In this document: in pieces, positions 1 through 64,000 of the stretch
Numbering within the stretch: position 1 is the stretch's first letter
How the letters are laid out: the number at the start of each line of letters is the position of its first letter
IMG/VR virus record: IMGVR_UViG_3300045771_000049
Span: 1-64,000 of that record
DNA: 64,000 nt
Source of the DNA: a virus
Taxonomy: Duplodnaviria; Caudoviricetes
Reading direction: 5' to 3' (one strand)
Notes under the pieces: model-generated
Database searches by the model: none
The model's input: the letters and a program-made list of their open reading frames with translations, nothing else
What the model was told of the DNA's origin: nothing
Position numbers and translations under genes: made by a program

Positions 1-409
1 AACGAAGGCTGTGCCGGACACTGATCACGCAACTGACTGACGGCTCGGTGTTCTCGTAGCCTTACAAACGAAGGCTGTGCCGGACAGGACTCGCGCGGTA
101 TCATCGGTCAGTTTCGTTCTCGTAGCCTTACAAACGAAGGCTGTGCCGGACACTGATCACGCAACTGACTGACGGCTCGGTGTTCTCGTAGCCTTACAAA
201 CGAAGGCTGTGCCGGACTACATCCCTCGCACTGCATCGGTTACTGATGTTCTCGTAGCCTTACAAACGAAGGCTGTGCCGGACTGGCGCGCGTTCGCCTC
301 CGAGACGCCCTGCGTTCTCGTAGCCTTACAAACGAAGGCTGTGCCGGACGAAGTACTAAGGCTCAACCATGTGGTTTCAGTTCTCGTACAAACGAAGGCT
401 GTGCCGGAC
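1..409 (-). CRISPR. CRISPR array, truncated by window start; 36-nt repeat, six 30-nt spacers
   Basis: + strand repeat GTTCTCGTAGCCTTACAAACGAAGGCTGTGCCGGAC at 1-19 (partial), 50-85, 116-151, 182-217, 248-283, 314-349; copy at 380-409 lacks GCCTTA. On the minus strand the AGCCTT/AAGGCT stem is followed by an 8-nt tail ACGAGAAC, and TTGACA lies upstream at 454-459. Strand is inferred. Confidence 0.95.
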
Positions 410-501
410 CGATGGGTTCCAAGTCCTTGCTTTGATTGCCAAAGATCGATTATTGTCAAGCCGAAATCCGCGCATTCCCGATCAGAACGACCAATATAGA
501 G

Positions 502-529
502 GCGTCCCCTTGATCGGTCAAGGGGACGC
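502..529. terminator. 12-bp hairpin downstream of portal gene
   Basis: GCGTCCCCTTGA-TCGG-TCAAGGGGACGC, about 10 nt past the portal stop; weak U tract. Confidence 0.65.
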
Positions 530-538
530 ACAATTGAT

Positions 539-3500
539 TTACGGTGTGGCGGCCGGTGCTGGCGGTGCGCCTCCAGCCGGTGGGGCACCACCGCCCATAT
601 CAGCCCCAGGGACTGCCTCACTGCCGTCAGCCGGTGGGATATCGCCCTCGGGCATGCCCTCTGGCGGCATATCCATCCCCATATCGCCCCCAGGGTGCAG
701 ACCGACCGCTCCGAGACCGTCCTGCGAGCCGCCCTCAGCCGGGGAGCTACCAGTCTTCGCCTTGATCTTGTCGGCGTTTTCTTCGCTCCACATGGTCTCA
801 TTCTCGATGATCTCGTCATCGTTGAGACCGAGATAACGCTTCAATTTGAAGCGTTCTGACAACTTCTTATTCTCAGCAAGACCTTGATAGACCTGAACGC
901 GCTGGGCATCCAGTTCAATCTGCCGATACCGCGTAAACGACTGTGGTGGATTGAAATGCAGTTCGAACAGCCCGGCCTCGATTTCAATACCATTCTTGAC
1001 CAAATAACGTTTAAAGTCCTTGTCAAATACAGGTGCAAGCAGAGACTGAAGACGCATGCAGTATTTGGAGAAACGATACTCTTGGATCATTGCGGCGCCG
1101 AGTTTACCATCGTTGAAGGCAACGTTACTCGCGGCTTCATCCTCACCGATGTTGAGATAAGAGGTCGGAACACGCAGTCCACGCGCCAGCTTCTTGGAAA
1201 AGAAGGTTAGGTCAAGAATGCTGTCGTTTCCTTGGCCGCCTGGAAGCGTTTCCACTTTCGAGCCGCGTCCATCGGCTGAACTGGCAAAGAAATAATCGTC
1301 GTTGATGCTGTTTTGAATGAAGATGTTTTCCGCAATAGCGAAGTTATGGTGCGCACTGAACACCTCGTCCTTATCCACCGTAATCGTGCCTACCGTCTGA
1401 TTAGACGCGGGCTCGATCGCTTCAAGGCGGGGTTTTCCGTATGTTGGATCAAGTGCAATCAGTTTATGATCCGGGGTTAGGTCCTTCGCCTGAACCAGTT
1501 CACCACCACAGACCGGCAGTTTGTGCTCAGGTGTGCAGATCAACGAACCGCCATGGTCGAATTTTAGCCGGATCACCTCAGTATTCTGTTTAGTGATACC
1601 TGCCCATGAGATCGGCGCGTGTATTTTCTGACCGGTCTTCGGATCGACACTATACACAAAGTTCTTTGTACCAGCCTCGAACTCCTCGATGATTTGGGTG
1701 AGTGTTAGAACCCGTCCATCAGCCATAGGTAGTAGAGTTTCCAACGATACGCACAGAGGGTTGTAGGCAGCATCTAATATTGATCCGCCAGTTCCACTAT
1801 TCTTAGTGAAAATACCACCCTGGATTGCAAATGTATGGTAGGAGTGATAAATCTCATCACCATCAACTGTTATGGTGCCGGTATCCTGTTTTTCATCCAA
1901 TCTTTCGATCGAGACGAGTTTGTGATTAAGATATTGATATTTGGCCTGGAAATCATTAAAGTCTGTGAAACCATTTTGCTTCAGCAGTTCTATTATCGTT
2001 GTTGGACCGATTCGTTTCTTGCAATGGCGCTTGTTGATTTCAAAGAACCTATTCCGGAAACCTGCGTCTTTTTGAACACTCTGATACATCCGATGATACG
2101 GAACACCCGTCGTCCTGCTTTGCGACAGTTCTTGATAATGGCTTTTGAAAATACTAAACATCTCCTGATCGAATTGGTATCTTGATGTGAAACTCCTGTT
2201 TTTTAGTGCGGTCTGTTCCGAAATTTCTCCCGCAAAATAATCAGCCACCATTTTGTGTGTGTATTTCCAGCCTTTTGTCGCCGGATCAAAGATTTGTGTA
2301 TACGAGTTTTTCTTCTGGCTATACCGCTTTTCGCGAAAATAGAGTGGAATAAAACTCTCTCCAATCGTCAGGTCCTCAGCTTTGACGAACCCTTTGCCCA
2401 GAATAGGAAAAGAGTGGTCTGGCGTACACACGATGGTTTCACCATTGTCGAGGGTCAATTTGACCACATCGGTTTGCTTTTTGGTTTCACCGGCCCAAGT
2501 AATCTTACCCGGAACCACAGCACCTGTGGCGGGATCGCATGAGTAAACCCAGTTCTGTTTCCCTGCATTATGTTCTGCGATCACGTCACTGAGAGGAAGC
2601 AATCTACCGTCTAATAAATGTATTTTTGTCCCAAGAAACAAACAGCGATTTGGAATCCGACGTTGGTGAATATCGTTCTTTATGGATTCGATATGACGTT
2701 TGGCGCGTTCTGGTGGCATTGAACCGACATCGATGTAGAAAATCCGTCGTTCTGGCGCCCTCTGTACTCTGTAGATAAGTATAGAATCCTCCAAAAGCTC
2801 TTTCTGCTTAAATGTTTTAAATATAGGCTCAAGTATAGATTGACCAAACGGCCAATTTACATCGTTCCCTATACTTAGGGTAAGATGGATCACATGTTGA
2901 GCTTCGACAATACCGACATCCTGGGCGAACGGTCCCATCATATGTCTTTGGCGCGGATCAGTCGCATTGCCGACGAGCGTAAAAGGTGCGGGCGATGACA
3001 CGGGCGCTGATGCGGTGCGGGTGGTGCCTACGGGTGAGCCGCCGAACGGGGTGCGATATTGTGACGGATCGGCCTGTTTGGAGGCGAACTTGGCTTGGCG
3101 GTTATAGTCGAGGCCACGGACCAGATATTCCTCGGGGATTTTCCCGGCACTTTCATCGACCTTAACCATCTCGACCATGAAGTGATCGAGCCAGAGCCAT
3201 TCTTGGGTTTCCGGATCGCGCAGGAAGAACGCGTCGCCGTTTTTGATGGTATCGCGGAACATGTACCACAGCCGCGCCCGCATGTTGTTCAGCTTGAGCC
3301 ACTTATCCATCATCGTCTTGATGATTTTGACTTCCGATTCGTTCGGATCGGTGGTATACGCTACCTCGAACGGTTCGTCGTTTTGTTCTTCTGACTGGGT
3401 GCAGAAGTCCGCGATCGTGTCCAGTGCAGCATTTATATCGGAATCGCGATCCATATCGTCGAACTGATAGTATCGTTGGATACGATTAGGATGGCCCGCG

Positions 3501-3619
3501 TACACCAGTGGCAAAAAGCTCGATACATTGGCACTGGTCGATGCACTGGGACTGTATTGGTCTTTCGGCATGGTCGGCGAGCCGGTCTTGATAATCTGGA
3601 GGTGTTTTTTCCAAGAAAT
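539..3619 (-). CDS. T4 gp20-like portal protein with two inteins; probable ATT start
   Basis: Motifs QSILEP, LLEDSILIYRVQRAPERRIFYIDVG.MP, DDYFF...GRGSKVETLPGG. Frame extends 16 codons upstream of ATG 3571 to ATT 3619 (xSWKKH) with AAGGA upstream. Confidence 0.93.
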   Translation of the reverse strand: MSWKKHLQIIKTGSPTMPKDQYSPSASTSANVSSFLPLVYAGHPNRIQRYYQFDDMDRDSDINAALDTIADFCTQSEEQNDEPFEVAYTTDPNESEVKIIKTMMDKWLKLNNMRARLWYMFRDTIKNGDAFFLRDPETQEWLWLDHFMVEMVKVDESAGKIPEEYLVRGLDYNRQAKFASKQADPSQYRTPFGGSPVGTTRTASAPVSSPAPFTLVGNATDPRQRHMMGPFAQDVGIVEAQHVIHLTLSIGNDVNWPFGQSILEPIFKTFKQKELLEDSILIYRVQRAPERRIFYIDVGSMPPERAKRHIESIKNDIHQRRIPNRCLFLGTKIHLLDGRLLPLSDVIAEHNAGKQNWVYSCDPATGAVVPGKITWAGETKKQTDVVKLTLDNGETIVCTPDHSFPILGKGFVKAEDLTIGESFIPLYFREKRYSQKKNSYTQIFDPATKGWKYTHKMVADYFAGEISEQTALKNRSFTSRYQFDQEMFSIFKSHYQELSQSRTTGVPYHRMYQSVQKDAGFRNRFFEINKRHCKKRIGPTTIIELLKQNGFTDFNDFQAKYQYLNHKLVSIERLDEKQDTGTITVDGDEIYHSYHTFAIQGGIFTKNSGTGGSILDAAYNPLCVSLETLLPMADGRVLTLTQIIEEFEAGTKNFVYSVDPKTGQKIHAPISWAGITKQNTEVIRLKFDHGGSLICTPEHKLPVCGGELVQAKDLTPDHKLIALDPTYGKPRLEAIEPASNQTVGTITVDKDEVFSAHHNFAIAENIFIQNSINDDYFFASSADGRGSKVETLPGGQGNDSILDLTFFSKKLARGLRVPTSYLNIGEDEAASNVAFNDGKLGAAMIQEYRFSKYCMRLQSLLAPVFDKDFKRYLVKNGIEIEAGLFELHFNPPQSFTRYRQIELDAQRVQVYQGLAENKKLSERFKLKRYLGLNDDEIIENETMWSEENADKIKAKTGSSPAEGGSQDGLGAVGLHPGGDMGMDMPPEGMPEGDIPPADGSEAVPGADMGGGAPPAGGAPPAPAATP
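1310..1753 (-). mobile_element. Intein 2 in portal (148-aa mini-intein)
   Basis: Starts CVSLET, block B TPEH, ends HHNFAIAENIFIQN|S. Confidence 0.9.
1799..2644 (-). mobile_element. Intein 1 in portal (282 aa, probably degenerate endonuclease region)
   Basis: Starts CLFLGT, block B TPDH, ends YHTFAIQGGIFTKN|S; AT-richer than flanks; partial HNH-like YTHKMVA. Confidence 0.9.
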
Positions 3620-3643
3620 TGTCGTATTCCTTCTACATATCTG

Positions 3644-3649
3644 TATTTA
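3644..3649 (-). promoter_or_regulatory. T4-like late promoter core TAAATA (portal)
   Basis: Same motif precedes other minus-strand genes at 5537-5542, 7222-7227, 25970-25975, 31437-31442, 42351-42356, 56515-56520, 57094-57099, 58416-58421 and a plus-strand gene at 36996-37001. Confidence 0.8.
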
Positions 3650-3667
3650 CCTAAGTCGAACAGCGCC

Positions 3668-5512
3668 TTAAGTAAGGATCGAGGTCCAAGGCAGGAGACC
3701 GAGGGCGTCTTCGATATGCCGTAAGCGCGCATCGATCTCCTTGAAGGCGTTCAAGGATGCAAAAATCAAAGGTTTCTCATCAAAGCTCAATTGACCGGAA
3801 AGCCGAATAGGATCGCTCGGTGATTTGCCATCTATGTCATCAGTGGGCGGTTCTGTGGTGAACGAAACGCATTCCGGAACATGTGGTTGAGCCTGTTGTG
3901 CAGTAAGGCCATACAGAACGGTCCCGTCATCAGTGGTGCCGCCGAGGCCATTATATGCAAAGCTGACTGGATTCAGTTGGATGAGATCGGCTAGTCCTCG
4001 GTCATAGGGCTGCACATTTTCTTTGGTGCGTTCATCAGATACGTTTGCGTCGTATAGATTGCCGTAGATTACGAGATTGCCGCCGCCGGTGACGTAGTAA
4101 AGCAGCGTCCCGGTTGGATTGACATAACTGTATTGGCCAGTCGCGCCGTTCCAGATATGGTAATACTGATTGGGTGAGGGCGTATAGCTCATCACGCAGG
4201 AGCCACCCGTGAGGTTCAGGTAAAATGCGTTGGCCGAACCGCCAACATAGATCGTGCTTCCCGCAGCGACATAGCCGCCACAAACCATATTTTGCCCGAC
4301 CGTCAGTTGGGTGCCCACAGTGAAGGCAAGATTGGTCGCCCAGGCGGCGGTGGTGCTTTCACTTTGTAAATTCAGATATCCACTGGCGGCACCATATCCT
4401 GCGTAGCCCATGCGGGTCGCGGCGGCATTGAAAAACCCGGCATAGCCGGTGTTCGTTGCGCCAGTGCTGAGACCAATGGAACCATTGGCGCCGCTACTCA
4501 CTGTGACGCCCGAGAATGTCGCCGACGCGCCATTCGCAACAAAGGATTGCGGGTAAATCGTGCTACCGAGCAGACCAACATCGGTGGCATCAACCGTAAT
4601 TTTGGCGCCCGTTCCGCTGGTAGACCAACCGAGGTAAATCTTATTCGTGCCTTGTCCGATGCCGCCATCTTGCTGGACGGGGGTGAAGCCCAGTGCTGCC
4701 TGCCGCGAGGTATCACTAGGATGCACATGATCGCTCCGGGCGATCGTGTTGCTGATCCCGGCCGAAGCCGTGCCGTTCATCGCAGGGGCTGACGAACTGA
4801 GTTGCCCCCGCACAAAAGCTGTAGTGGCGATCTGCGTCGTATTGGTGTTCAGCGCAGGTGTGCTGCTTGTCGCACTGCCGCTGAGAGTGAGGCCATTGTT
4901 GATAGAGACCAGACCCGTTGAACGTGTGATTGAGACGGGTGAGAACAGAAAGGTTCCGGCGTCATTATAGGCGTTGATGGCGAAATCCGAACCGGTATTG
5001 AGACCGGTTTCGCTATCGCCGTTCGCATACACCGCCCAACGATTAACCCCGGCCGTCTGCAACAAGATGGCGCGTGATTGGACCAATGCAGGGGTTGCTG
5101 CATTGAGCGAGAGATTCGCGCCAGAGCCGGTGTTGGCGCCGAGGGTGAGATTGCCGCTAGCCAATATCGCCGTAACCTGGGCTGTGTCATAGGCGGCCAT
5201 CCCAGGAGCCGTCAGTGTCAGATAGACCTGCGCCGCGCCTGAGAGGGCTAGGGCAAGCGTCCCGCCGAGTGAGGATGCGGATACGACACGGGTCAGCGTT
5301 TCGGCCCCGAAGGTATAGACGCCACTGCCGACCTCCCAGACATTGCCGGTATCTTCGATAGTGTAATAGACGGTGGCGCCAGAGGTCAGCGCACCAGCAG
5401 CCACGGCCGCGTCAAAGGTTTGGAAACCCGGAACGGCCGCCCCGAGCTTGATCGTGCCGGTGCCGGTTGTTACAGTTGATACCCGCACCCCATCAACGAA
5501 TTGGATTGCCAC
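3668..5512 (-). CDS. Tail fibre protein with C-terminal intramolecular chaperone (peptidase S74-like)
   Basis: G/T/A-rich beta sequence, TTQIATTAFV and ARSDHVHP fibre motifs, SDERTKENV...LNPVSFAY...GLTAQQ. Confidence 0.85.
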   Translation of the reverse strand: MAIQFVDGVRVSTVTTGTGTIKLGAAVPGFQTFDAAVAAGALTSGATVYYTIEDTGNVWEVGSGVYTFGAETLTRVVSASSLGGTLALALSGAAQVYLTLTAPGMAAYDTAQVTAILASGNLTLGANTGSGANLSLNAATPALVQSRAILLQTAGVNRWAVYANGDSETGLNTGSDFAINAYNDAGTFLFSPVSITRSTGLVSINNGLTLSGSATSSTPALNTNTTQIATTAFVRGQLSSSAPAMNGTASAGISNTIARSDHVHPSDTSRQAALGFTPVQQDGGIGQGTNKIYLGWSTSGTGAKITVDATDVGLLGSTIYPQSFVANGASATFSGVTVSSGANGSIGLSTGATNTGYAGFFNAAATRMGYAGYGAASGYLNLQSESTTAAWATNLAFTVGTQLTVGQNMVCGGYVAAGSTIYVGGSANAFYLNLTGGSCVMSYTPSPNQYYHIWNGATGQYSYVNPTGTLLYYVTGGGNLVIYGNLYDANVSDERTKENVQPYDRGLADLIQLNPVSFAYNGLGGTTDDGTVLYGLTAQQAQPHVPECVSFTTEPPTDDIDGKSPSDPIRLSGQLSFDEKPLIFASLNAFKEIDARLRHIEDALGLLPWTSILT

Positions 5513-5563
5513 TGACGATTCCTCGAAACTATCGAATATTTAGCCCGTGGGTAGTTCACCCGG

Positions 5564-6409
5564 TCAATCCATGATGTTCGGACTGTCCGGCCTGTCTGGA
5601 TCGAAACTGGCGTGCACCGAGCGCACTTGCTGGGGGCGGAAGGCCACGGCGATATCGCACATTGGCGCTTCGGCCCCACGATAGCCTGGATCAAACGTGT
5701 TCTTGATAATCGCGCCATCCCGTCGTCCACGCTTGGCGGAAACGAGCAAATCATTATACGAGACCTCGCGGTAAGTATCGCCATGCATGTCGAAGATCAG
5801 CGGTTTGACCAGTTTGAGAAACACCGGAAATACGACCGCTTTGCTGATGTGGCCGCTGGTCTCTAAATTCTTCATCCGTTGCTCTAGTTCTCTAACCTGC
5901 TTATGCAGTTCTTGATAGCGTGCGTTAGCAATACGGCTCTCTTCTGTGTCGTATTTGGCATCGATCGCATCGCGCGCCGCCCGATAGGCTTCCGGACTAA
6001 TTCGTTTCTTTTTCGGTCCGTCATAAAACCGTGCGTACCAAACCGCCTCTTCCTGGCCGCGCGCGTTCCAGATCGATAGCGCCGATTCCATCTCGGCTTT
6101 CAGAGCGACGATATCAGCGGCGTATTTGTCATAGATCGGTTTGGAGCTATCCAGCATAAACCGTTCGCTCCCGCCATAGCTGACCGCGACTTTGGGATCG
6201 GAGGTGAAGAAAAACCCCTTGGTGGCGGACTTGGCGCCGGTATTCCGGCCCAGCAGGGCAGGATCGAAGGCTTCGATATCGTGACCCTTGGAGCCATGAT
6301 ACCACACCCGCGACGTGTCAAAGCCCATCTGCTTGGCACGGCTCAATCGTTCGGTCGGATCAAGCACTGCCTCGATTAAACTGAGCCAAAGGCGAAAGTC
6401 GTTTTGCAT
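5564..6409 (-). CDS. ADP-ribosyltransferase-like protein (ART-PolyVal type) with N-terminal leader
   Basis: MQNDFRLWLSLIE; WYHGS...F...GFFFTSDPKVA, VFPVFLKL, DGAII, VAFRPQQVRS; TAAATA 5 nt before ATG. Confidence 0.8.
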   Translation of the reverse strand: MQNDFRLWLSLIEAVLDPTERLSRAKQMGFDTSRVWYHGSKGHDIEAFDPALLGRNTGAKSATKGFFFTSDPKVAVSYGGSERFMLDSSKPIYDKYAADIVALKAEMESALSIWNARGQEEAVWYARFYDGPKKKRISPEAYRAARDAIDAKYDTEESRIANARYQELHKQVRELEQRMKNLETSGHISKAVVFPVFLKLVKPLIFDMHGDTYREVSYNDLLVSAKRGRRDGAIIKNTFDPGYRGAEAPMCDIAVAFRPQQVRSVHASFDPDRPDSPNIMD

Positions 6410-6485
6410 ACGAATATTTAGACCTTGAACAGGCGTGGCCTGCCACGAATAGCAAGGTCTATTATTCTATCAGATGTAATCCAAG

Positions 6486-7196
6486 TTAAGGCGCTGACTC
6501 GATTAGTTTGCAGTAGGCAACGATCACCGGAATGCCCTTCTTGAACAGGTCAAAGGAGGTGGTCCCGATCGGTGACCAGCCACCATCGCTGTAACGATTC
6601 AGGTCTTCCAAGTACGAGTGAAAGGCGTCCAGGGTTTTTTCCATCTCCGCGATCGAGCCGAACCCACCGCCGAGATATTTCAGATGTTTGAGCATCTCAT
6701 CCTCGGCCTGGAGTCGCGAGATGTCATCGGACATTTCGGTTTGATTATGCGCATCGAAATAGCGTTCCAAATTGTAACGCGCATCGGACCAGTCGATCCG
6801 GTCTTTCTTGTCGTCCCACCACCCCGAGAGAGCCTCTTCGGCGCAACTCAATAGATTGACCGGGTGCAACGTGGCATCCGGATTGGTCTCGCGTTCATAA
6901 GCCAATTCTTCCTGGTTCGACGCGGTATCACGAGCGGTGTTGGCTTTGATTGCAGCCCGCACTTCGATTACCCATTCTTGGTTCCATGCACCTCGGAGAT
7001 CAAATTCCGAGCGCTGGGATGCGGTGGCAATCTGCATGGCTCTGGCCTTCAATGCCGTTACCGCCTGCTTGGCAGTGACCAGCAAGTTGGCTTGGCGCTC
7101 CTGCTCCTGACGTAATAGGTCACCGTGGCTCATCGGCGCCGGTTTTCCTGGTCTCTTGGCCTCGGTGACGGAAATCAAATGACGCATCGGGTGCAT
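6486..7196 (-). CDS. Hypothetical helical protein with leader-like N-terminus
   Basis: Start moved to MHPMRHLISVTE (AAGGA SD, TAAATA at 7222-7227). Confidence 0.7.
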   Translation of the reverse strand: MHPMRHLISVTEAKRPGKPAPMSHGDLLRQEQERQANLLVTAKQAVTALKARAMQIATASQRSEFDLRGAWNQEWVIEVRAAIKANTARDTASNQEELAYERETNPDATLHPVNLLSCAEEALSGWWDDKKDRIDWSDARYNLERYFDAHNQTEMSDDISRLQAEDEMLKHLKYLGGGFGSIAEMEKTLDAFHSYLEDLNRYSDGGWSPIGTTSFDLFKKGIPVIVAYCKLIESAP

Positions 7197-7392
7197 AGAC
7201 GAAATCCTTGCGATAATCAAGTATTTAACCGATGGTGTCTTGTCCACGCATCATCGGCTGCTAGATGGATCGAGCTACCATAACAGGAGGTTATTATGCC
7301 GATCAATCTCGAACCACAATATTGCTTTTGAGACCATGAGCAAGCGCCGGAGAGGGTTTTAAATGGCATCGATCCAAACGTCAGACCATGTA

Positions 7393-7474
7393 TTTTTCGT
7401 AGCCTGCCTAGCAGACTGTGTTGGTCCGGACACACCCTCACTTCCTCGTTATTATCGTAGCCCGACAGGACTGA
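7393..7474 (-). repeat. Two degenerate CRISPR-repeat-like hairpin units
   Basis: Minus strand TCAGTCC-TGTC-GGGCT-ACGATAAT and ACAGTCTGC-TAG-GCAGGCT-ACGAAAAA. Confidence 0.65.
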
Positions 7475-7483
7475 AAATATCGG

Positions 7484-7825
7484 CTAGTGGTGTGTTTGTT
7501 TTCGTTTTCTCAGCCACTCGGATCGAGACTGACTGAGCGGCTGGGTCGTAGGGGTGACGAGCTTGTTCTGCAAGGCGTAGAACATCGCTGCGGCACGGGC
7601 CGCATCCCGGCGTGACACATCTGCTGGGTCTGGGGGTTCGATGCCGCCGCAACAGGGGCATTCCCCGCGCAAATGGTTTAGCCCGCCGATCACCATGCGC
7701 ATGGCACATTCGATGTGGAGAAAGTTGCGTGTTCCGCCGGGATGTGTCTGAACGCAGGTGTAGGGATCATTTGGACCCACGGGTTCCGCGCAGTGCAAAC
7801 AGTGCAACATTGATCGTCGTCTCAA
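7484..7825 (-). CDS. Hypothetical Cys/His-rich protein
   Basis: CxxC, HxEC, CPCC motifs; overlaps stop of upstream ORF. Confidence 0.55.
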   Translation of the reverse strand: MRRRSMLHCLHCAEPVGPNDPYTCVQTHPGGTRNFLHIECAMRMVIGGLNHLRGECPCCGGIEPPDPADVSRRDAARAAAMFYALQNKLVTPTTQPLSQSRSEWLRKRKQTHH

Positions 7826-8118
7826 TCCTGGCGCGTTTCGGGATCACGATCGCGGATTTTGATCACGCCCTCGATAAAGAACTTCGCCAAGTCATGGACC
7901 TGGGCGTCAGTCGGTTCGAGCGCGGCGGTAACCTGAATGAGGTGATTAAACAAGGCATTGGCGATATCATCTTCGACTCCACCACTCAAACGGGCGCGCG
8001 TGACCATCTGCTCGAACAACGTCCACACCCATGGATAACCCGGCGAGGCCTGAGCGGCCTCGAAATCGGTTAGCCAGCCTTGGGCATAAACTTGCAATGA
8101 CCCTTGTGTCATAGTCAT
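7822..8118 (-). CDS. Hypothetical protein
   Basis: GAGGGAG SD; coupled to next ORF. Confidence 0.65.
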   Translation of the reverse strand: MTMTQGSLQVYAQGWLTDFEAAQASPGYPWVWTLFEQMVTRARLSGGVEDDIANALFNHLIQVTAALEPTDAQVHDLAKFFIEGVIKIRDRDPETRQD

Positions 8119-8261
8119 CTCCCTCGAAATTGACTTCGGGGTAGCATTTTGCCGATCGAGAGCCGAGTGGTCAACCTGTTAGTTCCTTGTATTTCGTCAT
8201 CGATTGGTTTAACATCGGTCACTTCATGGTATCAAAACAACTTTGCGAGCAGGACAAAAAC

Positions 8262-8429
8262 ATGAGACGCCTTGTCGGGGGCATGATGCTTGTCGGGGTC
8301 TTGACCGCCTGTGTCCCGCTTCTGCCAGTGCGTCAATTGCCGCAGAGCGACACCGTGTGTGTCCCGAGGTACACGCTCCACCCAGGTTATCTTCCCGCCT
8401 ATCCCCCGCTTGGGACCGATGCGGAATGA
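8262..8429 (+). CDS. Small putative lipoprotein
   Basis: AGGA SD, MRRLVGGMMLVGVLTA|C lipobox. Confidence 0.5.
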   Translation: MRRLVGGMMLVGVLTACVPLLPVRQLPQSDTVCVPRYTLHPGYLPAYPPLGTDAE

Positions 8430-8551
8430 TCTAGGTGTTCGTGGCCCTGTTCTGACCGAGTCCTGTCCAAAAACGCCGATGGCAACACTGAAATCGGGGT
8501 TGTTGATTCAACTTCGGTATGCTAGAGGAAAGCGGCGCGAAAGGAGGGCAC

Positions 8552-8935
8552 ATGCCAGAAAAGAGAATCGTCGATGAATACAGCGCAATTCGCGAAGGCT
8601 TGGAAAGGGTCGAAGAAGAAAAAAAACGCAAATTCAACCCGCCCGTTGTTTATGAAATGTCGCAGAATGCGGGCGACTTCGCCTGGGAGATAGTGCAAAG
8701 CGGGCGATTGCAGCAATCCTATTTCTGGCACACAGGCGACGAGTTGGCAACAAAAGCCAGCTTCGTTCTCACTGACACCACCGTGCAACCCTTTATGATA
8801 TGGCTCGACCAGCAGCCGATCCGAGACATCAATACGCTGGCGCGGCGTCCGTTTAGCTGTGACGCCGGATACAGCGAACGGATCAGCAATCTCAAACGGA
8901 TATTTTGTCGCCTACGGATCATGAAAGTGATTTAG
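8552..8935 (+). CDS. Hypothetical protein
   Basis: AAGGAGG SD before MPEKR. Confidence 0.6.
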   Translation: MPEKRIVDEYSAIREGLERVEEEKKRKFNPPVVYEMSQNAGDFAWEIVQSGRLQQSYFWHTGDELATKASFVLTDTTVQPFMIWLDQQPIRDINTLARRPFSCDAGYSERISNLKRIFCRLRIMKVI

Positions 8936-8974
8936 ACACGGCGGCGCATTCGGACCTTGATTAGTAAATACGCT

Positions 8975-9697
8975 ATGCGTTGTTATGAACTATTCGAAGC
9001 CATCCCGATCAATCAGCGGCGTGCTGCGAAGCAAGGCTTCACCGTCGATGCGTATCATGGCACGTCGGCTGATTTCGACCGGTTTGAGAACAAAGGGTTC
9101 GCGCAACTTGGCTACCATTTTGGCGCCACGCCCGATCAGGCGCATAGCCGGGCGATCGCCAATGGGCAGGACGAACCGGCCGGGCAACGCATCCTGCCGG
9201 TCAAGCTTCGGTTGAAGAACCCGCTGCGTATCCATGACATGGAAGATTGGTCGGCGGCCAGTGTTCTGTGGGGCTTGCAATATAGCGGCGACATGTCGCC
9301 CCCACTGGCAGCCCTGGTACGCCAGTTGCGCACCGCGTTTCATGACATGGATTTCGCGGCCCGTGCCGCCGCGATCGAGGCTGTGGGCGATCTCTATCGA
9401 CAACACAATTGGTCGCAGTCGCGCTGGGGCGAAAATCAGCCACCGCCCGAGGCCGAGGAAATGGAACGTGCGGTCCGCGCGAAACACGCCATCGCCAATG
9501 AAGACACCCAGGTCAAAATGCTGGTCGATGGTCTCAAGCGGCTGGGTTATGATGGGTTCGTCTATAACAATCGGTTCGAAGGCGATGGCGATAGCTATCT
9601 GGTGTTTGACAGCAACCAGATACGCGGGCGGTTTGCCAACTTCGCGCCGAGGAAAACCGCCAGCAATCGGCTGATGGACGGCCGGGCCATCCCGTGA
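8975..9697 (+). CDS. ART-PolyVal-like protein with leader
   Basis: TAAATA-CGCT-ATG; MRCYELFE; AYHGT..F..F...GYHFG, ILPVKLRLKNPL, GYDGFVY, YLVFDSNQIR. Confidence 0.8.
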   Translation: MRCYELFEAIPINQRRAAKQGFTVDAYHGTSADFDRFENKGFAQLGYHFGATPDQAHSRAIANGQDEPAGQRILPVKLRLKNPLRIHDMEDWSAASVLWGLQYSGDMSPPLAALVRQLRTAFHDMDFAARAAAIEAVGDLYRQHNWSQSRWGENQPPPEAEEMERAVRAKHAIANEDTQVKMLVDGLKRLGYDGFVYNNRFEGDGDSYLVFDSNQIRGRFANFAPRKTASNRLMDGRAIP

Positions 9698-9713
9698 TCG
9701 GTATCTGGAACAA

Positions 9714-10283
9714 TCAGGCTGGCTTGCTGTTATACAGCAGGAGGTCTTTTCGGCCACTGCTCCGAGTCGAGCCAAAGTAATAGCTGACCACGGTGGTAAA
9801 ACTGACGGCGACCGCGCCCAGCATGACGTTCAGCACCGTCTCGTTGGGTCCGACAGGAATCGGATGCCACGCGAAAAACGTCAGCAGCAGGAAAAACAGC
9901 AGGGTGATCATCAGGGAGAACAATTCCGGGAACCACGCATGCTGGTGGCTGGCTTCGTCATCCGCGAATAATGGTGTGCCGAGCCGCCGCGCCGAGATTT
10001 TCAACGTCTTCATTTCCGCCTGGAACCGGGTTTCCCCCGCCTTTAATGCCCGAAGCTGATCGATCGTCACAGGGTTCAGGGCCATGGCGATTTGGGCTGT
10101 GGAAGTGTTCGGATCGAGGGCCAAAGCGACGCTGACGAAGGTCAACGCCAAGGTTCCCAGAGGGCCGCCAAGGGCGCGCGCAAGCGTGGGGGCCACAGTC
10201 GCGATAATCGCCTTTGCGGCCTCCCAGCCCGTCTCAGCGGCGTCTATGGGCTCGCTTACCGACGTGCTGGTGGGGTCGCTCAC
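9714..10283 (-). CDS. Holin-like membrane protein (GTA 3TM holin type)
   Basis: VAPTLARALGGPLG, C-terminal hydrophobic helices ending VVSYYFGS. Confidence 0.65.
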   Translation of the reverse strand: MSDPTSTSVSEPIDAAETGWEAAKAIIATVAPTLARALGGPLGTLALTFVSVALALDPNTSTAQIAMALNPVTIDQLRALKAGETRFQAEMKTLKISARRLGTPLFADDEASHQHAWFPELFSLMITLLFFLLLTFFAWHPIPVGPNETVLNVMLGAVAVSFTTVVSYYFGSTRSSGRKDLLLYNSKPA

Positions 10284-10298
10284 AGTGGGGCGTCCGTT

Positions 10299-10493
10299 TC
10301 AGGCGCGGCCCGCTTTGGGCGGCCGGTACGAGGTCTCGTCCACATCGAGCGGACGCACCTGTTTGAGATAGTCAGTAGGCGTCATCCAGACCATCCGGCC
10401 ACCCTGCGCACGGTAATTCAGATTACCGTGCCACTCGGTGTCAGGATCGGCCAGGGGGTAGCTTCGAGCTTCGATCAGGTCGCGATAGCGCAT
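10299..10493 (-). CDS. Short, possibly truncated leader-bearing protein
   Basis: TAGATA-GGATC-ATG; MRYRDLIE; 64 aa. Confidence 0.55.
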   Translation of the reverse strand: MRYRDLIEARSYPLADPDTEWHGNLNYRAQGGRMVWMTPTDYLKQVRPLDVDETSYRPPKAGRA

Positions 10494-10548
10494 GATCCTA
10501 TCTATTGTTTCCGTCACTCCGGATATAGCTCATATCACCGTTGCCGAC

Positions 10549-10700
10549 TTTGTCGTAGCCGCCCGAAGACGACTGATTTCCTGAAAAGCTACCCCCGTGG
10601 CTCTTTTCGTAGCCGCAATAGCGACTGTATAGCTTAGCCGATGGGATTTGGAACGACAATCTGTTGTTTTCGTACGGCCTACGCTTGGAGGTGCCGTCAC
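10549..10700 (-). repeat. Three degenerate CRISPR-repeat-like hairpin units
   Basis: Minus strand ...GCCGT-ACGAAAAC, AGTCGC-TATT-GCGGCT-ACGAAAAG, AGTCGTC-TTCG-GGCGGCT-ACGACAAA, separated by 37 and 26 nt. Confidence 0.7.
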
Positions 10701-10713
10701 GAGCGGGCCTCGG

Positions 10714-11103
10714 TCACGGGAGAAAGACGACTTCTGTGGAATCATCGACGGTTGCGCCATTCAGCGGAGCTTTGAGCATGACCCCGACATCAGTCGCCGC
10801 AGTTACGCCTTCGCGGCGGCAGGTGCGAACCGAATCGCCCAGGTCGATAAGTGCTGCCACCTCCCCTGGGGCGATCTTCTTGTCCGCTGTGAGGATGGGA
10901 ACGTCGTATCCGCCGCATCGGGCCTTGATGATCGTGTAAGTCGTGGCGTTTTTAAAGCATACTGTGGTGCGGCCGGTATGCCCGCTGCAATCGACCATCC
11001 GCATGAATGCCAGATAGGGATTGGCTGGGGGAGTCTGCTCAAAGGCGGTGGGGGAGTAGAGGGTGATAACCGCCGCGCTGACCGCGAAAAGCATTTTCTG
11101 CAT
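10714..11103 (-). CDS. Hypothetical exported protein
   Basis: Signal-peptide-like N-terminus, four Cys. Confidence 0.55.
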   Translation of the reverse strand: MQKMLFAVSAAVITLYSPTAFEQTPPANPYLAFMRMVDCSGHTGRTTVCFKNATTYTIIKARCGGYDVPILTADKKIAPGEVAALIDLGDSVRTCRREGVTAATDVGVMLKAPLNGATVDDSTEVVFLP

Positions 11104-11184
11104 TTGAGTTCCCGATGATTAGGCAAGGATCGTCTCGATGACGATCCTTGCCAGTTAAGCCTACCAGCACACGTGGCTTGGATG

Positions 11185-11460
11185 TCAGTGATTGTTGATG
11201 CGTTCAATTTGAGCTTCGACAACCAACACCGCAGTTCGTGGCGAAGCATCCCACTCAACAAAGTAGCCATAACCCCGCTCGGGAAGATGTAGCGAGCCGA
11301 GAACGGTCGCCAATGAGCCGATCGGATGGCTATCGCCATCCTCCTTTGCGATCTTTCGAACGCGTGTTCCATTGCGCATCGCACCGGGCGCTTCCGCCCG
11401 CGTGTGAACGCCCCGCCAGCCCGGATAGAAGCGCATGGTGGATGGTGGTTTGTCAATCAT
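11185..11460 (-). CDS. Hypothetical protein
   Basis: Start MIDKPP overlaps end of upstream ORF. Confidence 0.55.
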   Translation of the reverse strand: MIDKPPSTMRFYPGWRGVHTRAEAPGAMRNGTRVRKIAKEDGDSHPIGSLATVLGSLHLPERGYGYFVEWDASPRTAVLVVEAQIERINNH

Positions 11461-11836
11461 GACGGCCAGATGTTTTCGCTTCGAGGATTTGGCTGATGCG
11501 AAGCACGGCACCGGCAATTGAATCGCCCAGCATGCGTTCGGCTTTTTGCACTTGCGTGACCGCCAGTGCTACGGCCGTCTCATGCATGGCTTCGGCTTCG
11601 TCCCAGGTTTGGCACCGAGTCTGATAAGAATCCTCGCCATCGTCGAAAATCATCGTTTCAAACAGCAGCGGGTGATCACCGCAGAACCCATGATCGATGC
11701 CGAGAAACACCGTGGAAATGTGCAATGGCCCGACATCAGTGAGCCGCACATGTCGTTCGGCGGTCGCGAACCACATTCCCCATTCGACCGGATTGCACGG
11801 AACCGGCAGCCGTCCGATCAATCGATAACACAACAT
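11453..11836 (-). CDS. Hypothetical phage protein
   Basis: GGGAGGA SD; STVFLGIDH...PLLFETMIF motif. Confidence 0.7.
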   Translation of the reverse strand: MLCYRLIGRLPVPCNPVEWGMWFATAERHVRLTDVGPLHISTVFLGIDHGFCGDHPLLFETMIFDDGEDSYQTRCQTWDEAEAMHETAVALAVTQVQKAERMLGDSIAGAVLRISQILEAKTSGRHD

Positions 11837-11854
11837 GCTGTCCTCCCAGCATAC

Positions 11855-12289
11855 CTAGTTGGCACTCTCCAACGCCTTCAAACGCCGAATCTCATGCGGA
11901 TGGCCTTTTTCGACCAAAGCATCAAAATCCACCCCCAGGTCGATCGCGAGTTGGCGATAATACGCGATCGCGGCCTGCGGTGTCGGGCCGCCATCGAGTT
12001 CATGATCCTGTCGCAGATCGCTCGGATCATCGAGCAAGTCTTCAACTACCTGTTTTAACGCGCCTTGCGCGAATTGAAGCACGCGCTCGGCGGGTGTTTT
12101 TTCCGGTCGTGTCTGATGCGTTGCTATTGTCGCTTGCACTTTCAGACCAACCGTCCACAGCGCCGCATTCAGGTCTGACCGATAGCGTGACGCAGGCAAC
12201 ACGCGCATCCCCAGCATCAGCAGCTTCGTCCCCAGCCAATAGCGTGGCCGCCAAAAGCCGTGCAAGGTGGTTTCTGGTTTGCCCATCAT
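11855..12289 (-). CDS. Hypothetical protein
   Basis: First ORF of a minus-strand run; start uncertain. Confidence 0.55.
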   Translation of the reverse strand: MMGKPETTLHGFWRPRYWLGTKLLMLGMRVLPASRYRSDLNAALWTVGLKVQATIATHQTRPEKTPAERVLQFAQGALKQVVEDLLDDPSDLRQDHELDGGPTPQAAIAYYRQLAIDLGVDFDALVEKGHPHEIRRLKALESAN

Positions 12290-12428
12290 ACTTTTACGCC
12301 TTGTTGATGCATTGTCAGGATTCGCGATCCAGTGGGTGAAATTTAGCGTACGCAGTTTCCTGCAACAACGCAACACCTATGACCGGAGGCGCGAATAAAG
12401 TGAGTGTGGTTGCGACCTAAATATCGCA

Positions 12429-13190
12429 ATGGACAACAATCTCAGAAAATGGATGCGTTTGTTAGAAACGCAAGATGATCCCGATGCGGAAGATCGGTTT
12501 GCATTGCCCGATGACGACCAGACCCGATCGCCGTACAAATCGAGTTACAAGCCAAAAGGCGGGTTTACGCCGGACAAAATCCGGAAACATTTGAAAACCA
12601 TTCCGACGTTATCCAGTTCGGCTTCATTCAAAAAACTATACGATGACAAAGGGCGCAGTGCGTTCGCCAGGGAAATTCGCAAGTTCGCGTCGCCTGCTGA
12701 ATTCGCCGATCATCTCTATTGGCATGGCACCGGCGGCCACGTCAGCGGCGGCTTGAAGCCGGGCAGCATTTTGCCCAAAAATAATACCGCGTTTGGCGGC
12801 GGATATGGCGAGGCTTACAGCGTCATCTCGCTGTCAAAATCGAAAAACATTGCCAGCAACTTCACCGCCCAATCATATCATGGGCAGGTCTATCCGGTGA
12901 TCCTTCGCAAAGGCGCCAAGGTCATTTTCCTGCCACAAGTGTCCGATTCGCAGGAGTTGGAAGATATCCTGCCGCAACTTTGGGCGCGTGGCATCGATGC
13001 CGTGAAGATCGGCGATTGGCGTAGCACACATAGCGAACAGGAAATCTGCATCGTCAATCCAAAAGCGATTATCCGGGGCAGTGGTGAGACCTTCGCGGTG
13101 TTTCAAAAACAGAAGTTTGCGCAGCCATCGGAGGCGGAAATCGCAGCGGTGTACGATCAGGCGATGAACCCGCCGACGACAGACGGCTGA
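12429..13190 (+). CDS. ART-like protein with leader
   Basis: TAAATA-TCGCA-ATG; MDNNLRKWMRLLE; YWHGT, ISLSKSKNIA, GIDAV, EQEICIVNP. Confidence 0.75.
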   Translation: MDNNLRKWMRLLETQDDPDAEDRFALPDDDQTRSPYKSSYKPKGGFTPDKIRKHLKTIPTLSSSASFKKLYDDKGRSAFAREIRKFASPAEFADHLYWHGTGGHVSGGLKPGSILPKNNTAFGGGYGEAYSVISLSKSKNIASNFTAQSYHGQVYPVILRKGAKVIFLPQVSDSQELEDILPQLWARGIDAVKIGDWRSTHSEQEICIVNPKAIIRGSGETFAVFQKQKFAQPSEAEIAAVYDQAMNPPTTDG

Positions 13191-13286
13191 CCGCCCACGC
13201 GACATAAATCGATTTAACGTGTGCCATCACGAACGCGGCAATTGCGCTTGCGTTCGTCCAACAAATGTGCATGCTCTAAATAATCG

Positions 13287-13838
13287 ATGCAAAATAATCT
13301 TCGCGACTGGGTCAGGCTGGTGGAGAACAGTTTGCCAGCTTCGATCTGGCCGAAAGCCGCCCGTCGTCTGATTCAACAGATTGACTGGACAGGCGGTAGC
13401 GGTGAAGACGTCATGGCCTATCTCGGCTATGCGGACGGCGAGCCACCGCCAAACCCGAATTCCTCAGCCTTCAAGCGAAAACTTAAAGCCTGGGCGACCG
13501 AGCGCGTGATCAGCGCCTTTGAGGAAATTGAATGGCGATTCAAGGCGGACGTGATTCGCGTCTATCGGATGATCGCCGCGCCCCCGGATTGGACACCTGA
13601 CCCGACGCGACATCCAGGCGAGTATTGGTCTTGGGATGAAAAAGCTGCCGAGGCCCATTGGGGGGATTTTGGCTCCGGCCATGTAAAATGGCTGATGATC
13701 ACGGATGTGCGTAAATCGCAAATCGATTGGGAACAAACCCTGGCAGCCAATGGGGCGCCGGGTTATGAGAGCGAGTGTGAGATCACCGTGCGTGCGGACG
13801 CGCCGATCAAATTGCTCGGCTATAAACAAGTCAAATGA
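13287..13838 (+). CDS. ART-like protein (R-S-E type) with leader
   Basis: TAAATA-ATCG-ATG; MQNNLRDWVRLVE; VYRMI, GEYWSW...A, ECEITV. Confidence 0.7.
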   Translation: MQNNLRDWVRLVENSLPASIWPKAARRLIQQIDWTGGSGEDVMAYLGYADGEPPPNPNSSAFKRKLKAWATERVISAFEEIEWRFKADVIRVYRMIAAPPDWTPDPTRHPGEYWSWDEKAAEAHWGDFGSGHVKWLMITDVRKSQIDWEQTLAANGAPGYESECEITVRADAPIKLLGYKQVK

Positions 13839-14270
13839 CGATCCTAGACATCCCTGAAATTTTCGGCTAATTCTCGACAAAACCGCTTGGGGCTGATCGC
13901 ATGGATCATGCAACGCCGGATTGGGTATGGTTGCAAATCTGCCGTTCGATGCTGCTTGCCTGTGGTGTGGCGGTGTGGATCGGATTGGCCTGGGACAGGC
14001 GCCGGATACTTCGCGGGCTTTGAGTCGTTTGTCAGAGAGCCCCCCATTGAGAATAATCTGCATGCATCTCGGTCCAACCCAATCGCAGTTTAAGCGAGAA
14101 CTGGATCGCGGGGATTGTCCCGATTGCGGCGGCCAATGTGCCCCGGCGTGCGGGCTGCACCCAACGGGCTGTACATGGGGCGGATGGGATGGCTATTGGC
14201 TAATTGCCGATGGCTGCGATCTCGATCATGGCGAAGCTCGGCCCTAAAACCCACAGTCGGAGAATTATCA

Positions 14271-14705
14271 TTGATCACTAAGATTATCGAAGCCACCAAT
14301 CACGATGCCGGTGGCATGAACTGGGGCAAATTCCTGGTCGGCCGTTTCGACCAGGAATGGGCTTACCAGTCGCAGATCGACGCAGGCCGGGCGCTGCTGC
14401 CGCGCGTGGGATGGTCACCTGACACCCTCATGGTGTTCGATTTGCAAACCGGCGAAGGTGGGTTGTTTCGTCCTGGCGGCCTCGCCCGTGCCGATTTGCA
14501 TAAGCATCGTATCTGGGTCTGCCCGATGTTCGAGCCGTTTTTGACATGGCTTTACCAGCAGAACTTGTCAGATTTGCAGGCCCTGCCCGGCGTGGTGCAG
14601 ATCGCCAATCCGGAAAGCGCGCTGTATGGGTATCGGCGGCGAGGCCCTGATGCGGCGTTGGGCGCCAATTCACCCAGACAACCCGTCGAGAACCATGATG
14701 GGTGA
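14271..14705 (+). CDS. Hypothetical protein
   Basis: GGAG SD with TTG start; globular-looking sequence. Confidence 0.6.
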   Translation: MITKIIEATNHDAGGMNWGKFLVGRFDQEWAYQSQIDAGRALLPRVGWSPDTLMVFDLQTGEGGLFRPGGLARADLHKHRIWVCPMFEPFLTWLYQQNLSDLQALPGVVQIANPESALYGYRRRGPDAALGANSPRQPVENHDG

Positions 14706-15009
14706 GATTGATTCGTCAAATGTGATCGTGTTTCCGCTCCGGTCCGTCATCACGCGAGCGAAGTTCTTGGCGGCAACCGGTGTGGAACCGATCAACGATG
14801 ATTTGGAGCGCTGTAATTGCGCCCAGGCTGGTGAGCTTGGACATTGGTTTTGCGGTTGGGACGATGCTCGAAACCTGCCAGTGTTCCTGACCGCGCGCGG
14901 TGCCCACAATGAAGCACAGAACCGCCCGTAACGTGAACCACAGCCGCCTGGACAGTTCCTGCGACGAATTGTATGTTCCTGCACGCCATCAAACAGGAGC
15001 GAGAGAATT

Positions 15010-16947
15010 TTGAGTAACAGATCGCGGTCAGAACTGATTTTGACGCCTTTTACGCGGGACATGAAACTCATCGAAGTCGGTCCCAGCTACAACCCAGTTG
15101 CGCCAAAAGCCGAGGGCTGGGATACCTACATCATTGATCATGCGTCACAGGACGAACTGCAAGCCAAATACCAGACCCAGGATGCGGCTCGCATCGAACC
15201 GGTCGATGCGATCTGGACCGGCGGCCTGATCGACACGGCAATCCCGGCCGACCTGCATGGCACGTTTGATGGACTGATCGCCAGCCATACATTGGAGCAT
15301 ATGCCTGATCTTGTCGGCTTTCTGCAATCGGTCGCCACAGTGCTGAAACCCTCTGCCTGTATCTCACTGGCGTTGCCTGATCTGCGCGTGTGTTTCGATT
15401 TTTTCCAACCACATTCCACCACCGGTGATCTTCTCGATGCGCATGTCCAAGGCCGCGCCCGTCATCGCAAAGGCCGGGTGTTTGACGAACACGCCTATCT
15501 CGCCAAGCGTGGCGATTCAATCGTCTGGATGCACGGGGATGATGCGTCCCGCGAATTGTATCTGGCCTATGATCTGCACTTTGCCTTTCATCTGTTCAAC
15601 ACAGCGAGCGAGGACGCTGCCGCGATCTATACTGATTGTCACGCCTGGACTTTCACGCCCAGCAGCTTTGCACTGGCGATGCTCGAATTACGCGCATTGA
15701 ACCAGATACCCTATGACGTGACCGCGATCCAGGAAGCCGATGGGGCTGAATTCTACGCCACCCTGGCACTTGATGCGGAACCGTTAACGGCGGCTCAAAT
15801 CGAGACACGCCGGTTTGAATTGCTGAGACAGATTGTCTTTGAACGCGAGGAACAGATCACCCAACTGCGGACTGAAACAATGCCCCGAACCACCCTCGCC
15901 TCAATCGAGCGCAACATCGAGCCAGTCCGCACCAAACTCACCATCGCAGCGATCATCCCGCTATACAATGGGGCACGCTATATCGAAACCGCGCTGTTAT
16001 CGATCCTCGCCCAAACCCATGCGCCGGATGAGATTTACGTGGTCAATGACGGCTCGACCGATGACGGGCCTGCCCTCGTCGCCCAGATGGCCGTCCAGCA
16101 CCCGCAGATCACCTTGCTCAATATGGCCGCGCCCGGCCAGAACCAGGGCCAGTCGGCGGCGCGCAACTTTGGCATCGCGGCCTCATCCACCGATCTGATC
16201 GCGCTGCTCGATCAAGATGACCGATGGTATCCCAATCATCTCGCCACCTTGCTCGCGAAATTCACCGAATCAGACGAGATCGATCAGATCGGTTGGGTCT
16301 ACAGCAATCTGGACGAGGTTGATGTTGAGTTGAATATGGTGTGGCGGGATTTTCTGTCGTCGCTGACCGCCCCGCATCCCAAGACCAACCTGCTCGCCTG
16401 TTTGGGTGGCGATATGTTCGTCCTGCCATCATCGTCCCTGATCTCACGGGCGGCATTCGACGAGGTTGGCGGCTTTGACGAACGGCTGTCGGGCTACGAA
16501 GATGATGATCTGTTCTTGCGCTTGTTTCAGGCTGGTTATCGAAATTACTACATCAAAGAATCGCTGACCCAGTGGCGCATTCATACCACCAGCACGTCCT
16601 ATTCCTCCCGCATGGCCAATAGTCGTCGCATCTACATGCAAAAACTGTTTGAGAAATTTCCCAATGACCGCGAGCGCCAACGGTTCTATCGACGCGACGT
16701 GCTGGTGCCCCGGTTCCTCACCCAAACCCTGTCAGAATATCGCAAAGCGGTTGAAACCAACGATGCTACGTTGATCCAGTCGCGGTGGCAGGACGCCTAT
16801 TATGTCACGAGCTATATGGACGGTTATAAAGCATTCATGATGCGTAACTTGCTGCGTGGAATCAAATCTCCCGCGATGGCGCGACGATACTACGCCATAC
16901 GCCGCGTGGCTGGGATGCTGCGGCGTTTAACGCGGCTCTTTAAATGA
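15010..16947 (+). CDS. SAM-methyltransferase-like domain fused to family 2 glycosyltransferase
   Basis: N-term IEVGP...FDGLIASHTLEHMPD...LKP; C-term IIPLYNGARYI, VVNDGSTD, GQSAARNFG, LDQDD, GGFDE...EDDDL. Confidence 0.85.
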   Translation: MSNRSRSELILTPFTRDMKLIEVGPSYNPVAPKAEGWDTYIIDHASQDELQAKYQTQDAARIEPVDAIWTGGLIDTAIPADLHGTFDGLIASHTLEHMPDLVGFLQSVATVLKPSACISLALPDLRVCFDFFQPHSTTGDLLDAHVQGRARHRKGRVFDEHAYLAKRGDSIVWMHGDDASRELYLAYDLHFAFHLFNTASEDAAAIYTDCHAWTFTPSSFALAMLELRALNQIPYDVTAIQEADGAEFYATLALDAEPLTAAQIETRRFELLRQIVFEREEQITQLRTETMPRTTLASIERNIEPVRTKLTIAAIIPLYNGARYIETALLSILAQTHAPDEIYVVNDGSTDDGPALVAQMAVQHPQITLLNMAAPGQNQGQSAARNFGIAASSTDLIALLDQDDRWYPNHLATLLAKFTESDEIDQIGWVYSNLDEVDVELNMVWRDFLSSLTAPHPKTNLLACLGGDMFVLPSSSLISRAAFDEVGGFDERLSGYEDDDLFLRLFQAGYRNYYIKESLTQWRIHTTSTSYSSRMANSRRIYMQKLFEKFPNDRERQRFYRRDVLVPRFLTQTLSEYRKAVETNDATLIQSRWQDAYYVTSYMDGYKAFMMRNLLRGIKSPAMARRYYAIRRVAGMLRRLTRLFK

Positions 16948-17003
16948 AATGGCGCTAATCCTATCCAGGTAAACATCTGGCTACGAACGAGGATCGTTAT
17001 CAC

Positions 17004-17948
17004 ATGAAATGGTTTCAATGGCGCAAGAAAATCGCGGCACCCCCGGTGATCGCCCTGGCGGCACCCGAACCGCCGACCCATATCGCGATTGACCGGTTTG
17101 TGGTGTTAATTGGGTTTGTGCATCTGCGGGGCACCGTGCAGCATCCTCGCCAATCGATCAGCCGCCTGCACTTGGGTGTGGCAGGCGCTCTGTATGAGGT
17201 GCCGTTAAGCGGTGCTGACTTCAACCTGCGGCTCGATCTCGGGGATGGCTTCGAGATGGTCCAGCCGACCCTGACAGTGACCTATATCGATGGCACGCAG
17301 GTGACGTTTGAAAACCTCGGGCAGAGCGAGTCACATAGCGGGCGCGGCCATCAACTGTTTCCGGTGTTTCTCCAGAAAGTGGCGGCCCATCCAAGCGGGA
17401 ATTTCTTGGAGATCGGCTCGCGCGCGCGGTCGGGCGTCACCCGACGAGAACTTATCCCGGCGGGCTGGAACTACACCGGTTTCGACATTATGCCTGGGGA
17501 GAATGTCGATATCGTCGGCGATGCCCACAGCCTGTCTACGCAGGTGCCGCACAACCATTTCCAAGCGGTGATGGCGGTCGCCGTGTTCGAGCATATCTTA
17601 ATGCCGTGGCAGGTGGCCCTGGAGATGAACAAGGTGATGACGATGGGGGGGATTGCCTTCATCTTCACCCATCAGAGTTTCCCATTGCACGATGAGCCAT
17701 GGGATTATCTGCGGTTTTCCGCAAACGCATGGCCTGGGTTTTTCAATGACAAGACCGGATTTCGCATCCTTGAAGCAGCGGCTGCTGAGCCGGTCTATAT
17801 GGTTGGGCAGCGCTGGAATCCCGGCGTGAACCACCGGCTCCTGCCCGGTATGACCGTGTCCTCCGTGTTGGTGCAAAAGATTGCTGATAGCGATTTGCTA
17901 TGGCCGGTCGATGCGAGCGCGATCGTCAAAACGTCCTACCCAGCCTGA
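17004..17948 (+). CDS. Class I SAM-dependent methyltransferase
   Basis: LEIGS, YTGFDI...VDIVGDAH, VFEHILMPW, HDEPWDYLRF. Confidence 0.8.
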   Translation: MKWFQWRKKIAAPPVIALAAPEPPTHIAIDRFVVLIGFVHLRGTVQHPRQSISRLHLGVAGALYEVPLSGADFNLRLDLGDGFEMVQPTLTVTYIDGTQVTFENLGQSESHSGRGHQLFPVFLQKVAAHPSGNFLEIGSRARSGVTRRELIPAGWNYTGFDIMPGENVDIVGDAHSLSTQVPHNHFQAVMAVAVFEHILMPWQVALEMNKVMTMGGIAFIFTHQSFPLHDEPWDYLRFSANAWPGFFNDKTGFRILEAAAAEPVYMVGQRWNPGVNHRLLPGMTVSSVLVQKIADSDLLWPVDASAIVKTSYPA

Positions 17949-18112
17949 TCAGCGGCCTGGGGACTGTCACCCTCGCTCTGTGGCTGCTTCATGGTCGCAC
18001 CGCCGCATTTTTTGATTGAGTCATGACTTTAACGATCGTCGAGGCATACCGTCAATATCCGGTCGATTGCTGAGACCGGGAAACTTTCGGTCCTTAAACC
18101 GGGGAAAACCGC

Positions 18113-18142
18113 TTGACACACTAGATAGCAGTGGAGTTTAAT
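18113..18142 (+). promoter_or_regulatory. Sigma70-type promoter for leader/tRNA operon
   Basis: TTGACA-18 nt-TTTAAT; predicted start near ATG 18149. Confidence 0.6.
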
Positions 18143-18148
18143 GACCCT

Positions 18149-18241
18149 ATGATCACTTCGCGATTTTTCTGTTGTTGGCGATATCTCAGCGGTGCGTATG
18201 CCGGTGGAGAGATCATGGCCAATGCGGAGGGGGTTATCTAG
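18149..18241 (+). CDS. Putative attenuator leader peptide MITSRFFCCWRYLSGAYAGGEIMANAEGVI
   Basis: Codons TTT TTC TGT TGT TGG CGA TAT match the four downstream tRNAs; followed by terminator. Confidence 0.7.
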   Translation: MITSRFFCCWRYLSGAYAGGEIMANAEGVI

Positions 18242-18269
18242 CTCCTAACGCGAATTTGGTTATGTTTTC

Positions 18270-18302
18270 AACCCACTTGGCAGATCGCCTCGTGGGTTTT
18301 TT
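18270..18302 (+). terminator. Intrinsic terminator (attenuator) upstream of tRNA cluster
   Basis: AACCCAC...GTGGGTT stem followed by TTTTGTT, about 15 nt before tRNA-Trp. Confidence 0.75.
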
Positions 18303-18316
18303 GTTGTCTGGCGTGT

Positions 18317-18392
18317 ATCAGTGTAGCTCAATTGGTAGAGCAGCGGTCTCCAAAACCGAAGGTTGAAGATTCGAGTTCTTCCACTGGTGCCA
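18317..18392 (+). tRNA. tRNA-Trp(CCA)
   Basis: Cloverleaf, loop CT-CCA-AA, TTCGAGT, encoded CCA end. Confidence 0.92.
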
Positions 18393-18411
18393 GTCAGGAT
18401 CGTGCCTAGAT

Positions 18412-18486
18412 GCCGGGGTAGCATAGTTGGTAGTGCATCGGTGTGAAGTACCGACCGCCCACGTTCAAATCGTGGCCCCGGCGCCA
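18412..18486 (+). tRNA. tRNA-Phe(GAA), atypical
   Basis: GCCGGGG/CCCCGGC acceptor, TCGGT-GTGAAGT-ACCGA anticodon arm, TTCAAAT, G-CCA end. Confidence 0.85.
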
Positions 18487-18510
18487 AATTCTACGACGTG
18501 CGTCACGACT

Positions 18511-18596
18511 GCATAGGTGGGTGAGAGGCCGATACCGTCGCACTGTAAATGCGATCTTTCAAAAGCGCGCTGGTTCGAATCCAGCCCTGTGCACCA
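18511..18596 (+). tRNA. tRNA-Tyr(GTA)
   Basis: TCGCA-CTGTAAA-TGCGA, long variable arm, GGTTCGAATCC, ACCA. Confidence 0.93.
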
Positions 18597-18597
18597 G

Positions 18598-18671
18598 GGT
18601 CCGTTGGCAGAGTGGTTATGTGTAGGACTGCAAATCCTACCACGAAGGTTCGATTCCTTCACGGACCTCCA
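18598..18671 (+). tRNA. tRNA-Cys(GCA)
   Basis: TAGGA-CTGCAAA-TCCTA, GGTTCGATTCC, T-CCA end. Confidence 0.93.
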
Positions 18672-18683
18672 ATCATCGCATGG

Positions 18684-19001
18684 CTAGACCATCAACAGCA
18701 CCACCCAAATGATTTTACAGACCACGTGAATGCCTTGGTCAGTCCGCACACTGATCTTGCGTTCACATTTCGCCCAATCGGTGAGCCAATGTGCGATGCA
18801 TTCGGCCGCGCCCAAGATACCCGAGCCGGTGATCCAAGCGACGATCAGACCATGGCTCGAAGCATGCACAGTCATTCCAAACTGCCATGGCAACATGCTG
18901 CGATTGTGATACTTATTTTTGAGACGCGAAAGCTTCAACCCACGTTGGAGTGGATGGTCCGCGATCGCGTGACCGATAAGCAGTAGCAGAAATGTCACCA
19001 T
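18684..19001 (-). CDS. DUF3307-like membrane protein
   Basis: GHAIADHPLQ, HWLTDWAK, DQGIH. Confidence 0.75.
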   Translation of the reverse strand: MVTFLLLLIGHAIADHPLQRGLKLSRLKNKYHNRSMLPWQFGMTVHASSHGLIVAWITGSGILGAAECIAHWLTDWAKCERKISVRTDQGIHVVCKIIWVVLLMV

Positions 19002-19010
19002 TCAGGTGTT

Positions 19011-19200
19011 TGTATAGTAGCCTCAGATGAAACTGATCAATGCTTTTTTCGACGAAGTGGCTCACTTTTTGTAGCCTGCACCACAAGGCTGGTAATCGGG
19101 TCCTCGATGTTGTCGTAGCCTTTGCAGACTGAACTCCATGCCGCCCACTTGCACGCATTCACGTTTTTGTAGCCTTTTTCGGTTTTCGTAGCTTGCGGCT
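19011..19200 (-). repeat. Three clear and two weaker degenerate CRISPR-repeat-like units
   Basis: + strand GTAGC-hairpin units with tails at 19011, 19065, 19109, 19163, 19182; e.g. minus AGTCT-GCAA-AGGCT-ACGACAAC. Confidence 0.65.
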
Positions 19201-19267
19201 TTCGGTTGGGATCGTGATGTGCCCTGATGGCCTCAACAGCGTATAAGAATACCGAGGTACGTTCAAG

Positions 19268-19567
19268 AGGCAGCGGGTTTGGTCAGCGTCTCAGGTGATA
19301 TAACCATAATATCGTTACGCCTGTGACGCCTGAACTTGCTGGCTTGCCGCTCAATCTGTGCCTTTAACAAATGTTCGATGATCGCCCATAACAGAAGATT
19401 TTAACAGGTGAATTATGGTTGACTTTTTCTTCGAAGGAACTGAATATGGCAAGCGTTTGGCTATTCCATGTTCAGCAACTCCACCCCGGCGAGTTCCAGC
19501 ACGCCTATCACAGCGATCCCGCTGCCTACCTAACCCCTCCTCAGACGGTCCCCTTCGGGGGACCGTG
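19268..19567 (+). ncRNA. Candidate structured RNA with pseudoknot, unknown class
   Basis: Helices 19268-77/19518-27, 19286-95/19320-29, 19332-42/19486-96, 19343-48/19448-53; loop 19302-08 pairs with 19414-20; cUUCGg hairpin at about 19545-66. Confidence 0.55.
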
Positions 19568-19654
19568 CAGGACGACCCATAATGATCAAGCTGCGCATTC
19601 TGATTCTCACCAATCTGGCTCGTCACCTTCAGGTCTATTTAGCATGATGGGATT

Positions 19655-19707
19655 AGCGCCATTCATCCGCGAGGCTAAAGACCTCGCGGTTTTCTGGCGC
19701 GTTCTTG
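19655..19707 (-). mobile_element. Orphan IS200/IS605 left-end remnant
   Basis: GCGCCATTCATCCGCGAGGCTAAAGACCTCGCGGTTTTCTGGCGC closely matches the reverse complement of the IS end at about 42362-42407, with compensatory stem changes. Confidence 0.75.
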
Positions 19708-19718
19708 ATAAATAAGCC

Positions 19719-20168
19719 ATGCTGATAGAAAGTCTTTTTCGAGAGGATACGCCGGTTCGCGCACCGGCCGGTTTCGATCTAAAACTGTATCACGGGACGG
19801 ACAAGGTATTCACCGAGTTTCTTCCGTTCAGTCATTTTGGCACCGAAGCGCAGGCTCAGATGCGGAATTCCAAGCAGATCATTCCGGTGTACGTTCGAGG
19901 CACCAAATTTAAGCGGTTGCGCGATATCGGTTCTTGGTCAAAAGCCAAAATGGCGCAGATGCGGGCATTGGCTCGCCAGGGCTATGACGGCGTGATCTAT
20001 TTGAATCGGTATGAAGGCATCCCGTTCGAAACTTTCCAGGCCGCCTATAAACAGGTTCCGCTGGATCGTCTTGATCGCCTGTCGGATAGCCAATTTAAAA
20101 AGCTCATCCCCGTAGCCGAGGATTCCTATATTATTTTCGATCCGCGCAACGTCTGCAGAGCCTCTTAG
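19719..20168 (+). CDS. ART-PolyVal-like protein with leader
   Basis: TAAATA-AGCC-ATG; MLIESLFRE; LYHGT..F..F..FSHFGT, GYDGVIY.N.YE, SYIIFDP. Confidence 0.8.
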   Translation: MLIESLFREDTPVRAPAGFDLKLYHGTDKVFTEFLPFSHFGTEAQAQMRNSKQIIPVYVRGTKFKRLRDIGSWSKAKMAQMRALARQGYDGVIYLNRYEGIPFETFQAAYKQVPLDRLDRLSDSQFKKLIPVAEDSYIIFDPRNVCRAS

Positions 20169-20231
20169 TCGTGGGCGTCCGGCGATAAATATCGCCATGA
20201 ACAACGCGGTAGCGAATTTGAGGCGATCCAC

Positions 20232-20816
20232 ATGACCGACCCAACCATTTACGTCGGCGGCTACATCAGGACCGCGCCGGTCCTGCCAATTCATCCAAGT
20301 TGCGCGATTTTGGCAGCCTATCTACCGGGTTATGTCGATGTCTATATCGGCGGCGCACTCCAAGCGCTCGCGACAGTCACGGCAACGGATGGCGCCACGA
20401 TCGGTCTTTCCCCGGCGTTGCTTTGGCTGGACACGGCCTCGCTTTTCCTCGGGATGTCCATCGCTGGTCAAACGCAGGTCATGACCCCGATGGGCGCGAT
20501 TACGACGATTTCCTTGAACGGCGTGATCACCACCGCGTACACCCTGTCATATTACGCAACAAACTTGCTGCTGGTGACGTTTTCGCCCGGTTTGGAGGCT
20601 GGTCAAATGATCATCGCCGCTGGAACCGTTTATCTCGGCGGGGTGATCGAAGTCATGACATTGAATCCGGTCGGCCCGACCTGGACTACGGGCACTGATG
20701 TTCCCAGCACGACGACAATGCCAGTGGGTTCGCTGTATTCCTGCACCATTGTTGATACACCATTATGGGTGTTTGACGGCACTGCGTGGCACGCAGTCTC
20801 CATCATCACACCGTGA
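20232..20816 (+). CDS. Putative virion structural protein
   Basis: Beta-rich T/G/V composition, PVGSLY...LWVFDGTAW; TAAATA at 20186. Confidence 0.55.
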   Translation: MTDPTIYVGGYIRTAPVLPIHPSCAILAAYLPGYVDVYIGGALQALATVTATDGATIGLSPALLWLDTASLFLGMSIAGQTQVMTPMGAITTISLNGVITTAYTLSYYATNLLLVTFSPGLEAGQMIIAAGTVYLGGVIEVMTLNPVGPTWTTGTDVPSTTTMPVGSLYSCTIVDTPLWVFDGTAWHAVSIITP

Positions 20817-20963
20817 CGATCTTGCCAGCGATCGCTTTGATCCTATTTTGATCGGGTGATCTTCGCAATCCAGATGCTGGCCCTGTTACTCGTCGTCACG
20901 GTGATCATCCCGATGTTGATCACTGCCATCATGGATCGATGGCACATGCGGTCGATCGGCCGT

Positions 20964-21038
20964 TCAGAACCCCCCTCTGAAGACAAGGACTAGTACGAGA
21001 ATCAACAACACCAAACCGAGACCACCACCTAGATACAT
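20964..21038 (-). CDS. 24-aa single-TM peptide MYLGGGLGLVLLILVLVLVFRGGF
   Basis: TAAATA at 21061-66, AGGA SD; below the ORF-track cutoff. Confidence 0.55.
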   Translation of the reverse strand: MYLGGGLGLVLLILVLVLVFRGGF

Positions 21039-21126
21039 TTTGCATATTCCTGTTTGCTGTTATTTAGCGGGGGTCGTAGTCGGGCATCTGGCGTAAATAC
21101 GGTATGACCAACGAAATACGAGGCTG

Positions 21127-21927
21127 ATGCGATATCATGAACTCATAAGGGAAGCGGCTGGTCGGAGCCACATTCGCGCCTATCATGGAACCACGCATGA
21201 TTTTGCGCGGTTTCAGATGAAAGCGGTCGGCAAAGGCGAAGGCTTCCAATCGTTCGGCTACGGTCTGTATTTCGCTGAGAATTACGAGGTCGCCCGGTTC
21301 TATGCCGACAAGATCGGCGCCGCCAAGCCGCCGGACGATCAACATGCCGAGGTGATCTATGAAGTCAACATCGCCGCCAATCTCGATAGTTTTTTGGATT
21401 TGGATGCGAAGCTGACGGATCAATCGCGATATGTGCAGGACGCATTGAGCGAAATCCTCTACATCGACAATGAACCGATGCTGAATGGCAAACGGTTCTA
21501 CGACTGTTTTCCCGAGGTGGCTCCGATCATACGCATCAAAGCCCGACGTGAATGGATGGCAGCACATGGTGATCTCGGGTCGTTTCAGTCGGCGTTGCGA
21601 CAGGTCGTGGCTACGGCCTCAGAGCAAGTCAAGGTATCGGTTGAGACGATTATTGCCGATGTGCGCGCTGCAAACCGGACGACAGCGCAGGTTATCAAGC
21701 CGGGATTGGGATCGCATCTCAGAGACGAGTTGCAGAGTATGACTGGTTCGCCCAAGGCGGTGTCGCAATGGCTGCGGAAACGCGGGATCAATGGGAACAC
21801 ATATTTTGACGAAGGGTCGCGCGGCATTGATCTCGCGCCGGGTCAGCCACCAACGCGTAACTTTGTGGTGTTTGATGCGCGGCAGGTTCGTGTAGTTGGC
21901 AAAACCTATCCCCGAGCAGCTAAATAG
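21127..21927 (+). CDS. ART-PolyVal-like protein with leader
   Basis: MRYHELIRE; AYHGT.HDF..F...GKGEG.QSFGYGLYFAE, GINGNTY, NFVVFD. Confidence 0.82.
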   Translation: MRYHELIREAAGRSHIRAYHGTTHDFARFQMKAVGKGEGFQSFGYGLYFAENYEVARFYADKIGAAKPPDDQHAEVIYEVNIAANLDSFLDLDAKLTDQSRYVQDALSEILYIDNEPMLNGKRFYDCFPEVAPIIRIKARREWMAAHGDLGSFQSALRQVVATASEQVKVSVETIIADVRAANRTTAQVIKPGLGSHLRDELQSMTGSPKAVSQWLRKRGINGNTYFDEGSRGIDLAPGQPPTRNFVVFDARQVRVVGKTYPRAAK

Positions 21928-21932
21928 ACGCC

Positions 21933-22046
21933 ATGCGTTATCATGAAATCATCGGCGAGGCAGAAAGCTCGAAACAGGATAAGGCTGCGCTTGAGGCCGA
22001 GGTCGAGACCCTCCGCGATGCGTTGGAAGCGCGATATCGTCGCTAA
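21933..22046 (+). CDS. 37-aa leader-bearing peptide or truncated cassette
   Basis: TAAATA-GACGCC-ATG; MRYHEIIGE; its stop TAA is part of the next TAAATA. Confidence 0.55.
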   Translation: MRYHEIIGEAESSKQDKAALEAEVETLRDALEARYRR

Positions 22047-22053
22047 ATATGGC

Positions 22054-22998
22054 ATGGTGAATGATTTGAGACGGTGGATGGAGTTGATGGAGGGGGATGA
22101 TCTCTATGCGTCGTCCACATGGGATATTGTTCTCCCGTCGATTTTCTACCGCGCCTCGAAAACCGCGATATCATCGAGCTACCTGACCCGGCTATGGCGT
22201 CACCCGGACGCAGCGTTGCCGAGTACGATCAATCAGTTATTGAATGACGGCACTGTTGATCGGGTATCCGGCCTGAGTTCAAACACGCCATTCAAGATCA
22301 GTCGCACTTACTCGGGGATGAGCAATTGGGGATTTGGTGCGTATTTCGCATCAGACCTTGATTGGGCACGTCGGTATGGGGACTGCGTCACCGCTGTCAG
22401 TGTCGAACCGCAGGCCATCCTGGCGATCCGTGCAGATGATTTTGCCCAACGCGTCACCGGTACTCCTGGCGGAGAATTGCACCGCCGACTTACCGTGAAA
22501 GCCGGTGACCGAATGGCCGACCAAGCCTCGGCGATGGGCGCGGTGGTGCGGGGCATGAAGCGCACCGCTCGGGCGCTCTATGTCGCCACCGAAGCCGAAC
22601 GCGGACAAATCTGCGTGTTTGGCGTGCAAGCCATATATCCACGATTTTATTTCGAAATAAAATCGGGCTTGACGGAAAACGGCGACCGGCGAAAGGGGAA
22701 ATCTCTCCCTGAAACGGGTCACACAGATAAGTTTGTGACGATCTATCGGGCGGTTCTGGCCACCGTGATGGGCTTTCAGCCGATGGATTATGTGACGCTC
22801 AATCGCCGATGGGCCATCGAACATGCCGAGCATGTTGCGGCTGTGGAGGGCGAAAACGCAACGGTCTTGCGCGCCTTGGTTCCGGCCAAGGATGTCTATG
22901 AAGCATACAACCCCGGCGAATACTTCTATGATGGACCTGCGATTACCGGGCGACCGATCACAGGGGCGGGAATGAAGCCATACGTCGCCGAGGGCTAA
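22054..22998 (+). CDS. Tandem ART-like two-domain protein with leader
   Basis: TAAATA-TGGC-ATG; MVNDLRRWMELME; domain 1 FYRA...GFGAYFASD..WARRYG; linker LTE; domain 2 VTIYRAV...DYVTL..WAIEH. Confidence 0.7.
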   Translation: MVNDLRRWMELMEGDDLYASSTWDIVLPSIFYRASKTAISSSYLTRLWRHPDAALPSTINQLLNDGTVDRVSGLSSNTPFKISRTYSGMSNWGFGAYFASDLDWARRYGDCVTAVSVEPQAILAIRADDFAQRVTGTPGGELHRRLTVKAGDRMADQASAMGAVVRGMKRTARALYVATEAERGQICVFGVQAIYPRFYFEIKSGLTENGDRRKGKSLPETGHTDKFVTIYRAVLATVMGFQPMDYVTLNRRWAIEHAEHVAAVEGENATVLRALVPAKDVYEAYNPGEYFYDGPAITGRPITGAGMKPYVAEG

Positions 22999-23044
22999 AG
23001 CTCGCGATCCCGCGAAGAGACCTATTCGTTGCTAAATATGACCT

Positions 23045-23701
23045 ATGCGTTACCGTGAAATTATGGCCGAGACGGAGGATGAAGGTGAACTGACGGCGGT
23101 GCCGTACGACCACATCGATCCTCTCAGCAGAAAGCCTATGGTTAGCTTTCGCATTTTCCGCGATGGCGAGGAAGTGCGCACGATCTACGGCCATCACGTC
23201 AGCACGGCCGAAGAAGCCATTCAAAAATACCATTCCATGGAGGCCTGGGAACGCCGACAGGCAGAAACCCCCGTCACACCTAAGGCGCCTGCGCGGAGAA
23301 TACGGTCACCACGGCCCGACATTCGGGTGTGGATCGTGCCCGCCAAGGTGCGCAAAATGATCGAGGATGGGGATGATGAACCGGATGCCTATCTCTATCA
23401 CGTGACCAGTTGGCCGCGCGCTCGACAGATCATCCAGCAAGGGTTGCTGGTGGACCGAGCCCCGATGTTCTCTAATTATCAATTCAACACGGGATCAAGG
23501 GTCTTTCTCACGGAACGCGACGGGGTGCGTTTCTGGGCATGGAAAATTGAACAACATCTACAGCATAACTTCGATCGGCCGCCGCCCGTCGCAGTTCTTC
23601 GGGTGCATCGCGCTGATGTTGAACATTTGCTTCGCCCTGACGCGGTTGGGACAAAAGATGCCAGAGCATCATGCTATTACATTGAGACGGATTTTAAATA
23701 A
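23045..23701 (+). CDS. ART-like protein with leader
   Basis: TAAATA-TGACCT-ATG; MRYREIMAE; LYHVT...I..QGL, RVFLT. Confidence 0.72.
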   Translation: MRYREIMAETEDEGELTAVPYDHIDPLSRKPMVSFRIFRDGEEVRTIYGHHVSTAEEAIQKYHSMEAWERRQAETPVTPKAPARRIRSPRPDIRVWIVPAKVRKMIEDGDDEPDAYLYHVTSWPRARQIIQQGLLVDRAPMFSNYQFNTGSRVFLTERDGVRFWAWKIEQHLQHNFDRPPPVAVLRVHRADVEHLLRPDAVGTKDARASCYYIETDFK

Positions 23702-23905
23702 CCACGCCCAGACATACCAGTGGACAGTAGGCCGCTTGACGCCAAAATCCGGTCATGTTCCGTGATTCAGAAACCGCTCAAAGCTACATGGAAAACCGTT
23801 TATGGCCGGATGGCCCGCGATGCCCGACATGCGGCACCGGAGACCGGATCGCCACAATCTGGTTCGAAAATCACACGCCTTTCGTGGTAAATAAGGTTAT
23901 GGAAA

Positions 23906-24136
23906 ATGGCATTTGACCGTGAGCTTTATCACCATGGGATCGCCAAACTGGTCAGCCTGTTGCAGACGTTTGGTGAAATGGAAGACTTCGACGTTACCGC
24001 GTGGCTCCTGCGTTGGCTCCATGAGCCGCTACCCGCTTGGGGGGGAGAATGCCCGATTGATCGTATGGGCAGCGCCGAGGGACAGGATCAGATCGCAACA
24101 GTGCTGGCGATGATGCAAAGCGGGTGTTACGCCTAA
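23906..24136 (+). CDS. MbcA/ParS/Xre-type antitoxin toxin-binding domain, orphan
   Basis: WL.EP.PA.GG..P.D.M...EG...I...L..MQSG.YA pattern. Confidence 0.75.
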   Translation: MAFDRELYHHGIAKLVSLLQTFGEMEDFDVTAWLLRWLHEPLPAWGGECPIDRMGSAEGQDQIATVLAMMQSGCYA

Positions 24137-24231
24137 ATCTAGCGTCTCGCCCGGAGTGGATGGGATGGCAGATCGTTGCTAAAGGATGGAAGTCAACAAT
24201 GAAAGATAGGCGGGATCAGTTTGACCCGTAT

Positions 24232-24278
24232 GGTAGTTTGAGCCGCCGTTAATTTGGTTAGTGGTAGCTCAAACTACC
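24232..24278. terminator. Long inverted repeat between convergent genes
   Basis: GGTAGTTTGAGC...GCTCAAACTACC followed by TTTT. Confidence 0.55.
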
Positions 24279-24299
24279 TTTTCGAGAGTCAAAGACAAC

Positions 24300-24569
24300 T
24301 CACCCACATGATCCCATGCACGCCTTCAATTTCGAGCAGCTTGGGATATTGATGTCGTTTCCCGGGCACGGGTAGGTCGCTTGACAATATTTCAGACAAT
24401 CGCTGGTGGCTTGGGCGAGGCGTAATGATTGGTTGATGGGTTGAGCGAGCGGAGAGTTATGCAAAAAACATTGGTAGGTCGAAGCTGGGATTGCGTCCGG
24501 GGGGACAGCGGCAGAGGCGATTCCAGCAACCGACAGAAGCGTTACAGATACCAGGATAATCTGTTTCAT
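24300..24569 (-). CDS. Small secreted Cys-rich protein
   Basis: GGAG SD, signal peptide MKQIILVSVTLLSVAGIASA, six C-terminal Cys. Confidence 0.65.
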   Translation of the reverse strand: MKQIILVSVTLLSVAGIASAAVPPDAIPASTYQCFLHNSPLAQPINQSLRLAQATSDCLKYCQATYPCPGNDINIPSCSKLKACMGSCG

Positions 24570-24781
24570 CGCGTTATCTCCCGTCCATTTTGGTGTGGTT
24601 GAACAGCCAAGGTGCCACCGGCCGATGGTTTTCGATTCATGAAAGATGCGCTGTCGAAGTCAATGTTTCATTTTTCACGTTGTTGTGTTGGCGACAAAAA
24701 CTCGCCCGTCATCGCGATCATGGCTAAATAATTCATGCAAAATGTCCTGAGACGGTGGTTGGCAGAACTGGCGACATCGCA

Positions 24782-25381
24782 ATGAGCAACGAATTACGCC
24801 GCTGGATGACCTTGTGCGAGACCGATGAAGGTGATCCCTTTTTCACTAATTTGGTCGAGAACTGCCGCGCGATTGGCAGATGGTATCAAGGCTGGTTCAT
24901 GCGCTCGTCCGATCAGGAGACCTTGCAACGCACCATTGCTGCGTTTCGGCTGGCCGCCCCACTACAGCGGTTCGTCGGAACGCAGCGCCTGTGGCGTGTG
25001 GTGCCTGCCTCGGCGGTGCAGGGGATGACCCTCGTGCCGACTGACAAGCCGCTCCAATCGTGGTCAGAGACTGAATATGGTGCACGAATGTTTTTCGGGT
25101 CCGAGCTATCGAGCCGGGTGACCGAACCTTATGTGCTGACCGAGGCGGAAATCGACGGGTCTTGGATCGTGTTCTCGAACGCCCATTTGGCCCTGTTGAT
25201 GGATCGGCTGGCCTCGATGAGCGACGATGATGATCGTGCGGCCCGTGCTTGGAATCTCCTGGAGGGAATGGTCCGCCCGCATGAGTACCAGCATGAGGTC
25301 GTAGTGTTATTGCCTGATCTCAGGCCGCTCAAGCTCAGCGCGACGCCCGATGGCATGCTGGGCAAACATCTCGCGCCATAG
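24782..25381 (+). CDS. ART-like protein (R-S-E type) with leader
   Basis: MSNELRRWMTLCE; LWRVV, LQSWSET..GA..F, QHEVVV; preceded by overlapping mini-ORF 24735-24785. Confidence 0.7.
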   Translation: MSNELRRWMTLCETDEGDPFFTNLVENCRAIGRWYQGWFMRSSDQETLQRTIAAFRLAAPLQRFVGTQRLWRVVPASAVQGMTLVPTDKPLQSWSETEYGARMFFGSELSSRVTEPYVLTEAEIDGSWIVFSNAHLALLMDRLASMSDDDDRAARAWNLLEGMVRPHEYQHEVVVLLPDLRPLKLSATPDGMLGKHLAP

Positions 25382-25405
25382 GCGTTCGCCGCCAGCAAAG
25401 CGGTA

Positions 25406-25945
25406 TCACCCAAGGATTTGATAAGTGAAGGTGATGATGCCCGTGCCGTCGCCGCCGCTCAACGGTGAATTCGGACTCCAAAAATTGATCGGGGAATTGC
25501 CGACGATCGCAAAAGGAAAAGATTGAGAATTGATCGCTGAATACGGTAGAGATTGTTGCATTTGGGTTATGGTGCCAGCGAACACAGCATTATCGCCGGT
25601 ATCCACCGAAATCGACTCTCCGTACCATAAACCAGCGCCGCCGCCGTCGCCCGAATAGGCCAGGGTGCCGAATTGTAGCAGATAGGTCACGTTATGAACA
25701 ACATAAACCCGGTTGACCCCAGGAGACGGCAAAATCTCGATCGGCGTGTTTGATGCGTTCAGTTGAGCCGAGGTCAAATATGTGGTGGAGACTAAAATTG
25801 GCGATTCGAGAAGAGTTCCGGGCGTGACGCCATTCTCAACGTAAACCTGTTGCGTTACGCTATCGATCAGCAGCGAACCCGCCGTAGAAACATGACTTGC
25901 CGCATCAGCAATTCGATAGGTGCCAACCAATTCACGAAACGGCAT
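25406..25945 (-). CDS. Putative virion structural protein
   Basis: TAAATA plus AAGGA SD before MPFRE; PIEILPSPG...GGDG...TFTY. Confidence 0.6.
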   Translation of the reverse strand: MPFRELVGTYRIADAASHVSTAGSLLIDSVTQQVYVENGVTPGTLLESPILVSTTYLTSAQLNASNTPIEILPSPGVNRVYVVHNVTYLLQFGTLAYSGDGGGAGLWYGESISVDTGDNAVFAGTITQMQQSLPYSAINSQSFPFAIVGNSPINFWSPNSPLSGGDGTGIITFTYQILG

Positions 25946-26178
25946 CGGGGAGATATCCTTTATTTCCACTATTTAGAATGAGTGACCCTCCGACTTACAA
26001 CACCGACGCTGGGATACGGAATTGTGTCTCGGTAACACCCTTGACGCGGATGTGACCCCGTGATTCCGACTAATAGCGGTATGAAGATGCGTCAGATTCT
26101 CGATCTTATGGAAGGTGTTTACATCAAGACATCGACACGGCGCTGGATGGCATCGGATTTGGTTGCTAAATATGGTCT

Positions 26179-26895
26179 ATGGAAAACGATTTGCGGCAAT
26201 GGATGCGGTTGGTCGAGGGCAACCTTACGCGCGACGAATTTGACGCGGCAGTGGTGCATCGATTCAAGCAGAATGCCAGTGGGTCATTGGTCATTCATCA
26301 CGGCACTGACAGCTACGGTGCGCAAAGCATTCGCGACGAAGGCTTCTTTCGAGCCGGTGCAGACTGGCCGAGTTTCTTTACCACAAATAAGAAAGAAGCA
26401 GAAGATTATGCCCGAATCCGTGCAAAACAGGCGCAGGTCCGAAATCCGGATGCCAAACCAATCGTCATCACCCTAACTGTGCCAAAATATGCAGTGACCA
26501 AAAATGGTGCAGGCGAAATTGAGACGGTTCCTCTGATCCCACTCTACTTTCAGAATGGACGTGGTTACCTGCGGGACGAGGATATAGTTGCTGCGGTTGC
26601 CAAATGGAATCCGGATGATCCTCGCGATAATTATGATGCCTATCAAGCGCAGAGCGGGGATCAAACGTCAGGAGCCTTTGAAGCGCACCGGCAGCATCTT
26701 GACATGGAAGTCCCCCGTATCGGTCCTGACAACAAACCGACAAACGAGATGGTCACCTTGGGATCGATGGGCTTTTTTGAGTTGCTGCGCCTTCATGATT
26801 GGCTCAAGCGCAAGCGCACCCCCCATTACAAGACAATGCGGGATGCAGTCTATGCTCGTGGCATGAAGCTTCAGAACGACCGGTCAAGGGGTTAA
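26179..26895 (+). CDS. ART-like protein with leader
   Basis: TAAATA-TGGTCT-ATG; MENDLRQWMRLVE; IHHGT...I...GF, FFTT...AEDYA. Confidence 0.75.
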   Translation: MENDLRQWMRLVEGNLTRDEFDAAVVHRFKQNASGSLVIHHGTDSYGAQSIRDEGFFRAGADWPSFFTTNKKEAEDYARIRAKQAQVRNPDAKPIVITLTVPKYAVTKNGAGEIETVPLIPLYFQNGRGYLRDEDIVAAVAKWNPDDPRDNYDAYQAQSGDQTSGAFEAHRQHLDMEVPRIGPDNKPTNEMVTLGSMGFFELLRLHDWLKRKRTPHYKTMRDAVYARGMKLQNDRSRG

Positions 26896-27019
26896 CCTCA
26901 TGCCGTATTGTGGAGATGGGAGATTGGTATCACGCACTCGTGATCCACCGACTCACCCGCATATGGCGGCATGATAAAAAACATGGCGATCTGCACGCCA
27001 AATCGGGTAGCTTCCAGCT

Positions 27020-27313
27020 ATGACAAATGAGATCACCGTCAATCTGAACCAGATGTTGCAAGATTTGATCGACGCCTTGCATTTCACAAAAACCACGCCC
27101 AGTTCGACCGAGATCGTCGAAACGCTGGAAGGCAGATTGTATGCCGCGCACGACAGGCTGATCACGCGCTTCGCCGCTGCACGACAAGCGACCGATGTGC
27201 CGGTGGTGGTTCTGCCAGATGATACCTTGACAGAGTTCGACGCCATACGCTGCGATATTTTGCACCATGCGCAATGCTGGCTTGATGATCGACGTTCTGA
27301 TGACGACTGGTGA
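27020..27313 (+). CDS. Hypothetical protein
   Basis: Acidic helical ORF on the cluster strand. Confidence 0.5.
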   Translation: MTNEITVNLNQMLQDLIDALHFTKTTPSSTEIVETLEGRLYAAHDRLITRFAAARQATDVPVVVLPDDTLTEFDAIRCDILHHAQCWLDDRRSDDDW

Positions 27314-27356
27314 TCCCCTCGACTCACCCTTAGTCGGCGGCACGGTAAATAGGTTC

Positions 27357-27758
27357 ATGCGCTACGCGGAAATCTTGACCGAAGGCTCGAAAACGGTCGC
27401 TGAAAAATATATCACCGATGTTTATCGGCGACTGAAACGGCTGGGTCACGAGAACATTGTCGCCTATCTTGAGCCAGAGGATGATCGGCAGGTATCGCTC
27501 GACAGCATTGACGCTGCCGTGCAAGGCAAAGGCTTTGGTGAACGAGCGATGAAGTTGATCACGTCGCAAGCTGACCGCTACGGTGTCACCCTCACCTTGG
27601 TCGCATCTGGCAACGGTGACCCATCTGAAGACCGACTGGTACGCTGGTATACACGACATGGGTTTGTCATGTCTGAAACCGATTATGATCCTGATGACGA
27701 GCCGAATCAAAATACCTACACTGAGATGGCACGGGCGCCTGTAGCGGCGTCACCATGA
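27357..27758 (+). CDS. GNAT-fold acetyltransferase-like protein with leader
   Basis: TAAATA-GGTTC-ATG; MRYAEILTE; QGKGFG...M, LVRWY.RHGF. Confidence 0.78.
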   Translation: MRYAEILTEGSKTVAEKYITDVYRRLKRLGHENIVAYLEPEDDRQVSLDSIDAAVQGKGFGERAMKLITSQADRYGVTLTLVASGNGDPSEDRLVRWYTRHGFVMSETDYDPDDEPNQNTYTEMARAPVAASP

Positions 27759-27795
27759 CCCCCTTTTTCTGGCGCGTTCTTGATAAATATCCATT

Positions 27796-28557
27796 ATGAG
27801 AGTCCATGAGTTAATCGAAGCTGCCCTCGCGCACGATAACGCTGCCCTCAAGCAGCTTTACGATGCGTTCAACCACCGTCTGTTCGACGGCACGCTGCCT
27901 GAAATCCCCGTTGAATATGCAAAATTGAAAACCGTGGGTGGTGTCGTTCATACCAAGGTTCGTCGTATTCCGGGCCAGATGATCCGCTCATTGAGCCGAT
28001 ATTCCCCCGACACGCATGAAATCGTCCCAGGATCAATGCGTTTGCAAATCTCATCGATTTATCAGCGCGAAGAGACCGCGATCCACGGTCTCCTTGTGCA
28101 TGAGATGATCCATGTCTGGGTCATCGCCGTCGAGCACGATTATAATGACGACCACGGTCCCAAATTCCTCGCCAAGCGTCGTCAGTTGGCTGCCATGGTG
28201 GATTTCCCGATCCCACTCACCGATAGCGTCACCGGTCTGCAATTGACCACCACAGCCACCCGCAAGGTGGGTGCGATCCTCCTGACAAAGCCGGACAAGG
28301 TCAGCATCGCTGTGATGAGTGAAGCGTATATGCGCCAGCATCTCGAAGCGATGAAGGAGCGGTGGACCTACTTTGTCAGAAACAAATACACAAACAAGGT
28401 CGAGTTCATCATCACCCATGGCAAGCTCGAAGCCGTCTATCCCATCCAGCGCAAAAAGCAGTTTAGCGATATTGCCTTCTACATCGTCAAGGACCAGAGC
28501 CTGCTCGATGAGGCTCTGGCCAATGCCGAGGTGCTGGCCGTCTTGCGCAGCGAGTGA
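27796..28557 (+). CDS. SprT-like zinc metalloprotease with leader
   Basis: TAAATA-TCCATT-ATG; MRVHELIE; FN..LF.G.LP, HEMIH, HGPKF. Confidence 0.85.
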   Translation: MRVHELIEAALAHDNAALKQLYDAFNHRLFDGTLPEIPVEYAKLKTVGGVVHTKVRRIPGQMIRSLSRYSPDTHEIVPGSMRLQISSIYQREETAIHGLLVHEMIHVWVIAVEHDYNDDHGPKFLAKRRQLAAMVDFPIPLTDSVTGLQLTTTATRKVGAILLTKPDKVSIAVMSEAYMRQHLEAMKERWTYFVRNKYTNKVEFIITHGKLEAVYPIQRKKQFSDIAFYIVKDQSLLDEALANAEVLAVLRSE

Positions 28558-29007
28558 ACCGCATACCGCTCGGTCATTCAATCCGACGCGGCTGTGGTGA
28601 TGGTAAATCGATACCATCATTTTGAGCGTCTTCCCACGCTTCCATTTCCTCGATCGGAATCCCGATTATAGGACCGGACACCACCGGGATGTTCGGGTGG
28701 CGCTTGGCCATACTCGCTGATTCGATTTTAGATTGCTTCGCCATGGTTACGTGCCCTTTCAACGACGCAGATGCGCCCAATATCGGGTTGTCTGGGTTGC
28801 GTTTTGCACACCGTCCAGCAACGCCCGCTGAGAGGGTCTACAGCGGCTTGGACGCGCCCGGTAGGGGTAGGGTGCCAAATTGCTTTGCTGCCGTCTAGCC
28901 CCCCTTAGCGGGGCGTACAGAGGCGATTGCTGCTTGTCGCAGGATTGATCGGCAGGCAAACCGTTTGGTTTGACACTGTGGGGCATTTACGGCATCATAA
29001 CAAGGAT

Positions 29008-29472
29008 ATGGCAGGAGTGCAAACGGGTATGCCTGGGTCGCAAGCAAGGCAACGGTTGACCGATATTGCCGGGATGCTGCTGAGTGACTCGGCGCCCGAG
29101 GCCCAGAATGCGTTGGCCATGTTGCGCAAGATCACGGCCGACGCGGGGATCACGGCGGGTGATTTCAAGGAGCGGTTCGCGAAGGTCTTCGCCCAGCCCG
29201 ACACCACTGACAAGCTCGTGATGACGCGGGAGGAACTGACCGATTTCATTGCGCGCGGCGTGACCCAAGAGCGCAACAACCAGCCGACGGATAAGGGGCA
29301 TGAGCGTCTGAAACGGCAGCGTGACGCAGCGATCCACAACACCCGTTTGACTGGCGCTGCGTTTGGGGCCGCCCTGTTCGATGCCTGGATCAACCAAAAT
29401 GATGCCAGTAACTATCTTTGGCTCGGAGCGATTATCATGGTATGGTTGGTGTTCCTGCGGTATCGCAGCTAA
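29008..29472 (+). CDS. Hypothetical membrane protein
   Basis: Two C-terminal hydrophobic segments; start uncertain. Confidence 0.55.
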   Translation: MAGVQTGMPGSQARQRLTDIAGMLLSDSAPEAQNALAMLRKITADAGITAGDFKERFAKVFAQPDTTDKLVMTREELTDFIARGVTQERNNQPTDKGHERLKRQRDAAIHNTRLTGAAFGAALFDAWINQNDASNYLWLGAIIMVWLVFLRYRS

Positions 29473-29553
29473 ACTTGTCGATCACTATCAGTCCGTGGAA
29501 CTGGTCGGGCTACGATAATCACAGGGTTGGGACCGAGCCTTTGTGCGTACACA

Positions 29554-29581
29554 GCAAAGGGAACCGTGAGGTTCCCTTTGC
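29554..29581. terminator. Hairpin between convergent genes
   Basis: GCAAAGGGAACC-GTGA-GGTTCCCTTTGC. Confidence 0.7.
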
Positions 29582-29605
29582 CGTGCGTGTTTGGCAGAAA
29601 TCAGT

Positions 29606-31408
29606 TTATGTGTGTACGATCACGATGCCGGTGCCAGGGACCGAGACATTATTCAGATTCGCCGAACTGATCGTGGTTGCATTGCCGCTCTGGAAGCTGC
29701 TGCTCAATTCCCATCGCGTCACGGTCGCCGGTAAGGTCATGCCGGTGACGTTCACTGCCACATTGGCGTTGCCGCCGGTGTTGATCAACTGAACGGCAAA
29801 GCCGCTACTGGTTTTGGTCGCCAGGGTTGTGACATTGGCCGCATTGGTGCTGGCCGCCACGATGGCGCCCGGCATCACCTGTCCGGCTTGACTGAGGAAA
29901 TAAGCGTTCGGGTGAAATTGATTGCTATTCGAGACGATCGAGCAAGTGCCGTCGCCTTGTGCCATTTCCCAAATGGCCGAACTCCACATCCCGTGCTGGG
30001 CACCGGTCGCGGTGACCAGGGCCACGTAGAGCGCGCCCACCATCGTCTGCTGATCACTGTCTTGGCAATTGTAATCGACATTGTACTCATTCAATGAGTA
30101 CCGGTAGGTCTTGCCATTGAAGCTATTCGCCCCGCTGATCGCCTGCCCGACCCCGATACCTTCGGAGTACGTGGTTCCGGCGCCAGGATTGGTGCCACCG
30201 GATGGATAGGCGTGGGCGCTGATAAAGTCGAGGTTGGGATAGGCGTTGGCCAAAGTCGGCGCATATGAACCAGAGTTGATATAGGACGTGCAGGGTCCGC
30301 CGAACTGGTAGGTGCTGTCCACTTGGCTCAAGGCGTTAAACACCGCGACGCTGGTTCCGGCGACCTGTGAGGCGGAGCGGCCGGTGGCATCCGGTTCGTT
30401 GAACACGTCCCAGTAGCTGATATGAATGCCATTGGACTTGAAGTAGTTGGCCAATTGCACGAACTGATTGGCGCAGGACTGCTGATCATTGCCGTTGTCA
30501 TAGTTGAAGTAATTTGGCAACCAGCCGCCCGTCCACATCAACGTCGCATTCGGGAAGGCTTTGTTGAGATTGGCAATCACCAGATTGAGGACGCCCCAAT
30601 TGGGATTGGCGCCATTGCTGGTGAAAATCGCCCCCATCAGATTCTCAGCCTGCATGCGCCAGAGGCCGAATTTCATATTGGCCACCGCAGTGACCCAGTT
30701 CGGATCATTGAATGAGCCGCCCCAATTCTGGCTGCTCGTAGACATCGCCACGCCATACAGTTCTTTGGTCACTGTGGCGCCGGTTAGACTGCCGAGATTG
30801 ACGGTTACGCTGTTCGCGGCGGTTGACAAGGGCGGGGCGGGTATCCGAGGATCGGAGGTCGATTGCCAGGAACTGTTTGACCAGGACCACCAGCCGCCCG
30901 CCGCATTCTGCTGGTAAATGACCGAGGTGAAATACAGCAACAATGTTATATTGGCGGTCAAAGTATCGACTTTGCCATTGACTGCGGCTTGGAGTCCAGA
31001 CGAAGCGGACGACACCAAGGTCCATATGGCTCCGGTCGAATCAGTGATCGACCCGGTAACGCCGGTCAACGAGGTGGTTACCGGTGGCCTAACAGGCGGG
31101 ATGACGGGTGGGATGACAGGCGGGATGACAGGCGGGATGACGGGTGGGATGACGGGGGTCACGAGTGGGCTGGTTGTGCCGACCCAGCCGTTATTCTGCC
31201 ACGCCCACCAGCCACCGGCGGCGTTTCGCTGGTAGACTAAATGCTTTGAGTAGACCAATTCCACAACGTTAGCCGTAGATGTGTCAATGACGCCATTTTT
31301 CACGACTTGATTGCCATTGGATACCGTGGCCACCAGTGACCAGCTAGTTCCAGAAGCATCGATAATCGCAGTGGCGGTGATGATGGTCGCGTTGGCTGAT
31401 TCTGCCAT
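29606..31408 (-). CDS. Clan GH-A (GH39-like) glycoside hydrolase with two N-terminal repeat modules
   Basis: YWDVFNEPD acid/base, GGP, DFISAHAY, LNEYN nucleophile; duplicated YQ.NAAGGWW.W modules linked by (PPVI)n; TAAATA plus GAGGGGG SD. Confidence 0.75.
   Translation of the reverse strand: MAESANATIITATAIIDASGTSWSLVATVSNGNQVVKNGVIDTSTANVVELVYSKHLVYQRNAAGGWWAWQNNGWVGTTSPLVTPVIPPVIPPVIPPVIPPVIPPVRPPVTTSLTGVTGSITDSTGAIWTLVSSASSGLQAAVNGKVDTLTANITLLLYFTSVIYQQNAAGGWWSWSNSSWQSTSDPRIPAPPLSTAANSVTVNLGSLTGATVTKELYGVAMSTSSQNWGGSFNDPNWVTAVANMKFGLWRMQAENLMGAIFTSNGANPNWGVLNLVIANLNKAFPNATLMWTGGWLPNYFNYDNGNDQQSCANQFVQLANYFKSNGIHISYWDVFNEPDATGRSASQVAGTSVAVFNALSQVDSTYQFGGPCTSYINSGSYAPTLANAYPNLDFISAHAYPSGGTNPGAGTTYSEGIGVGQAISGANSFNGKTYRYSLNEYNVDYNCQDSDQQTMVGALYVALVTATGAQHGMWSSAIWEMAQGDGTCSIVSNSNQFHPNAYFLSQAGQVMPGAIVAASTNAANVTTLATKTSSGFAVQLINTGGNANVAVNVTGMTLPATVTRWELSSSFQSGNATTISSANLNNVSVPGTGIVIVHT
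31098..31158. repeat. 12-nt tandem repeat encoding PPVI linker
   Basis: (GGGATGACRGGY)n, five copies. Confidence 0.85.
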
Positions 31409-31482
31409 GTGTCCCCCTCGGGCTGTGTGCGTGGGGTATTTAGGCGTCGATAACCGCGATCTGACCTCAACAGGAGAGAACA

Positions 31483-31821
31483 ATGCCGACTTCCAAAGAA
31501 ATCAACACCGCAATCGAAGTGCTACGCAGCGCCCAACTCTATGACACCCTGCTTGACGACATTGATTACTGGAATATGCATCGTCTCAAAGCACTGGCCC
31601 AGGCCATCGAATCCCCGGCCGAATTGCGTTCGCTGCTCGCTGGCTATAGCAGCCTCGATGCGACCGCCATCAAGCCCGGCGATACCGTGCGTCACGTGGC
31701 CACTGATGGCCGCGTCTATGTCGGGGTGATCAAGGAAATGTGGGACTCGGATCATGCGGTGATCGGGCTGCATCATTACCCGGTCTCCGATCTGGAGGTG
31801 ATCAGCGAGGTCCAAACCTAA
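31483..31821 (+). CDS. Hypothetical protein
   Basis: AGGAG SD; SH3-like C-terminus IKPGDTVRH. Confidence 0.65.
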   Translation: MPTSKEINTAIEVLRSAQLYDTLLDDIDYWNMHRLKALAQAIESPAELRSLLAGYSSLDATAIKPGDTVRHVATDGRVYVGVIKEMWDSDHAVIGLHHYPVSDLEVISEVQT

Positions 31822-31830
31822 ATAGAGACC

Positions 31831-32145
31831 ATGCGATATTATCAGTTCATGGAGGTCGATACGTCGGCCTCAGCGCCCATGGGGCCTCGGATCATCTCCG
31901 ACCCCGTGCCGGGTGCCACGCCGGGGAAACTGGTCAGTGACATTGCGCAAGCGGCATTGGCTCGACGACCCGACCGCAAACACGTCATGAAACTGGTTCT
32001 TCAGCTACTCAAAACCGCGCTCGCCAGCGGGCGAGGATCGCCGACCTTTAAGACTGCGATCGCCAACATCGCGTCCATGCAAATTGCCCTGGGTGACAAA
32101 GTACCCGAGCTTCGTAGCATCGATCTGACCATCTTCGGCGGCTAG
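31831..32145 (+). CDS. Hypothetical protein with leader
   Basis: TAAATA-GAGACC-ATG; MRYYQFME. Confidence 0.7.
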   Translation: MRYYQFMEVDTSASAPMGPRIISDPVPGATPGKLVSDIAQAALARRPDRKHVMKLVLQLLKTALASGRGSPTFKTAIANIASMQIALGDKVPELRSIDLTIFGG

Positions 32146-32149
32146 GCGA

Positions 32150-32719
32150 ATGCGTAATTTCATCACGATCATTGAAGCCTATCAGTACCAGATGTTCCCA
32201 CCCGAACGGCTGTATCATACCACCTCGCCGTTTGCCGCGTTCGAAATCCTCACCCATGGCGCAGTGCGGCCGAAAGACCCTGACGGCTTCATCTCGTTTT
32301 CAGAAAAACCGCATCTGACGGACATCACCGCGCACGGCGCAACCCTTGTGTTTGATCTGCGCAAGCTCTACGCCCAGCTTGAACCGGTCGAATATACCGA
32401 GGAATGGGCACACGAACATGCCGCCCAAGCCCGCTACATCGCAGGCGATGGCTGGACGGCCCAGTTCGAATATTCATCCGACGATGGGGACGACGAGTTT
32501 GACGATGATGATGGTTACGATGCCGCCTATGCCGCTGCTGAAATCGACGCTTTCCTGGCCAAGGCCGAGGAAGACGAATGGATTTCGCTGCATCCGGGCA
32601 TGCCGGTTCAGTTTCGTCCGGATGCCGTGGTCGCGATCATTCTCGACGAGATCGAGGCCGACACCCAAAGCGAATTGACGGCGATGGGCTACGGCCACGT
32701 TATCATTCAGCAGGCATAA
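32150..32719 (+). CDS. Acidic ART-like protein with leader
   Basis: MRNFITIIE; LYHTT...IL..G, ISFSE, EDEWI. Confidence 0.65.
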   Translation: MRNFITIIEAYQYQMFPPERLYHTTSPFAAFEILTHGAVRPKDPDGFISFSEKPHLTDITAHGATLVFDLRKLYAQLEPVEYTEEWAHEHAAQARYIAGDGWTAQFEYSSDDGDDEFDDDDGYDAAYAAAEIDAFLAKAEEDEWISLHPGMPVQFRPDAVVAIILDEIEADTQSELTAMGYGHVIIQQA

Positions 32720-33506
32720 CCTGCATTCGCCATGCAGGTCCGTCAGTGTCCAATTGTCGATTATAATATTCACGCCCAAACGCGGTCAGACGATACAATT
32801 TGGTTCGAGTAGCACTATCATAACGTTCAACGATGATATCACCGAATTTGGTCGCGGTACATAGCTCAGAGACGCGCCCATCGACAGGATGGCGATATCC
32901 CCCGTGCGAACTTTTAGACTTGGCTTCGAGGTCTATGTTCAACGCCTGATTCAGCGCAACACATAACATTTCTTTAGTCACTATAGGATGATTTTGCAGC
33001 GTCTCACAAATGACCAGATGTTCTTTGCCGAGTCTCGCAGGTTTGCGCCTAGTCTGACTCTTGACTTTTAGCTTGGTTCCTCGCCCTCCCATGTTGGAGG
33101 CTGTCTGCAACATTTTCACCTGTGCGTCAGTGGTTTCGGCGGCGTAGACCTTGCACGGTATCTCAACCCATCGTTCATATTCGATCCGTTGCGACGATCG
33201 CGCCCCGATATCGCTGAGTTGCAATGCGCGTTCAGCATCGGCCAATTTAGTTTCACAGGAAAACCAACGCTGAATACCATAAATAAGTTCGTATTTGACT
33301 TTACCATGCACGATTCGCACACCGATCGCCTCGACGCACCCGATTGCATCCATCGACGGCACCAGCACTGCATTGCAAAAGTCCTGATCAACCTGATGAC
33401 GTTGCGAAGCCGATACAGTGATATCCCGCAACGGGATTTGCTCATAGTACGGGCGAAGCCGCAAGGACGCCCCGATTAGGGTAGCGTCGAGAATTTTTGC
33501 GACCAT
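32703..33506 (-). CDS. ParB/Srx-like domain protein
   Basis: L..SM..IG..EAI.V...YELIYG.QR...EIPC.V...SN. Confidence 0.6.
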   Translation of the reverse strand: MVAKILDATLIGASLRLRPYYEQIPLRDITVSASQRHQVDQDFCNAVLVPSMDAIGCVEAIGVRIVHGKVKYELIYGIQRWFSCETKLADAERALQLSDIGARSSQRIEYERWVEIPCKVYAAETTDAQVKMLQTASNMGGRGTKLKVKSQTRRKPARLGKEHLVICETLQNHPIVTKEMLCVALNQALNIDLEAKSKSSHGGYRHPVDGRVSELCTATKFGDIIVERYDSATRTKLYRLTAFGREYYNRQLDTDGPAWRMQVMPAE

Positions 33507-34520
33507 TTAGAGATTGCTGCGATACAGGCAGAGGCGCTCAGTGGCATTTAATTTCTTGTCGTAGGTCTCATCACATCGCCGAGCCGCGACAGCCTCCAGA
33601 GCCGACTGGTATGAGAGCGGAAGCTGCCGACCGGTTCGGATCACCGCCGCCGCAGCCTGCCACAAATAGGGTTCGGCCCGCCGCAGAAAATGATCATGCT
33701 CGCTAGCCTCCTCCAGTAATTTCACAACGATGGCAATGTCTTCATCGGCGATACTGAGGTCAGCACTGTTTAGTGAATCGAACTGGCTACCCCACGGAAT
33801 CGTGCCGCCTAGAACGACTCCAACTAACGCTGCATTTATTTGCTCTCTTCCTGCGACCGCCTTCCTGCCTCCACAGGCAAATCGACTAATGTTGATATCC
33901 GGATCAAGTCTCGCCCGAATGATAGCCCGCGTTCCGGCCGAAATTACCACCCCACGCGGATCAAGACTCTTAACGATTTTCTTTCCCACGCGCATGCCAT
34001 GGGAATTCAGGTCAACCAATATAACCTTTGCGAACTCCTGTGAAACATTTGCAACTATAGTGTACTTGAACGGCGTATCGCCAATGTCCGGGCGCTGAAC
34101 GCGGACCATGTAGAGTGCTTCTAACTGGGTTTCACCATCGATCGGAAATAATGCCGATCTAGATAAGATATCGAGACCACCGCCGTCCACCGAAATCGCC
34201 GCTTTTTCTACCCACATAGTGATCGCAGGAGTGAACGCCATCTTGCCGTCGAGCAAACCCAGCCAGTAATCGCGGTAGCTTATGGCGTTCCGCTTACGTG
34301 CTGCAAGAAATGGTCTCTGAACCGAATCGCGGGCCATTTTGATGTTAAGAGCCACAGGATCGCGTTCCATATCAACAAGCCGGGCGCGCTCCGCCCATAA
34401 CGGTTCGGTCAGCCCGACTTTCTCCCAGTCATTTAACGTCACATGAGTCTGCCACTCTAAACCACCGCCAGGGAGTGGTTGGGGCGGCATGGGACGCAAT
34501 TTTAGACTTGAGTTGGCCAT
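33507..34520 (-). CDS. DndB/DGQHR-like ParB-family protein
   Basis: VQRP, FTPAIT, PIDGETQL.AL, DLN. Confidence 0.55.
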   Translation of the reverse strand: MANSSLKLRPMPPQPLPGGGLEWQTHVTLNDWEKVGLTEPLWAERARLVDMERDPVALNIKMARDSVQRPFLAARKRNAISYRDYWLGLLDGKMAFTPAITMWVEKAAISVDGGGLDILSRSALFPIDGETQLEALYMVRVQRPDIGDTPFKYTIVANVSQEFAKVILVDLNSHGMRVGKKIVKSLDPRGVVISAGTRAIIRARLDPDINISRFACGGRKAVAGREQINAALVGVVLGGTIPWGSQFDSLNSADLSIADEDIAIVVKLLEEASEHDHFLRRAEPYLWQAAAAVIRTGRQLPLSYQSALEAVAARRCDETYDKKLNATERLCLYRSNL

Positions 34521-34594
34521 TTTTAACTCCGTGTGAATAGGGTAAAGTTGACCCCATTTACATAGGGGCGGTGATCGATCCAGACAAGTGTATT

Positions 34595-35701
34595 TTAGGC
34601 GGCGACAAACTGAAAAATGTTTCCGGCCAAATGAACAGTCCGGTTAAAGATATGAAGTTCGATTAAATTGTTCCATTCATCTGAGTGGATTGGCTGCAAC
34701 GATTTCACGCTGTTGCTGATCCGCTCCAATAATCCTTTCCAAGTTACCCGACCTGTTTCACCGCCGACTGCGTTGATCAGAAACTCCTCCAAGGTGACGA
34801 CCTTGATCGTCAGTTCAGGATACTTCGTACGAATCCGCATCATGATACTGGTCTGGGTGTCGGCGACAAACGCCTGTTTGGCCGAGGAGACCATGGTCAC
34901 GCGATTACACCATCCCGAATTGATGGCCTTCTTGCAGGTCTCCTGGAGCATCGCGAGGGTAATCGGGGCCGACTTTACTTCAATTGTATAGTCATCTCCA
35001 TCGATATCGCCCACGCCACTCTTGTCATTGGACTGCAAAAGGGTTTTGCGGGACACATTGTTATCACGCTCGTGGGCGGCCGACCATGCAACCGTTTCAA
35101 CCCGCTCGCTGGGATACTCTTGGAGAAATTGATTGATGATCATCGATGCTAGGTCTGGCTCGACCTTCGATGTAGTCACCGGCACCGTGTGCCTTCGCTT
35201 TGACATCACGCGATACCGTGCTGCCAAGGCATCGAACACCTCGATCGCATGGCCCGACTCGATCAAATCAATAAATCTCAAGAACAGCCATCGCACATCT
35301 TCACTACGAAACGATCCCCGAAAGTCCCAATCAAACACAGTTGGATTCATCAAACAGCGACGCACCCCAGCACCCGGATCGTTGCTGATCAGCGTATGAT
35401 CGAAATGCTCACGCGCAATGGGGGTGATGATATTACCCACCGTGCGCAAAGTCGGATGCGAGGAGTCAAAATATGTCATGTCACTGAAAAAACGGGTGTT
35501 GCACGCCGGTACAACAACCTTGTAAGCAGCGATACAAAAGACAGCCGTGGTGGTGACGTAGCTGCCGTTATGCCCAGCAAATCCGTCCGCCGTGGCGAGA
35601 CGCTCCGCGAGATCACGGACACACTTGGAGGGAAGCGTGTCAGCGTAGAGACGATCTCGAACCCATAGGTTAAGCCGTCCAGTAACGCGATCAATCGGCA
35701 T
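34595..35701 (-). CDS. Putative PD-(D/E)XK restriction endonuclease
   Basis: GVGDID...IEVKS; GGGGGAG SD before MPIDR; overlaps methyltransferase stop. Confidence 0.55.
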   Translation of the reverse strand: MPIDRVTGRLNLWVRDRLYADTLPSKCVRDLAERLATADGFAGHNGSYVTTTAVFCIAAYKVVVPACNTRFFSDMTYFDSSHPTLRTVGNIITPIAREHFDHTLISNDPGAGVRRCLMNPTVFDWDFRGSFRSEDVRWLFLRFIDLIESGHAIEVFDALAARYRVMSKRRHTVPVTTSKVEPDLASMIINQFLQEYPSERVETVAWSAAHERDNNVSRKTLLQSNDKSGVGDIDGDDYTIEVKSAPITLAMLQETCKKAINSGWCNRVTMVSSAKQAFVADTQTSIMMRIRTKYPELTIKVVTLEEFLINAVGGETGRVTWKGLLERISNSVKSLQPIHSDEWNNLIELHIFNRTVHLAGNIFQFVAA

Positions 35702-36761
35702 TGGTGGTCTCCCCCTGCGGGAAATTAAAAACGTCATCCGACTTGCGGAGAGCTTCCAAACGTTTCTCGGCCAAATCCTTGTACTCGGCACTGATCTCGA
35801 TACCGACGTACTTACGACCGGTGTTTAATGCCGCCACCGCCGTGGTGCCACTCCCCATGAACGGGTCCAGTACCACCCCTCCTGGTGGCACCAGCAACTG
35901 AATGAACTCTTCGATTAGCTCGACCGGAAAGACCGCTGGATGTTTGTTGTGCGGGATCGTCTCGACGCTCTGACAAATGTAATCCCGCACGTGATCCACC
36001 TTCATGGTGTCACCCGCTAAGCGAATGATGGAGAAGCCCTGGTTCAAGATTTGCGTGTTGCGACCACCCGCCTGTCCGCCATAGGCCAGTGCATGGTAAC
36101 CGCGAATCTTCATCCGAATGCCGGAAATCTTCTGGCTCTTGACATCTTCGACGGCAAGCCGCAGGGCGTCATACGCGGCTTGTTTTTCGCCCTCCGTCAA
36201 TGCCGACGCATCGATCAATGCCTGATATTTCTGACCGAATCGCGGACCCACTTTCGGACGCAGCGCCTTCTCGGTCTCCTCGATCTTCTGGAATTCATTT
36301 ACCTTGAAATAGGTGCGTTGTTTCTTATTGCCCCAAATGAAGAATGGCTCTGTCGCCGACACCAGCTTTGTGTCGTCCTGACGCGGCGTTGGATTGGATT
36401 TGATCCAGGTAACCTCGTTGATCAATTGCAGTTCGGATATTTGATCCTGCACCGCGAGCGCAAAGCGAAAGGGTACCAATAGCAAGTTGCCGTCATCAAT
36501 TTTGTCACCCATGTTCACGCAGATCGAGCCGCTCGGTTTGACGATGCGCTGACAGGCCTTCATGATCGGCAGCAAATTCGCGATGTAATCAGCGACCGTG
36601 GCCTCGTGGCCCAACCCGTCCTTGTTGTCTGGCCCGCCATAAATGCGCTGATTGAAATACGGCGGACTGCAAATCACCGAATCAATCGAAGCGTCCGGAA
36701 ATTCTGCGCAGTTCGAGAGGAAGCGAAGACACTCGCCCGAATAAATCTGATTTAAATTCAT
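35691..36761 (-). CDS. Beta-class N4/N6 DNA methyltransferase (SPPY, likely m4C)
   Basis: CSPPY, HPAVFP, VLDPFMGSGTT, GIEI. Confidence 0.92.
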   Translation of the reverse strand: MNLNQIYSGECLRFLSNCAEFPDASIDSVICSPPYFNQRIYGGPDNKDGLGHEATVADYIANLLPIMKACQRIVKPSGSICVNMGDKIDDGNLLLVPFRFALAVQDQISELQLINEVTWIKSNPTPRQDDTKLVSATEPFFIWGNKKQRTYFKVNEFQKIEETEKALRPKVGPRFGQKYQALIDASALTEGEKQAAYDALRLAVEDVKSQKISGIRMKIRGYHALAYGGQAGGRNTQILNQGFSIIRLAGDTMKVDHVRDYICQSVETIPHNKHPAVFPVELIEEFIQLLVPPGGVVLDPFMGSGTTAVAALNTGRKYVGIEISAEYKDLAEKRLEALRKSDDVFNFPQGETTNAD

Positions 36762-37021
36762 ATTTCGCCTAATGGAATACAGAAAAATATACGCGATTAA
36801 AGCCGGATATTTATCCCGTCGAAATTCGACTGGTCAAGCGCTCAGACCGGTATTCCATCTAGATGGGACCGCTGCTCCTGGTTTGCCACACGCCCTGGTT
36901 GTTTCGCCCGCTCTTTGGCGTCAGTGCTTCAAGCGCAAAGAACGGCATTGAACTGAGAGAATGCAACGCATCCTCGAAACCAAGCACCAAACACCTAAAT
37001 ACTATAAACTTGGATCGAGCC

Positions 37022-38770
37022 ATGCCCTCTTTAAACCAACTTCGGATTTTATCGTCTGGTAAAGAGACCTTTGTCACGCAGAACGTGGCTGTCGCGGCTT
37101 CGACCGGTCAAGCGGCCAGCACAACGGCGAATCCCGCGCAGGTAACCTCGGTGTTTGGCCGCACAGGCGCTGTGGTCCTAACCCTGGCCGATGTGATCGC
37201 CGGTCTCGGGTATGCCCCCGTATCGCCGACCTCGCCGATATTTCTCGGCACCCCCACCGCGCCGATGCCGCCCCTGAATGACAATTCGTCCGCCCTGGCC
37301 ACCACCGCCTGGGTGAAGGAACAAGCCGGGTTCGGCAATGGTCTGGTTATCACCGCTGTAACCAATGGGCTCTATCTGTCACCCACGGGCGTGCTTAGCT
37401 CGCTGATCATCAGCGTGTTTGGCCGAACTGGCGCGATTCTAATGACGGCCAGTGATGTGATTTCGTCGCTGAGCTACGTCCCGGCCTCGATCGATTCGCC
37501 GATCTTCACCGGCAGCCCCACGGCACCGACAGCTTTGACTTCGGATGCCTCAAATGCCTTAGCCACGACGGCCTTCGTTAAAAACGCGATTCCGGCCCAA
37601 GCCGGGCTGGTCATCGCCAATATCGGTCTCGGTCTCGCTCTGACGGCGGGCAACTTGACGGCCAATGTCGATTCGGTGTTCGGCCGGAGCGGACAGATCG
37701 TTCTCACCGCCGCTGATATCACAACAGCGTTAAGCTTCGCTCCGGCCCCGATCGCCTCTCCGGCGCTCACTGGCACCCCGACCACCCCAACCGCTGGATT
37801 GGGTGACAATTCCGGCACCGTGGCCTCCACGGCGTTTGTACAAGCCTCCTTGGCCTCGTTTACGCAGTTGGCGAATGTCCAGGTGATCGGCGCCGGTCTG
37901 ACACTAATCACCGGCACCCTCTCCGCTACGGTCCTGTCAGTGTTTGGACGGTCCGGCAATATCGTCTTAACAGCGTCAGATGTCGCGCTGGCCCTGACAT
38001 TCACCCCCGCTCCGCTCAATTCCCCGGTGTTCAGCGGAATTCCAGCCGCGCCCACCCCGATCGCCACAGACAATTCGACGAGTCTAGCAACGACCGCGTT
38101 TGTGCAAAATCTCGTGCAAACCGCGTCGCCCTTGCTGATCGCGACCATTGGCAGCGGCCTGACACTCACGTCAGGCACCCTCAGTTCCACCGTGACCTCA
38201 GTGTTTGGCCGCACCGGCAGCATCCTGCTAACCGCCTCGGATGTCACCACGGCCCTGAGTTTCATTCCGGCCCCATTGATCTCCCCAGCGTTGACCGGGA
38301 CTCCGACTGCACCCACTCAACTCAGTTCCGATAACAGCACCCGGCTGGCGACCACAGCCTATGTCCGAAGTCTGCTCTCGGCCAATGCGGTTGGCTACGC
38401 GCAACTGCCGATCGAGGTGCAACAATTGCCCTTGGGGTTTGTCATCGCAGGCCGACCCCCTGCCAATCAGCCGTATTATTTGGTGATGGCAATGGCCGTG
38501 ACGCTGCCCGCGAATCTGGCAGGCACGGTGATCTATTGCGGCTCAGTTGCCACGGCCAATGCGGTGTTCACCATCAACAAGATCAGCAGCGGCACAACAA
38601 CGATGCTCGGCGCGATTACGGTGACCGCAGCCTCGCACACCAGCGCGACACTCAGCACCCAGACGCAAGCCAGTCTGGCGATCGGCGATGTGTTGCAATT
38701 GGTGGGGCCGCCTACGCAAGACGTTACACTGAGCGATCTTGGCATTACCATCCTCTGTGCGAAGGTCTGA
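37022..38770 (+). CDS. Tail fibre-like protein with four internal repeats
   Basis: SVFGR(T/S)G...SP.(F/L).G.PTAPT...DNS..LATTA(F/W/Y)V repeats; TAAATA at 36996. Confidence 0.8.
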   Translation: MPSLNQLRILSSGKETFVTQNVAVAASTGQAASTTANPAQVTSVFGRTGAVVLTLADVIAGLGYAPVSPTSPIFLGTPTAPMPPLNDNSSALATTAWVKEQAGFGNGLVITAVTNGLYLSPTGVLSSLIISVFGRTGAILMTASDVISSLSYVPASIDSPIFTGSPTAPTALTSDASNALATTAFVKNAIPAQAGLVIANIGLGLALTAGNLTANVDSVFGRSGQIVLTAADITTALSFAPAPIASPALTGTPTTPTAGLGDNSGTVASTAFVQASLASFTQLANVQVIGAGLTLITGTLSATVLSVFGRSGNIVLTASDVALALTFTPAPLNSPVFSGIPAAPTPIATDNSTSLATTAFVQNLVQTASPLLIATIGSGLTLTSGTLSSTVTSVFGRTGSILLTASDVTTALSFIPAPLISPALTGTPTAPTQLSSDNSTRLATTAYVRSLLSANAVGYAQLPIEVQQLPLGFVIAGRPPANQPYYLVMAMAVTLPANLAGTVIYCGSVATANAVFTINKISSGTTTMLGAITVTAASHTSATLSTQTQASLAIGDVLQLVGPPTQDVTLSDLGITILCAKV

Positions 38771-38773
38771 TTC

Positions 38774-40291
38774 ATGGCATACTTGCTCGCTGATACTTTT
38801 GATTTCTACGGAAGCTACGCTGATCTCGCCCTGCGTTGGATCATCGGCCCCTATGTGCCCGCGTTTGTCCCAGCGGCGAACACCGCCTTCGGCACCGGGC
38901 AGGCATTGCAGGCGAATGACATCAATGGCCTCGCTTTATCGATGCAAGGCAACTTCGTGACCACCGGCACGCTGGGTGGCAATGAGCCAACCATCTATTT
39001 GTCTTTTCGTCTGAAAGCTCTTCCCGGCATCGGCATCGGCCAGCAATTCCAAGTCCTGCTGACCAGCAATAGTTCCCCACAGATCGCCATCCAATTTACC
39101 GGGGATGGCTCGATCGTGATCCGCAACGGCGGCACGGGAGGGTTCCCCCTCGCACCCGCCCAGCCTGCCGCCTTTGTGATCAACACCTGGGACAGTTGGC
39201 AGGTCAAAGTGTTCATCAGTCAAGCAGCAGGCACCGTCGAGGTCCGCAAAAACGGCTCGACGACACCATTGTTTGTATTGACCAATGTAAACACCCAGGC
39301 CAGCAGCACAGCCTCGGCCAATGGCCTGCAACTTTACAACAACACCAGCGGCACCAGCACCCCGTTTTGGGCACTCGATGATCTCTACGTGAACAGTGCG
39401 AATGACGCGGCCCCAACCTCCTGGCCGGGCGATGTGCGCGGCACCGTCGTGATGCCGAATGGTGCCGTGACTACAGGTTTCACCGCGTTTCCGGCTGCCC
39501 TGATCGCGCATCGCTATTGGCGGATCAACATAACCACTGTATCAAATGGGAATAACGTCAATCTTGCTGAACTCCAAATGGCATCCTCTGTTGGCGGCGC
39601 TAATCTGTTCGGTTCCGGCACGGCTTTCGCGTCGGCCGCCCAGGGCAGCAGCTATCCCGCCTCGGCTGCCTGTGATGGTAATCTAACGAGTTTCTGGAGC
39701 ACGCCCGATACCGGATCATCAACATCATTACCACAATGGTGGGCATATGATTTCGGCGCGGGCCACAGTTTGATCGTAACGGAGGTTCGGATTTACCCGC
39801 TGAATGTGAGCGGCTCGCCCTACGCACCAACCGCCTTCACGCTGGACTATTCGGACGACAGTTCGATTTGGACAACGGTGCAAGCCTTCACAACGGCCGG
39901 TTGGTCGATCAGCACGTGGCAGACCTTTGACGTGACCGGTTACGGCCTGTCAAATTACGCGGCCGTGAATAATCCCACCGAAAATGGCGGGGCGACCTAC
40001 GTGCAAGCCTCCGTGATCGGGACCGAAGACCTGTATAGCGTCTCGCCGACGAGCGCGCAGAATGTCATCGGCGTGAATGTATTTGCGTATTTGAAACGGT
40101 CTGATTCTGGGAGCAAAACTGCTGGCATTCAGGTCAAGCTCAGTGGCGGCACGGATACCACGGAGCTAACCATCAATCCCTCGTTGAGCTACGCGTGGCA
40201 GACGGCCTATCTGGCGGTCGATCCAACGGGCGCACCCTGGACCCCAACGACGGTCACGACGATGAATCTCGGCATCAAGGTCATTACGTAA
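38774..40291 (+). CDS. Virion protein with inserted discoidin/F5-8-like carbohydrate-binding domain
   Basis: RYWRINI, A.DGN..SFW, WWAYDFG, FTLDYSDD...W. Confidence 0.7.
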   Translation: MAYLLADTFDFYGSYADLALRWIIGPYVPAFVPAANTAFGTGQALQANDINGLALSMQGNFVTTGTLGGNEPTIYLSFRLKALPGIGIGQQFQVLLTSNSSPQIAIQFTGDGSIVIRNGGTGGFPLAPAQPAAFVINTWDSWQVKVFISQAAGTVEVRKNGSTTPLFVLTNVNTQASSTASANGLQLYNNTSGTSTPFWALDDLYVNSANDAAPTSWPGDVRGTVVMPNGAVTTGFTAFPAALIAHRYWRINITTVSNGNNVNLAELQMASSVGGANLFGSGTAFASAAQGSSYPASAACDGNLTSFWSTPDTGSSTSLPQWWAYDFGAGHSLIVTEVRIYPLNVSGSPYAPTAFTLDYSDDSSIWTTVQAFTTAGWSISTWQTFDVTGYGLSNYAAVNNPTENGGATYVQASVIGTEDLYSVSPTSAQNVIGVNVFAYLKRSDSGSKTAGIQVKLSGGTDTTELTINPSLSYAWQTAYLAVDPTGAPWTPTTVTTMNLGIKVIT

Positions 40292-40330
40292 ATGATGATG
40301 ATACGGTTCATCGATCGCTGGAATTAACAG

Positions 40331-41101
40331 ATGCTGGGCCTATCGCTTGGAGACGCCCCACTAGGAAGTGAGCCGGAACAACTAATCAGTCTAGGCGGCA
40401 TCTTCGCGACCACCGCCCTGGGGGTCGTGCTAGCTGTCAAAAGCCCAACCCTTCTCGGTGTCTCGGCAACCAGTGCGATTGGTGCCCTGCTCACGTCGGA
40501 TAATCGGCTGCTGACCGGGCAGGACGCGATCAGCGCGATCGGCCTTGCTGCTATTACCGAGACGAGAACCATTCCTGCGGGGGTCCTTGCCACCGCAGTC
40601 TCCGGCATGGTTACCTTGCCGGTCAATCCAACGATCAGCGGCCTATTGGCGACCAGTGTCTTTGGCCTGCCAACCTACACCGAGAGCCGCGCGCTCACCG
40701 GGGTATTGGCGACCGGCGCGCGTGGGATCGTGGTTCCCACCGTCATCCCATCCATCAGTGGTCTGTATGGAACCGGGGTATTGGGTGCGCCCACGCTGAT
40801 CAGCAGTTTTCCTGGCCTGTATGCGACCGGCGCGTTCTGGAGTGTCGTGCCTACCCATTTGATCGGCTTGCCGGGTGTCAGTTCCATAAGTGCGATCGGC
40901 GCCTTGGTTTCACTGAGTTTCGTGCGGTTGAGCCAACTGGGTGCCGAGGTGTGGAATCAAGGCACGCCTGCGGTTCGCGTCAGTCAACTGGGTGCGGAAG
41001 TTTGGAACCAAGGTCTACCGGCCATCCGGCTGTCGCAGATCGGCGTTGAGGTTTGGGAAAATCTGCACGTGCAGAGCGTTTTCGTCATCTTCATGGCTTG
41101 A
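40331..41101 (+). CDS. Putative virion structural protein
   Basis: G(V/L).AT repeats and three R(L/V)SQ(L/I)G.EVW repeats. Confidence 0.65.
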   Translation: MLGLSLGDAPLGSEPEQLISLGGIFATTALGVVLAVKSPTLLGVSATSAIGALLTSDNRLLTGQDAISAIGLAAITETRTIPAGVLATAVSGMVTLPVNPTISGLLATSVFGLPTYTESRALTGVLATGARGIVVPTVIPSISGLYGTGVLGAPTLISSFPGLYATGAFWSVVPTHLIGLPGVSSISAIGALVSLSFVRLSQLGAEVWNQGTPAVRVSQLGAEVWNQGLPAIRLSQIGVEVWENLHVQSVFVIFMA

Positions 41102-41200
41102 TCGCCGATCTGGAACGGATTGTCGCCCGATTGCGCGCTTGACGCGCAGCTAAAGCGAATGCTACGAGCCGAGTGACCCTGACAGCCAAGAGGTTCAGTC

Positions 41201-41716
41201 ATGTCCGGATCGTTTGATCTCACCAGCGCGCTGACCGCGCTCGTCACCTCACAAGTACGCACCACACCGACCGGGATCACCAGCGACGAATTGATGGTTG
41301 ATCCGAGCAACACGCATGGGCATCAAGGCAATAACGATGATTTTGTCCTGAAAAACAACGGTGACGATTTTCAGTTGTTCCGTAGCCATGATGATCTGAC
41401 CTTCATCCACGGCGCCAATGACACTGCTAGCTACTGGGGTGGCGGCAATCAGACGATCTATGACTCGGGATCAGGGACCACCTTGCAATTCAGCGAGTTG
41501 GATCAGGCCCAGGTGAAAATCTACGACTTCCAGAACGACGCGACCGGTCGCGTGCTGGTCTACAATCCAACGGTCACCACCCTGGCGCCCGATGGTCACG
41601 GCGGTACCATGCTCGGCAGCATCGATTTCATCAATGATCCGAATCTGTCGATGAACCAAATTGGTTTTGTGCACACGGTGTCGCCGCCTTCGCAAGGCGG
41701 ATTGCTTCCAGTCTGA
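41201..41716 (+). CDS. Acidic RTX-like hypothetical protein
   Basis: GNND/GAND repeats, I.DF, DGHGGT; GAGG SD. Confidence 0.6.
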   Translation: MSGSFDLTSALTALVTSQVRTTPTGITSDELMVDPSNTHGHQGNNDDFVLKNNGDDFQLFRSHDDLTFIHGANDTASYWGGGNQTIYDSGSGTTLQFSELDQAQVKIYDFQNDATGRVLVYNPTVTTLAPDGHGGTMLGSIDFINDPNLSMNQIGFVHTVSPPSQGGLLPV

Positions 41717-41730
41717 CCGAATAGCCTATC

Positions 41731-42330
41731 TCACCCCTCGATCGAAGTGATCGCTTTCTTGACCGCTTCGAGGACCGAGGTGACGCCTTGCGTGGTCATC
41801 TTGCGTTGATCCCGTGAGGCGATGTTTTCCATCACCTCACCGGCACGGGCGAAGATACGTCCAGCAGCACCGCATTTCTTTTGCAAATTGGTGCGACCAA
41901 GAGCGGACATCGTCTCGACGAGTATCGGTTTTTTCGGGATCGAGACTTCCACACGGTTCATTGCCTCGCTGAGCGAACTCGCCTTCACCGAAGGCTTTTG
42001 CGTTTTGATTTGCACCTTTTCCATGGTCTCGGCCAAACTGACACGCGGCTGCCGGATCACCTGCATGGTGCCACTGGTCGGCGTGAAGAAATACCCGCCG
42101 GTGATGACCTCGACGCGATATTTCGGCTCGGCTTCTTGCAGATCGAGCGCCGGTATCCGGGCCAGCCATTTGTCCTGGCGACCCTTCGCACAATTCACCA
42201 CAACATCGTAGCCTGCACTCTCGACCACAAAACGCACAGCGGATTCATTCGCCGTGGCGCCCTGGATCATGACATCAAATTCGAATTCGGTCGGCTTGCC
42301 ATTGTTGATGGTCAGATTGGGTTGGGCCAT
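41731..42330 (-). CDS. Hypothetical late protein
   Basis: TAAATA plus GGAGGA SD; internal LAE/LSE/LVE motifs. Confidence 0.7.
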   Translation of the reverse strand: MAQPNLTINNGKPTEFEFDVMIQGATANESAVRFVVESAGYDVVVNCAKGRQDKWLARIPALDLQEAEPKYRVEVITGGYFFTPTSGTMQVIRQPRVSLAETMEKVQIKTQKPSVKASSLSEAMNRVEVSIPKKPILVETMSALGRTNLQKKCGAAGRIFARAGEVMENIASRDQRKMTTQGVTSVLEAVKKAITSIEG

Positions 42331-42414
42331 GGTATCCTCCGGGAATGGATTATTTAGCGAAGGCGCCAGAAACCCGCGACCTCTTTAGGGTCGCGGATGA
42401 ATGGCGCTGCGCAC

Positions 42415-42813
42415 TCAACCTTGGTTCTCAATGTATTTCCTGATCGTCTCCTGTGATGCATTGCCAACCGAACAGGCGAAGTAGCTGGGCGACCAGAACG
42501 TGTGCTTCTTCCAGAAATGCCGTGATAACGCGGGTGCGTGATGTGACCATAGATCATGCGTCGTCTCGGATTTGAGCTTGCTCACAATCTGCGTGACCGA
42601 AATGTTCGGCTTATACGACACCATCAGATGGATGTGGTTCTTGTCCACTTCTATTGTATCGATCTCGAAGTTGCTCCGCGTAGATATTTCAAGCATCTTG
42701 GCTTTGACCTCATCGCCATAGGTGATAAGCAGCTTCTTGCGGTATTTGACGGTGAATATCAGATGAACGAGCAAGAGAAACTTTCTGTGGTCTTCGGATG
42801 ATAACAAACGCAT
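42415..42813 (-). CDS. tnpA: IS200-type Y1 transposase
   Basis: HLIF..KYR, HIH (HUH), FWS.SYF..SVG, YIENQ. Confidence 0.95.
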   Translation of the reverse strand: MRLLSSEDHRKFLLLVHLIFTVKYRKKLLITYGDEVKAKMLEISTRSNFEIDTIEVDKNHIHLMVSYKPNISVTQIVSKLKSETTHDLWSHHAPALSRHFWKKHTFWSPSYFACSVGNASQETIRKYIENQG

Positions 42814-42855
42814 TCTTATTTACACCAGATTGCCATGTGTTGTATAAATAGAAAT

Positions 42856-44106
42856 ATGAAAGCGTTCAAGTATAGACTGAAGCCGACTAGCGAGCAAGAG
42901 GGCGCATTGCGTCAAACTGGCGGTGCTTGTCGTTGGCTTTGGAATAAGATGCTCGAACAGAACAAAGCCAAATACGAACAAGAAAAGAAATTTGTCTTCA
43001 AGTATGATTTGGTCGGGTCTCTACCAAAACTGAAAGAGCTACATCCGTGGCTGAAGGAAATGCCTAGTCAATCGTTGCAGCAGAGATGTTGGGATTTGGA
43101 TACCGCTATGAAGCGGTGCTTCAAGTCGGGATTTGGATTCCCGAAGTTCAAATCGAAAGATGATGAAAACGACACGTTCCGTATCTCCCAGACCAATGGG
43201 CATATTAAAGTCACACGGCAGGCGATCAAGCTACCAAAATTAGGATGGATCAACTGGCGGCGTCATCGACCCATCGATGGCAGATTGATGTCTGTCACCA
43301 TCAAGCAGGAGGGCATTCGCTGGTATGCTATTTGTTTGTGCGATACAGGCGAGGTGCTGAACCAGATCAGCGTTTGTGAAGATGACATCGTTGGTATTGA
43401 TCTTGGATTATCCTGCTTTGCCATGACCAGCGATGGCGAACTATTTGAGAAGCCAGCCCAATGCTACCAACGACTCAAACATGAGCAACGGAAGTTGAGT
43501 CGGATTGACGAGTCGAACAAGAAACAAGGCATTACCAAGTCCAACAGAAGGCTCAAACAGAAACAAATATTAGCCAAAACGCATCGTATTATTAGCGATC
43601 AGCGATATGATTTTCATCACAAGACGAGTAGAGAGATAGCCAATTTCTATAAGTTTGCTGGCATGGAAGACCTACATATCAAAGGAATGATGAAGAACCA
43701 CTGCTTAGCAGGTTCAATAGCTAAGGCAGGCTGGCACTCATTCCGAATGATGATACGATACAAACTCAAAGACCAAGGCGGCGATCTGTTACTGGCGGAT
43801 CGGTTCTATCCAAGTACCAAGCTGTGTTCGAGTTGCGGTCATAAGCAGGCGATGACGCTTGCCGATCGCACGTTCACATGCGAATCCTGTGGGATGGAGA
43901 TGAACCGAGATGCCAATGCGGCGATCAATTTGAAGCTGTGGGCGATGAGAGAGATGAATAGGGCTGGGACAGTCCGAATCTACGCACGGGGAGATACCGC
44001 CATCGGGGACGAAATACGTAAGTCGTCTAGATGTGTATCATTGAAGCGTGAAAAGTTCCGAGACAATCAGGTCTTGGAAGCCGCGACCTCTTTAGGGTCG
44101 CGGTAG
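42856..44106 (+). CDS. tnpB: RNA-guided endonuclease TnpB
   Basis: MKAFKYRLKPT, GIDLG, EDL, CSSC/CESC, RD.NAAINL; TATAAATA 5 nt before ATG. Confidence 0.95.
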   Translation: MKAFKYRLKPTSEQEGALRQTGGACRWLWNKMLEQNKAKYEQEKKFVFKYDLVGSLPKLKELHPWLKEMPSQSLQQRCWDLDTAMKRCFKSGFGFPKFKSKDDENDTFRISQTNGHIKVTRQAIKLPKLGWINWRRHRPIDGRLMSVTIKQEGIRWYAICLCDTGEVLNQISVCEDDIVGIDLGLSCFAMTSDGELFEKPAQCYQRLKHEQRKLSRIDESNKKQGITKSNRRLKQKQILAKTHRIISDQRYDFHHKTSREIANFYKFAGMEDLHIKGMMKNHCLAGSIAKAGWHSFRMMIRYKLKDQGGDLLLADRFYPSTKLCSSCGHKQAMTLADRTFTCESCGMEMNRDANAAINLKLWAMREMNRAGTVRIYARGDTAIGDEIRKSSRCVSLKREKFRDNQVLEAATSLGSR

Positions 44107-44667
44107 TTCACATGAATATCGTTCCGATATGTTTCCGCTATCCAGTTTATCCTGGTCATAGTTCGCGAATTCAGATCGAATTTGACTTGGATTGAATACT
44201 ACGTATTGCGTAATGGGCGTTTTTCCATCCGGACTATCGGTTAACGTGTCCGGCAGGACGATCCCATCATAGCCATTGGCTTGGAGAAATTGACGGGCAG
44301 CAGGGTAATCGGTCGTGTCACCATTCATCCGGATTTGCCGTCCGCCGACCACGTAGTCGGGTTTTCTGAATGTGGTGAAACGATCGACCAGATCACGGAT
44401 TTCATTGTAGCTCTTGATCACCCAGGGATGCTTCAAGCGCAACCGCACCGGCATGACCGACGCGCCCTGTCCCCGTGCGGCAAAATCGGCAAACCCTGAA
44501 GCCGCCTCGGGATTATCCGTAAACCAGATGCCCAATGGACCTTCGCGCGATCCACTGCCCAGCTTACTGCCCATTTCAAAGGTGTGAAAATCTTTGTTAG
44601 TGCCGTGAAATGCTTTGATATTGAACCCAAGCTGTTCGGGACGGCCGATTAATTCCATGAGCCGCAT
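44092..44667 (-). CDS. ART-PolyVal-like protein; last codons supplied by the IS
   Basis: MRLMELI; AFHGT..F..F...GIWFTDNP..A, VMPVRL, GYDGIV, YVVFNPSQIRS. Confidence 0.82.
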   Translation of the reverse strand: MRLMELIGRPEQLGFNIKAFHGTNKDFHTFEMGSKLGSGSREGPLGIWFTDNPEAASGFADFAARGQGASVMPVRLRLKHPWVIKSYNEIRDLVDRFTTFRKPDYVVGGRQIRMNGDTTDYPAARQFLQANGYDGIVLPDTLTDSPDGKTPITQYVVFNPSQIRSEFANYDQDKLDSGNISERYSCELPRP

Positions 44668-47600
44668 CAGTATTTGCCTGTGCGCGTGGGAGTCGTGGCC
44701 GCCACTCTTGGCTGGTCTTGTGCCGCGCTCATATCCACAGAAACGTTTGGCGTGGTTTCGTCGGTCGCCTGCTTCACATCATTGACCTTAACGTTGATAT
44801 CGCGCTTCGGCACATCGTGCTGGGTTTGTGTCCCGGTCCCGTTTTTCCATTTGACCGCGAACCGGTAGAACGCGCTGGTCGGATGAGGCCGGTGCGGTCG
44901 GCGGGCCGGAGCCGAGGTGCCGCCACCAAACCCATCGGTCCGCAGATTGAGACCGGGTACGCCTGTGCCGATCTGCACGATCCCAGGCGGATGAACCACC
45001 GCGCCCCCAGTGGCAATCGGATCGCCAGAGACATCCTGGATCGTGCCGCCATTCAGATTAAGCGCAATGATCCGCAGATCGTCCGTGTTCTGATTATCGC
45101 CGATAGTATAGGAAAATACTATCGCATTGCCCGGTGCCGGATCGCCCATGTAGGTTGCGATGCCGCCATCATTCAGGCTCAAGGTTGGCGAACCCGTTAC
45201 CGTTACCTGTTCGCTCAGGTAAAGGGTCATCAAGGCAGTCGAACCCAGCGTCAGCGAACCCGAGCCATTGGTCACATCAGCGCCGGTAATCGCCACCGAG
45301 ATGATGATCGCTTGGTTGCAGCCGACGGTATCCTGTGCATTGCCGGTTTCCGACGTGTTGCTGGAGTCAATCCCCATGATAACGGCCATATCAACGGCCG
45401 AACAGGTTTCCGCAACGCCAGCGATATAAATCGCTGTTGCATTGGTCTGATCAAGCGCGAGACCGGTGTCTGTGCTATTCGCCACCGCCCATTCGGCGAT
45501 CTCACAGGCATCGGCAAGCTCGCAAAGCTCGGTCACATCATCAATCGAGGTGTCAAGCGCACTGGTGGCATCGGCAGACAGTCCGCCTTCGATAATAGCC
45601 GCAAGAGTGATCAGAGTGGCATCCGTGCGGTCCGCCATGCCCCCCGTTTCGACCACCGCCTGCGTGCTGATCAGAACACTATCGGTCAGGTCCGCCGCAA
45701 CCCCGAACTCGATGATCGACGCCAAAGTCATGTAAGTGGCATCAACCACTTCGATCGTCAAATTGGATTCCATCACCGGCACGAGTGTCACGATGGCATC
45801 GATACACATTTCGCGCGCGACCGCATTGACCTCTTCAATATCCGCATAGGTGTTCCAGATGCAATCGACTTGGTCGGTCGCACCCCCCAGTTCAGCAATG
45901 GTCGCCGCGAACCACACAAACACGGCGATCTGATCCGTTATCGTTTCGGCTTCATCCACCCCAATCCCGGAGAAGTTGCCGCCATTGCCACTATCACTGG
46001 CGCCTTCGAGTTCATCGACCTCGCCGACGAAAACATCATCCCTCGTATCCATCGAGTCTACACAGTTGCCAAACTCTGCGATCGTTGTAATGAAGGTCGC
46101 CGTGCTGTCGGCGATATCGCTGCATGAGCCGAGATCACCAGCGCTGCCGCCAAACTGACTGAAGGCGGTGTCAGGCAGGTCGGCACAGGACAAGAAGTCT
46201 CTGGTATCGCCATTGAAATTGCTGCTCAGCGTATCGAAACTGTCGAGCGCTGCGCATAGTTCTGCCACCGTACTGGCGAAGATCGCGACGACGCTGGCCT
46301 GATCGAGGGTCGCTTCGGTTTCCTCTGTATCTCCATCGAACAGGCTGGCAAACGTATTGACACTATCTTCTGGCCCGCAATTTTCAGGCGTCTCACCAAC
46401 GAACAGATTGGCCCGATTGTCGGTCAGATCGAGCGCGATCGGTATCTCGTCGATTTGGGCGACGAAGATCGCGGTTATGCCGCTCGTATCCCCAATGATG
46501 CCGATCTCGTCGGTTTCCCCGCTATAGGTGCTGGCGATGATAGCCGACAGGTCAACCAGAGCGCCGGTTTCATCGGTCTCGCCGCCCAGCAGGTTCGCGT
46601 AGGTATCGGTCAGATCAGACGCCGCGCCAATTTCAGCGATCACGGTAGCAAACACGGCCACCACGTTCGTCAGATCGGTGCTAGCGCCGGTTTCATCGGT
46701 CTCGCCGACCCATATACTATCGGCGGTGTCTACGGTCTCAGTGAGGCCCAGCGGCTCGCTTACGTCACCTGGGGCGATGTTCGCGGCGAACGGAGCATCA
46801 AGCAGGTTACAAAGCTCCACAACCGCACCCCAGTAGGCGCTTGGCCCGACATCAACGAGGTCCTCGGCGTCAGGAAATTCGGCGATGATCCCCTCGGTGA
46901 TGTCTACGTCTACCGGCTGGTCAAGTAGATCAGCGCTCTCATCGACCTCACCGACGAACACGCTGAGGGCTTCGTTCGTGAGGTCCAGCGCCGTTCCGGT
47001 GTCCGTCGTGTTGCCTAGGTAGACACTTTCGTAAGTGTCGAGGTGATCCCTGGCGAAACAGAAATTGAACGCGCTGGCGACAAAATCGGCCTGCGTGTAG
47101 CAGGTCTCATCCGCTTGGCCGGTTTCGTCGGTTTCACCCACGTAAACACTGGCGATGACATCAGCCCAATCACTCGCACCAGCGGTCTCGGATGCATCAC
47201 CGCCATATTGCGCCTCGAAGGTATCGAAACTATCGATCGCAGTTCCGGTTTCGAGGCAGTCAACAATATAATCAACGGTGGTATCACACTCATCGGCTGA
47301 AGACGCAGTTCCTTCGTTAATATTCGCGTTGCCAATATGACCCGCGTTAACGATTTCGGCCGCGTGCAGGGTGTCGCTGGTCGCTCCGACGAACAGATTG
47401 TCGGCGGTATCGGCCAGATCGAGCGGGGAGGCGAATTCCGCATTGGACCCGATGAACACGGCAGTGGCGCTGAGAGCATCCGTGCAGCCCTCGGCTTCGC
47501 TAATTGCCCCGCCAAACATGCTGTCATATTCTTCGGCATCATCCAGCAAGCCGTAGATTTCGCTGGCGTTACCGTTGAACAGATTGAACCCGTTATCGGA

Positions 47601-50600
47601 GGCATCCGTCAGGCCGCCATATTGGTCAAGCTCATCGATCTCGGCGGCAAATACCGCACTGACATTGGTCGCGTCTTGCAGCGTCGTGAGCAGATCATCC
47701 GTATCACCACCCAGCAGACAGCCATAGAGATCGGCGGCCTCGGCGAGACTGCCCGTTTCGCTCGTGTCGCCGCCAAAAATGCTATCGCTGGTGTCTACAA
47801 GCTCACTGAGCGCACCGGTTTCCTCGGTTGTGCAGGCGAACCATGCAGTGGCATCCACAATTTCTGCGGCCCAGCCGGTTTCGTCATAGGTCCCCACGAA
47901 GCTGCTTGGACCAGGGGCGCATGCATCACCCAACCCGTCCGCATCGGCGATATCACCGCCAAAGATGTTGGCGAAATTATCAGCATCGTCCTGACAGTTT
48001 CCAGCATCCTCGATATCACTGATGAAGATTGCCGTCGCGTCTGTGACGTCATTGGCGGCCAATGTTTCGGCCATATCGCCTACGTAGTCACTGTCCGCAA
48101 CATCACTGCTATCGCTGATAGCAAGGCTTAAATCGATCGCGCTATTGGCGATGTTCTCGCCCGCGCAGCCATCAATGCCAATACCGAATTCTGCAACAGC
48201 ACCGACGAATATACTGTCCAGCGTGTCGGTCAAATCGGCGCCATCCAGGAATTCAAACTCCAGGCCATACGTGCTATTGACATCGACTACAAAATCATCA
48301 ATGAACTGCGCATCTTCTTCGATATCACCGACGAAAATGTTATCAGAGACGTCAACCACATCTGCCAGATCGCTGAATTCACTCGTGTGACCGGTATAGA
48401 TACTGCCGAAATCATCTACGCTGTCGGTGAGTACGCCATCATCTTCGATATCCGTAACGAAAATTGCGGTCGCGTCGGCCGGATCATCAGCAAAGCCAAA
48501 TTCATCCACTTCACTGACAAAATCAGCATTGGCGCCGCTCTCATCCGAAATCGTATCAGCATCCGTCGAATCGCCGACGAACACGTTGGCATAAACATCC
48601 ACCCAATCTTCGCCAGCCAGGGTCTCCTCAGTCTGGGCAACGAAGATGGTAGTGCAGGTGATAACATCACTGGCCGTCAGTTGCTCTTGAACCGCGCCGA
48701 TGAAAATGCTTGCAAACGTATCAGTGAGTTCATCCAGTTCGCCCAGTTCACTGGCATCCCCATCGAACGTATCATCGATCGTGTCCATGGCGTCGCGACC
48801 ATCACCCGCCTCATCCACTTCGGCCGCGAAGATTGCCGAGCAAGCGGACTGGTCACCTGCATCCAGCGTTTCGTCGGTCTCGCCCACGAAAATGCTGCCG
48901 AAAGTATCGGCCGCATCGAGCGACGCACAGCTATCGAGAGTTGCGCCATTGTAAAGGCAGAACTGGGTATTAGTCTGATCAGCGGCGGCGCTTGTCTCAT
49001 CACAGAACGAAACAAAATCAGTGGTCTCGGTCAGACCATCACTGGGTGTCAGTCTCTCATCGGTTTCGCCGACGAAAATGCTGGCAGTGAGATCGGCATA
49101 GTCGGCCGCATCCAGCCCATCGCTATTATCGCCTCCAAAGACGTTAGTGGTATTGTCGGTAAGATCGGCACCGAAAGCGTCCTCCACCGCGTCTACGACG
49201 AAAATCGCAGTGCTGCTCGGGACATCCAGCACGGCGAGTGCATCGCTGGTGGCCCCATTGAGGATGCTGCCGAGACAATCCGGCAGATCGATAAGTTGGC
49301 CATCCTCCTGCACATCACCCAGGAACACACTGGCATAGGTGTCGGTGAAGTCATGAACATGGGCGAAATTGACCCCTGTCGCGACAAACAGCGCGGAGCA
49401 ATTGGCCTGTTCTGCCGCATCCAGGGTTTCATCGGTCTCACCGTCAAACACGCTGGGGCCGGTGTCAACACTGTCTGCGAGATCGGCGGCTTCATCGCAC
49501 TCGGCCACGCCGATGATATTGGCCGCAAGCGCATCGATCGCGGCACCAAGCTCATCGGTTTCGCCGACGAAGAGACTGGGCGCGGTGGCGACCGGCTGGT
49601 CATTGGCGCCCAAGGCTTCGTTGATGTTGACTAGGGTCTGGTCGGTTTCCGAGGCGAAGTCACCAATGCTGCCAGTTTCGGTGTATTGGCCAACCAGGGT
49701 GCTAGGCCCGAGGTCCGAAGCGTCGCCCGTCGATCCAGTTTCAGTGACAGCACCGTCGAAGCTATTTGAGTCATTATCGGTTTGATCGGCGGCATTCGCT
49801 GTCTCGACGCTGAGACTGACGAAGACCGCAGTGCTATCACAAACGTCGAGCAAGGCGCCGGGTTCGATGCAATCACCACCAAATGCGCCACCGAAGATAT
49901 CCGGCTGGTCTGCGACCCAACCCGCTTCATCGGTGTTGCCACCATAGATATCCATGTGACTATCAGCAATATCGGTGGCGAAACGCACGTTATGGATGGT
50001 GGTGTTGAAGATCGCGGTGCGATCAAGCGCATCCGTGATATGGGTTTTTTCGGTGTAATCGCCCAGGAAAATACTGCCCGAGCCATCAGTTGTATCGGTC
50101 GCGTTTGCCAGTTCATCGGCCTCGCCAATGTAGATGCTGGCAAAGTTATCGGCGTAATCGGCGAGAGTGCCGAGTTCGTTAACCGAGGCAATGAAGATGG
50201 CGGTTGCATCGCAGGCGTCCAGAACCAGAAGGTCATCGGCCAGCGCACCGACAAACAGGCTGTTCAGATCGTTTGGTGAATCAGCGGCATTGGCGATTTC
50301 GCTGCCATCGCCGACCCATTGACTGATTGTCGTGTCAGACGCGTCTGTGATCGAAACGATCTCGGCGATCAGCGCCGCGAACACGGCTGTGGTGTCTGTG
50401 CGATCGGTCGTTGTGGCAAGCACTTCGCCTTCGATGCCGGTGAGGATATCGTAAAGGGAATCGCTTTGGTCACCGGTCGCGCCCGCCTCAACCGTGGCCC
50501 CGCCAAAGACGTTGCCCTCGGTATCACTCAGGTCATCGAGTGCTCCGTTTTCGAGGCAGGTGCTGAGGAAACTGGCCGTAATCGTTTCAGCATCAGAGGC

Positions 50601-53600
50601 CGATCCCGTTTCGGTTTCCGCCCCCACGAGCGTATCGTCCAGTGAGGTGACGAAATCGACCGGGACACCTGTGTCTGTGGTGGCGCCGCCGAAGAGGTTC
50701 CCTGAATTATCGCAGGTATCACCGGACGCTCCGAAGTCACTGATGGAAACACTGAAGTCTGCATGATTCGCGACTGTGTCGAGAGCCGCCGCAGAGGCGT
50801 CATCAATGGCGCCATTAAACAGGTTGTTGGCGGTGTTGCTGGCATCCTGGGTCTGGCCTTGCTCATCGGTTTCGCCGACGAACACACTGAGATTGGTGGC
50901 TGTGATCTCGACGACCGCCCCAGTCTCATCGGTTTCACCAACAAAGCTATTGGCGTTTGTATACACAACTTCGGCGATTGCGCCGGTCTCATCGGTTTCA
51001 CCAACAAAGCTATTGGCGTTTGTATACACAACTTCGCCGATCGCGCCGGTCTCAGCGATAGCGCCGACGAATATGCTGGCATGGGTGTCTGTGGTATCGG
51101 CAAGGTCGTTCAGATCATTAATGAAATTTTCATTTTGATCGCCTGCTTCGATCCCTAGATCGGTTAATGCGCCGCTTTCCGCAACTGTGCCAACGAAACC
51201 ACTCTGTGCGGTAGTTGTCGCCTCGGTTGCGTTGCCAAACTCAAGACTTGTAACGACGAAACTGGCCACCGAGGTGGCGAGATCACTGGCTGCGCCATTC
51301 TCAGCAACAGCGGACCCGGTGATCGTGTTGCCGAGTGTGGTGTCAGCCGCAGCCAATAGCTCATTGGCGCTGCCACCAAACAGACTGGAGGCGGTGCCCG
51401 AGGTATCAGTCGCGAGGCCAGAATCGGCAATTGTAGCTACCGCAACGATCGTCGTGGAAATATATTCGAGGGCCGCACCAATTTCGTCAGTTTCTCCGAC
51501 AAAGAGGTTCAGATTCGTGTTCGAATAGTCACTCGCCGCGCCGGTCTCGCTTGCGGCACCGCCAAAGAGGCTGGGGGCGACAGTCGAGCCATCGTCCGCA
51601 GTGCCAGAATCGGCAATCGCGCCCCCATAGCTGCTCGGTGCCTCATTCGTCGCATCATTCGCCCCGCCCGCTTCGTTGACCAGGACCAAGGTGATATCGG
51701 TTTCGGCTTCGCTATCGGCGAGGGCCAAGGGTTCCCATACGGCGCCGACGAACAGATTGCCTGCTGTGGCCATTGTGTCGGTCGCTGAGAGGCTTTCCGG
51801 GGTTTGGCCGACGTAGAGGCTGGCTGCCACGTCCATGGCGTCAGTGGCCGTCCCAGCCTCGGCATAAGCACCGACGAAGATGCTGGCGAACAGACTGGGA
51901 CTATCAGCCGCATTCAGCGGCTCGGCGTCGCTCCCGACAAAGCTGCTAATCGTGGTAGCCAGCAATTCGGCCGCCGCGCCCGATTCGATTGTAGTCCCAA
52001 CATAGACACTGGGCGCTTCATTGACTGAATCGCTGACCAGATCGATCTCGTTGACCGTGGTATTGGCAATGAAGATAGCGATTTCGCTATCAGCCACATT
52101 GCCGGTTTCGGCCAGGGCGCCGCCAAAGGAACTATTGGTCGTGGCCGGGCTATCGAGAGCGGTGCCCGATTCGGCAACAGTGGTCGCGAAAATCGCCTGG
52201 ACTGCGGTGGCATCCGTGCCAAGCAGAGTTTCACCGTCCACAACTGTGGTAATGACATAGCCAGATTCCAGATCGCTTGCGGCCCCGGTTTCGGCATTGG
52301 CGCCCCCGAAACTGCTCGGCCCGGCATTGCTCAGATCGACGGCATTGGGGGTCTCTGCGATATTGGCAAAGGTCTGATAAGTCGCTGAGGGGACATCAAG
52401 TGCTGCGCCAATTTCGTTCGTCGCACCCACGAATACGTTTTGATTCAGGCTGACGCTTTCGACGAGATTACCAGTCTCGACTACTGCTCCCACAAATACA
52501 CTGGCAAACGTACTGGCTGCGTCATTTGCCGTCCCAGTATCGGCAATTGCCCCGTTGAAAAGACTTGGTGCTGTGGTCGCGGAGTCGGTCGCTGAACCGG
52601 TTTCGTTGGTGCTGCCGATCGCGGTATTCAGGGCACTCGGGTTATCGCTCGTCGCCCCGGATTCGGCGATCGCGCCAATGAAGACATTCTGATTGGTGGA
52701 AGGGATATCAGAGGCGCCGCCCATTTCGATGACTGTGGCAACCGCCAGTTCGGTTTCGGTCACGAGGTCCGATGCTAAGCCGGTCTCGCCGACGCTTACA
52801 TTCGTAATATAAACCGAGCTAGTAAGATCAGCCAGTGCGCCGGTTTCAGTCAAAGCTCCGACGAACGTATTGGCACTTGTGTTTACAGTATCGCTGGCCG
52901 ATCCGGTTTCCGGTGTGCTACGGTTCGCCGTGGTGAAGGCGATCAGACTATCGACCGCGTTGCCGTTTTCGGCGATCGCGCCTAGGAATATACTGGCATT
53001 TGTGGCTGGGATGTCGGTTGCCGAACCAGTCTCGCTGATTGCGCTGAGGGTAATATAGGTGGCAGAAGATTGATCAAATGCATTGCCGTTTTCGGGCGTA
53101 TTGCCGACCCATATATCTTGGGTGACACTGACCGTATCAGAGGCGATGCCTGTTTCGGCGACATTCCCTGAGTACAGACTGGCAAAGGCATTGGTCGCAT
53201 CATTGCTTGAGCCGGTTTCGGTGATGGCGCCAACGAAAATACTGCCGAGTGTGTCAGGATTGTCAAGCGCCGCGCCCAGTTCATCGGTTTCGCCCACAAA
53301 CGTGCTGATCGTCGTGGCCGGACTATCGCTCGCGTTGCCTGCTTCATTGATGATCGCGGCTGCGAGATAGATCGATCCCACGGCGTCAGAAGCGGCCCCG
53401 ATCTCGCTGTCGTCGCCACCATAGCTGCTGCCAAACGGAACCGTAGTATCAGCCGCATTGCCAAATTCAGTGATAAGCCCAAAGGTAATATCGGTCTCAT
53501 CGGTTGCATCAGTTAGCGCGCCAGTTTCGCCCGTGTTGCCCACATAGGTGCTGGCGATGATGGCTGTCGCCTCCGCAAGCGTGCCGGTTTCGGCCACCGC

Positions 53601-56480
53601 CCCGCCGAGAAGATTGGCGAGCGAATTGACCGCATCTGTGGCCAGACCCAATTCACTTATGTTACCAACGAAATTACTATTCGAGGCATTGACTGCATCA
53701 CTCGCATTGCCAGTTTCGGCGATGTTTCCAACGAATGTGCTGGGGCCGGTGTTCGCAATATCGGCGGCGCTTCCACTTTCGCTGATCGAGACATTGGTGA
53801 TCTTGCTGGCATTGGTCGTATCGGCTATGGCGCCCGCATCTGCGATCGCGCCAATAAATATGCTAGGCGCGGCAAGAACCATATCGCTGGCCGCACCAGC
53901 CTCTGCAATGCTGACATTTGTCGCATCGGTATTGGTGACTTGGTCGGATACGGCTCCGCTCTCATTGACCGCACCCACAAAGGTATTGGCGATAACGGTT
54001 ACATTGTCTTGAAGATTGCGAACCTCACTGGCATTCACGACCCCGTCTGGGGATGTCTGGGTGATCTGGTTCATCTGCAACGTGACAGCGGTCTGCGAGA
54101 GGAATCGCGCATAGGCCGCCGCCCCGGTCATCAACGCGATCGAGGTCGCGCCAAGCACAATGCCTTGGAACGAGGCGCCCGTGCCGATGGTCGAACTAGA
54201 AGCGATCACCCAGAAGATGTTTTTGGCTTGCAGACCGCCGCTGAGCGTAATGATCACCGAATTGGCTACGGTGAAGGTTCCGGCGACTTGGAGAACATAG
54301 ACATCGTTCGGGCCGCCCGTCAGGGTGACATTTGTGCTGACCAGAAGCCCGCTGGTCCATTTATAGATGCCAGGGGTAAGCGTTGCGCCGCCGATTTGGC
54401 CTGCGCCGAATTCACTGAAAGCAGGTGGGGCGCGGCCCACACCGTCATTGTAGGCGGTGAGCATATCGCCAACCGCGATGCTTAGATACGACGCGTTGAT
54501 AACCGCGCAGGGTGCTGGACCAGCCGCATCAACAACATAAATGTCACCGGTTACTTCACTGCAAGAAAGCAACATGGCGGCGCCCGTGATCGGACTAGTG
54601 CCCACATCGCCAACAACCACCGAAGGAAAGACATCGGTAACGCCAGACTCAGACAGGATGACAAAGTTGCCCGCTGTTCTGAGATTGATGGGTGATAGAT
54701 TTAGTCCGGTCGTGTCGGCGGCCGAACCTGATTCGGTGATCGCCGCACTGGTGATCTGCGTGGCTGCCACAACATCCGAGGCAGCGCCGGTCTCATTGAT
54801 TATGCCATTGAAGGTGCTGATCGTGGTCGAAGTGACCGCAGCCGCGTTGCCGGTCTCAACCACATTGCCAAAATACGTGCTCGCGATGATCGCCGCAACA
54901 TCTACACCTGCACCGCTTTCGTTGATGTTTCCACTATAAGCACTTGCGGCAATGGCCGGGATATCGACAGCCAACCCGCCTTCGCTCGTGCTGCCAACAT
55001 AGCTACTGGGTGCGGTAGCGCAACTATCATTTGCGGCGCCAGTTTCACTGACCAGAACGAACGTGAGATCGGTATCCAAGACCGTGTCGGTCGCATTACC
55101 GGTTTCGCTGATATTGCCGAAATACGTACTCGCAGCCACGCCAAACAGATCGACGGCATTACCAATTTCGATAACATTGCCGAAATAGACGCTTGCAACC
55201 ACACTCGTCAGATCAGTGGCCGCTCCAGTTGCCGTGATGGCAGCCGATGCGACATAGGTTTCGCTGGTCGCATCGACGATCGTCGTGTTGATCGTAACAA
55301 ACTCGACAACCGGTGATGCTTGGGTTGTACTGGCTTGGCCGAAGATCAGGGCAGCGTTGCCATTGACATCGGCTGTGAATGGAACGGTCACCCATGTTCC
55401 AGCGTTGGGAACGGTCCAACTGCTCGTGATGGTCGTTAGAAGGACGGTGTTGACCGTCAGGGTGAACACATAGTTGAGATTCGGACTATTATCGCCGGAC
55501 AGCAGGAAATTAACCGTGTACGGAGCAAATGGCACCAGCCCAGTCTGCGTATAGCTGGCTTGACCGACTGGGGTGGTTTCGTTGATTTGAAACGCACAGG
55601 CGCCGGACAATGAATCGATCAGTAGCCAACAGTTCCCTGCAAACGTCCAGCCCAGCGCGCTGGTTAAATTATATTGAGACGCACTTTCCATCGTTTGCGT
55701 TGTGATCGAACTACGATAGGTTCCAACGAACGCCGAACTTGAAAAATTCTGACTGTAGACGACGAAGGGCGTTTCGGCGACGCTGCCAGTGAAGATGCTA
55801 TTACTTTCATTGGGCGTGTCGGTCGCGTTGCCGGTTTCAGCCACGGTTGCGGCGAGCGGAGCCGCCAATGCCTCGATCAAAGAGGCACCGACAATATTGC
55901 TCGGCACCGTGTATTCGGCAAGTATTTCAGTATTGGTGGCGCCACCAAACAGTGTGACGGCCTCGATCGGGATGTTCGTGTTGGTAGTGTTGGTCATCAA
56001 CACGGTTGCGGTCGGGACGCTAACCGCGAGCGTGAGGGCAGCGTGATAGCCCATACCAAGGGCGATGCCGAGACTCGCCCCACCGGTCGTGTAAAGGGCG
56101 ACGGTATCCGCTGTGATACCAGCAAAAGTCGTAGTAGTGGTGCCGATTGGAAGGGTGGTCTTGGTCCCGGCGAGGCCGACCGCGAGGCAGACGGCAATGT
56201 CACACGCACTGCTGCTGGTGATCGACACCGAATTCGAGCCGGTTGGCGGATTGATCAGATACCACGCCCAGAGCGTCTGGTAGTTCGTCCCGGCTACCGA
56301 AACGATATTGGTCATTGCCGTGCCACCATAAGTGCAGGTCGGCACGTAACTGTATTTGCTTTGCGTGTAATAATAGACGATTAGTAGCGAACAGCCAGTT
56401 GCATTATAGCTTTGCGTATAGCTTAACGGGGTGCTGCCTGCCGAGTTGCCGGTTGAATAGGATACAATGGAAGATGACAC
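44667..56480 (-). CDS. Giant acidic repeat protein (3937 aa), probable virion fibre/adhesin with DUF3494 domain
   Basis: About 21-aa ETG.A.D...F.G repeats, very few K/R, C-terminal Ig-like VTVTG.PTLSLN.GG.ATY module; TAAATA at 56515. Confidence 0.85.
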   Translation of the reverse strand: MSSSIVSYSTGNSAGSTPLSYTQSYNATGCSLLIVYYYTQSKYSYVPTCTYGGTAMTNIVSVAGTNYQTLWAWYLINPPTGSNSVSITSSSACDIAVCLAVGLAGTKTTLPIGTTTTTFAGITADTVALYTTGGASLGIALGMGYHAALTLAVSVPTATVLMTNTTNTNIPIEAVTLFGGATNTEILAEYTVPSNIVGASLIEALAAPLAATVAETGNATDTPNESNSIFTGSVAETPFVVYSQNFSSSAFVGTYRSSITTQTMESASQYNLTSALGWTFAGNCWLLIDSLSGACAFQINETTPVGQASYTQTGLVPFAPYTVNFLLSGDNSPNLNYVFTLTVNTVLLTTITSSWTVPNAGTWVTVPFTADVNGNAALIFGQASTTQASPVVEFVTINTTIVDATSETYVASAAITATGAATDLTSVVASVYFGNVIEIGNAVDLFGVAASTYFGNISETGNATDTVLDTDLTFVLVSETGAANDSCATAPSSYVGSTSEGGLAVDIPAIAASAYSGNINESGAGVDVAAIIASTYFGNVVETGNAAAVTSTTISTFNGIINETGAASDVVAATQITSAAITESGSAADTTGLNLSPINLRTAGNFVILSESGVTDVFPSVVVGDVGTSPITGAAMLLSCSEVTGDIYVVDAAGPAPCAVINASYLSIAVGDMLTAYNDGVGRAPPAFSEFGAGQIGGATLTPGIYKWTSGLLVSTNVTLTGGPNDVYVLQVAGTFTVANSVIITLSGGLQAKNIFWVIASSSTIGTGASFQGIVLGATSIALMTGAAAYARFLSQTAVTLQMNQITQTSPDGVVNASEVRNLQDNVTVIANTFVGAVNESGAVSDQVTNTDATNVSIAEAGAASDMVLAAPSIFIGAIADAGAIADTTNASKITNVSISESGSAADIANTGPSTFVGNIAETGNASDAVNASNSNFVGNISELGLATDAVNSLANLLGGAVAETGTLAEATAIIASTYVGNTGETGALTDATDETDITFGLITEFGNAADTTVPFGSSYGGDDSEIGAASDAVGSIYLAAAIINEAGNASDSPATTISTFVGETDELGAALDNPDTLGSIFVGAITETGSSNDATNAFASLYSGNVAETGIASDTVSVTQDIWVGNTPENGNAFDQSSATYITLSAISETGSATDIPATNASIFLGAIAENGNAVDSLIAFTTANRSTPETGSASDTVNTSANTFVGALTETGALADLTSSVYITNVSVGETGLASDLVTETELAVATVIEMGGASDIPSTNQNVFIGAIAESGATSDNPSALNTAIGSTNETGSATDSATTAPSLFNGAIADTGTANDAASTFASVFVGAVVETGNLVESVSLNQNVFVGATNEIGAALDVPSATYQTFANIAETPNAVDLSNAGPSSFGGANAETGAASDLESGYVITTVVDGETLLGTDATAVQAIFATTVAESGTALDSPATTNSSFGGALAETGNVADSEIAIFIANTTVNEIDLVSDSVNEAPSVYVGTTIESGAAAELLATTISSFVGSDAEPLNAADSPSLFASIFVGAYAEAGTATDAMDVAASLYVGQTPESLSATDTMATAGNLFVGAVWEPLALADSEAETDITLVLVNEAGGANDATNEAPSSYGGAIADSGTADDGSTVAPSLFGGAASETGAASDYSNTNLNLFVGETDEIGAALEYISTTIVAVATIADSGLATDTSGTASSLFGGSANELLAAADTTLGNTITGSAVAENGAASDLATSVASFVVTSLEFGNATEATTTAQSGFVGTVAESGALTDLGIEAGDQNENFINDLNDLADTTDTHASIFVGAIAETGAIGEVVYTNANSFVGETDETGAIAEVVYTNANSFVGETDETGAVVEITATNLSVFVGETDEQGQTQDASNTANNLFNGAIDDASAAALDTVANHADFSVSISDFGASGDTCDNSGNLFGGATTDTGVPVDFVTSLDDTLVGAETETGSASDAETITASFLSTCLENGALDDLSDTEGNVFGGATVEAGATGDQSDSLYDILTGIEGEVLATTTDRTDTTAVFAALIAEIVSITDASDTTISQWVGDGSEIANAADSPNDLNSLFVGALADDLLVLDACDATAIFIASVNELGTLADYADNFASIYIGEADELANATDTTDGSGSIFLGDYTEKTHITDALDRTAIFNTTIHNVRFATDIADSHMDIYGGNTDEAGWVADQPDIFGGAFGGDCIEPGALLDVCDSTAVFVSLSVETANAADQTDNDSNSFDGAVTETGSTGDASDLGPSTLVGQYTETGSIGDFASETDQTLVNINEALGANDQPVATAPSLFVGETDELGAAIDALAANIIGVAECDEAADLADSVDTGPSVFDGETDETLDAAEQANCSALFVATGVNFAHVHDFTDTYASVFLGDVQEDGQLIDLPDCLGSILNGATSDALAVLDVPSSTAIFVVDAVEDAFGADLTDNTTNVFGGDNSDGLDAADYADLTASIFVGETDERLTPSDGLTETTDFVSFCDETSAAADQTNTQFCLYNGATLDSCASLDAADTFGSIFVGETDETLDAGDQSACSAIFAAEVDEAGDGRDAMDTIDDTFDGDASELGELDELTDTFASIFIGAVQEQLTASDVITCTTIFVAQTEETLAGEDWVDVYANVFVGDSTDADTISDESGANADFVSEVDEFGFADDPADATAIFVTDIEDDGVLTDSVDDFGSIYTGHTSEFSDLADVVDVSDNIFVGDIEEDAQFIDDFVVDVNSTYGLEFEFLDGADLTDTLDSIFVGAVAEFGIGIDGCAGENIANSAIDLSLAISDSSDVADSDYVGDMAETLAANDVTDATAIFISDIEDAGNCQDDADNFANIFGGDIADADGLGDACAPGPSSFVGTYDETGWAAEIVDATAWFACTTEETGALSELVDTSDSIFGGDTSETGSLAEAADLYGCLLGGDTDDLLTTLQDATNVSAVFAAEIDELDQYGGLTDASDNGFNLFNGNASEIYGLLDDAEEYDSMFGGAISEAEGCTDALSATAVFIGSNAEFASPLDLADTADNLFVGATSDTLHAAEIVNAGHIGNANINEGTASSADECDTTVDYIVDCLETGTAIDSFDTFEAQYGGDASETAGASDWADVIASVYVGETDETGQADETCYTQADFVASAFNFCFARDHLDTYESVYLGNTTDTGTALDLTNEALSVFVGEVDESADLLDQPVDVDITEGIIAEFPDAEDLVDVGPSAYWGAVVELCNLLDAPFAANIAPGDVSEPLGLTETVDTADSIWVGETDETGASTDLTNVVAVFATVIAEIGAASDLTDTYANLLGGETDETGALVDLSAIIASTYSGETDEIGIIGDTSGITAIFVAQIDEIPIALDLTDNRANLFVGETPENCGPEDSVNTFASLFDGDTEETEATLDQASVVAIFASTVAELCAALDSFDTLSSNFNGDTRDFLSCADLPDTAFSQFGGSAGDLGSCSDIADSTATFITTIAEFGNCVDSMDTRDDVFVGEVDELEGASDSGNGGNFSGIGVDEAETITDQIAVFVWFAATIAELGGATDQVDCIWNTYADIEEVNAVAREMCIDAIVTLVPVMESNLTIEVVDATYMTLASIIEFGVAADLTDSVLISTQAVVETGGMADRTDATLITLAAIIEGGLSADATSALDTSIDDVTELCELADACEIAEWAVANSTDTGLALDQTNATAIYIAGVAETCSAVDMAVIMGIDSSNTSETGNAQDTVGCNQAIIISVAITGADVTNGSGSLTLGSTALMTLYLSEQVTVTGSPTLSLNDGGIATYMGDPAPGNAIVFSYTIGDNQNTDDLRIIALNLNGGTIQDVSGDPIATGGAVVHPPGIVQIGTGVPGLNLRTDGFGGGTSAPARRPHRPHPTSAFYRFAVKWKNGTGTQTQHDVPKRDINVKVNDVKQATDETTPNVSVDMSAAQDQPRVAATTPTRTGKY
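54060..54690 (-). other. Ice-binding-like DUF3494 domain within the giant protein
   Basis: LRTAGNFVILS..GVT, GDVGTSP, TLTPGIYKW, NIFW, F.G.VL..TSI, AVTL. Confidence 0.85.
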
Positions 56481-56711
56481 TGTTCAGCGGCTCGCATGCA
56501 AAAGGGATTGCTCCTATTTAGAAAGAACCGACCATCATCCGACCCAAGGTCGCCAATGTCAACCGTACGGAATGTGAATGGACGTATTGCCCACGCATCG
56601 CAAGCTCCATTTGTCACAAATATGTATACTAGTTTGTGACAAATGGCCAGCCTGATTCTGCAACGCCGAGCATGCTGCGTCGGAAGAAACGATGAGGGAA
56701 CTGGCAGAAGG

Positions 56712-57071
56712 TCAGTTATCTTGCTTGACCGGGGCTGGGCTATCAACTGCGCTGCTGCTTGGCGTCAGGTTCAGACTTTGCAAGGTAGCTCCGTCCAACT
56801 GACCGGTGACCGGTATAGCGTTCTTGCTCTGAAAGGCTTCGACCGCTTTCTTGGTATAGTGACCCCACACGCCATCAATCGGGCCGTCTTCGTAGTAACC
56901 ACTGTCTTGTAGCTTCTGTTGCACGGCCCGCACCGTATCGGACGATACCGAAGGCGCGGCAACACTAACGGGAGTCGGAGCAGGCGTTGGAGCGGTTTCT
57001 TTGTGTACCCAGCCGCAACCCGCTAGCAACACCAGAAATCCAAGCGTAATCGATAAAGTCAAGCTTTGCAT
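56712..57071 (-). CDS. Lipoprotein with peptidoglycan-binding (PG_binding_1) domain
   Basis: LLAG|C lipobox; V..VQ..L...GY...DG.WG..T..AV..FQ....VTG..D..T...L. Confidence 0.88.
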   Translation of the reverse strand: MQSLTLSITLGFLVLLAGCGWVHKETAPTPAPTPVSVAAPSVSSDTVRAVQQKLQDSGYYEDGPIDGVWGHYTKKAVEAFQSKNAIPVTGQLDGATLQSLNLTPSSSAVDSPAPVKQDN

Positions 57072-57225
57072 ATTGAAATCCTTTTGAAAATCCTATTTAT
57101 TCCCTGTGATACCACTGAATCTTTTAAAATCATTGAGTATAGCACTGACTGGAGTAACACGACATGCGTTAAGTTCTGTGCTACGCCAGCCATGTCGTTG
57201 CTAGGCTATGCCTTGATTTCGGCCG

Positions 57226-57456
57226 TCATGCATCCTCGTCTTCCACCCTATCAAAATTGTATTTCGCAGCGATCGCCGCATCCTCGGTCTCGAAATCGGC
57301 ATAATCGTCTGTGACAGTGTCTGCCAGGATCACGCCGTCCGACGCCATGCGGGTAATTTCCTCAGCCGTGGCCCGCAATCGGATGACGATTTCGTTCAGC
57401 GTGTCGGCACCGTCATAAAGGCCCTTGGCCCGGAACAACTGCCTGTAGAGTGTCAT
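57226..57456 (-). CDS. Small acidic hypothetical protein
   Basis: GGGGG SD before MTLYRQ. Confidence 0.55.
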   Translation of the reverse strand: MTLYRQLFRAKGLYDGADTLNEIVIRLRATAEEITRMASDGVILADTVTDDYADFETEDAAIAAKYNFDRVEDEDA

Positions 57457-57756
57457 AGGACCCCCGCTTTCAGACGTGATGTGATTATTACTTGGGTTGG
57501 GGCGAACGCAGTCGCCTTGCGTGCCATGTTGGTAGCTCCTTGCACTAAGCATTTTCTGTTGGTGCCGGGAAGAACCCGACACGGCGAGAAGAACATCGTC
57601 TGGCAGTATAGTCAACTGAAGAATTCTAGGGACCATTGGGTTAGCACAGTGCAAAACTACTGGCCATACTAGATAAACGCGTCAGGGTGGATTGGAGAAT
57701 TGGAAATTAGATAATGAGCGAAACCAAGACACGCGGCGGCACCCTTGGGATATAAG

Positions 57757-57785
57757 AAAAGGGAGCCAAACTGGCTCCCTTTTTT
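57757..57785. terminator. Bidirectional intrinsic terminator
   Basis: AAAAGGGAGCCA-AAC-TGGCTCCCTTTTTT. Confidence 0.85.
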
Positions 57786-57822
57786 GTCTTAGTTTTCTCT
57801 GTCTCAAAAAAGCAAAACTGTC

Positions 57823-58386
57823 TCACACGCTAAGACTGTAAGTAACATTCAGCGTATCGCCATTCGATACGGTCTTAGAACCAGCACTGAAATTGGCAGA
57901 TGAGAACAGGATTCCACCGGTTGCCGCTGTATTCAATACGGTGTTGGCACCTGTCCCGCCCGTAACCAGCATATTGCCGGTGATGGTGGCAGAACCGGTA
58001 ATGGCAAACGAGGTCGTTGTGGCGCTCTTTGAGCCGGTTGCTGCCGCACTCCAGGCAACGGTCAGACGGGTGTTACCGGTGATGATCCCAGCCGCGATTT
58101 CAGTAACGGTCGGGGACGCGTAGGTCGAGGTAGACACTGCCGTGCCACCGGTGATCAAGCTCATATACCAGACAGCCGTGTAAGCCGAACCGGCGAGATA
58201 CGTGTCAAGCATGCCGTTCTTGCCCTGGTTGACCACAAGGTTCAGGGCATCATCGGCCCACTTTAGCTGTCCATCGGGGCCAATGCATTCAACGTGGTAG
58301 ACACCCACAGCGCTCAGTGCTTCGGCGCTGGAGCTATTGCGGATGACGGACGCGGAATTCGCGTCTTGGGTTTTCAGGTTTTCCAT
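57823..58386 (-). CDS. Putative virion structural protein
   Basis: NLVVNQG...WY..LI...V.NGDTLNVTY; late promoter upstream and terminator downstream. Confidence 0.75.
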   Translation of the reverse strand: MENLKTQDANSASVIRNSSSAEALSAVGVYHVECIGPDGQLKWADDALNLVVNQGKNGMLDTYLAGSAYTAVWYMSLITGGTAVSTSTYASPTVTEIAAGIITGNTRLTVAWSAAATGSKSATTTSFAITGSATITGNMLVTGGTGANTVLNTAATGGILFSSANFSAGSKTVSNGDTLNVTYSLSV

Positions 58387-58834
58387 ATATCTCTCGCTAA
58401 AATGGAGTGTGACGTTATTTAGTACGACGACGCTTTCCCTCCGTTGCAGGTCGCTCGCAACGATGGTTTGCGTCTATGTAGGCGAAAAATTTCAACCGCT
58501 CGTGATTTGACACCCGCCCACCGTCCATGCCTATTCGGTGAACTAATAGTATCGGAATATGGATCGCGCGGTTCTGGTCCAGGCCGTCATGTTGACTTAT
58601 GACATGGCTCGCGTTCCGCCGAAGCGAGCGCCAGCAGATCGATCAACGCTGCGGGGACCTGTCCTATCCGCTCTATGTTCATCATGAGAATATGCTGATC
58701 TTGGCGCTCTCGATGACGGCGGGGTATACGTCCTGGCCTTTGCGTTATCCTACAGTCTGCTACGCGTGGTCGATCCTGGCGTTAACCGGGTACGCGATGC
58801 GATCCGAGGCAACCGGCTTGAGCGGGTGCTGGGA

Positions 58835-59932
58835 CTAGTCGGACGGCGGCTTGTATAGCTTGTCGAACCGGTGCCGTTGCACGGTTTTGGGATCATGCTC
58901 GAAGCTATTGGTGGGGGACTGATCGGCCACCCGGAAGGCTGCCAATTCGGTGGCGTTCCAGAACACGTAAGCCTGATGCAGATGGCCGCCACCGCCGCGT
59001 GTATAGCCGCCTGCCCGCAGGCCGCCATCATAGGTGAGACCGACGTAGCCGAGAGCTTCCATGGCCTTGACGAAGCGATCATGCCGCCCGGCCTTGTCGA
59101 ACACGTGATATCCGCCATGGGTGCCGTTGCGCAACTCATCCAAGGTGGGGTTCTGCCCCTTGCCGCCGATCGTTTTGTCACTCCAGGCATAGCGGGTGCC
59201 TCGGGTCTTGTAATTCTTCACGTAGGCGTCGAAATCCACGCCATTCTCATCGCCATCTCGCAGATCATGTCCGGTCGGACCCATCTCCGCGAACCACAGT
59301 TTGCGCACCAGTTGCAGAACCTTGTCCGGCATCGGCCGTTCAGCATGCAGCGCCCGGCTCAGATAGGACTCCGGCACATCAAAACCGGCTATTGTTGCAT
59401 TATGAGACCGCGTAATGATGCTCAACTCACCCTGGGTATTGCGGGCGATTTTCAAGTTTGGCAGCATCTGTTTGAGTTTGGTTTGCGCGGCGGCGTAGTT
59501 CGCCAGGGCGAGCGTCTTGTGATGCTCGGCCAGGAACCAACGCAGGCTGCGCCATTGATGATCCCCCATGCCGTTGACATCAGCGCCACGCTTGTGACCT
59601 TTCAAGGATTCCATCGCCCAATCTTGTTTTAGCTCTTTCTCCTTGGTCGGCCAGTCGATCACCTGATCGATCAGCGTGCGAATGTAGCCTGCCATCAGAT
59701 CGCGCTGGGTCTTTGCCTCCGGGTCGGAGAACAGCACATGCTCATCGCCTTGCTTGATCGCATAATCGGCGGCGATCTCGGGATCGTTGGTCAGGTAGAT
59801 GCCGGGACCGAACAGGCCGCGATCGCTGGTCTTTGCTACGTCGAATTGGTCGATCCTGGTGGCATCGCCGCGATACAGCAGGGTTTCCCATAACATTGCC
59901 GGGGACCGGCTCCACGACTGTTGCAGGGGCAT
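58835..59932 (-). CDS. ART-PolyVal-like protein with helical insertion
   Basis: LWE|TLLYRGD..FD...LFGPGIYLTNDP..A..YA, GY.G..Y.GG, YVFW; start uncertain. Confidence 0.75.
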   Translation of the reverse strand: MPLQQSWSRSPAMLWETLLYRGDATRIDQFDVAKTSDRGLFGPGIYLTNDPEIAADYAIKQGDEHVLFSDPEAKTQRDLMAGYIRTLIDQVIDWPTKEKELKQDWAMESLKGHKRGADVNGMGDHQWRSLRWFLAEHHKTLALANYAAAQTKLKQMLPNLKIARNTQGELSIITRSHNATIAGFDVPESYLSRALHAERPMPDKVLQLVRKLWFAEMGPTGHDLRDGDENGVDFDAYVKNYKTRGTRYAWSDKTIGGKGQNPTLDELRNGTHGGYHVFDKAGRHDRFVKAMEALGYVGLTYDGGLRAGGYTRGGGGHLHQAYVFWNATELAAFRVADQSPTNSFEHDPKTVQRHRFDKLYKPPSD

Positions 59933-60047
59933 TGGCAGGGTTCCTAATCTCGCTTCGATGCGGCCTGGGCGGGCGATTGCTCGATTGATGGGTACATACG
60001 AGATATGTAGTTAGAAGTCAGCACCATTTGACCGCTCAATACCCTAC

Positions 60048-60809
60048 ATGTTGCGTCAGCGACGGCGTGATTATCCCGGTTTCCGGGAGTCAGGTCTCCT
60101 TATGGAGAATTACCCGAGCGGGCATTACGTTCCGGTCGAACAAGCCATTCACACGATGCGTGCGTTACTGCGGCCCATTCGACGCCATTACAAAAAACTC
60201 TACTGGGCAGAAACGCCCGAATGGGTCGCGGCCCAATTGCGTGAGGCGGCCGATGACCATGGCATGGTAGGTTTCAACCAAGCCATTAGATTGCTTTTGC
60301 GCGCCACCGATCAACGGAGGAAACCGAACACCAATCGCGGCATGGCGGCGGTGCATAACCTGTTTCGCAACGTGGCGAAGCGGCCCGTGCCAAAGCTAAA
60401 TATTTCGTCCAGAGAAAAGAGTTTGCCGGTGGAACCCCTTCGGATGACGGTTGGCGCCATGATCGAGCGCCTCGATGCGTATGATCCGAAAGCGCATCTA
60501 TATCTCGACGGCTGCACCCTGGTGGTGGTTAACCCTGACGCTCTCGAAACGGGGGCATGGCTGCCCTCACTGGAAGGCTACATAGCGACCAAGGAGCCTC
60601 CCACTGCATCACCTGAGGTTCCGCATCGGAGACGCAAATTGAACGCTGATCTGCTTATTGGCATCATCTTCTTTTTCATCCTCGGCATGACGGCCTTGGC
60701 CGCCAAGGATGCCACCACAACCAATTTCAATTCAAATCGCATGTGGACGCTGGCCCCGTGGCCTTGTGAAACGCTGGTCGCACGGGCACCGCCATGCCGC
60801 CCGCATTAG
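60048..60809 (+). CDS. Hypothetical protein with C-terminal TM helix
   Basis: LLIGIIFFFILGMTALAA; start uncertain. Confidence 0.55.
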   Translation: MLRQRRRDYPGFRESGLLMENYPSGHYVPVEQAIHTMRALLRPIRRHYKKLYWAETPEWVAAQLREAADDHGMVGFNQAIRLLLRATDQRRKPNTNRGMAAVHNLFRNVAKRPVPKLNISSREKSLPVEPLRMTVGAMIERLDAYDPKAHLYLDGCTLVVVNPDALETGAWLPSLEGYIATKEPPTASPEVPHRRRKLNADLLIGIIFFFILGMTALAAKDATTTNFNSNRMWTLAPWPCETLVARAPPCRPH

Positions 60810-60977
60810 GCCGAACCATTATGCTCAAAGGTATTTGTTTGATGGCAGCATGCAGCATCTATTCCTGGATGTGGACCCATGTGCTCGGGTATCCCGTGCT
60901 GCTCAATCCGAGCCGACTCGCTATGTTGATCGATCAAGTCGATCTTGCTGTAGCCGTACTGAGACAGGGAGGTTGGG

Positions 60978-61577
60978 ATGCGCTCGCGTGAATTCCTTGA
61001 AGCGTTATCGATACGGGCACAGACCGAGACCCCCGAGTTTAAACGCTGGTTCGGGGCTTCGAAGGTGGTGGATGCCGAGGGACAGCCGCTGATCGTCTAT
61101 CACGGAACCACCAAGGATTTCGAGGCCTTCAAACTGCCCGGCCGCAAAGCCAGGGGCGGTAATGCGATCTTCTTCGCCACCGCGCCGAGTACGGCATCGT
61201 ATTTCAGCCGTAACATGGCCAATGCGCGAGTGCTTCCCGTCTACGTTCGCTTGGAAAACCCGTTTGACTTCGCGAGTGAGGCGGCATTGGCATTGATCGA
61301 GCCGTTCATCCGGAAGAACTTTGCGGCATTATATCCAGGTGCATTGTTCGGTCCGGATGCGGCCATCAGCTTCTTGCGCGGCGGCGACTATGGCAGTTTG
61401 GAAAAACCAGCGGTGCGCGCATGGATGGTCAAGCGCGGCTATGACGGGTTTTGGACCAACGAGCAGGCTGGTGGCCAGCGCACGCTCGGGGTCTTTAGTC
61501 CCAATCAAGTCAAATCAGCGATTGGCAATCAGGGTCAGTTCAATCCGGCTGATGACCGGATCAACGAGGCGCCGTGA
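60978..61577 (+). CDS. ART-PolyVal-like protein with leader
   Basis: MRSREFLE; FKRWFG.SKVVD..G.PL.VYHGT, IFFA, GYDG, VF.PNQVKSAIGN.GQF; GGAGG SD. Confidence 0.88.
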   Translation: MRSREFLEALSIRAQTETPEFKRWFGASKVVDAEGQPLIVYHGTTKDFEAFKLPGRKARGGNAIFFATAPSTASYFSRNMANARVLPVYVRLENPFDFASEAALALIEPFIRKNFAALYPGALFGPDAAISFLRGGDYGSLEKPAVRAWMVKRGYDGFWTNEQAGGQRTLGVFSPNQVKSAIGNQGQFNPADDRINEAP

Positions 61578-61907
61578 TTAAGGCGCGTCCGGGTTGGCCG
61601 CATTCCATCTCCAGGCCGGAGCCTTCCGGGTAGTCAGGATGCGGGCCATGTTGATGTATTTGCTCCAAAGCGGCGCCGGACCGTCTTCGGTGTCCACAAC
61701 GCGATAGGGATCATGATGCGCCTGACCGGCGAGCCGATGGGCGATGCGTTGCACATCTTGCATCCAGACCAAACACTCCGCACAGACGGTGGTTTGTTCC
61801 GCTGTTTCACGTAGGGCTTCCGCAGCGGTTCGTTTTGAGGCGAATATACCACTGCACATCGAACAAAAATACCGGTCTCCGAACAAGTCGCTTAGTTGAT
61901 CGCCCAT
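61578..61907 (-). CDS. Hypothetical Zn-finger-like protein
   Basis: GGAG SD; CxxC...CxxC. Confidence 0.55.
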   Translation of the reverse strand: MGDQLSDLFGDRYFCSMCSGIFASKRTAAEALRETAEQTTVCAECLVWMQDVQRIAHRLAGQAHHDPYRVVDTEDGPAPLWSKYINMARILTTRKAPAWRWNAANPDAP

Positions 61908-62921
61908 GATTGCTCCACGAAACGGAATTCCAAGTTGACGCAGTCAGGATTATGGGTCGCCCTGCTCCTGACGATCCGCCTCTGCGTCCCATAAGCGCGC
62001 TACTTCCAAGGCGTCTAGGCGTTGGCCGATATCCCGGCAACGTTCCGCATGGCGGCGATTGACCTGCGCCAGCACACGACACAGCAAGGGATTGGTTCCG
62101 GCAGGATCGATTTTCTTGCCACCAGAATTACTTTCCTCATCCATGGACGGTATCTTCCACAATTGCCTCGATCGCATGGCGTGCGCGGACACGCCAATAG
62201 GCCCGCGTGTCCCGATCGATGTTGCCCCAATTTGGCATATAACCACGTAGATCGTGGGTGAGACCAGTCAGCATGGCTTCTGCCGTCGCCACTTGATATT
62301 CATTCAAGAGGGCGATAATGGATACAGGTTCCAGCATGATCGCAATCCGCATTGCAGGAGATACTATACGCCCCCGTATTCGGCGCCGACGAACAGCGTT
62401 ATGCGATCGCCGTCGTGATCGGGCGGAAACGTGATCCGCAGTGTGGGAAGTGTGCCGTTGATGGCGGGATCATCCAGTATGATCTCGAAATGATCAACCA
62501 TCTTGCGGAGGTGCGCTACCATTTCAGCGTTGGTCATTGTCATCTCTCCGTTTGCTGTTTTTTAGGTCCGGGGTGAGCCATCCTCATTGCGCGTGATTGC
62601 GATGTTTGTCCACATGGCGCATTCCCGCAGCTTGCGAAGAACATATGTCCGATCGGCGCCTTCGGGCACATGTAATCGTCAAACGTCTGCCTTGTTGAGT
62701 GCATGGTATGATCCTTAGCGGCGGATCGCGTCCCACACGATGGCGCCGATGCCGAAGCCCATCGCGACACAACTGCCGCCGATCGATGTCCACTGCGCGG
62801 CGGCTTTTGACACGAAGAAGAACACGGGTGGAATTGCCGCGATAGTTACCAGAAGGATGATTACGAACCACCCCATCACAGGATGGGCAATGATGCGGGG
62901 TGGTCGCATCTTGATCTCCGT

Positions 62922-63248
62922 TCATGATACGCGTATTGTTGCCTTGGGATGACACGCGGCGCACAGCAAAATCTCCTCAAGGAATTGCAGCGCGGTTGGA
63001 TAGTCGCCCCACCTTGGCGGGGTCATCGGGATGTAGATGTCGGGGTTTGCTGCCATATGGGACACCGCGACTCGCAGCCTTGGCAGGGCGTCCGATGCCA
63101 GCGTGCCATGCAGATCATGGATGCCATCGCCACCCAGCGCGCGCCGGAACATCGGCCCGCAGTTGTATGTGTAGTTCAAGTCGTCATTGCCGATAATGGC
63201 AGGTTCTGCGCCGCCCGTGTCAATCTCAAAATGCACATCATAACTCAT
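62922..63248 (-). CDS. Hypothetical phage protein
   Basis: GGAGG SD; NYTYN...MF..ALG...WG.Y..AL.FL. Confidence 0.7.
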   Translation of the reverse strand: MSYDVHFEIDTGGAEPAIIGNDDLNYTYNCGPMFRRALGGDGIHDLHGTLASDALPRLRVAVSHMAANPDIYIPMTPPRWGDYPTALQFLEEILLCAACHPKATIRVS

Positions 63249-63427
63249 GCGTGCCTCCGCAAGACGAGTTCAGGCGCCGACCAGATGCTCGACAAAGCGC
63301 GCCAATTCCGAGGCGAGGTCGTGGGTTTCTGCCGTCATGTATTGCAGGCCCATATCGCGCTGGCGCTCATCGGCCTGCTGCACATATTTGCGCGTGAGAA
63401 ACTCAAAGATCGCCGTCTCGAAGTCTG

Positions 63428-63763
63428 TCATGGTCTGGCTTCCCTATGCCAATCGATTTTAAGGTTTGGATAATTGCCTCGTAAAATGCTATTCAACAAC
63501 TCCGGTTCGTCACTGGCAGCCCGATCCGACACTTTAAGCGGATTCTTGATTGACAGATAAACCGGGATGATGTGTTGGTTTTCCACTGGATCGCTGCTCC
63601 CAAGACGTTTACGCTCGCCTTGCAGAAACCTGAGTCGAATATTCGCAGCGCTGGCTGTTCCAAAATGCGAACCGGCGTGGAAGTCGTGAAAGACCTGATC
63701 GGCGCCATGAAACATCATCCGAGGCTTGCCGTTATTACTCACCTTTGCGGTATTATGTAGCAA
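63428..63763 (-). pseudogene. Truncated ART-PolyVal-like gene
   Basis: GKP..MFHG...F..F..GSHFGT, IIPVYLSIKNPL, but lacks the GYDG/VF C-terminal half. Confidence 0.6.
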
Positions 63764-63794
63764 ACACCACCATCCCTCCGAGCTAAATACTATA

Positions 63795-64000
63795 ATGAAT
63801 GGGATCAGAAAATGGCTTCGACTGGTAGAAGCTGGACTTCCAAACGACTTCCAATTCTCAAATTGGGGTTACTGGATCGAACCGAGTGGAAAATTCGTGC
63901 CAGTACCGCGACATGGACATTACACAGTCTATCAAATAGGTGATCATGCATTCGCAGAAGGTCGCATTCGTGTCACAGCGGTTACAGACCCATCAACCGT
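63795..64000 (+). CDS. Leader-bearing protein, truncated by window end
   Basis: TAAATA-CTATA-ATG; MNGIRKWLRLVE. Confidence 0.7.
   Translation, partial: MNGIRKWLRLVEAGLPNDFQFSNWGYWIEPSGKFVPVPRHGHYTVYQIGDHAFAEGRIRVTAVTDPST

Follow-up and report, generated by a model that had tools for sequence, protein, structure and literature searches.

N-terminal leaders on some 35 genes of a giant T4-related phage, read as a large-scale variant of the T4 capsid-targeting system

A phage first attacks host defences with the proteins that it packages and injects, and those of giant phages have, to our knowledge, been found only through virion proteomics. In T4, IPI, IPII and IPIII reportedly carry a capsid-targeting sequence (CTS) that is removed by the prohead protease gp21 (Mullaney and Black 1996; Repoila et al. 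1994). T4 Alt is a head-packaged, injected ADP-ribosyltransferase (ART) that is processed at ITE-6. In phiKZ, 201phi2-1 and SPN3US, a relative of gp21 cuts ejection or inner-body proteins at [SAG]-x-E (PMC5694885). Among the papers on phage ARTs and polyvalent proteins that we consulted, the grounds given for packaging are fusions and gene neighbourhood rather than a leader (PMC9503650), and we found no description of a shared leader tag in the literature on the Atu_ph07/Rak2-like group.

The DNA studied here belongs to a giant T4-related phage represented by a 152-kb, probably partial IMG/VR contig, whose first 64,000 nt are the window. Across the contig we counted about 35 leader-bearing genes, with less than one expected by chance. 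We conclude that they form a variant of the T4 CTS system on a large scale and infer packaging, cleavage after the Glu and injection in this phage; that the leaders themselves are capsid-targeting propeptides of the T4 kind we consider likely. As in T4, a short N-terminal peptide ending in hydrophobic-x-Glu is the only feature common to diverse cargo (PMC3012670), and both phages have a protease of the gp21 family, a gp23-type shell and a late-promoter box, the last a candidate in our phage. Type 2 leaders (MRYHEIIGE/A, MRYHELIRE/A; the slash marks the cleavage point, predicted in our phage) match, almost residue for residue, the N-terminus of T4 IPII and IPIII (MKTYQEFIAE/A), and are also close to those of gp24 (MAKINELLRE/S) and gp22 (MLKEQLIAE/A); in the same T4 record (NC_000866), ipI has ...ITE/A, alt MELITE/L and gp23 ...FLTE/AEIGG. 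T4, however, tags a handful of genes, against about 35 on this contig alone. Our phage also has two or more other classes of leader (Type 1, with a Trp, and class 3), enzymes, chiefly ARTs, make up its cargoes, a large share of its mRNAs are apparently leaderless, and it is known from sequence alone.

Other described systems share parts of this picture. Alt is likewise an ART, its N-terminal propeptide is very short, and one leader of the contig resembles it (MLIESLFRED against MELITELFDED), but Alt is a 682-aa protein of the Alt/VIP2 family, whereas the contig cargoes are small ART-PolyVal or other H-Y-E-type folds in many copies. The polyvalent proteins of phages and conjugative elements (Iyer et al. 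2017, PMC5512222) have the same domain repertoire and predicted delivery with the DNA, although there one giant polypeptide replaces a separate gene per domain with its own tag and promoter. The phiKZ, 201phi2-1 and SPN3US heads also hold many internal proteins with N-terminal propeptides cut after Glu, as predicted here, but those propeptides are mostly 79-127 residues or longer, they have a small P3 residue where the leaders here have a hydrophobic one, and a short shared tag is unreported (PMC5694885). Encapsulins too have short cargo-loading peptides at a protein terminus, by which diverse enzymes enter an HK97-fold shell; unlike the leaders, these peptides are usually C-terminal and uncleaved, and the shells hold no DNA and deliver nothing to other cells.

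The sequence-only reading had claimed a shared N-terminal peptide of two main types on about 20 genes, and 20 of the 20 starts that it listed translate accordingly (Table 1; genes are named by the position of their start codon). Type 1 reads M-x-N-x-[LF]-R-x-W-x-x-L-x-E, and Type 2 M-R-x-x-[EDQ]-hydrophobic-x(1-2)-E, also summarised as MRYxE[LI]xxE. Both types hold as proposed, but 7196, 19719, 32150 and 44667 are looser and 21933 is a stub. We place 32150 in a third class, R-x-[FYW]-I-x-I-I-E, that is present in relatives too; 44667 is the weakest variant and, with 68523 and 70479, has no clean hydrophobic-x-E at the usual distance. Hydrophobic-x-Glu ends all leader types and is mostly followed by a small residue (A, T, G, N, D or V in 21 core leaders). 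A motif count gave a strong excess: six-frame regex searches of the whole 152-kb contig (ORFs of at least 30 aa) found 9 Type 1 and 12 Type 2 matches, against means of 0.05 and 0.42 in 60 first-order Markov simulations, and the same search of the reversed contig sequence found no match to either type. Matches with a sizeable ORF start 0-42 codons past an in-frame stop, with the one exception of an internal Type 2 match within the scaffold gene.

Table 1. Leader-bearing genes in the window. The slash marks the predicted cleavage point; SD, Shine-Dalgarno.
Coordinates	Strand	Leader	Cargo	Remarks
5564..6409	-	Type 1 (MQNDFRLWLSLIE/A)	ART-PolyVal, 281 aa	PF18760 E 3e-10; TAAATA 5 nt before ATG
6486..7196	-	Long variant, 13-residue form ending VTE/A (MHPMRHLISVTE/A)	Without assignment	TAAATA 25 nt upstream and SD-like AAGG
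8975..9697	+	Type 2 (MRCYELFE/A)	ART-PolyVal, 240 aa	TAAATA spacer 4
10299..10493	-	Type 2 (MRYRDLIE/A)	64-aa ORF	Variant box TAGATA
12429..13190	+	Type 1 (MDNNLRKWMRLLE/T)	Modelled ART-superfamily fold	No match in Pfam search
13287..13838	+	Type 1 (MQNNLRDWVRLVE/N)	Without assignment, 183 aa	TAAATA spacer 4
19719..20168	+	T4-Alt-like (MLIESLFRED)	ART-like	Pfam E 2.7e-4, below family cut-off
21127..21927	+	Type 2 (MRYHELIRE/A)	ART-like	PF18760 29.4 bits, just under 31.2 cut-off
21933..22046	+	Type 2	Stub ORF, 37 codons	Stop TAA is part of next gene's TAAATA box
22054..22998	+	Type 1 (MVNDLRRWMELME/G)	Modelled ART fold and C-terminal domain	Structure model
23045..23701	+	Type 2 (MRYREIMAE/T)	Without assignment	
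24735..24785	+	Type-1-like (MQNVLRRWLAEL...)	16-codon stub	Start 4 nt past TAAATA; TGA overlaps next gene's ATG
24782..25381	+	Type 1 (MSNELRRWMTLCE/T)	Without assignment	
26179..26895	+	Type 1 (MENDLRQWMRLVE/G)	Weak ART-PolyVal (HHGT)	
27357..27758	+	Type 2 (MRYAEILTE/G)	Weak GNAT-like	Below Pfam threshold
27796..28557	+	Type 2 (MRVHELIE/A)	SprT-like metallopeptidase domain	
31831..32145	+	Type 2 (MRYYQFME/V)	Without assignment, 104 aa	
32150..32719	+	Class 3 (MRNFITIIE/A)	ART-like LYHTT motif	
44092..44667	-	Weak variant (MRLMELIGRPE)	ART-PolyVal	E 2.7e-18
60978..61577	+	Type 2 (MRSREFLE/A)	Full ART-PolyVal unit	E 2.4e-25; ordinary SD, no TAAATA box at start
63795..64000	+	Type 1, one residue shorter (MNGIRKWLRLVE/A)		Gene continues to contig position 64316

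The gp21-like protease, whose location had also been proposed as a check, lies outside the window at contig positions 141408-142037 (Peptidase_S77, PF03420, gp21-type prohead protease, E 7.5e-31). A coiled-coil protein occupies the gp22 position on the contig, and the major capsid protein is T4-type and gp23-like, with L-M-E/A at its predicted maturation site, matching the position of T4 FLTE/A; this L-x-E site is kept in six phages. Structure models show the leader as a helix at residues 3-13, with a low pLDDT of about 50-58, followed by a disordered linker and then a folded domain.

We propose that, late in infection, a gp55-type transcription system would read (C)TAAATA boxes and, with the start codon about 5 nt past the box in most leader genes, the mRNA would begin at or beside the AUG. 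The first 8-14 residues, with hydrophobic-x-Glu at their end, would fold into a short amphipathic helix that would dock the protein onto a scaffolding core of gp22 type as the gp23-type shell closes around it. A gp21-type prohead protease, the same that would trim the capsid protein, would then cut the leader after the Glu, and the mature enzyme, usually of the ART superfamily but also a SprT-like peptidase or another protein, would remain in the head with the DNA and enter the next host at infection. We infer each of these steps, from transcription start through docking and cleavage to injection. Promoter and leader may further be an exchangeable unit, in which case any gene placed behind it would become a packaged protein. 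More tentatively, and as a reading that we hold less likely than not, we suggest that the leader classes are distinct addresses (for place, copy number or release order in the head) and that the late-promoter-leader cassette, translated from mRNA with no 5' leader, is a mobile plug-in that makes any gene packaged and injected. If so, the whole 'injectome' of 380-580-kb megaphages would be predictable from sequence, and the tag would be usable to load chosen proteins into jumbo-phage heads.

A relative, Agrobacterium phage Atu_ph07, has a published virion proteome of 140 of its 714 proteins (Supplementary Table S5, PMC6102473). It includes the products of every one of the 23 annotated genes that bear equivalent leaders, which would happen by chance with a probability of 1e-17, or 2e-9 with the paralog cluster counted once; the preparation was PEG-purified and also included a few non-structural proteins, and the table reports presence in the virion rather than head location or cleavage. 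Their leaders are Type-2-like (M[RK]W.[QD]L.E; gp53-64, gp43, 381, 408, 482, 487, 548, 561 and 672) or Type-1-like (gp33, gp206 and gp594), gp206 being the second gene downstream of gp204, which encodes the prohead protease.

The leader could instead be what a shared partner binds in the producing cell, for example a chaperone or immunity factor that neutralises toxic NAD-using enzymes, or it could be an autoinhibitory or degradation tag, and have no part in head-loading. Most cargoes are indeed ART-superfamily enzymes, potentially harmful to the producer, and docking is a generic use of short amphipathic helices. Yet the same leaders stand on non-ART cargo such as SprT, they resemble the T4 CTS and share their cleavage motif with the capsid protein, and the 23 Atu_ph07 genes all appear in the virion proteome, so that we find this explanation improbable. 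Equally unlikely is that the leader proteins enter the prohead as core- or scaffold-like components, degraded or kept for structure, and not as delivered effectors. T4 gp22, gp67 and gp68, which have similar N-termini, are destroyed by gp21 (PMC5694885), and leader genes of Atu_ph07 and Phosso lie directly after the protease gene or one gene beyond. However, the Atu_ph07 leader proteins were recovered from virions at 12-65% sequence coverage and were therefore not degraded, and the cargoes have enzyme folds typical of injected polyvalent proteins.

Read as packaging tags, a few swappable N-terminal peptides on about 35 small genes would make the probable set of packaged proteins of this phage legible from its sequence. 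A recognisable tag would let such proteins be listed in uncultured megaphages as well, and would account for many of the dozens of unexplained 'virion-associated hypothetical proteins' of jumbo-phage proteomics. As a short peptide that would load proteins into large capsids, it is also a possible tool.

The leader genes encode proteins of 64-444 aa, mostly single-domain; a large polypeptide that joins two or more effector domains, as in polyvalent proteins, was not found among them. ART-PolyVal (PF18760) scores above the gathering threshold in 6409, 8975, 44667, 60978 and 76375, and below it in 21127, 26179, 19719 and 72982, the cargo of 19719 being tied by BLASTP to other ART paralogs. At least 16 cargoes belong to the ART superfamily, some recognisable by fold alone. 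This dominance makes 'unrelated', the word of the sequence-only reading, too strong: about half of its cargoes are ART-PolyVal and two of its 'unknowns' model as ART folds, although the SprT-like cargo and others do differ. Its GNAT call falls below the Pfam threshold (E 0.004). To call the system a split-up counterpart of polyvalent proteins was apt, since giant polyvalent proteins are filled with this very cargo domain; the 60978 cargo finds its best matches in proteins of 1,000-7,000 aa, where as many as 22 ART stretches were matched. Polyvalent proteins would thereby be tied to a split, tag-based delivery route.

The abundance of ARTs could mean that the leader is no modular tag but just an N-terminus conserved throughout a single, expanded family of paralogs, but this is very hard to maintain when the closest ART pairs within the contig differ in leader type, the SprT-like and other cargoes have no profile similarity to the ART set, and homologs of the 12429 cargo, like those of the 22054 cargo (54-74% identity), have leaders of Type 1, Type 2 or class 3. 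Because homologous cargo has different leader classes in related phages, the leader appears to be a portable tag, as had been proposed. The tests made here all favour the sequence-only reading. Close homologs of the SprT-like 27796 protein retain their leader.

Hardly credible, finally, is a nucleic-acid constraint on the 5' coding sequence, for transcription initiation or leaderless-mRNA translation: 21 of the roughly 35 leader genes do start 4-7 nt past a TAAATA with no SD, but synonymous codons vary freely, leaders also follow ordinary SD sites (60978, 76375, 124866), and those of Atu_ph07 generally follow SD-like purine runs, none with TAAATA 4-7 nt from the start. Conserved Arg is written CGC, AGA or CGG and conserved Leu TTG, CTC, CTG or TTA, and conservation across leader codons is 0.58 at third positions versus 0.87 at second positions. 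The leaders are thus selected at the peptide level, not at the DNA level.

The window has 20 copies of the box in the form TAAATA-N3-7-ATG, where 1.1 would be expected, with a spacer peak at 5 nt, and TAAATA is also found 17-35 nt ahead of large structural genes. In T4 the late box runs from -13 to -6, and in Aeh1 it reads CTAAATA (PMC1524935). We take TAAATA as a candidate late-promoter box of T4/Aeh1 type. This reading rests on analogy, since gp55, gp33 and gp45 were not found on the probably partial contig; a gp55 gene is present in Atu_ph07. The position of most leader-gene starts, 4-7 nt past the box, implies that their late mRNAs would be leaderless, and apparent leaderless late mRNAs together with promoter-leader cassettes offer a testable model of arsenal shuffling. 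Two starts have additional features: a terminator, a 22-nt box and TAAATA lie upstream of 19719, and 21127 is preceded by a leaderless uORF of 7 codons, coupled to it through TGATG.

The N-terminal peptides listed by the sequence-only reading are real, all 20 of the 20 starts translating as stated, and they are far more frequent than simulated sequence would give. Among ORFs of at least 30 aa on the whole contig, the strict Type 1 pattern (M-x-N-x-[LF]-R-x-W-x-x-L-x-E) opens nine and the strict Type 2 pattern (M-R-x-x-[EDQ]-hydrophobic-x(1-2)-E) opens twelve, against Markov simulation means of 0.05 and 0.42 and none in the reversed sequence. Matches on sizeable ORFs have an upstream in-frame stop 0-42 codons away, the sole exception being a Type 2 match within the scaffold gene. 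With looser forms included, the contig has ~35 leader-bearing ORFs, of which 19 full genes and two stubs fall in the window. The leader is conserved as a peptide signal and not as a DNA signal: its conserved positions use synonymous codons (CGC, AGA or CGG for Arg; TTG, CTC, CTG or TTA for Leu; GAA or GAG for Glu), and conservation averages 0.87 at second but 0.58 at third codon positions. Ordinary Shine-Dalgarno sites precede the leaders of the genes starting at 60978, 76375 and 124866; in the related Agrobacterium phage Atu_ph07, leader genes generally have Shine-Dalgarno-like purine runs, and a TAAATA box at 4-7 nt from the start codon is absent from all of them.

The window is the first 64 kb of one contig of 152,147 bp (G+C ~55%), whose major capsid protein is of T4 type, with 76% identity to that of Sinorhizobium phage Phosso and 63% to those of Atu_ph07 and Pseudomonas phage PA5oct. 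Megablast of 12 kb of the contig against the phage collection gave zero matches, and hence no close cultured relative; by tblastn, T4 gp55, gp43, gp44, gp45, gp46, gp47 and gp62 had no credible match on the contig. Because relatives and cargo homologs sit on genomes or contigs of 287-576 kb, the contigs with homologs of its genes measuring 378-576 kb, the contig is most likely one piece of the genome of an Atu_ph07/Rak2-like jumbo or mega phage.

By analogy with T4, we read the leader set as a capsid-targeting system of the T4 kind that a jumbo-phage lineage has on a large scale and in several classes, one that combines predicted leaderless late promoters with a load consisting mainly of ART-type enzymes. 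Head-internal proteins of T4 reach the prohead via capsid targeting sequences (CTS) of 10-20 residues, and gp21 cleaves after Glu, Alt being processed at ITE-6 (PMC5694885); the internal proteins of T-even phages are a diverse set in which the CTS is the only shared part (PMC3012670). The Type 2 leaders of the contig (MRYHEIIGE/A, MRYHELIRE/A, MRYREIMAE/T, the slash marking the predicted cut) are the T4 leader pattern minus one residue, and the leader of the gene at 19719, MLIESLFRED, is similar to the N-terminus of T4 Alt. A matching site of the hydrophobic-x-Glu type ends every leader, and the capsid protein of the contig reads ...RLME/AATNG at the place of the T4 maturation site, an L-x-E that is kept in Phosso, Atu_ph07, PA5oct, Serratia phage BF and a Vibrio phage. 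Given this capsid site, the gp21-type protease of the contig would be expected to be T4-like in specificity. A 628-aa protein (window 15061-16947) that carries a family-2 glycosyltransferase domain and matches a methyltransferase below threshold starts with MKLIE/V, which could be a minimal leader like those of T4 gp67 and Alt, or chance.

Features of the contig and T4 processing sites used for comparison (slash, cut position after Glu)
Feature	Location	Strand	Detail
gp21-type prohead protease	contig 141408-142037		PF03420, E 7.5e-31
gp20-type portal gene, intein splicing domain inserted	window 539-3571	(-)	product 1010 aa
3937-aa ORF	window 44667-56480	(-)	ice-binding-like domain, residues 608-807
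Leader-only stub	window 21933-22046		directly before 22054
Leader-only stub	window 24735-24785		directly before 24782
Leader-only stub	contig 124772		directly before 124866
Leader-only stubs	contig 73725, 79122, 76538	(-)	
T4 ipII / ipIII N-terminus	T4 record		MKTYQEFIAE/A
T4 ipI N-terminus	T4 record		MKTFKEF...ITE/A
T4 alt N-terminus	T4 record		MELITE/LFDED
T4 gp24 N-terminus	T4 record		MAKINELLRE/S
T4 gp22 N-terminus	T4 record		MLKEQLIAE/A
T4 gp67 N-terminus	T4 record		MEGLIE/A
T4 gp23 site	T4 record		...FLTE/AEIGG

Packaging of the leader proteins is well supported, by this analogy and by the virion proteome of a relative. A Type-2-like leader, M[RK]W.[QD]L.E, is found in Atu_ph07 on gp53-gp64 and on gp43, 381, 408, 482, 487, 548, 561 and 672, and a Type-1-like leader, (D)LRK[FY].NI[LI].E, on gp33, gp206 and gp594, the gene for gp206 being the second one downstream of gp204, which encodes the prohead protease. 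Five related jumbo phages gave no match to the strict Type 1 DNA pattern; once F or Y was allowed for W, Atu_ph07 and Phosso did. ESI-MS/MS of Atu_ph07 virions detected 140 of 714 proteins (PMC6102473, Supplementary Table S5). All 23 of the annotated leader proteins, a count that leaves two further matches on unannotated ORFs outside, are in that list, most of them identified by 3 to 31 unique peptides, and the table, made from PEG-purified virions, records presence in the preparation rather than location or processing (PMC6102473). The probability of obtaining this by chance is 1e-17, or 2e-9 when the gp53-64 paralogs are counted once. Among these virion proteins, gp381 combines the leader with an ART-like YHGS motif.

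About a dozen cargoes match ART-PolyVal (PF18760) by Pfam, five of them exceeding the gathering score; the cargo of 27796 has an SprT-like domain and that of 27357 a sub-threshold GNAT match. PHROGs gave no function for most of the unknown cargoes. For the genes at 22054 and 12429, AlphaFold models (domain pLDDT ~90 and mean 81, respectively) show a leader helix at residues 3-13, then a disordered linker, then the domain, and their Foldseek matches are mainly to the ART superfamily, although weak (E about 1e-3 to 1e-2, TM 0.2-0.5): PARP and tankyrase domains, the diphtheria toxin catalytic domain, a RES toxin and a cyanophage pre-ejectosome chain. The cargoes had been described as unrelated, and by profile comparison six of them have no similarity to the ART set; however, NAD-using ART folds dominate, and in view of the fold matches of 22054 and 12429 the word is overstated. 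The cargo of 60978 matched 14,191 proteins, the best being polyvalent proteins of 1,000-7,000 aa in which as many as 22 ART stretches are matched. That such giants might be polyproteins cut at leader-like sites was rejected, their units being joined by NPDIRF-type linkers and not by L-x-E junctions.

Comparisons of cargo sequences, by BLASTP and hhalign, point to the leader being a portable tag. The ART cargo pairs that are closest within the contig differ in leader: 124545 (Type 1) and 8975 (Type 2), which are 35% identical, and 76375 (Type 1) and 60978 (Type 2). Homologs of the 22054 cargo, at 54-74% identity, begin with leaders of Type 1 (MAHKLRHWISLVE), Type 2 (MRYHELTE) or a third class (MRHYINIIKE, MIRKYIDIVKE), the same three classes that open homologs of the 12429 cargo, and genes with TAAATA and Type 1 and Type 2 leaders adjoin one another on IMG/VR contigs. 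In two fused two-domain homologs of 22054-22998 (P0012 and P0014), the junction before the shared domain, ...(E/P)LTES, resembles the end of a Type 2 leader, as if the proteins had internal protease sites or had been fused at leader boundaries. Directly before full leader genes lie leader-only stubs (ORFs of 16-49 codons), which may be small packaged peptides or scars left when promoter-leader cassettes were exchanged.

The window has 20 cases of TAAATA with an ATG 3-7 nt further on, versus 1.1 expected, and of the 84 TAAATA sites on the contig 31 precede an ATG at a spacer of 4-6, with a peak at 5. The late box of T4, TATAAATA, occupies -13 to -6, and that of phage Aeh1 is CTAAATA (PMC1524935). 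With the T4 position and a 5-nt spacer, transcription would start on the A of the ATG, and the leader genes resemble late genes whose mRNAs are leaderless. Other TAAATA sites, a second class, lie 17-35 nt upstream of large, probably structural genes, the same arrangement as in T4. Some boxes have an ATG 4-5 nt on that opens a tiny ORF of 1-12 codons (window 3636-3649(-), 20186-20232, 21094-21129 and 23888-23910; contig 68282-68320), which is ATG-TAG ahead of the portal gene; the real gene has its start overlapped by the stop of the tiny ORF or by the tiny ORF itself (ATGA, TGATG), an arrangement that suggests translational coupling of leaderless mini-ORFs to late genes. A 22-nt box, TCTGGCGCGTTCTTGATAAATA, is present in three identical copies (window 19650-19718 and 27750-27795; contig 70400-70478), 3' of a G+C-rich hairpin with a T run in two of the three, a terminator-plus-late-promoter cassette reminiscent of the PeSL shuffling motifs of T4-like phages.

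Among neighbouring genes, the 3937-aa ORF was rejected as a polyvalent protein, its ice-binding-like domain being the sole Pfam match, and is probably a giant fibre or surface protein; an ART gene (44092-44667) begins at its last base. A row of PrkA-like, YeaH-like and SpoVR-like genes (contig 113803-120696(-)), outside the leader finding, is unusual for a phage. An IS200/IS605-type element (window 42415-44106), with divergent genes for a Y1 transposase TnpA and a TnpB/Cas12f-like OrfB, lies within a low-G+C patch (0.49), and a TAAATA box precedes each of its genes.

Follow-up and report, generated by a model that had tools for sequence, protein, structure and literature searches.

Hairpin units dispersed in a huge-phage genome share the 3' core of the phage's CRISPR repeat and are probable sites for a Cas6e-like enzyme

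Three hairpin units on the minus strand of a phage contig, at positions 10549-10692, belong to a dispersed family that shares the 3' hairpin and handle of the phage's own CRISPR repeat. The pattern of base changes indicates that the family is under selection for RNA structure. Since relatives tie the repeat to a phage-borne type IV-A system with a Cas6e-like enzyme, the unit copies are probably extra sites for this RNA-cutting enzyme. The IMG/VR contig is 152,147 bp long, and the window analysed here is its first 64 kb. CheckV estimates the contig at about 36% of the genome, indicating a huge phage; a T4-type portal and a gp23-type capsid gene are present. The phage was found in 47 sample blocks at an identity of at least 99.97%. 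The features of the window that bear on the analysis are the following.

1 to 409, minus strand: CRISPR array, cut by the contig end, with the 36-nt repeat GUCCGGCACAGCCUUCGUUUGUAAGGCUACGAGAAC and 30-nt spacers.
451 to 456, minus strand: hexamer TTGACA ahead of the array, read directly; candidate -35 box for the leader.
7393 to 7473, minus strand: sister cluster (locus 1), a pair of units with 33 nt between them, flanked on both sides by a minus-strand gene.
10549 to 10575, minus strand: unit 1, C plus the 7-bp stem AGUCGUC/GGCGGCU, UUCG loop and handle ACGACAAA, read directly.
10576 to 10602, minus strand: spacer-like sequence from the unit 2 handle to unit 1, 28 nt including the conserved C (10575).
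10603 to 10627, minus strand: unit 2, C plus the 6-bp stem AGUCGC/GCGGCU, UAUU loop and handle ACGAAAAG, read directly.
10628 to 10665, minus strand: spacer-like sequence from the unit 3 handle to unit 2, 39 nt including the conserved C (10627).
10666 to 10692, minus strand: unit 3, degenerate, with the exact handle ACGAAAAC preceded by GCCGU rather than GGCU.
19065 to 19201, minus strand: sister cluster (locus 3), in the leader of the DUF3307 gene 18684-19001, found with the covariance model.
29489 to 29519, plus strand: solitary unit, CAGUCCG, 10 nt, CGGGCU and handle ACGAUAAU, covariance E 1.6e-4.

The first-pass annotation had described three hairpin-plus-tail units at this place. Two of them are strong, and the tail-to-tail spacings of 54 and 63 nt are exact, whereas the third is degenerate. 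Unit 1 scores 24.0 bits with the covariance model (E 8.6e-5), its stem AGUCGUC/GGCGGCU including two U-G pairs. It also has the cUUCGg tetraloop that had been noticed, the minus strand reading C AGTCGTC-TTCG-GGCGGCT ACGACAAA from 10575 to 10549. Unit 2 scores 33.2 bits (E 1.4e-7). Unit 3 reaches only 8.5 bits (E 5); its hairpin is present in the centroid fold, as a weak, non-family stem ACGGC/GCCGU around a 14-nt loop, and it is a decayed or partial family member. The units at 10549-10692 are not full-length regular repeats: the 5' part of the repeat (about 9 nt) is absent, the stems and loops differ, and the spacing is irregular. The 39-nt interval at 10628-10665 has the length found in a regular array, namely a 30-nt spacer plus the 9-nt 5' flank of the repeat.

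The cluster lies in a 220-nt non-coding gap between two minus-strand genes, 10714-11103 and 10299-10517, and no gene is called within the gap in nine public assemblies of the phage. Rfam returned four tRNAs only over the window and no other known RNA family, and a search of phage GenBank records gave tRNA matches only. Folding of the whole gap is no better than that of shuffled sequences (z -0.06), which means that the signal comes from local hairpins; a larger structured RNA was rejected for the same reason. No promoter-like site was found upstream of the units on the minus strand of 10400-10800. Strain variation gave no test of selection, the nine assemblies being at least 99.97% identical and the gap invariant, and a search for relatives through the flanking small proteins found none.

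Full-length regular repeats occur only in the array at 1-409, where the repeat GTCCGGCACAGCCTTCGTTTGTAAGGCTACGAGAAC recurs with a period of 66. The 3' half of this repeat, CAGCCUU, loop and AAGGCU followed by ACGAGAAC, is the parent form of the units. The array contains truncated spacers and damaged repeats, and it is extended by the bog contigs L153, L155 and L175. TTGACA leaders like that at 451-456 also stand ahead of arrays and units in the related contigs L106 and L176.

About 17 units are found at seven places in the 152-kb contig. At a threshold of E 1e-3 or lower, the covariance model hits 7393, 7451, 10549, 10603, 19109, 29489(+) and the array repeats in the window, and 69045, 69116, 69151, 69219, 71686, 71804 and 121902(+) beyond it; weaker members start at 71745, 19182 and 19065. 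The earlier suggestion that the three units form a dispersed family with loci 1 and 3, tied to the phage's own repeat, is borne out, as the units copy the 3' hairpin and handle of that repeat. The two units of locus 1 are CAGUCC-UGUC-GGGCU with ACGAUAAU and CAGUCUGC-UAG-GCAGGCU with ACGAAAAA (E 8e-4 and 3e-4). Locus 3 holds a strong unit at 19109-19131 with a GCAA loop, two weaker units (E 6e-4, 0.07 and 0.11 for the three) and tail-only copies. The solitary unit at 29489 is located in a convergent gap, 16 nt past the stop of the gene 28927-29472(+). The units at 71686-71826 also occupy a convergent gap, and the units there and at 29489 start 10-16 nt after stop codons, while the unit at 121902(+) is 198 nt downstream of a gene. 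Locus 4 (69045-69243), outside the window, stands alone, antisense to both neighbours, and has its own promoter-like site. Five of the ten inter-unit distances are 33, 35, 35, 39 and 40 nt, to be compared with 34-39 nt from handle to stem in regular arrays, whereas the other half (8, 18, 28 and 47 nt) are unlike those of a canonical crRNA. Tail-only copies and short tandem tail duplications are also present.

The tail is strongly enriched and the stem accompanies it. With at most one mismatch, GGCTACGANAA has 16 copies in the window against 2.8 expected, a number that none of 100 shuffles reaches; five of the 16 are repeats of the array at 1-409. Of the non-array tails in the contig, 79% follow a stem of 5 bp or more, compared with 13% in shuffles, and 53% follow one of 6 bp or more, compared with 4.8%. 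The covariance model was based on ten equal-length 25-nt units, and the family consensus reads C, AG(U/C)C, a variable stem and loop, GGCU and ACGANAA. Over 57 distinct units from the phage and its relatives, the basal stem pairs A-U, G-C and C-G are invariant, the third stem pair is U-G in 34 and C-G in 23, and the two inner pairs (depths 4 and 5) each use four to five pair types among CG, AU, UA, GC and UG. Paired cells make up 98.8%. Double-changed cells number 45 against 12.2 in shuffles, a level that none of 500 shuffles attains, and the covariation score is 0.363 against 0.152 (again 0 of 500 as high), slid controls giving at most 0.10. The 57-unit alignment was fitted to the model and its counts therefore lean towards structure, and a separate anchored count free of that bias agrees.

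These compensatory changes, together with the strand-specific U-G pair, uphold the first-pass suggestion that selection on RNA structure, and not decay, explains the pattern. That the stem base and tail are fixed and the loops free likewise stands over 57 units, except that seven rather than eight tail nucleotides are conserved. The 7-nt tail ACGANAA is kept and nothing beyond it; the handle is variable at its eighth position, and at the fifth most dispersed units depart from the G of the array. The C before the stem is retained in 51 of 60 units, and conservation is equally strong in the 7-nt handle and in the stem base. On the opposite strand, the U-G pair seen at depth 2 in 34 of 57 units would become a C-A mismatch, which indicates that the hairpin works on this strand. 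The upstream gene reads in the same direction as the hairpin-forming strand at six of the seven loci, and the seventh has its own promoter-like site.

Relatives were found by pattern scans of IMG/VR and JGI metagenomes, the metagenome matches being phage-like contigs only. Conservation in relatives was one of the points on which the first-pass annotation had staked its view, and the units are indeed kept there. Related huge phages carry dozens of family units, with seven each in L013 and L143 and about 30 within 4.3 kb in L111/L132. In L106/L098 the units carry the array repeat's own loop (CGTTTGT) and follow TTGACA promoters, one L106 unit being just ahead of a Shine-Dalgarno sequence and ATG. 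In L151 and L154, about 14 repeats form a regular array that continues directly into the irregular L111 stretch. The remaining matches of the double-motif scan are G-Y-E-N coding repeats.

Three relatives join the repeat to cas genes. In L146, a Cas6e-like gene (PF08798 E 2.5e-6, PADLOC Cas6e 3.5e-8) stands immediately before a regular array whose repeat ends in GGGTGGCTACGAAAAC. At the end of the 554,748-bp contig L176, an operon encodes Csf2/Cas7 (1e-12), Csf4/DinG (4e-48), Csf3/Cas5 (2e-15), two unnamed proteins and a Cas6e-like protein (4e-12) that is 53% identical to that of L146. After the operon come a TTGACA leader and an array of 16 CTCTCAGCCATTTAGAAAATAGATGGCTACGAAAAC repeats, all 16 of which are matched by covariance model R1; the array ends in tail-only copies and one loop-variant unit of the CAGUCC..GGGCU type. 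In L179, a Cas6e-like gene and a gene for a DinG-type helicase stand ahead of 8 repeats of GATATGCAACCCCTGCGTTTGAGGGGTTACGAAAAC, and these are followed by two loop-variant units of the CAGTCC..GGGCT kind; Csf2 and Csf3 were matched in L176 only and not in L179. The repeats of L146, L176 and L179 belong to the repeat family, ending in ...GGCU/GGUU and ACGAAAAC beside Cas6e-like genes. Arrays with this hairpin and ACGAAAAC beside Cas6e-like or type IV-A genes thus mark the repeat signature of a type IV-A subgroup of large phage-like elements. In a profile search, the Cas6e-like protein had only 45 relatives among 1.84 billion representatives, and the best distant one led to L179. L176 is distant from the phage, with a GC content of 42% against 55% and one shared protein at 48% identity. 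Among the relatives that lack cas genes, no conserved array-adjacent protein was found.

Searches for the enzyme in the available part of the phage genome were negative. A six-frame search of the 152-kb contig gave no Cas6 (PF01881, PF10040), RAMP (PF03787) or Cas6e (PDLC01340), and no type IV Cas7, DinG or AcrIII-1 (PF08960). The L176 proteins matched nothing in the contig by tblastn, and Pfam found no cas gene in the sequences that extend the contig by 19 kb past the array and by 9 kb at the opposite end. The enzyme may be encoded in the missing 64% or so of the genome, or by the host or another element. Going by the gene neighbours in relatives, the cognate enzyme is most likely the Cas6e-like RNase of a type IV-A system and not a type III Cas6. 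The last letters of the array repeat, ACGAGAAC, are those of the 5' tag of the S. epidermidis type III-A crRNA (PMC9762709); a type III assignment from this tag was rejected, because the contig has no RAMP, Cas6 or AcrIII-1 and the cas-bearing relatives are type IV-A.

We tentatively read the units as truncated and diversified 3' halves of a type IV-A repeat, each a hairpin with a 7-8-nt handle from which the 5' part is gone. It is plausible, if far from assured, that these stubs are cut by the Cas6e-like RNase into hard-wired crRNA-like RNAs for a type IV-A effector. In type IV-A systems Cas6 cuts the pre-crRNA and caps the 3' hairpin, Cas5 holds the 7-8-nt 5' tag, and gene silencing by the complex involves no nuclease (PMC11519345). 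The minus-strand units would be transcribed together with the flanking genes. As the stubs retain exactly what Cas6 and Cas5 would read, the array-maturing Cas6e-like endoribonuclease should bind the units and cleave them where the stem ends on its 3' side, after ...GGCU and before ACGA. From a pair of units 28-40 nt apart, an RNA of crRNA size would be released that starts with a proper handle and closes with a hairpin at its 3' end; distances of 33-40 nt match those of regular arrays. The released RNA would be loaded on the type IV-A Cas5/Cas7 backbone; the strict conservation of the handle suggests loading into a complex, beyond mere Cas6 binding. The cluster would then be a non-acquired mini-array supplying guide-like RNAs to a nuclease-free silencing (CRISPRi-type) effector, and cutting of the mRNA at the units would be a side effect. 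Cleavage, loading and any target are what we infer.

A guide function is favoured by the identity with the array repeat, the cas-linked relatives, the loop-variant units in array trailers, the selection on the stem, the strand, the handle, the spacing and the precedent of ncRNA60, a single repeat-like motif of S. solfataricus that is cut by Cas6-3 and loaded into the Csm complex (PMC4041471). Against it stand the absence of a cas gene from the contig, the absence of a target, the odd distances, the variation in the handle and the remoteness of the cas-bearing relatives. When the inter-unit sequences were compared with the rest of the 152-kb contig and with about 170 fetched loci, no match reached 18 nt, and the array spacers likewise have no target of 18 nt or more outside arrays. 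If the stubs are processed and loaded, they would be a natural case of a virus that uses fixed guide RNAs or processes transcripts by means of Cas6, and the units would be a ready mutational map for the specificity of the Cas6e-like enzyme. The pattern reveals which parts of the repeat are read, namely the A-U, G-C, Y-G and C-G pairs of the stem base, the preceding C and the 7-nt handle. A wider reading, which we regard as rather speculative and fairly unlikely, is that a lineage of huge phages turned the hairpin and handle of the repeat into a genome-wide RNA code, with fixed guides against host or rival genes plus cutting and stabilising of mRNAs by Cas6. This code would comprise dozens of stubs placed in leaders, between genes and at 3' ends, in many cases close to host-takeover genes for ADP-ribosyltransferases, and would amount to natural inherited CRISPRi and operon processing, not immune memory.

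Alternatively, the stubs may be Racr-like decoys that mimic the repeat of a host or rival and titrate Cas6, perhaps also Cas5/Cas7, so that crRNAs are not made or loaded. Solitary repeat units of viruses are known to act in this way and require the stem base (PMC10651486). Like Racrs, the units are repeat-like hairpins outside an array with no cas genes nearby. A promoter directly upstream, another Racr trait, is lacking for the units at 10549-10692, while locus 4 has its own promoter-like site. The high copy number would suit titration, with about 17 units per 152 kb here and about 30 in tandem in L111, as would the lack of cas genes in the contig. The phage has ten paralogues of ART-PolyVal, a type of host-takeover gene, and at five of the seven loci one of them is no more than 1.3 kb away (post hoc p about 0.007); however, the 19 kb beyond the array holds three ART genes and no units. 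The phage also retains a regular array of the same repeat, which implies that the machinery is used rather than blocked. In addition, the handle of RacrIF1 can be changed without loss of inhibition (PMC10651486), whereas it is strictly kept here, and an exact-pattern scan of 185,579 species genomes for a host array with the repeat gave one chance match in a coding region. We consider decoys rather unlikely; if they are decoys, RNA anti-CRISPRs would extend to type IV.

Cas6-type cleavage might instead serve mainly to set the stability and expression of the neighbouring genes, the upstream mRNAs ending in a protein-capped hairpin and the downstream mRNAs beginning with a 5'-OH. Cleavage by Cas6 does produce cyclic-phosphate and 5'-OH termini (PMC11519345), and RNAs that carry a 5'-OH have greater stability (PMC10651486). 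The positions of many units would fit such punctuation: loci 1 and 2 separate co-directional genes, locus 3 is part of a leader, the units at 29489 and 71686 follow stops by 10-16 nt, and one L106 unit directly precedes a Shine-Dalgarno sequence and ATG. On the other hand, locus 4 is stand-alone and antisense to both of its neighbours, tandem runs of 3-30 units exceed what punctuation needs, and the strict conservation of the handle would be left unexplained. Punctuation as the main role appears improbable.

We also find it doubtful that the hairpins are regulatory or recombination elements that have nothing to do with Cas proteins and instead are bound by some other protein with affinity for RNA or ssDNA, or act as repeated cassettes in the shuffling of ART genes (compare T4 PeSL and REP), with the arrays merely sharing the motif. 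The contig without a cas gene, the tail-only copies and short tandem tail duplications, and the unit clusters that flank ART paralogues in both the contig and L111 would agree with this. However, in three relatives the same motif serves as the repeat of regular arrays whose spacers are unique and which stand beside Cas6e-like and type IV-A genes, and the units within a cluster all have the same orientation, unlike REP pairs. The sole Y1 transposase (42415-42813) has other end hairpins, CCGCGACC..GGUCGCGG. IS200/IS605 ends and REP/RAYT were accordingly rejected, the TnpA/TnpB element at 42415-44106, with its single Y1 TnpA, having different hairpins.

That the units are neutral relics of old or broken arrays, functionless today, is quite improbable. 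Array trailers do decay, unit 3 is degenerate, the phage array has truncated spacers and damaged repeats, and the region folds no better than shuffles (z -0.06). Relics would not be expected to show compensatory changes that keep the stems while loops and spacers diverge completely, a stem of 5 bp or more still standing at 79% of the non-array tails, a uniform loss of the 5' part of the repeat across the units, or the same layout again in distant relatives. Least probable by far is a small protein gene in the frame running from the TGA at 10714-10716 to the stop at 10498 (open for 72 codons, with a 53-aa TTG ORF at 10498-10659), where the tails share the frame owing to the 54- and 63-nt spacings and read P-Y-E-N, G-Y-E-K and G-Y-D-K; the motif occurs in all three frames of L111 (5, 12 and 11 copies), stops included, the codon-use score of the ORF is marginal (5.3), none of the nine public assemblies calls the gene, and coding would not explain the covariation of the hairpin.

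Several other candidates were rejected. A coding repeat (G-Y-D/E-K) conflicts with spacings in the contig that are multiples of 3 in only 5 of 11 cases, and with the use of all frames, stops included, in L111. An intrinsic terminator does not fit the tail ACGANAA, which has no U run, and the T run of the opposite strand precedes the stem. VIPR guide arrays were rejected because the contig has no run of four or more GGYNN, the maximum in the unit loci being two.

Compared with known systems, the units combine familiar parts in a different way. Known viral repeat units and mini-arrays are single or near-exact copies; here only the core of the repeat is present, multiplied and compensatorily maintained. 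Racrs are likewise phage-borne repeat-like hairpins outside arrays and without cas genes, some right after a promoter, in which the stem base is critical (PMC10651486). They are single near-exact mimics of host repeats, whereas the phage has about 17 diversified stubs per 152 kb with compensatory changes, a strictly conserved handle and its own array of the same family alongside. Virus-borne mini-arrays (Medvedeva 2019, Faure 2019; PMC8616872) are also short and lack cas genes, and consist of one or two spacers between complete or truncated repeats (PMC8616872). Their repeats are nearly identical and most of their spacers match related viruses (PMC8616872), in contrast to the stubs with differing stems, for which no target was found. 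The CreA RNA of CreTA and the crlRNAs, which control genes (bioRxiv 10.1101/2024.12.27.630466), resemble the units in being degenerate, repeat-flanked, guide-like RNAs that are fixed and not acquired; they differ in that they adjoin the genes they control and have identified, partially matching targets, again with none found for the units. Similar to the units, ncRNA60 is a repeat-like motif outside an array, and it is cut by Cas6 and loaded with a crRNA-like 5' handle, but it is one cellular locus of an archaeon, beside cas genes, and serves a type III effector (PMC4041471). The 8-nt handle of the phage array repeat, ACGAGAAC, is identical to the S. epidermidis III-A tag (PMC9762709), whereas the dispersed units have ACGA(A/C/U)AA and the linked genes in relatives are type IV-A, none being type III.

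The layout also agrees with that of type IV-A arrays processed by Cas6 (Csf5 or Cas6e-like), in which a repeat hairpin is followed by a 7-8-nt handle, and the IV-A-like genes of L176 and L179 stand beside this very hairpin and handle. Characterised type IV-A repeats are about 28-29 nt long, whereas those of the phage family have 36 nt and are carried by huge phages rather than plasmids. The units differ further from such arrays in lacking the 5' part of the repeat, in their variable stems and loops, in their irregular spacing and in their distance from cas genes. Through this repeat, huge phages from peat bogs are connected with a type IV-A subgroup about which little is known and which combines a Cas6e-like RNase with 36-nt repeats.

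A run of hairpin-plus-handle units was found in two related contigs, L111 and L151, where about 30 units (L111 1-1620 and 3393-4272, with L151) lie at uneven spacing within 4.3 kb. This irregular stretch is the immediate continuation of a regular array that has about 14 repeats, and the tail alone is duplicated in short tandem copies within it. L111, which belongs to a huge phage, also encodes an 840-aa protein, which matches a vault repeat domain in addition to the shoulder domain listed below.

Features of the window and of two related contigs
Window 539-3571 (-), T4-type portal gene (PF07230, E 3e-84)
Window 5564-6409, ART-PolyVal gene
Window 8957-9697, ART-PolyVal gene
Window 18317-18671 (+), clustered tRNA genes (Trp, Phe, Tyr, Cys)
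Window 21127-21927, ART-PolyVal gene
Window 42415-44106, IS605-type element carrying TnpA (Y1) and TnpB genes in divergent orientation
Window 44092-44667, ART-PolyVal gene
Window 44667-56480 (-), single open reading frame of 3937 aa
Window 60978-61577, ART-PolyVal gene
L111 4376-6898 (-), 840-aa protein (major vault protein shoulder PF11978, E 5e-18)
L176 8609-9999, two genes (209 and 253 aa) of a type IV-A operon carried by a phage, with Csf3 on one side and the Cas6e-like gene on the other

The ART-PolyVal ADP-ribosyltransferases number ten paralogues across the whole phage contig, and the bog contig L175 holds three more. Several of them are flanked by unit clusters, both in this phage and in L111. 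The association was drawn post hoc and is not absolute.

At the cluster in 10549-10692, 72 open codons come after the TGA stop (10714-10716) of the neighbouring 129-aa gene, in frame with it, and cross all three units. A read-through product of this gene may span the units; most likely, the open frame is due to chance, being one frame in three.

The CRISPR array of the phage itself (window 1-409 with the bog contigs L153 and L155) contains a duplicated 30-nt spacer and, further on, a spacer cut to 10 nt, and its first repeat is damaged, lacking AAGGCT. These three irregularities suggest that the array was altered via recombination rather than by ordered acquisition. An intein splicing domain (PF14890) splits the portal gene, which directly adjoins the array leader.

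None of the PADLOC, Pfam or NCBIfam models matches the 209-aa and 253-aa genes of L176, a relative with a type IV-A operon. They may represent the Cas8/Csf1-like and small subunits of this type IV-A subgroup.

The end hairpin of the IS605-type element, CCGCGACC-TCTTTA-GGGTCGCGG, is repeated as a solo end-like copy at about 19650-19700, adjoining unit locus 3 (19065-19201, -), and the tRNA cluster stands back to back with the same locus. An 86% identical stretch is also carried by the relative L013.

Follow-up and report, generated by a model that had tools for sequence, protein, structure and literature searches.

Leader-peptide attenuators control amino-acid operons in enterobacteria, as seen with trpL, pheL, hisL, leuL, thrL and ilvL, and two of these, thrL and ilvL, read several amino acids at once. 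In a related case, pheM, the leader of pheST, controls an aminoacyl-tRNA synthetase. The presence of tRNA genes in phages is mostly ascribed to codon usage, or to the need to make good those tRNAs that suffer degradation or cleavage in the course of infection, and little is known about their regulation. Several of the leaders that matter for comparison have been documented, such as the attenuator of pheL (PMC3082878), the His-codon leaders that precede hisS paralogues in bacilli (PMC2965389) and the leaderless polycysteine short ORFs of mycobacteria, which are Cys-responsive attenuators (bioRxiv 10.1101/834739). Leader-peptide attenuation is classic for amino-acid operons, while full-text literature searches turned up no publication in which tRNA genes are controlled by a leader peptide.

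The locus discussed here belongs to a virus record of 152,147 bp with a G+C content of 54.7% (G000), of which the window, i.e. the whole 64-kb stretch of DNA under analysis, is the first part. Sequence and modelling together suggest, with a probability that we place at roughly 0.72, that a unit of this record (unit 1) is a leader-peptide, hence ribosome-mediated, transcription attenuator controlling an operon of four tRNA genes in a T4-like giant phage. The phage would then probably make these tRNAs mainly when ribosomes read their codons slowly. As in the enterobacterial attenuators listed above, a promoter-proximal short ORF carries a run of regulatory codons, an intrinsic terminator stands before the regulated genes, and mutually exclusive helices (1:2, 2:3 and 3:4) are predicted. 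Like thrL and ilvL, unit 1 would represent the multivalent kind of trp-type attenuator. By contrast with all of them, the regulated genes do not encode biosynthetic enzymes: they specify the tRNAs decoding the test codons, so that the loop would close on tRNA supply, not on amino-acid supply. Furthermore, the element is borne by a phage, its mRNA appears to be leaderless and a large hairpin with the stop codon lies inside the 2:3 loop. With pheM/pheST and with the hisS leaders, unit 1 would share an action on part of the apparatus that decodes the amino acid sensed, yet those leaders act on aminoacyl-tRNA synthetases and sense one amino acid, whereas unit 1 has tRNA genes and codons for four. 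With the mycobacterial polycysteine ORFs, the unit has in common a leaderless short ORF as first cistron, with Cys codons as a decoding sensor; those ORFs regulate chromosomal operons of cysteine metabolism, whereas unit 1 is phage-borne and would regulate tRNA genes, and no similarity is expected.

The coupling proposed here, of the state of a specific tRNA to the read-through of a terminator, is also that of T-box elements. These bind uncharged tRNA directly via a specifier codon, with no ribosome involved, whereas our model for unit 1 uses the ribosome. It is hardly credible that the unit is itself a T-box-like riboswitch, with leader codons pairing directly with tRNA anticodons in the absence of translation, even though its regulated genes are tRNAs and its leader is highly structured. 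Indeed, in every unit the cognate codons form contiguous runs, in frame between ATG and stop, which fits a ribosome, not a single specifier loop. Moreover, an Rfam cmscan of positions 17000-20000 (E <= 1) returned only the four tRNAs and two chance matches, and no leader family: neither the T-box covariance model nor Trp_leader, His_leader, Leu_leader, Thr_leader or Phe_leader matched.

Anatomy of the Trp/Phe/Tyr/Cys unit

Proteins encoded in the window include a T4-type portal interrupted by an intein, as well as tail fibres; a DNA methyltransferase and a TnpB-like gene are also present. With the portal as a probe, the closest cultured phages are Agrobacterium phage Atu_ph07 and Sinorhizobium phage Phosso (about 48% identity). 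The major capsid protein groups the record with uncultured phages of 450-540 kb bearing 45-67 tRNAs, and therefore the 152-kb record is probably a fragment of a giant phage. Over the record, ARAGORN identifies 12 tRNAs, distributed in four clusters.

A preliminary description of this DNA had listed a promoter, a 30-codon ORF, a hairpin with its T-run and four tRNA genes, and had seen in them an attenuator sensing decoding by the very tRNAs that it controls. All these elements were found again where they had been placed, by reading the sequence and with ARAGORN (Table 1), and the idea itself is supported in its core by the codon match, the relatives and the folding. The anticodons also bear out the codon match as it had been put forward: six of the seven FFCCWRY codons are strictly cognate to the anticodons of the four downstream tRNAs.

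Table 1. Features of unit 1, its predicted RNA helices, and the other tRNA units of the record and of two relatives
Feature	Position	Strand	Description
-35 element TTGACA	18113-18118	+	Read from sequence; putative promoter
-10 element TTTAAT	18137-18142	+	Read from sequence; non-consensus (T at position 2)
Leaderless leader ORF	18149-18241	+	30 codons; ATG 18149, TAG 18239-18241; putatively translated
Regulatory run FFCCWRY	18164-18184	+	Codons 6-12 (TTT TTC TGT TGT TGG CGA TAT); codon-anticodon match
Helix 1:2	18184-18208	+	18184-18193 with 18200-18208; in minimum-free-energy fold; would sequester segment 2 when no ribosome is stalled
Antiterminator 2:3	18191-18289	+	Predicted, 13 bp: 18191-18194/18286-18289, 18199-18203/18278-18282, 18204-18207/18273-18276
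Central hairpin	18209-18269	+	Enclosed by antiterminator; stop codon 18239-18241 at apex
Intrinsic terminator 3:4	18270-18302	+	Stem 18270-18276/18292-18298, top 18279-18281/18287-18289, T-run to 18302; hairpin 18270-18298 with 7-bp lower stem, 2x2 internal loop, 3-bp top, 5-nt loop
tRNA-Trp (CCA)	18317-18392	+	ARAGORN; Rfam 62.9 bits; CCA end encoded
tRNA-Phe (GAA)	18412-18486	+	ARAGORN; Rfam 57.2 bits; CCA end encoded
tRNA-Tyr (GTA)	18511-18596	+	ARAGORN; Rfam 55.4 bits; CCA end encoded
tRNA-Cys (GCA)	18598-18671	+	ARAGORN; Rfam 62.3 bits; CCA end encoded
Unit 2	TTGACG 87689; ATG 87726		32 codons; then tRNA-Val and a Met-type tRNA
Unit 3	TTGACG 127922; ATG 127959		18 codons; terminator 128077-128101; tRNA-Asp, -Glu, -Glu, -Thr
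Unit 4	ATG 88948	-	10 codons; terminator 88886-88854; tRNA-Leu(CAA), tRNA-Leu(TAA)
G002, type-3 unit	63078-62442	-	TTGACA, ATG 31 nt on, 18 codons
G005, Asp/Glu-type unit	7644-7974		TTGACA-17-TATAAA, ATG seven bases on, 19 codons, then tRNA-Glu, -Asp

TTGACA and TTTAAT are separated by a spacer of 18 nt, and the -10 position is kept in the related contig G001, where it reads CTAAAT. Because only six bases lie between the -10 element and the ATG, transcription is predicted to start at the A of this codon, and the mRNA, if the promoter is real, would be leaderless. No conserved Shine-Dalgarno sequence was found upstream of the leader ORF. At the other end of the leader, a mere 14 nt separate the terminator from tRNA-Trp, which leaves no room for a further promoter. 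A simple consensus scan passed over both the promoter and the terminator of the unit; the T at position 2 of the -10 element and the internal loop in the terminator stem depart from the consensus of the scan, and both signals are conserved in G001. Two other candidates were discarded, a hidden terminator that would end in the T-rich run at 18164, where there is no stable hairpin upstream, and a sigma-54 promoter in the conserved TGGCAG loop, where the -12 element, judged by eye, does not fit.

Leader codons and tRNA sets

Among the 1518 ATG-started ORFs of 8 to 45 codons present in the whole record, the leader of unit 1 is the sole case where at least six of seven consecutive codons are W/F/Y/C codons. 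When no start codon is required, 1% of random 300-nt windows score six out of seven. The FFCCWRY tract is T/G-rich and similar to the T-run tails of the terminators of this phage (18164-18181 compared with 18297-18314), which makes Phe, Cys and Trp codons likelier, so that unit 1 taken alone is moderately surprising (p about 0.01).

The preliminary description had suggested that leader codons be compared with tRNA sets, and each of the four tRNA clusters of the record turns out to lie behind a short ORF whose codons match the tRNAs of that cluster. Unit 2 displays six Val and two internal Met codons, mostly within the last 13 codons of its leader, unit 3 seven Thr, two Asp and one Glu codons, and unit 4 two TTA (Leu) codons. 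Cognate codons represent 7/29, 8/31, 10/17 and 2/9 of the leaders of units 1 to 4, and when leaders are tabulated against tRNA sets (4x4), the diagonal dominates. Scored with the seven-codon window for their own set, leaders 1 and 3 stand alone among the 1518 short ORFs and leader 2 is one of two, while the four loose per-unit p-values, combined after Fisher, amount to about 3e-4. At the level of wobble, the UAC and UGU anticodons would be better matched by codons other than the GTC of unit 2 and the ACC of unit 3.

The layout recurs as well. TTGAC is located 31-32 nt upstream of the leader ATG in three of the four units, and in six units when G001, G002 and G005 are counted; in six units the ATG stands 6-7 nt downstream of the -10 element. 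A hairpin with a T-run lies immediately 5' of the first tRNA in units 1, 3 and 4, the top of the unit 4 terminator being almost identical to that of unit 1, and no T-run terminator was found in unit 2 (Val/Met). General use of leaderless starts by the phage was considered and rejected, as TTGAC-to-ATG pairs at the leader spacing are in no excess over the whole record (31 observed versus about 28 expected); this geometry thus belongs to the tRNA leaders specifically.

Three viral contigs reached via the portal protein (G001, G002 and G005) provide further points of comparison. In G001, a homologous unit 1 (73% mean column identity) has its TTGAC 31 nt from an ATG followed by a frame open for 33 codons; the first three codons are identical to those of G000, and start, frame and stop are kept, the indels between the two ORFs (12 and 3 nt) being both multiples of three. 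Both arms of the terminator have changed together, with a stem of 9 bp versus 7 bp in G000, and the T-run has been retained. The G001 tRNAs comprise Trp and Phe, plus a degenerate Tyr-like gene called by neither ARAGORN nor Rfam; there is no Cys tRNA in the unit and no Cys codon in the leader, where PPLR replaces the FFCC of G000. Codon enrichment in this leader, taken alone, is not significant (5/32 codons). In G002, the leader of the type-3 unit has two codons each for Asp and Glu but none for Thr, and is followed by a terminator, an inserted ORF of about 100 codons, tRNA-Asp and tRNA-Glu, with no Thr tRNA. The Asp/Glu-type unit of G005, a relative with 31% G+C, has three Glu codons and one Asp codon in its leader, and is devoid of both the Thr tRNA and the Thr run of unit 3 of G000; its hairpin has no T-run after it, and some G005 tRNAs come directly behind a promoter, with no leader. 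The covariation anticipated in the preliminary description is therefore seen in these relatives. Two apparent gains or losses of a tRNA (Cys and Thr), too few for a statistical claim, are consistent with the gain or loss of a codon run accompanying that of the tRNA.

Farther away, the picture is less regular. In the distant giant relatives G006, G008, G009 and G010 (118 clusters covering at most four amino acids), there are isolated hints and no general enrichment, and no convincing leader was found in the cultured phages Atu_ph07 and Phosso. Three scans of viral contigs for the unit 1 pattern yielded only G001 and one chance match inside a coding region. In metagenomes, the strict pattern had no match and the relaxed one retrieved 93 bacterial loci, none with a -35 element, while 45 chance matches in genome contigs had no tRNA downstream. 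A search with the unit 3 terminator pattern returned G002 only. The methyltransferase adjoining unit 1 has no close relative, and the order of the genes that flank the units varies among relatives.

These data allow us to weigh a plainer reading, where promoter and structured leader are real and termination is constitutively leaky, the ORF being untranslated and its codon match a by-product of a T/G-rich tract. We regard this as decidedly unlikely. To be sure, the resemblance of the run to the terminator tails, the frequency of equal scores in random windows (the loosest of the tests), the weak -10 element and the missing Shine-Dalgarno sequence all go in its direction; however, it has to face three more units that match different sets, not T-rich for Val/Met and Asp/Glu/Thr, plus TTA-Leu, with the combined p-value given above, an ATG placed in the same way after the -10 element in six units, in a geometry that is not in general excess, and indels that respect the reading frame. 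It is also very improbable that the ORF encodes a functional micro-protein, its translation having no regulatory role. The frame, the first three residues and part of the C-terminal region are conserved between G000 and G001, as would be expected of a protein; against this, FFCC has become PPLR, the nucleotide blocks that are conserved fall on RNA helices, and a single genome harbours four unrelated peptides, each matching its own tRNA set. Returning to the attenuator, an origin of the unit 1 arrangement by chance is unlikely because the layout recurs in the record, the relatives change consistently and the folding supports a switch.

Predicted folding with and without a ribosome

The leader RNA is more stable than expected, with a minimum free energy of -59.1 kcal/mol versus -44.6 +/- 3.7 for shuffled sequences (z = -3.9). 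When free, it folds into three elements, helix 1:2, the central hairpin and the terminator. In G001, a hairpin of different sequence occupies the position of the central hairpin, again with the stop codon at its apex. The alignment of G000 and G001 contains three invariant blocks, TGGCGAT, GCCGG and TGGCAG, which correspond to segments 1, 2 and 3; segments 1 and 3 are alike and each pairs with segment 2, and the core of the antiterminator is made of the invariant GCCGG and TGGCA. In G001 the topology is the same with stronger helices, 1:2 having 22 bp and including the Trp10 and Phe12 codons, and 2:3 having more than 18 bp.

The preliminary description had drawn another antiterminator, GAGGGGGTT pairing with AACCCACTT. 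This helix (18227-18235 with 18270-18278) can indeed be drawn, with one mismatch and one G-U pair, yet its G-rich segment is locked in the central hairpin with the stop codon, and forcing it puts the RNA about 18 kcal/mol above the best fold with an antiterminator. It was abandoned in favour of the pairing of 18191-18207 with 18273-18289, i.e. the conserved GCCGG/TGGCA helix.

Folding with and without a ribosome footprint, a comparison proposed at the same time, was modelled by masking the bases covered by the ribosome, with five footprint sizes. The outcome is that the terminator melts only for stalls within the regulatory run, and it does so in both homologues: its probability falls from 0.92 to 0.15-0.3 in G000 only when the A-site is at codons 8-12, and from 0.98 to 0-0.1 in G001 only when it is at codons 9-14, for all five sizes. 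Antiterminator 2:3 of G000 is likewise predicted only with the A-site at codons 8-12. A stall within FFCCWRY had been assumed to be the trigger, and this holds from Cys8 to Tyr12, not for the two Phe codons, where the terminator retains a probability of 0.68-0.76 and little effect is predicted. Switch-like behaviour was observed in 2 of 60 shuffled leaders. Overall, the models support a trp-type switch with helices 1:2, 2:3 and 3:4.

The energies involved are close to one another. In G000, the terminated and antiterminated folds are at -59.1 and -57.9 kcal/mol for the free RNA, and at -46.8 and -47.0 kcal/mol with a ribosome at Trp10; as modelled, the switch is therefore thermodynamically subtle and must be largely kinetic. 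Neither unit 2 nor the Asp/Glu units show a clean equilibrium switch in folding. This situation bears on yet another reading, that the ORF is translated and its codons matched as we propose, with the position of the ribosome being read by a route other than a terminator/antiterminator switch, for example Rho access or polarity, an effect on how the tRNA precursor is processed at its 5' end or how stable it is, or a response with the sign reversed. We deem it unlikely. The Val/Met unit and G005, which have no T-run, the Asp/Glu units, which have no equilibrium switch, and the difference of merely 1-2 kcal/mol between the folds of unit 1 in G000 would be in keeping with such a readout. By contrast, a strong hairpin with a T-run precedes the tRNAs or the operon in units 1, 3 and 4 and in G001 and G002, it is at the regulatory codons that the terminator is predicted to be lost in both homologues of unit 1, and the likeness of segments 1 and 3, both pairing with segment 2, is a hallmark of trp-type attenuators.

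A proposed feedback on tRNA supply

From the sequence features and the folds in silico, we infer transcription start, translation, stalling, termination and read-through as follows. Transcription would begin on the ATG at 18149 or right beside it, making a leaderless RNA onto which a ribosome would load at once. When charged cognate tRNAs are scarce, decoding of Cys, Trp or Tyr codons, and less clearly of Phe codons, would slow down, and the ribosome would stall in 18164-18184, covering segment 1. Segment 2 (18191-18207), now free, would pair with segment 3 (18273-18289) as it emerges, which would prevent formation of the terminator stem and let RNA polymerase read into tRNA-Trp, -Phe, -Tyr and -Cys. 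When, on the contrary, decoding is fast, the ribosome would reach the stop codon, inside the loop that the antiterminator would need to close; helix 1:2 would re-form behind it, the terminator would form at 18270-18302, and transcription would stop 14 nt before the first tRNA. The net effect would be a negative feedback, where the output of the tRNA set is proportional to how badly its own codons are read.

On balance, we lean towards a broader proposal, that in some giant phages each tRNA cluster is under its own leaderless leader-peptide attenuator, the ability to decode setting the transcription of tRNAs as a modular feedback on their supply. If this is true, a textbook mechanism extends from amino-acid supply to tRNA supply, regulated tRNA operons become recognisable from a simple signature in the sequence, and the arrangement could provide compact, portable sensors for the decoding of chosen codons. 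A link to host defences that cleave tRNAs is speculation; if the proposal holds, modular feedback could automatically counter the loss of host tRNAs, whether caused by host shut-off or by anticodon nucleases. For the phage itself, it would mean gauging the speed of decoding for each set of codons, and topping up only those tRNAs that fall short.

Codon-matched leaders in the record and its relatives

Besides unit 1, the proposed attenuator preceding the tRNA-Trp, -Phe, -Tyr and -Cys genes, the 152-kb phage record (G000) holds three further codon-matched leaders, one for each of its other tRNA clusters (see the table). A T-run terminator is absent from unit 2 and no clear promoter is seen at unit 4; units 4 and 1 have nearly identical terminator tops.

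In the relative G002, an inserted ORF of about 100 codons (62884-62600, minus strand; locus L140) lies between a unit 3-type terminator and the tRNA-Asp/Glu genes, a placement that would therefore make it co-regulated with those tRNAs. In the distant relative G008, a tRNA-Gln has five Gln codons in a row ahead of it (upstream of 159462, minus strand; L133), and a Val/Ala/Val cluster is preceded by a 10-codon ORF in which Val-Val pairs occur twice (upstream of 101135, minus strand; L131); these isolated cases hint at codon-matched leaders there.

Features in the phage record and in related viral genomes (G, genome; C1, the G000 record; L, locus)
Feature	Location	Strand	Remarks
Unit 2, Val/Met codon-matched leader before tRNA cluster	G000:C1 87689-88102	+	beyond window
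Unit 4, Leu codon-matched leader (two TTA codons) before tRNA cluster	G000:C1 88948-88655	-	beyond window
Unit 3, Asp/Glu/Glu/Thr codon-matched leader before tRNA cluster	G000:C1 127922-128566	+	beyond window
T4-type portal protein, 1010 aa	window 539-3571	-	
TnpB / IS605 OrfB-type gene	window 42835-44106	+	inside phage record; HTH, OrfB and Cas12f-like TNB domains
3937-aa ORF	window 44667-56480	-	Ice-binding-like domain, residues 608-807
Two ORFs just 3' of unit 1 tRNA cluster	window 19719-20168 and 21127-21927	+	
Suppressor-type tRNA, anticodon CTA	G002 59080-59153		L023
Suppressor-type tRNA, anticodon CTA	G009 321051-321206		L139
Suppressor-type tRNA, anticodon CTA	G010, cluster 129179-129593		L125
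Suppressor-type tRNA, anticodon TCA	G006 190515-190591		L120
Suppressor-type tRNA, anticodon TCA	G007 195523-195598		L123

The regulatory run and the terminator tail

The regulatory run of the unit 1 leader (window 18164-18181) and the terminator tail (18297-18314) are about 80% alike, with a common pattern in which a T-run is followed by a GT-rich stretch and then TGGCG. The terminator tails of units 3 and 4 are similar in style to that of unit 1. The likeness within unit 1 could reflect a duplication or a pause signal.

Other genes in the window

An intein splicing domain, spanning roughly residues 328-572, interrupts the portal protein. The 3937-aa ORF probably encodes a giant structural or adhesin-like protein. 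For the two ORFs that follow the unit 1 tRNAs, matches to the ART-PolyVal ADP-ribosyltransferase domain are weak and fall below the threshold.

Unusual tRNA genes

Between tRNA-Glu(CTC) and tRNA-Thr of the phage record lies a tRNA-like gene (G000:C1 about 128390-128480, or about 540-630 of locus L030), which was called by neither ARAGORN nor Rfam; its acceptor stem, T-arm and CCA end are all good, and its anticodon loop is TCG. Suppressor-type tRNAs, none of which was found in the G000 record, are carried by several relatives, a hint that stop codons are read through or recoded in this phage group.
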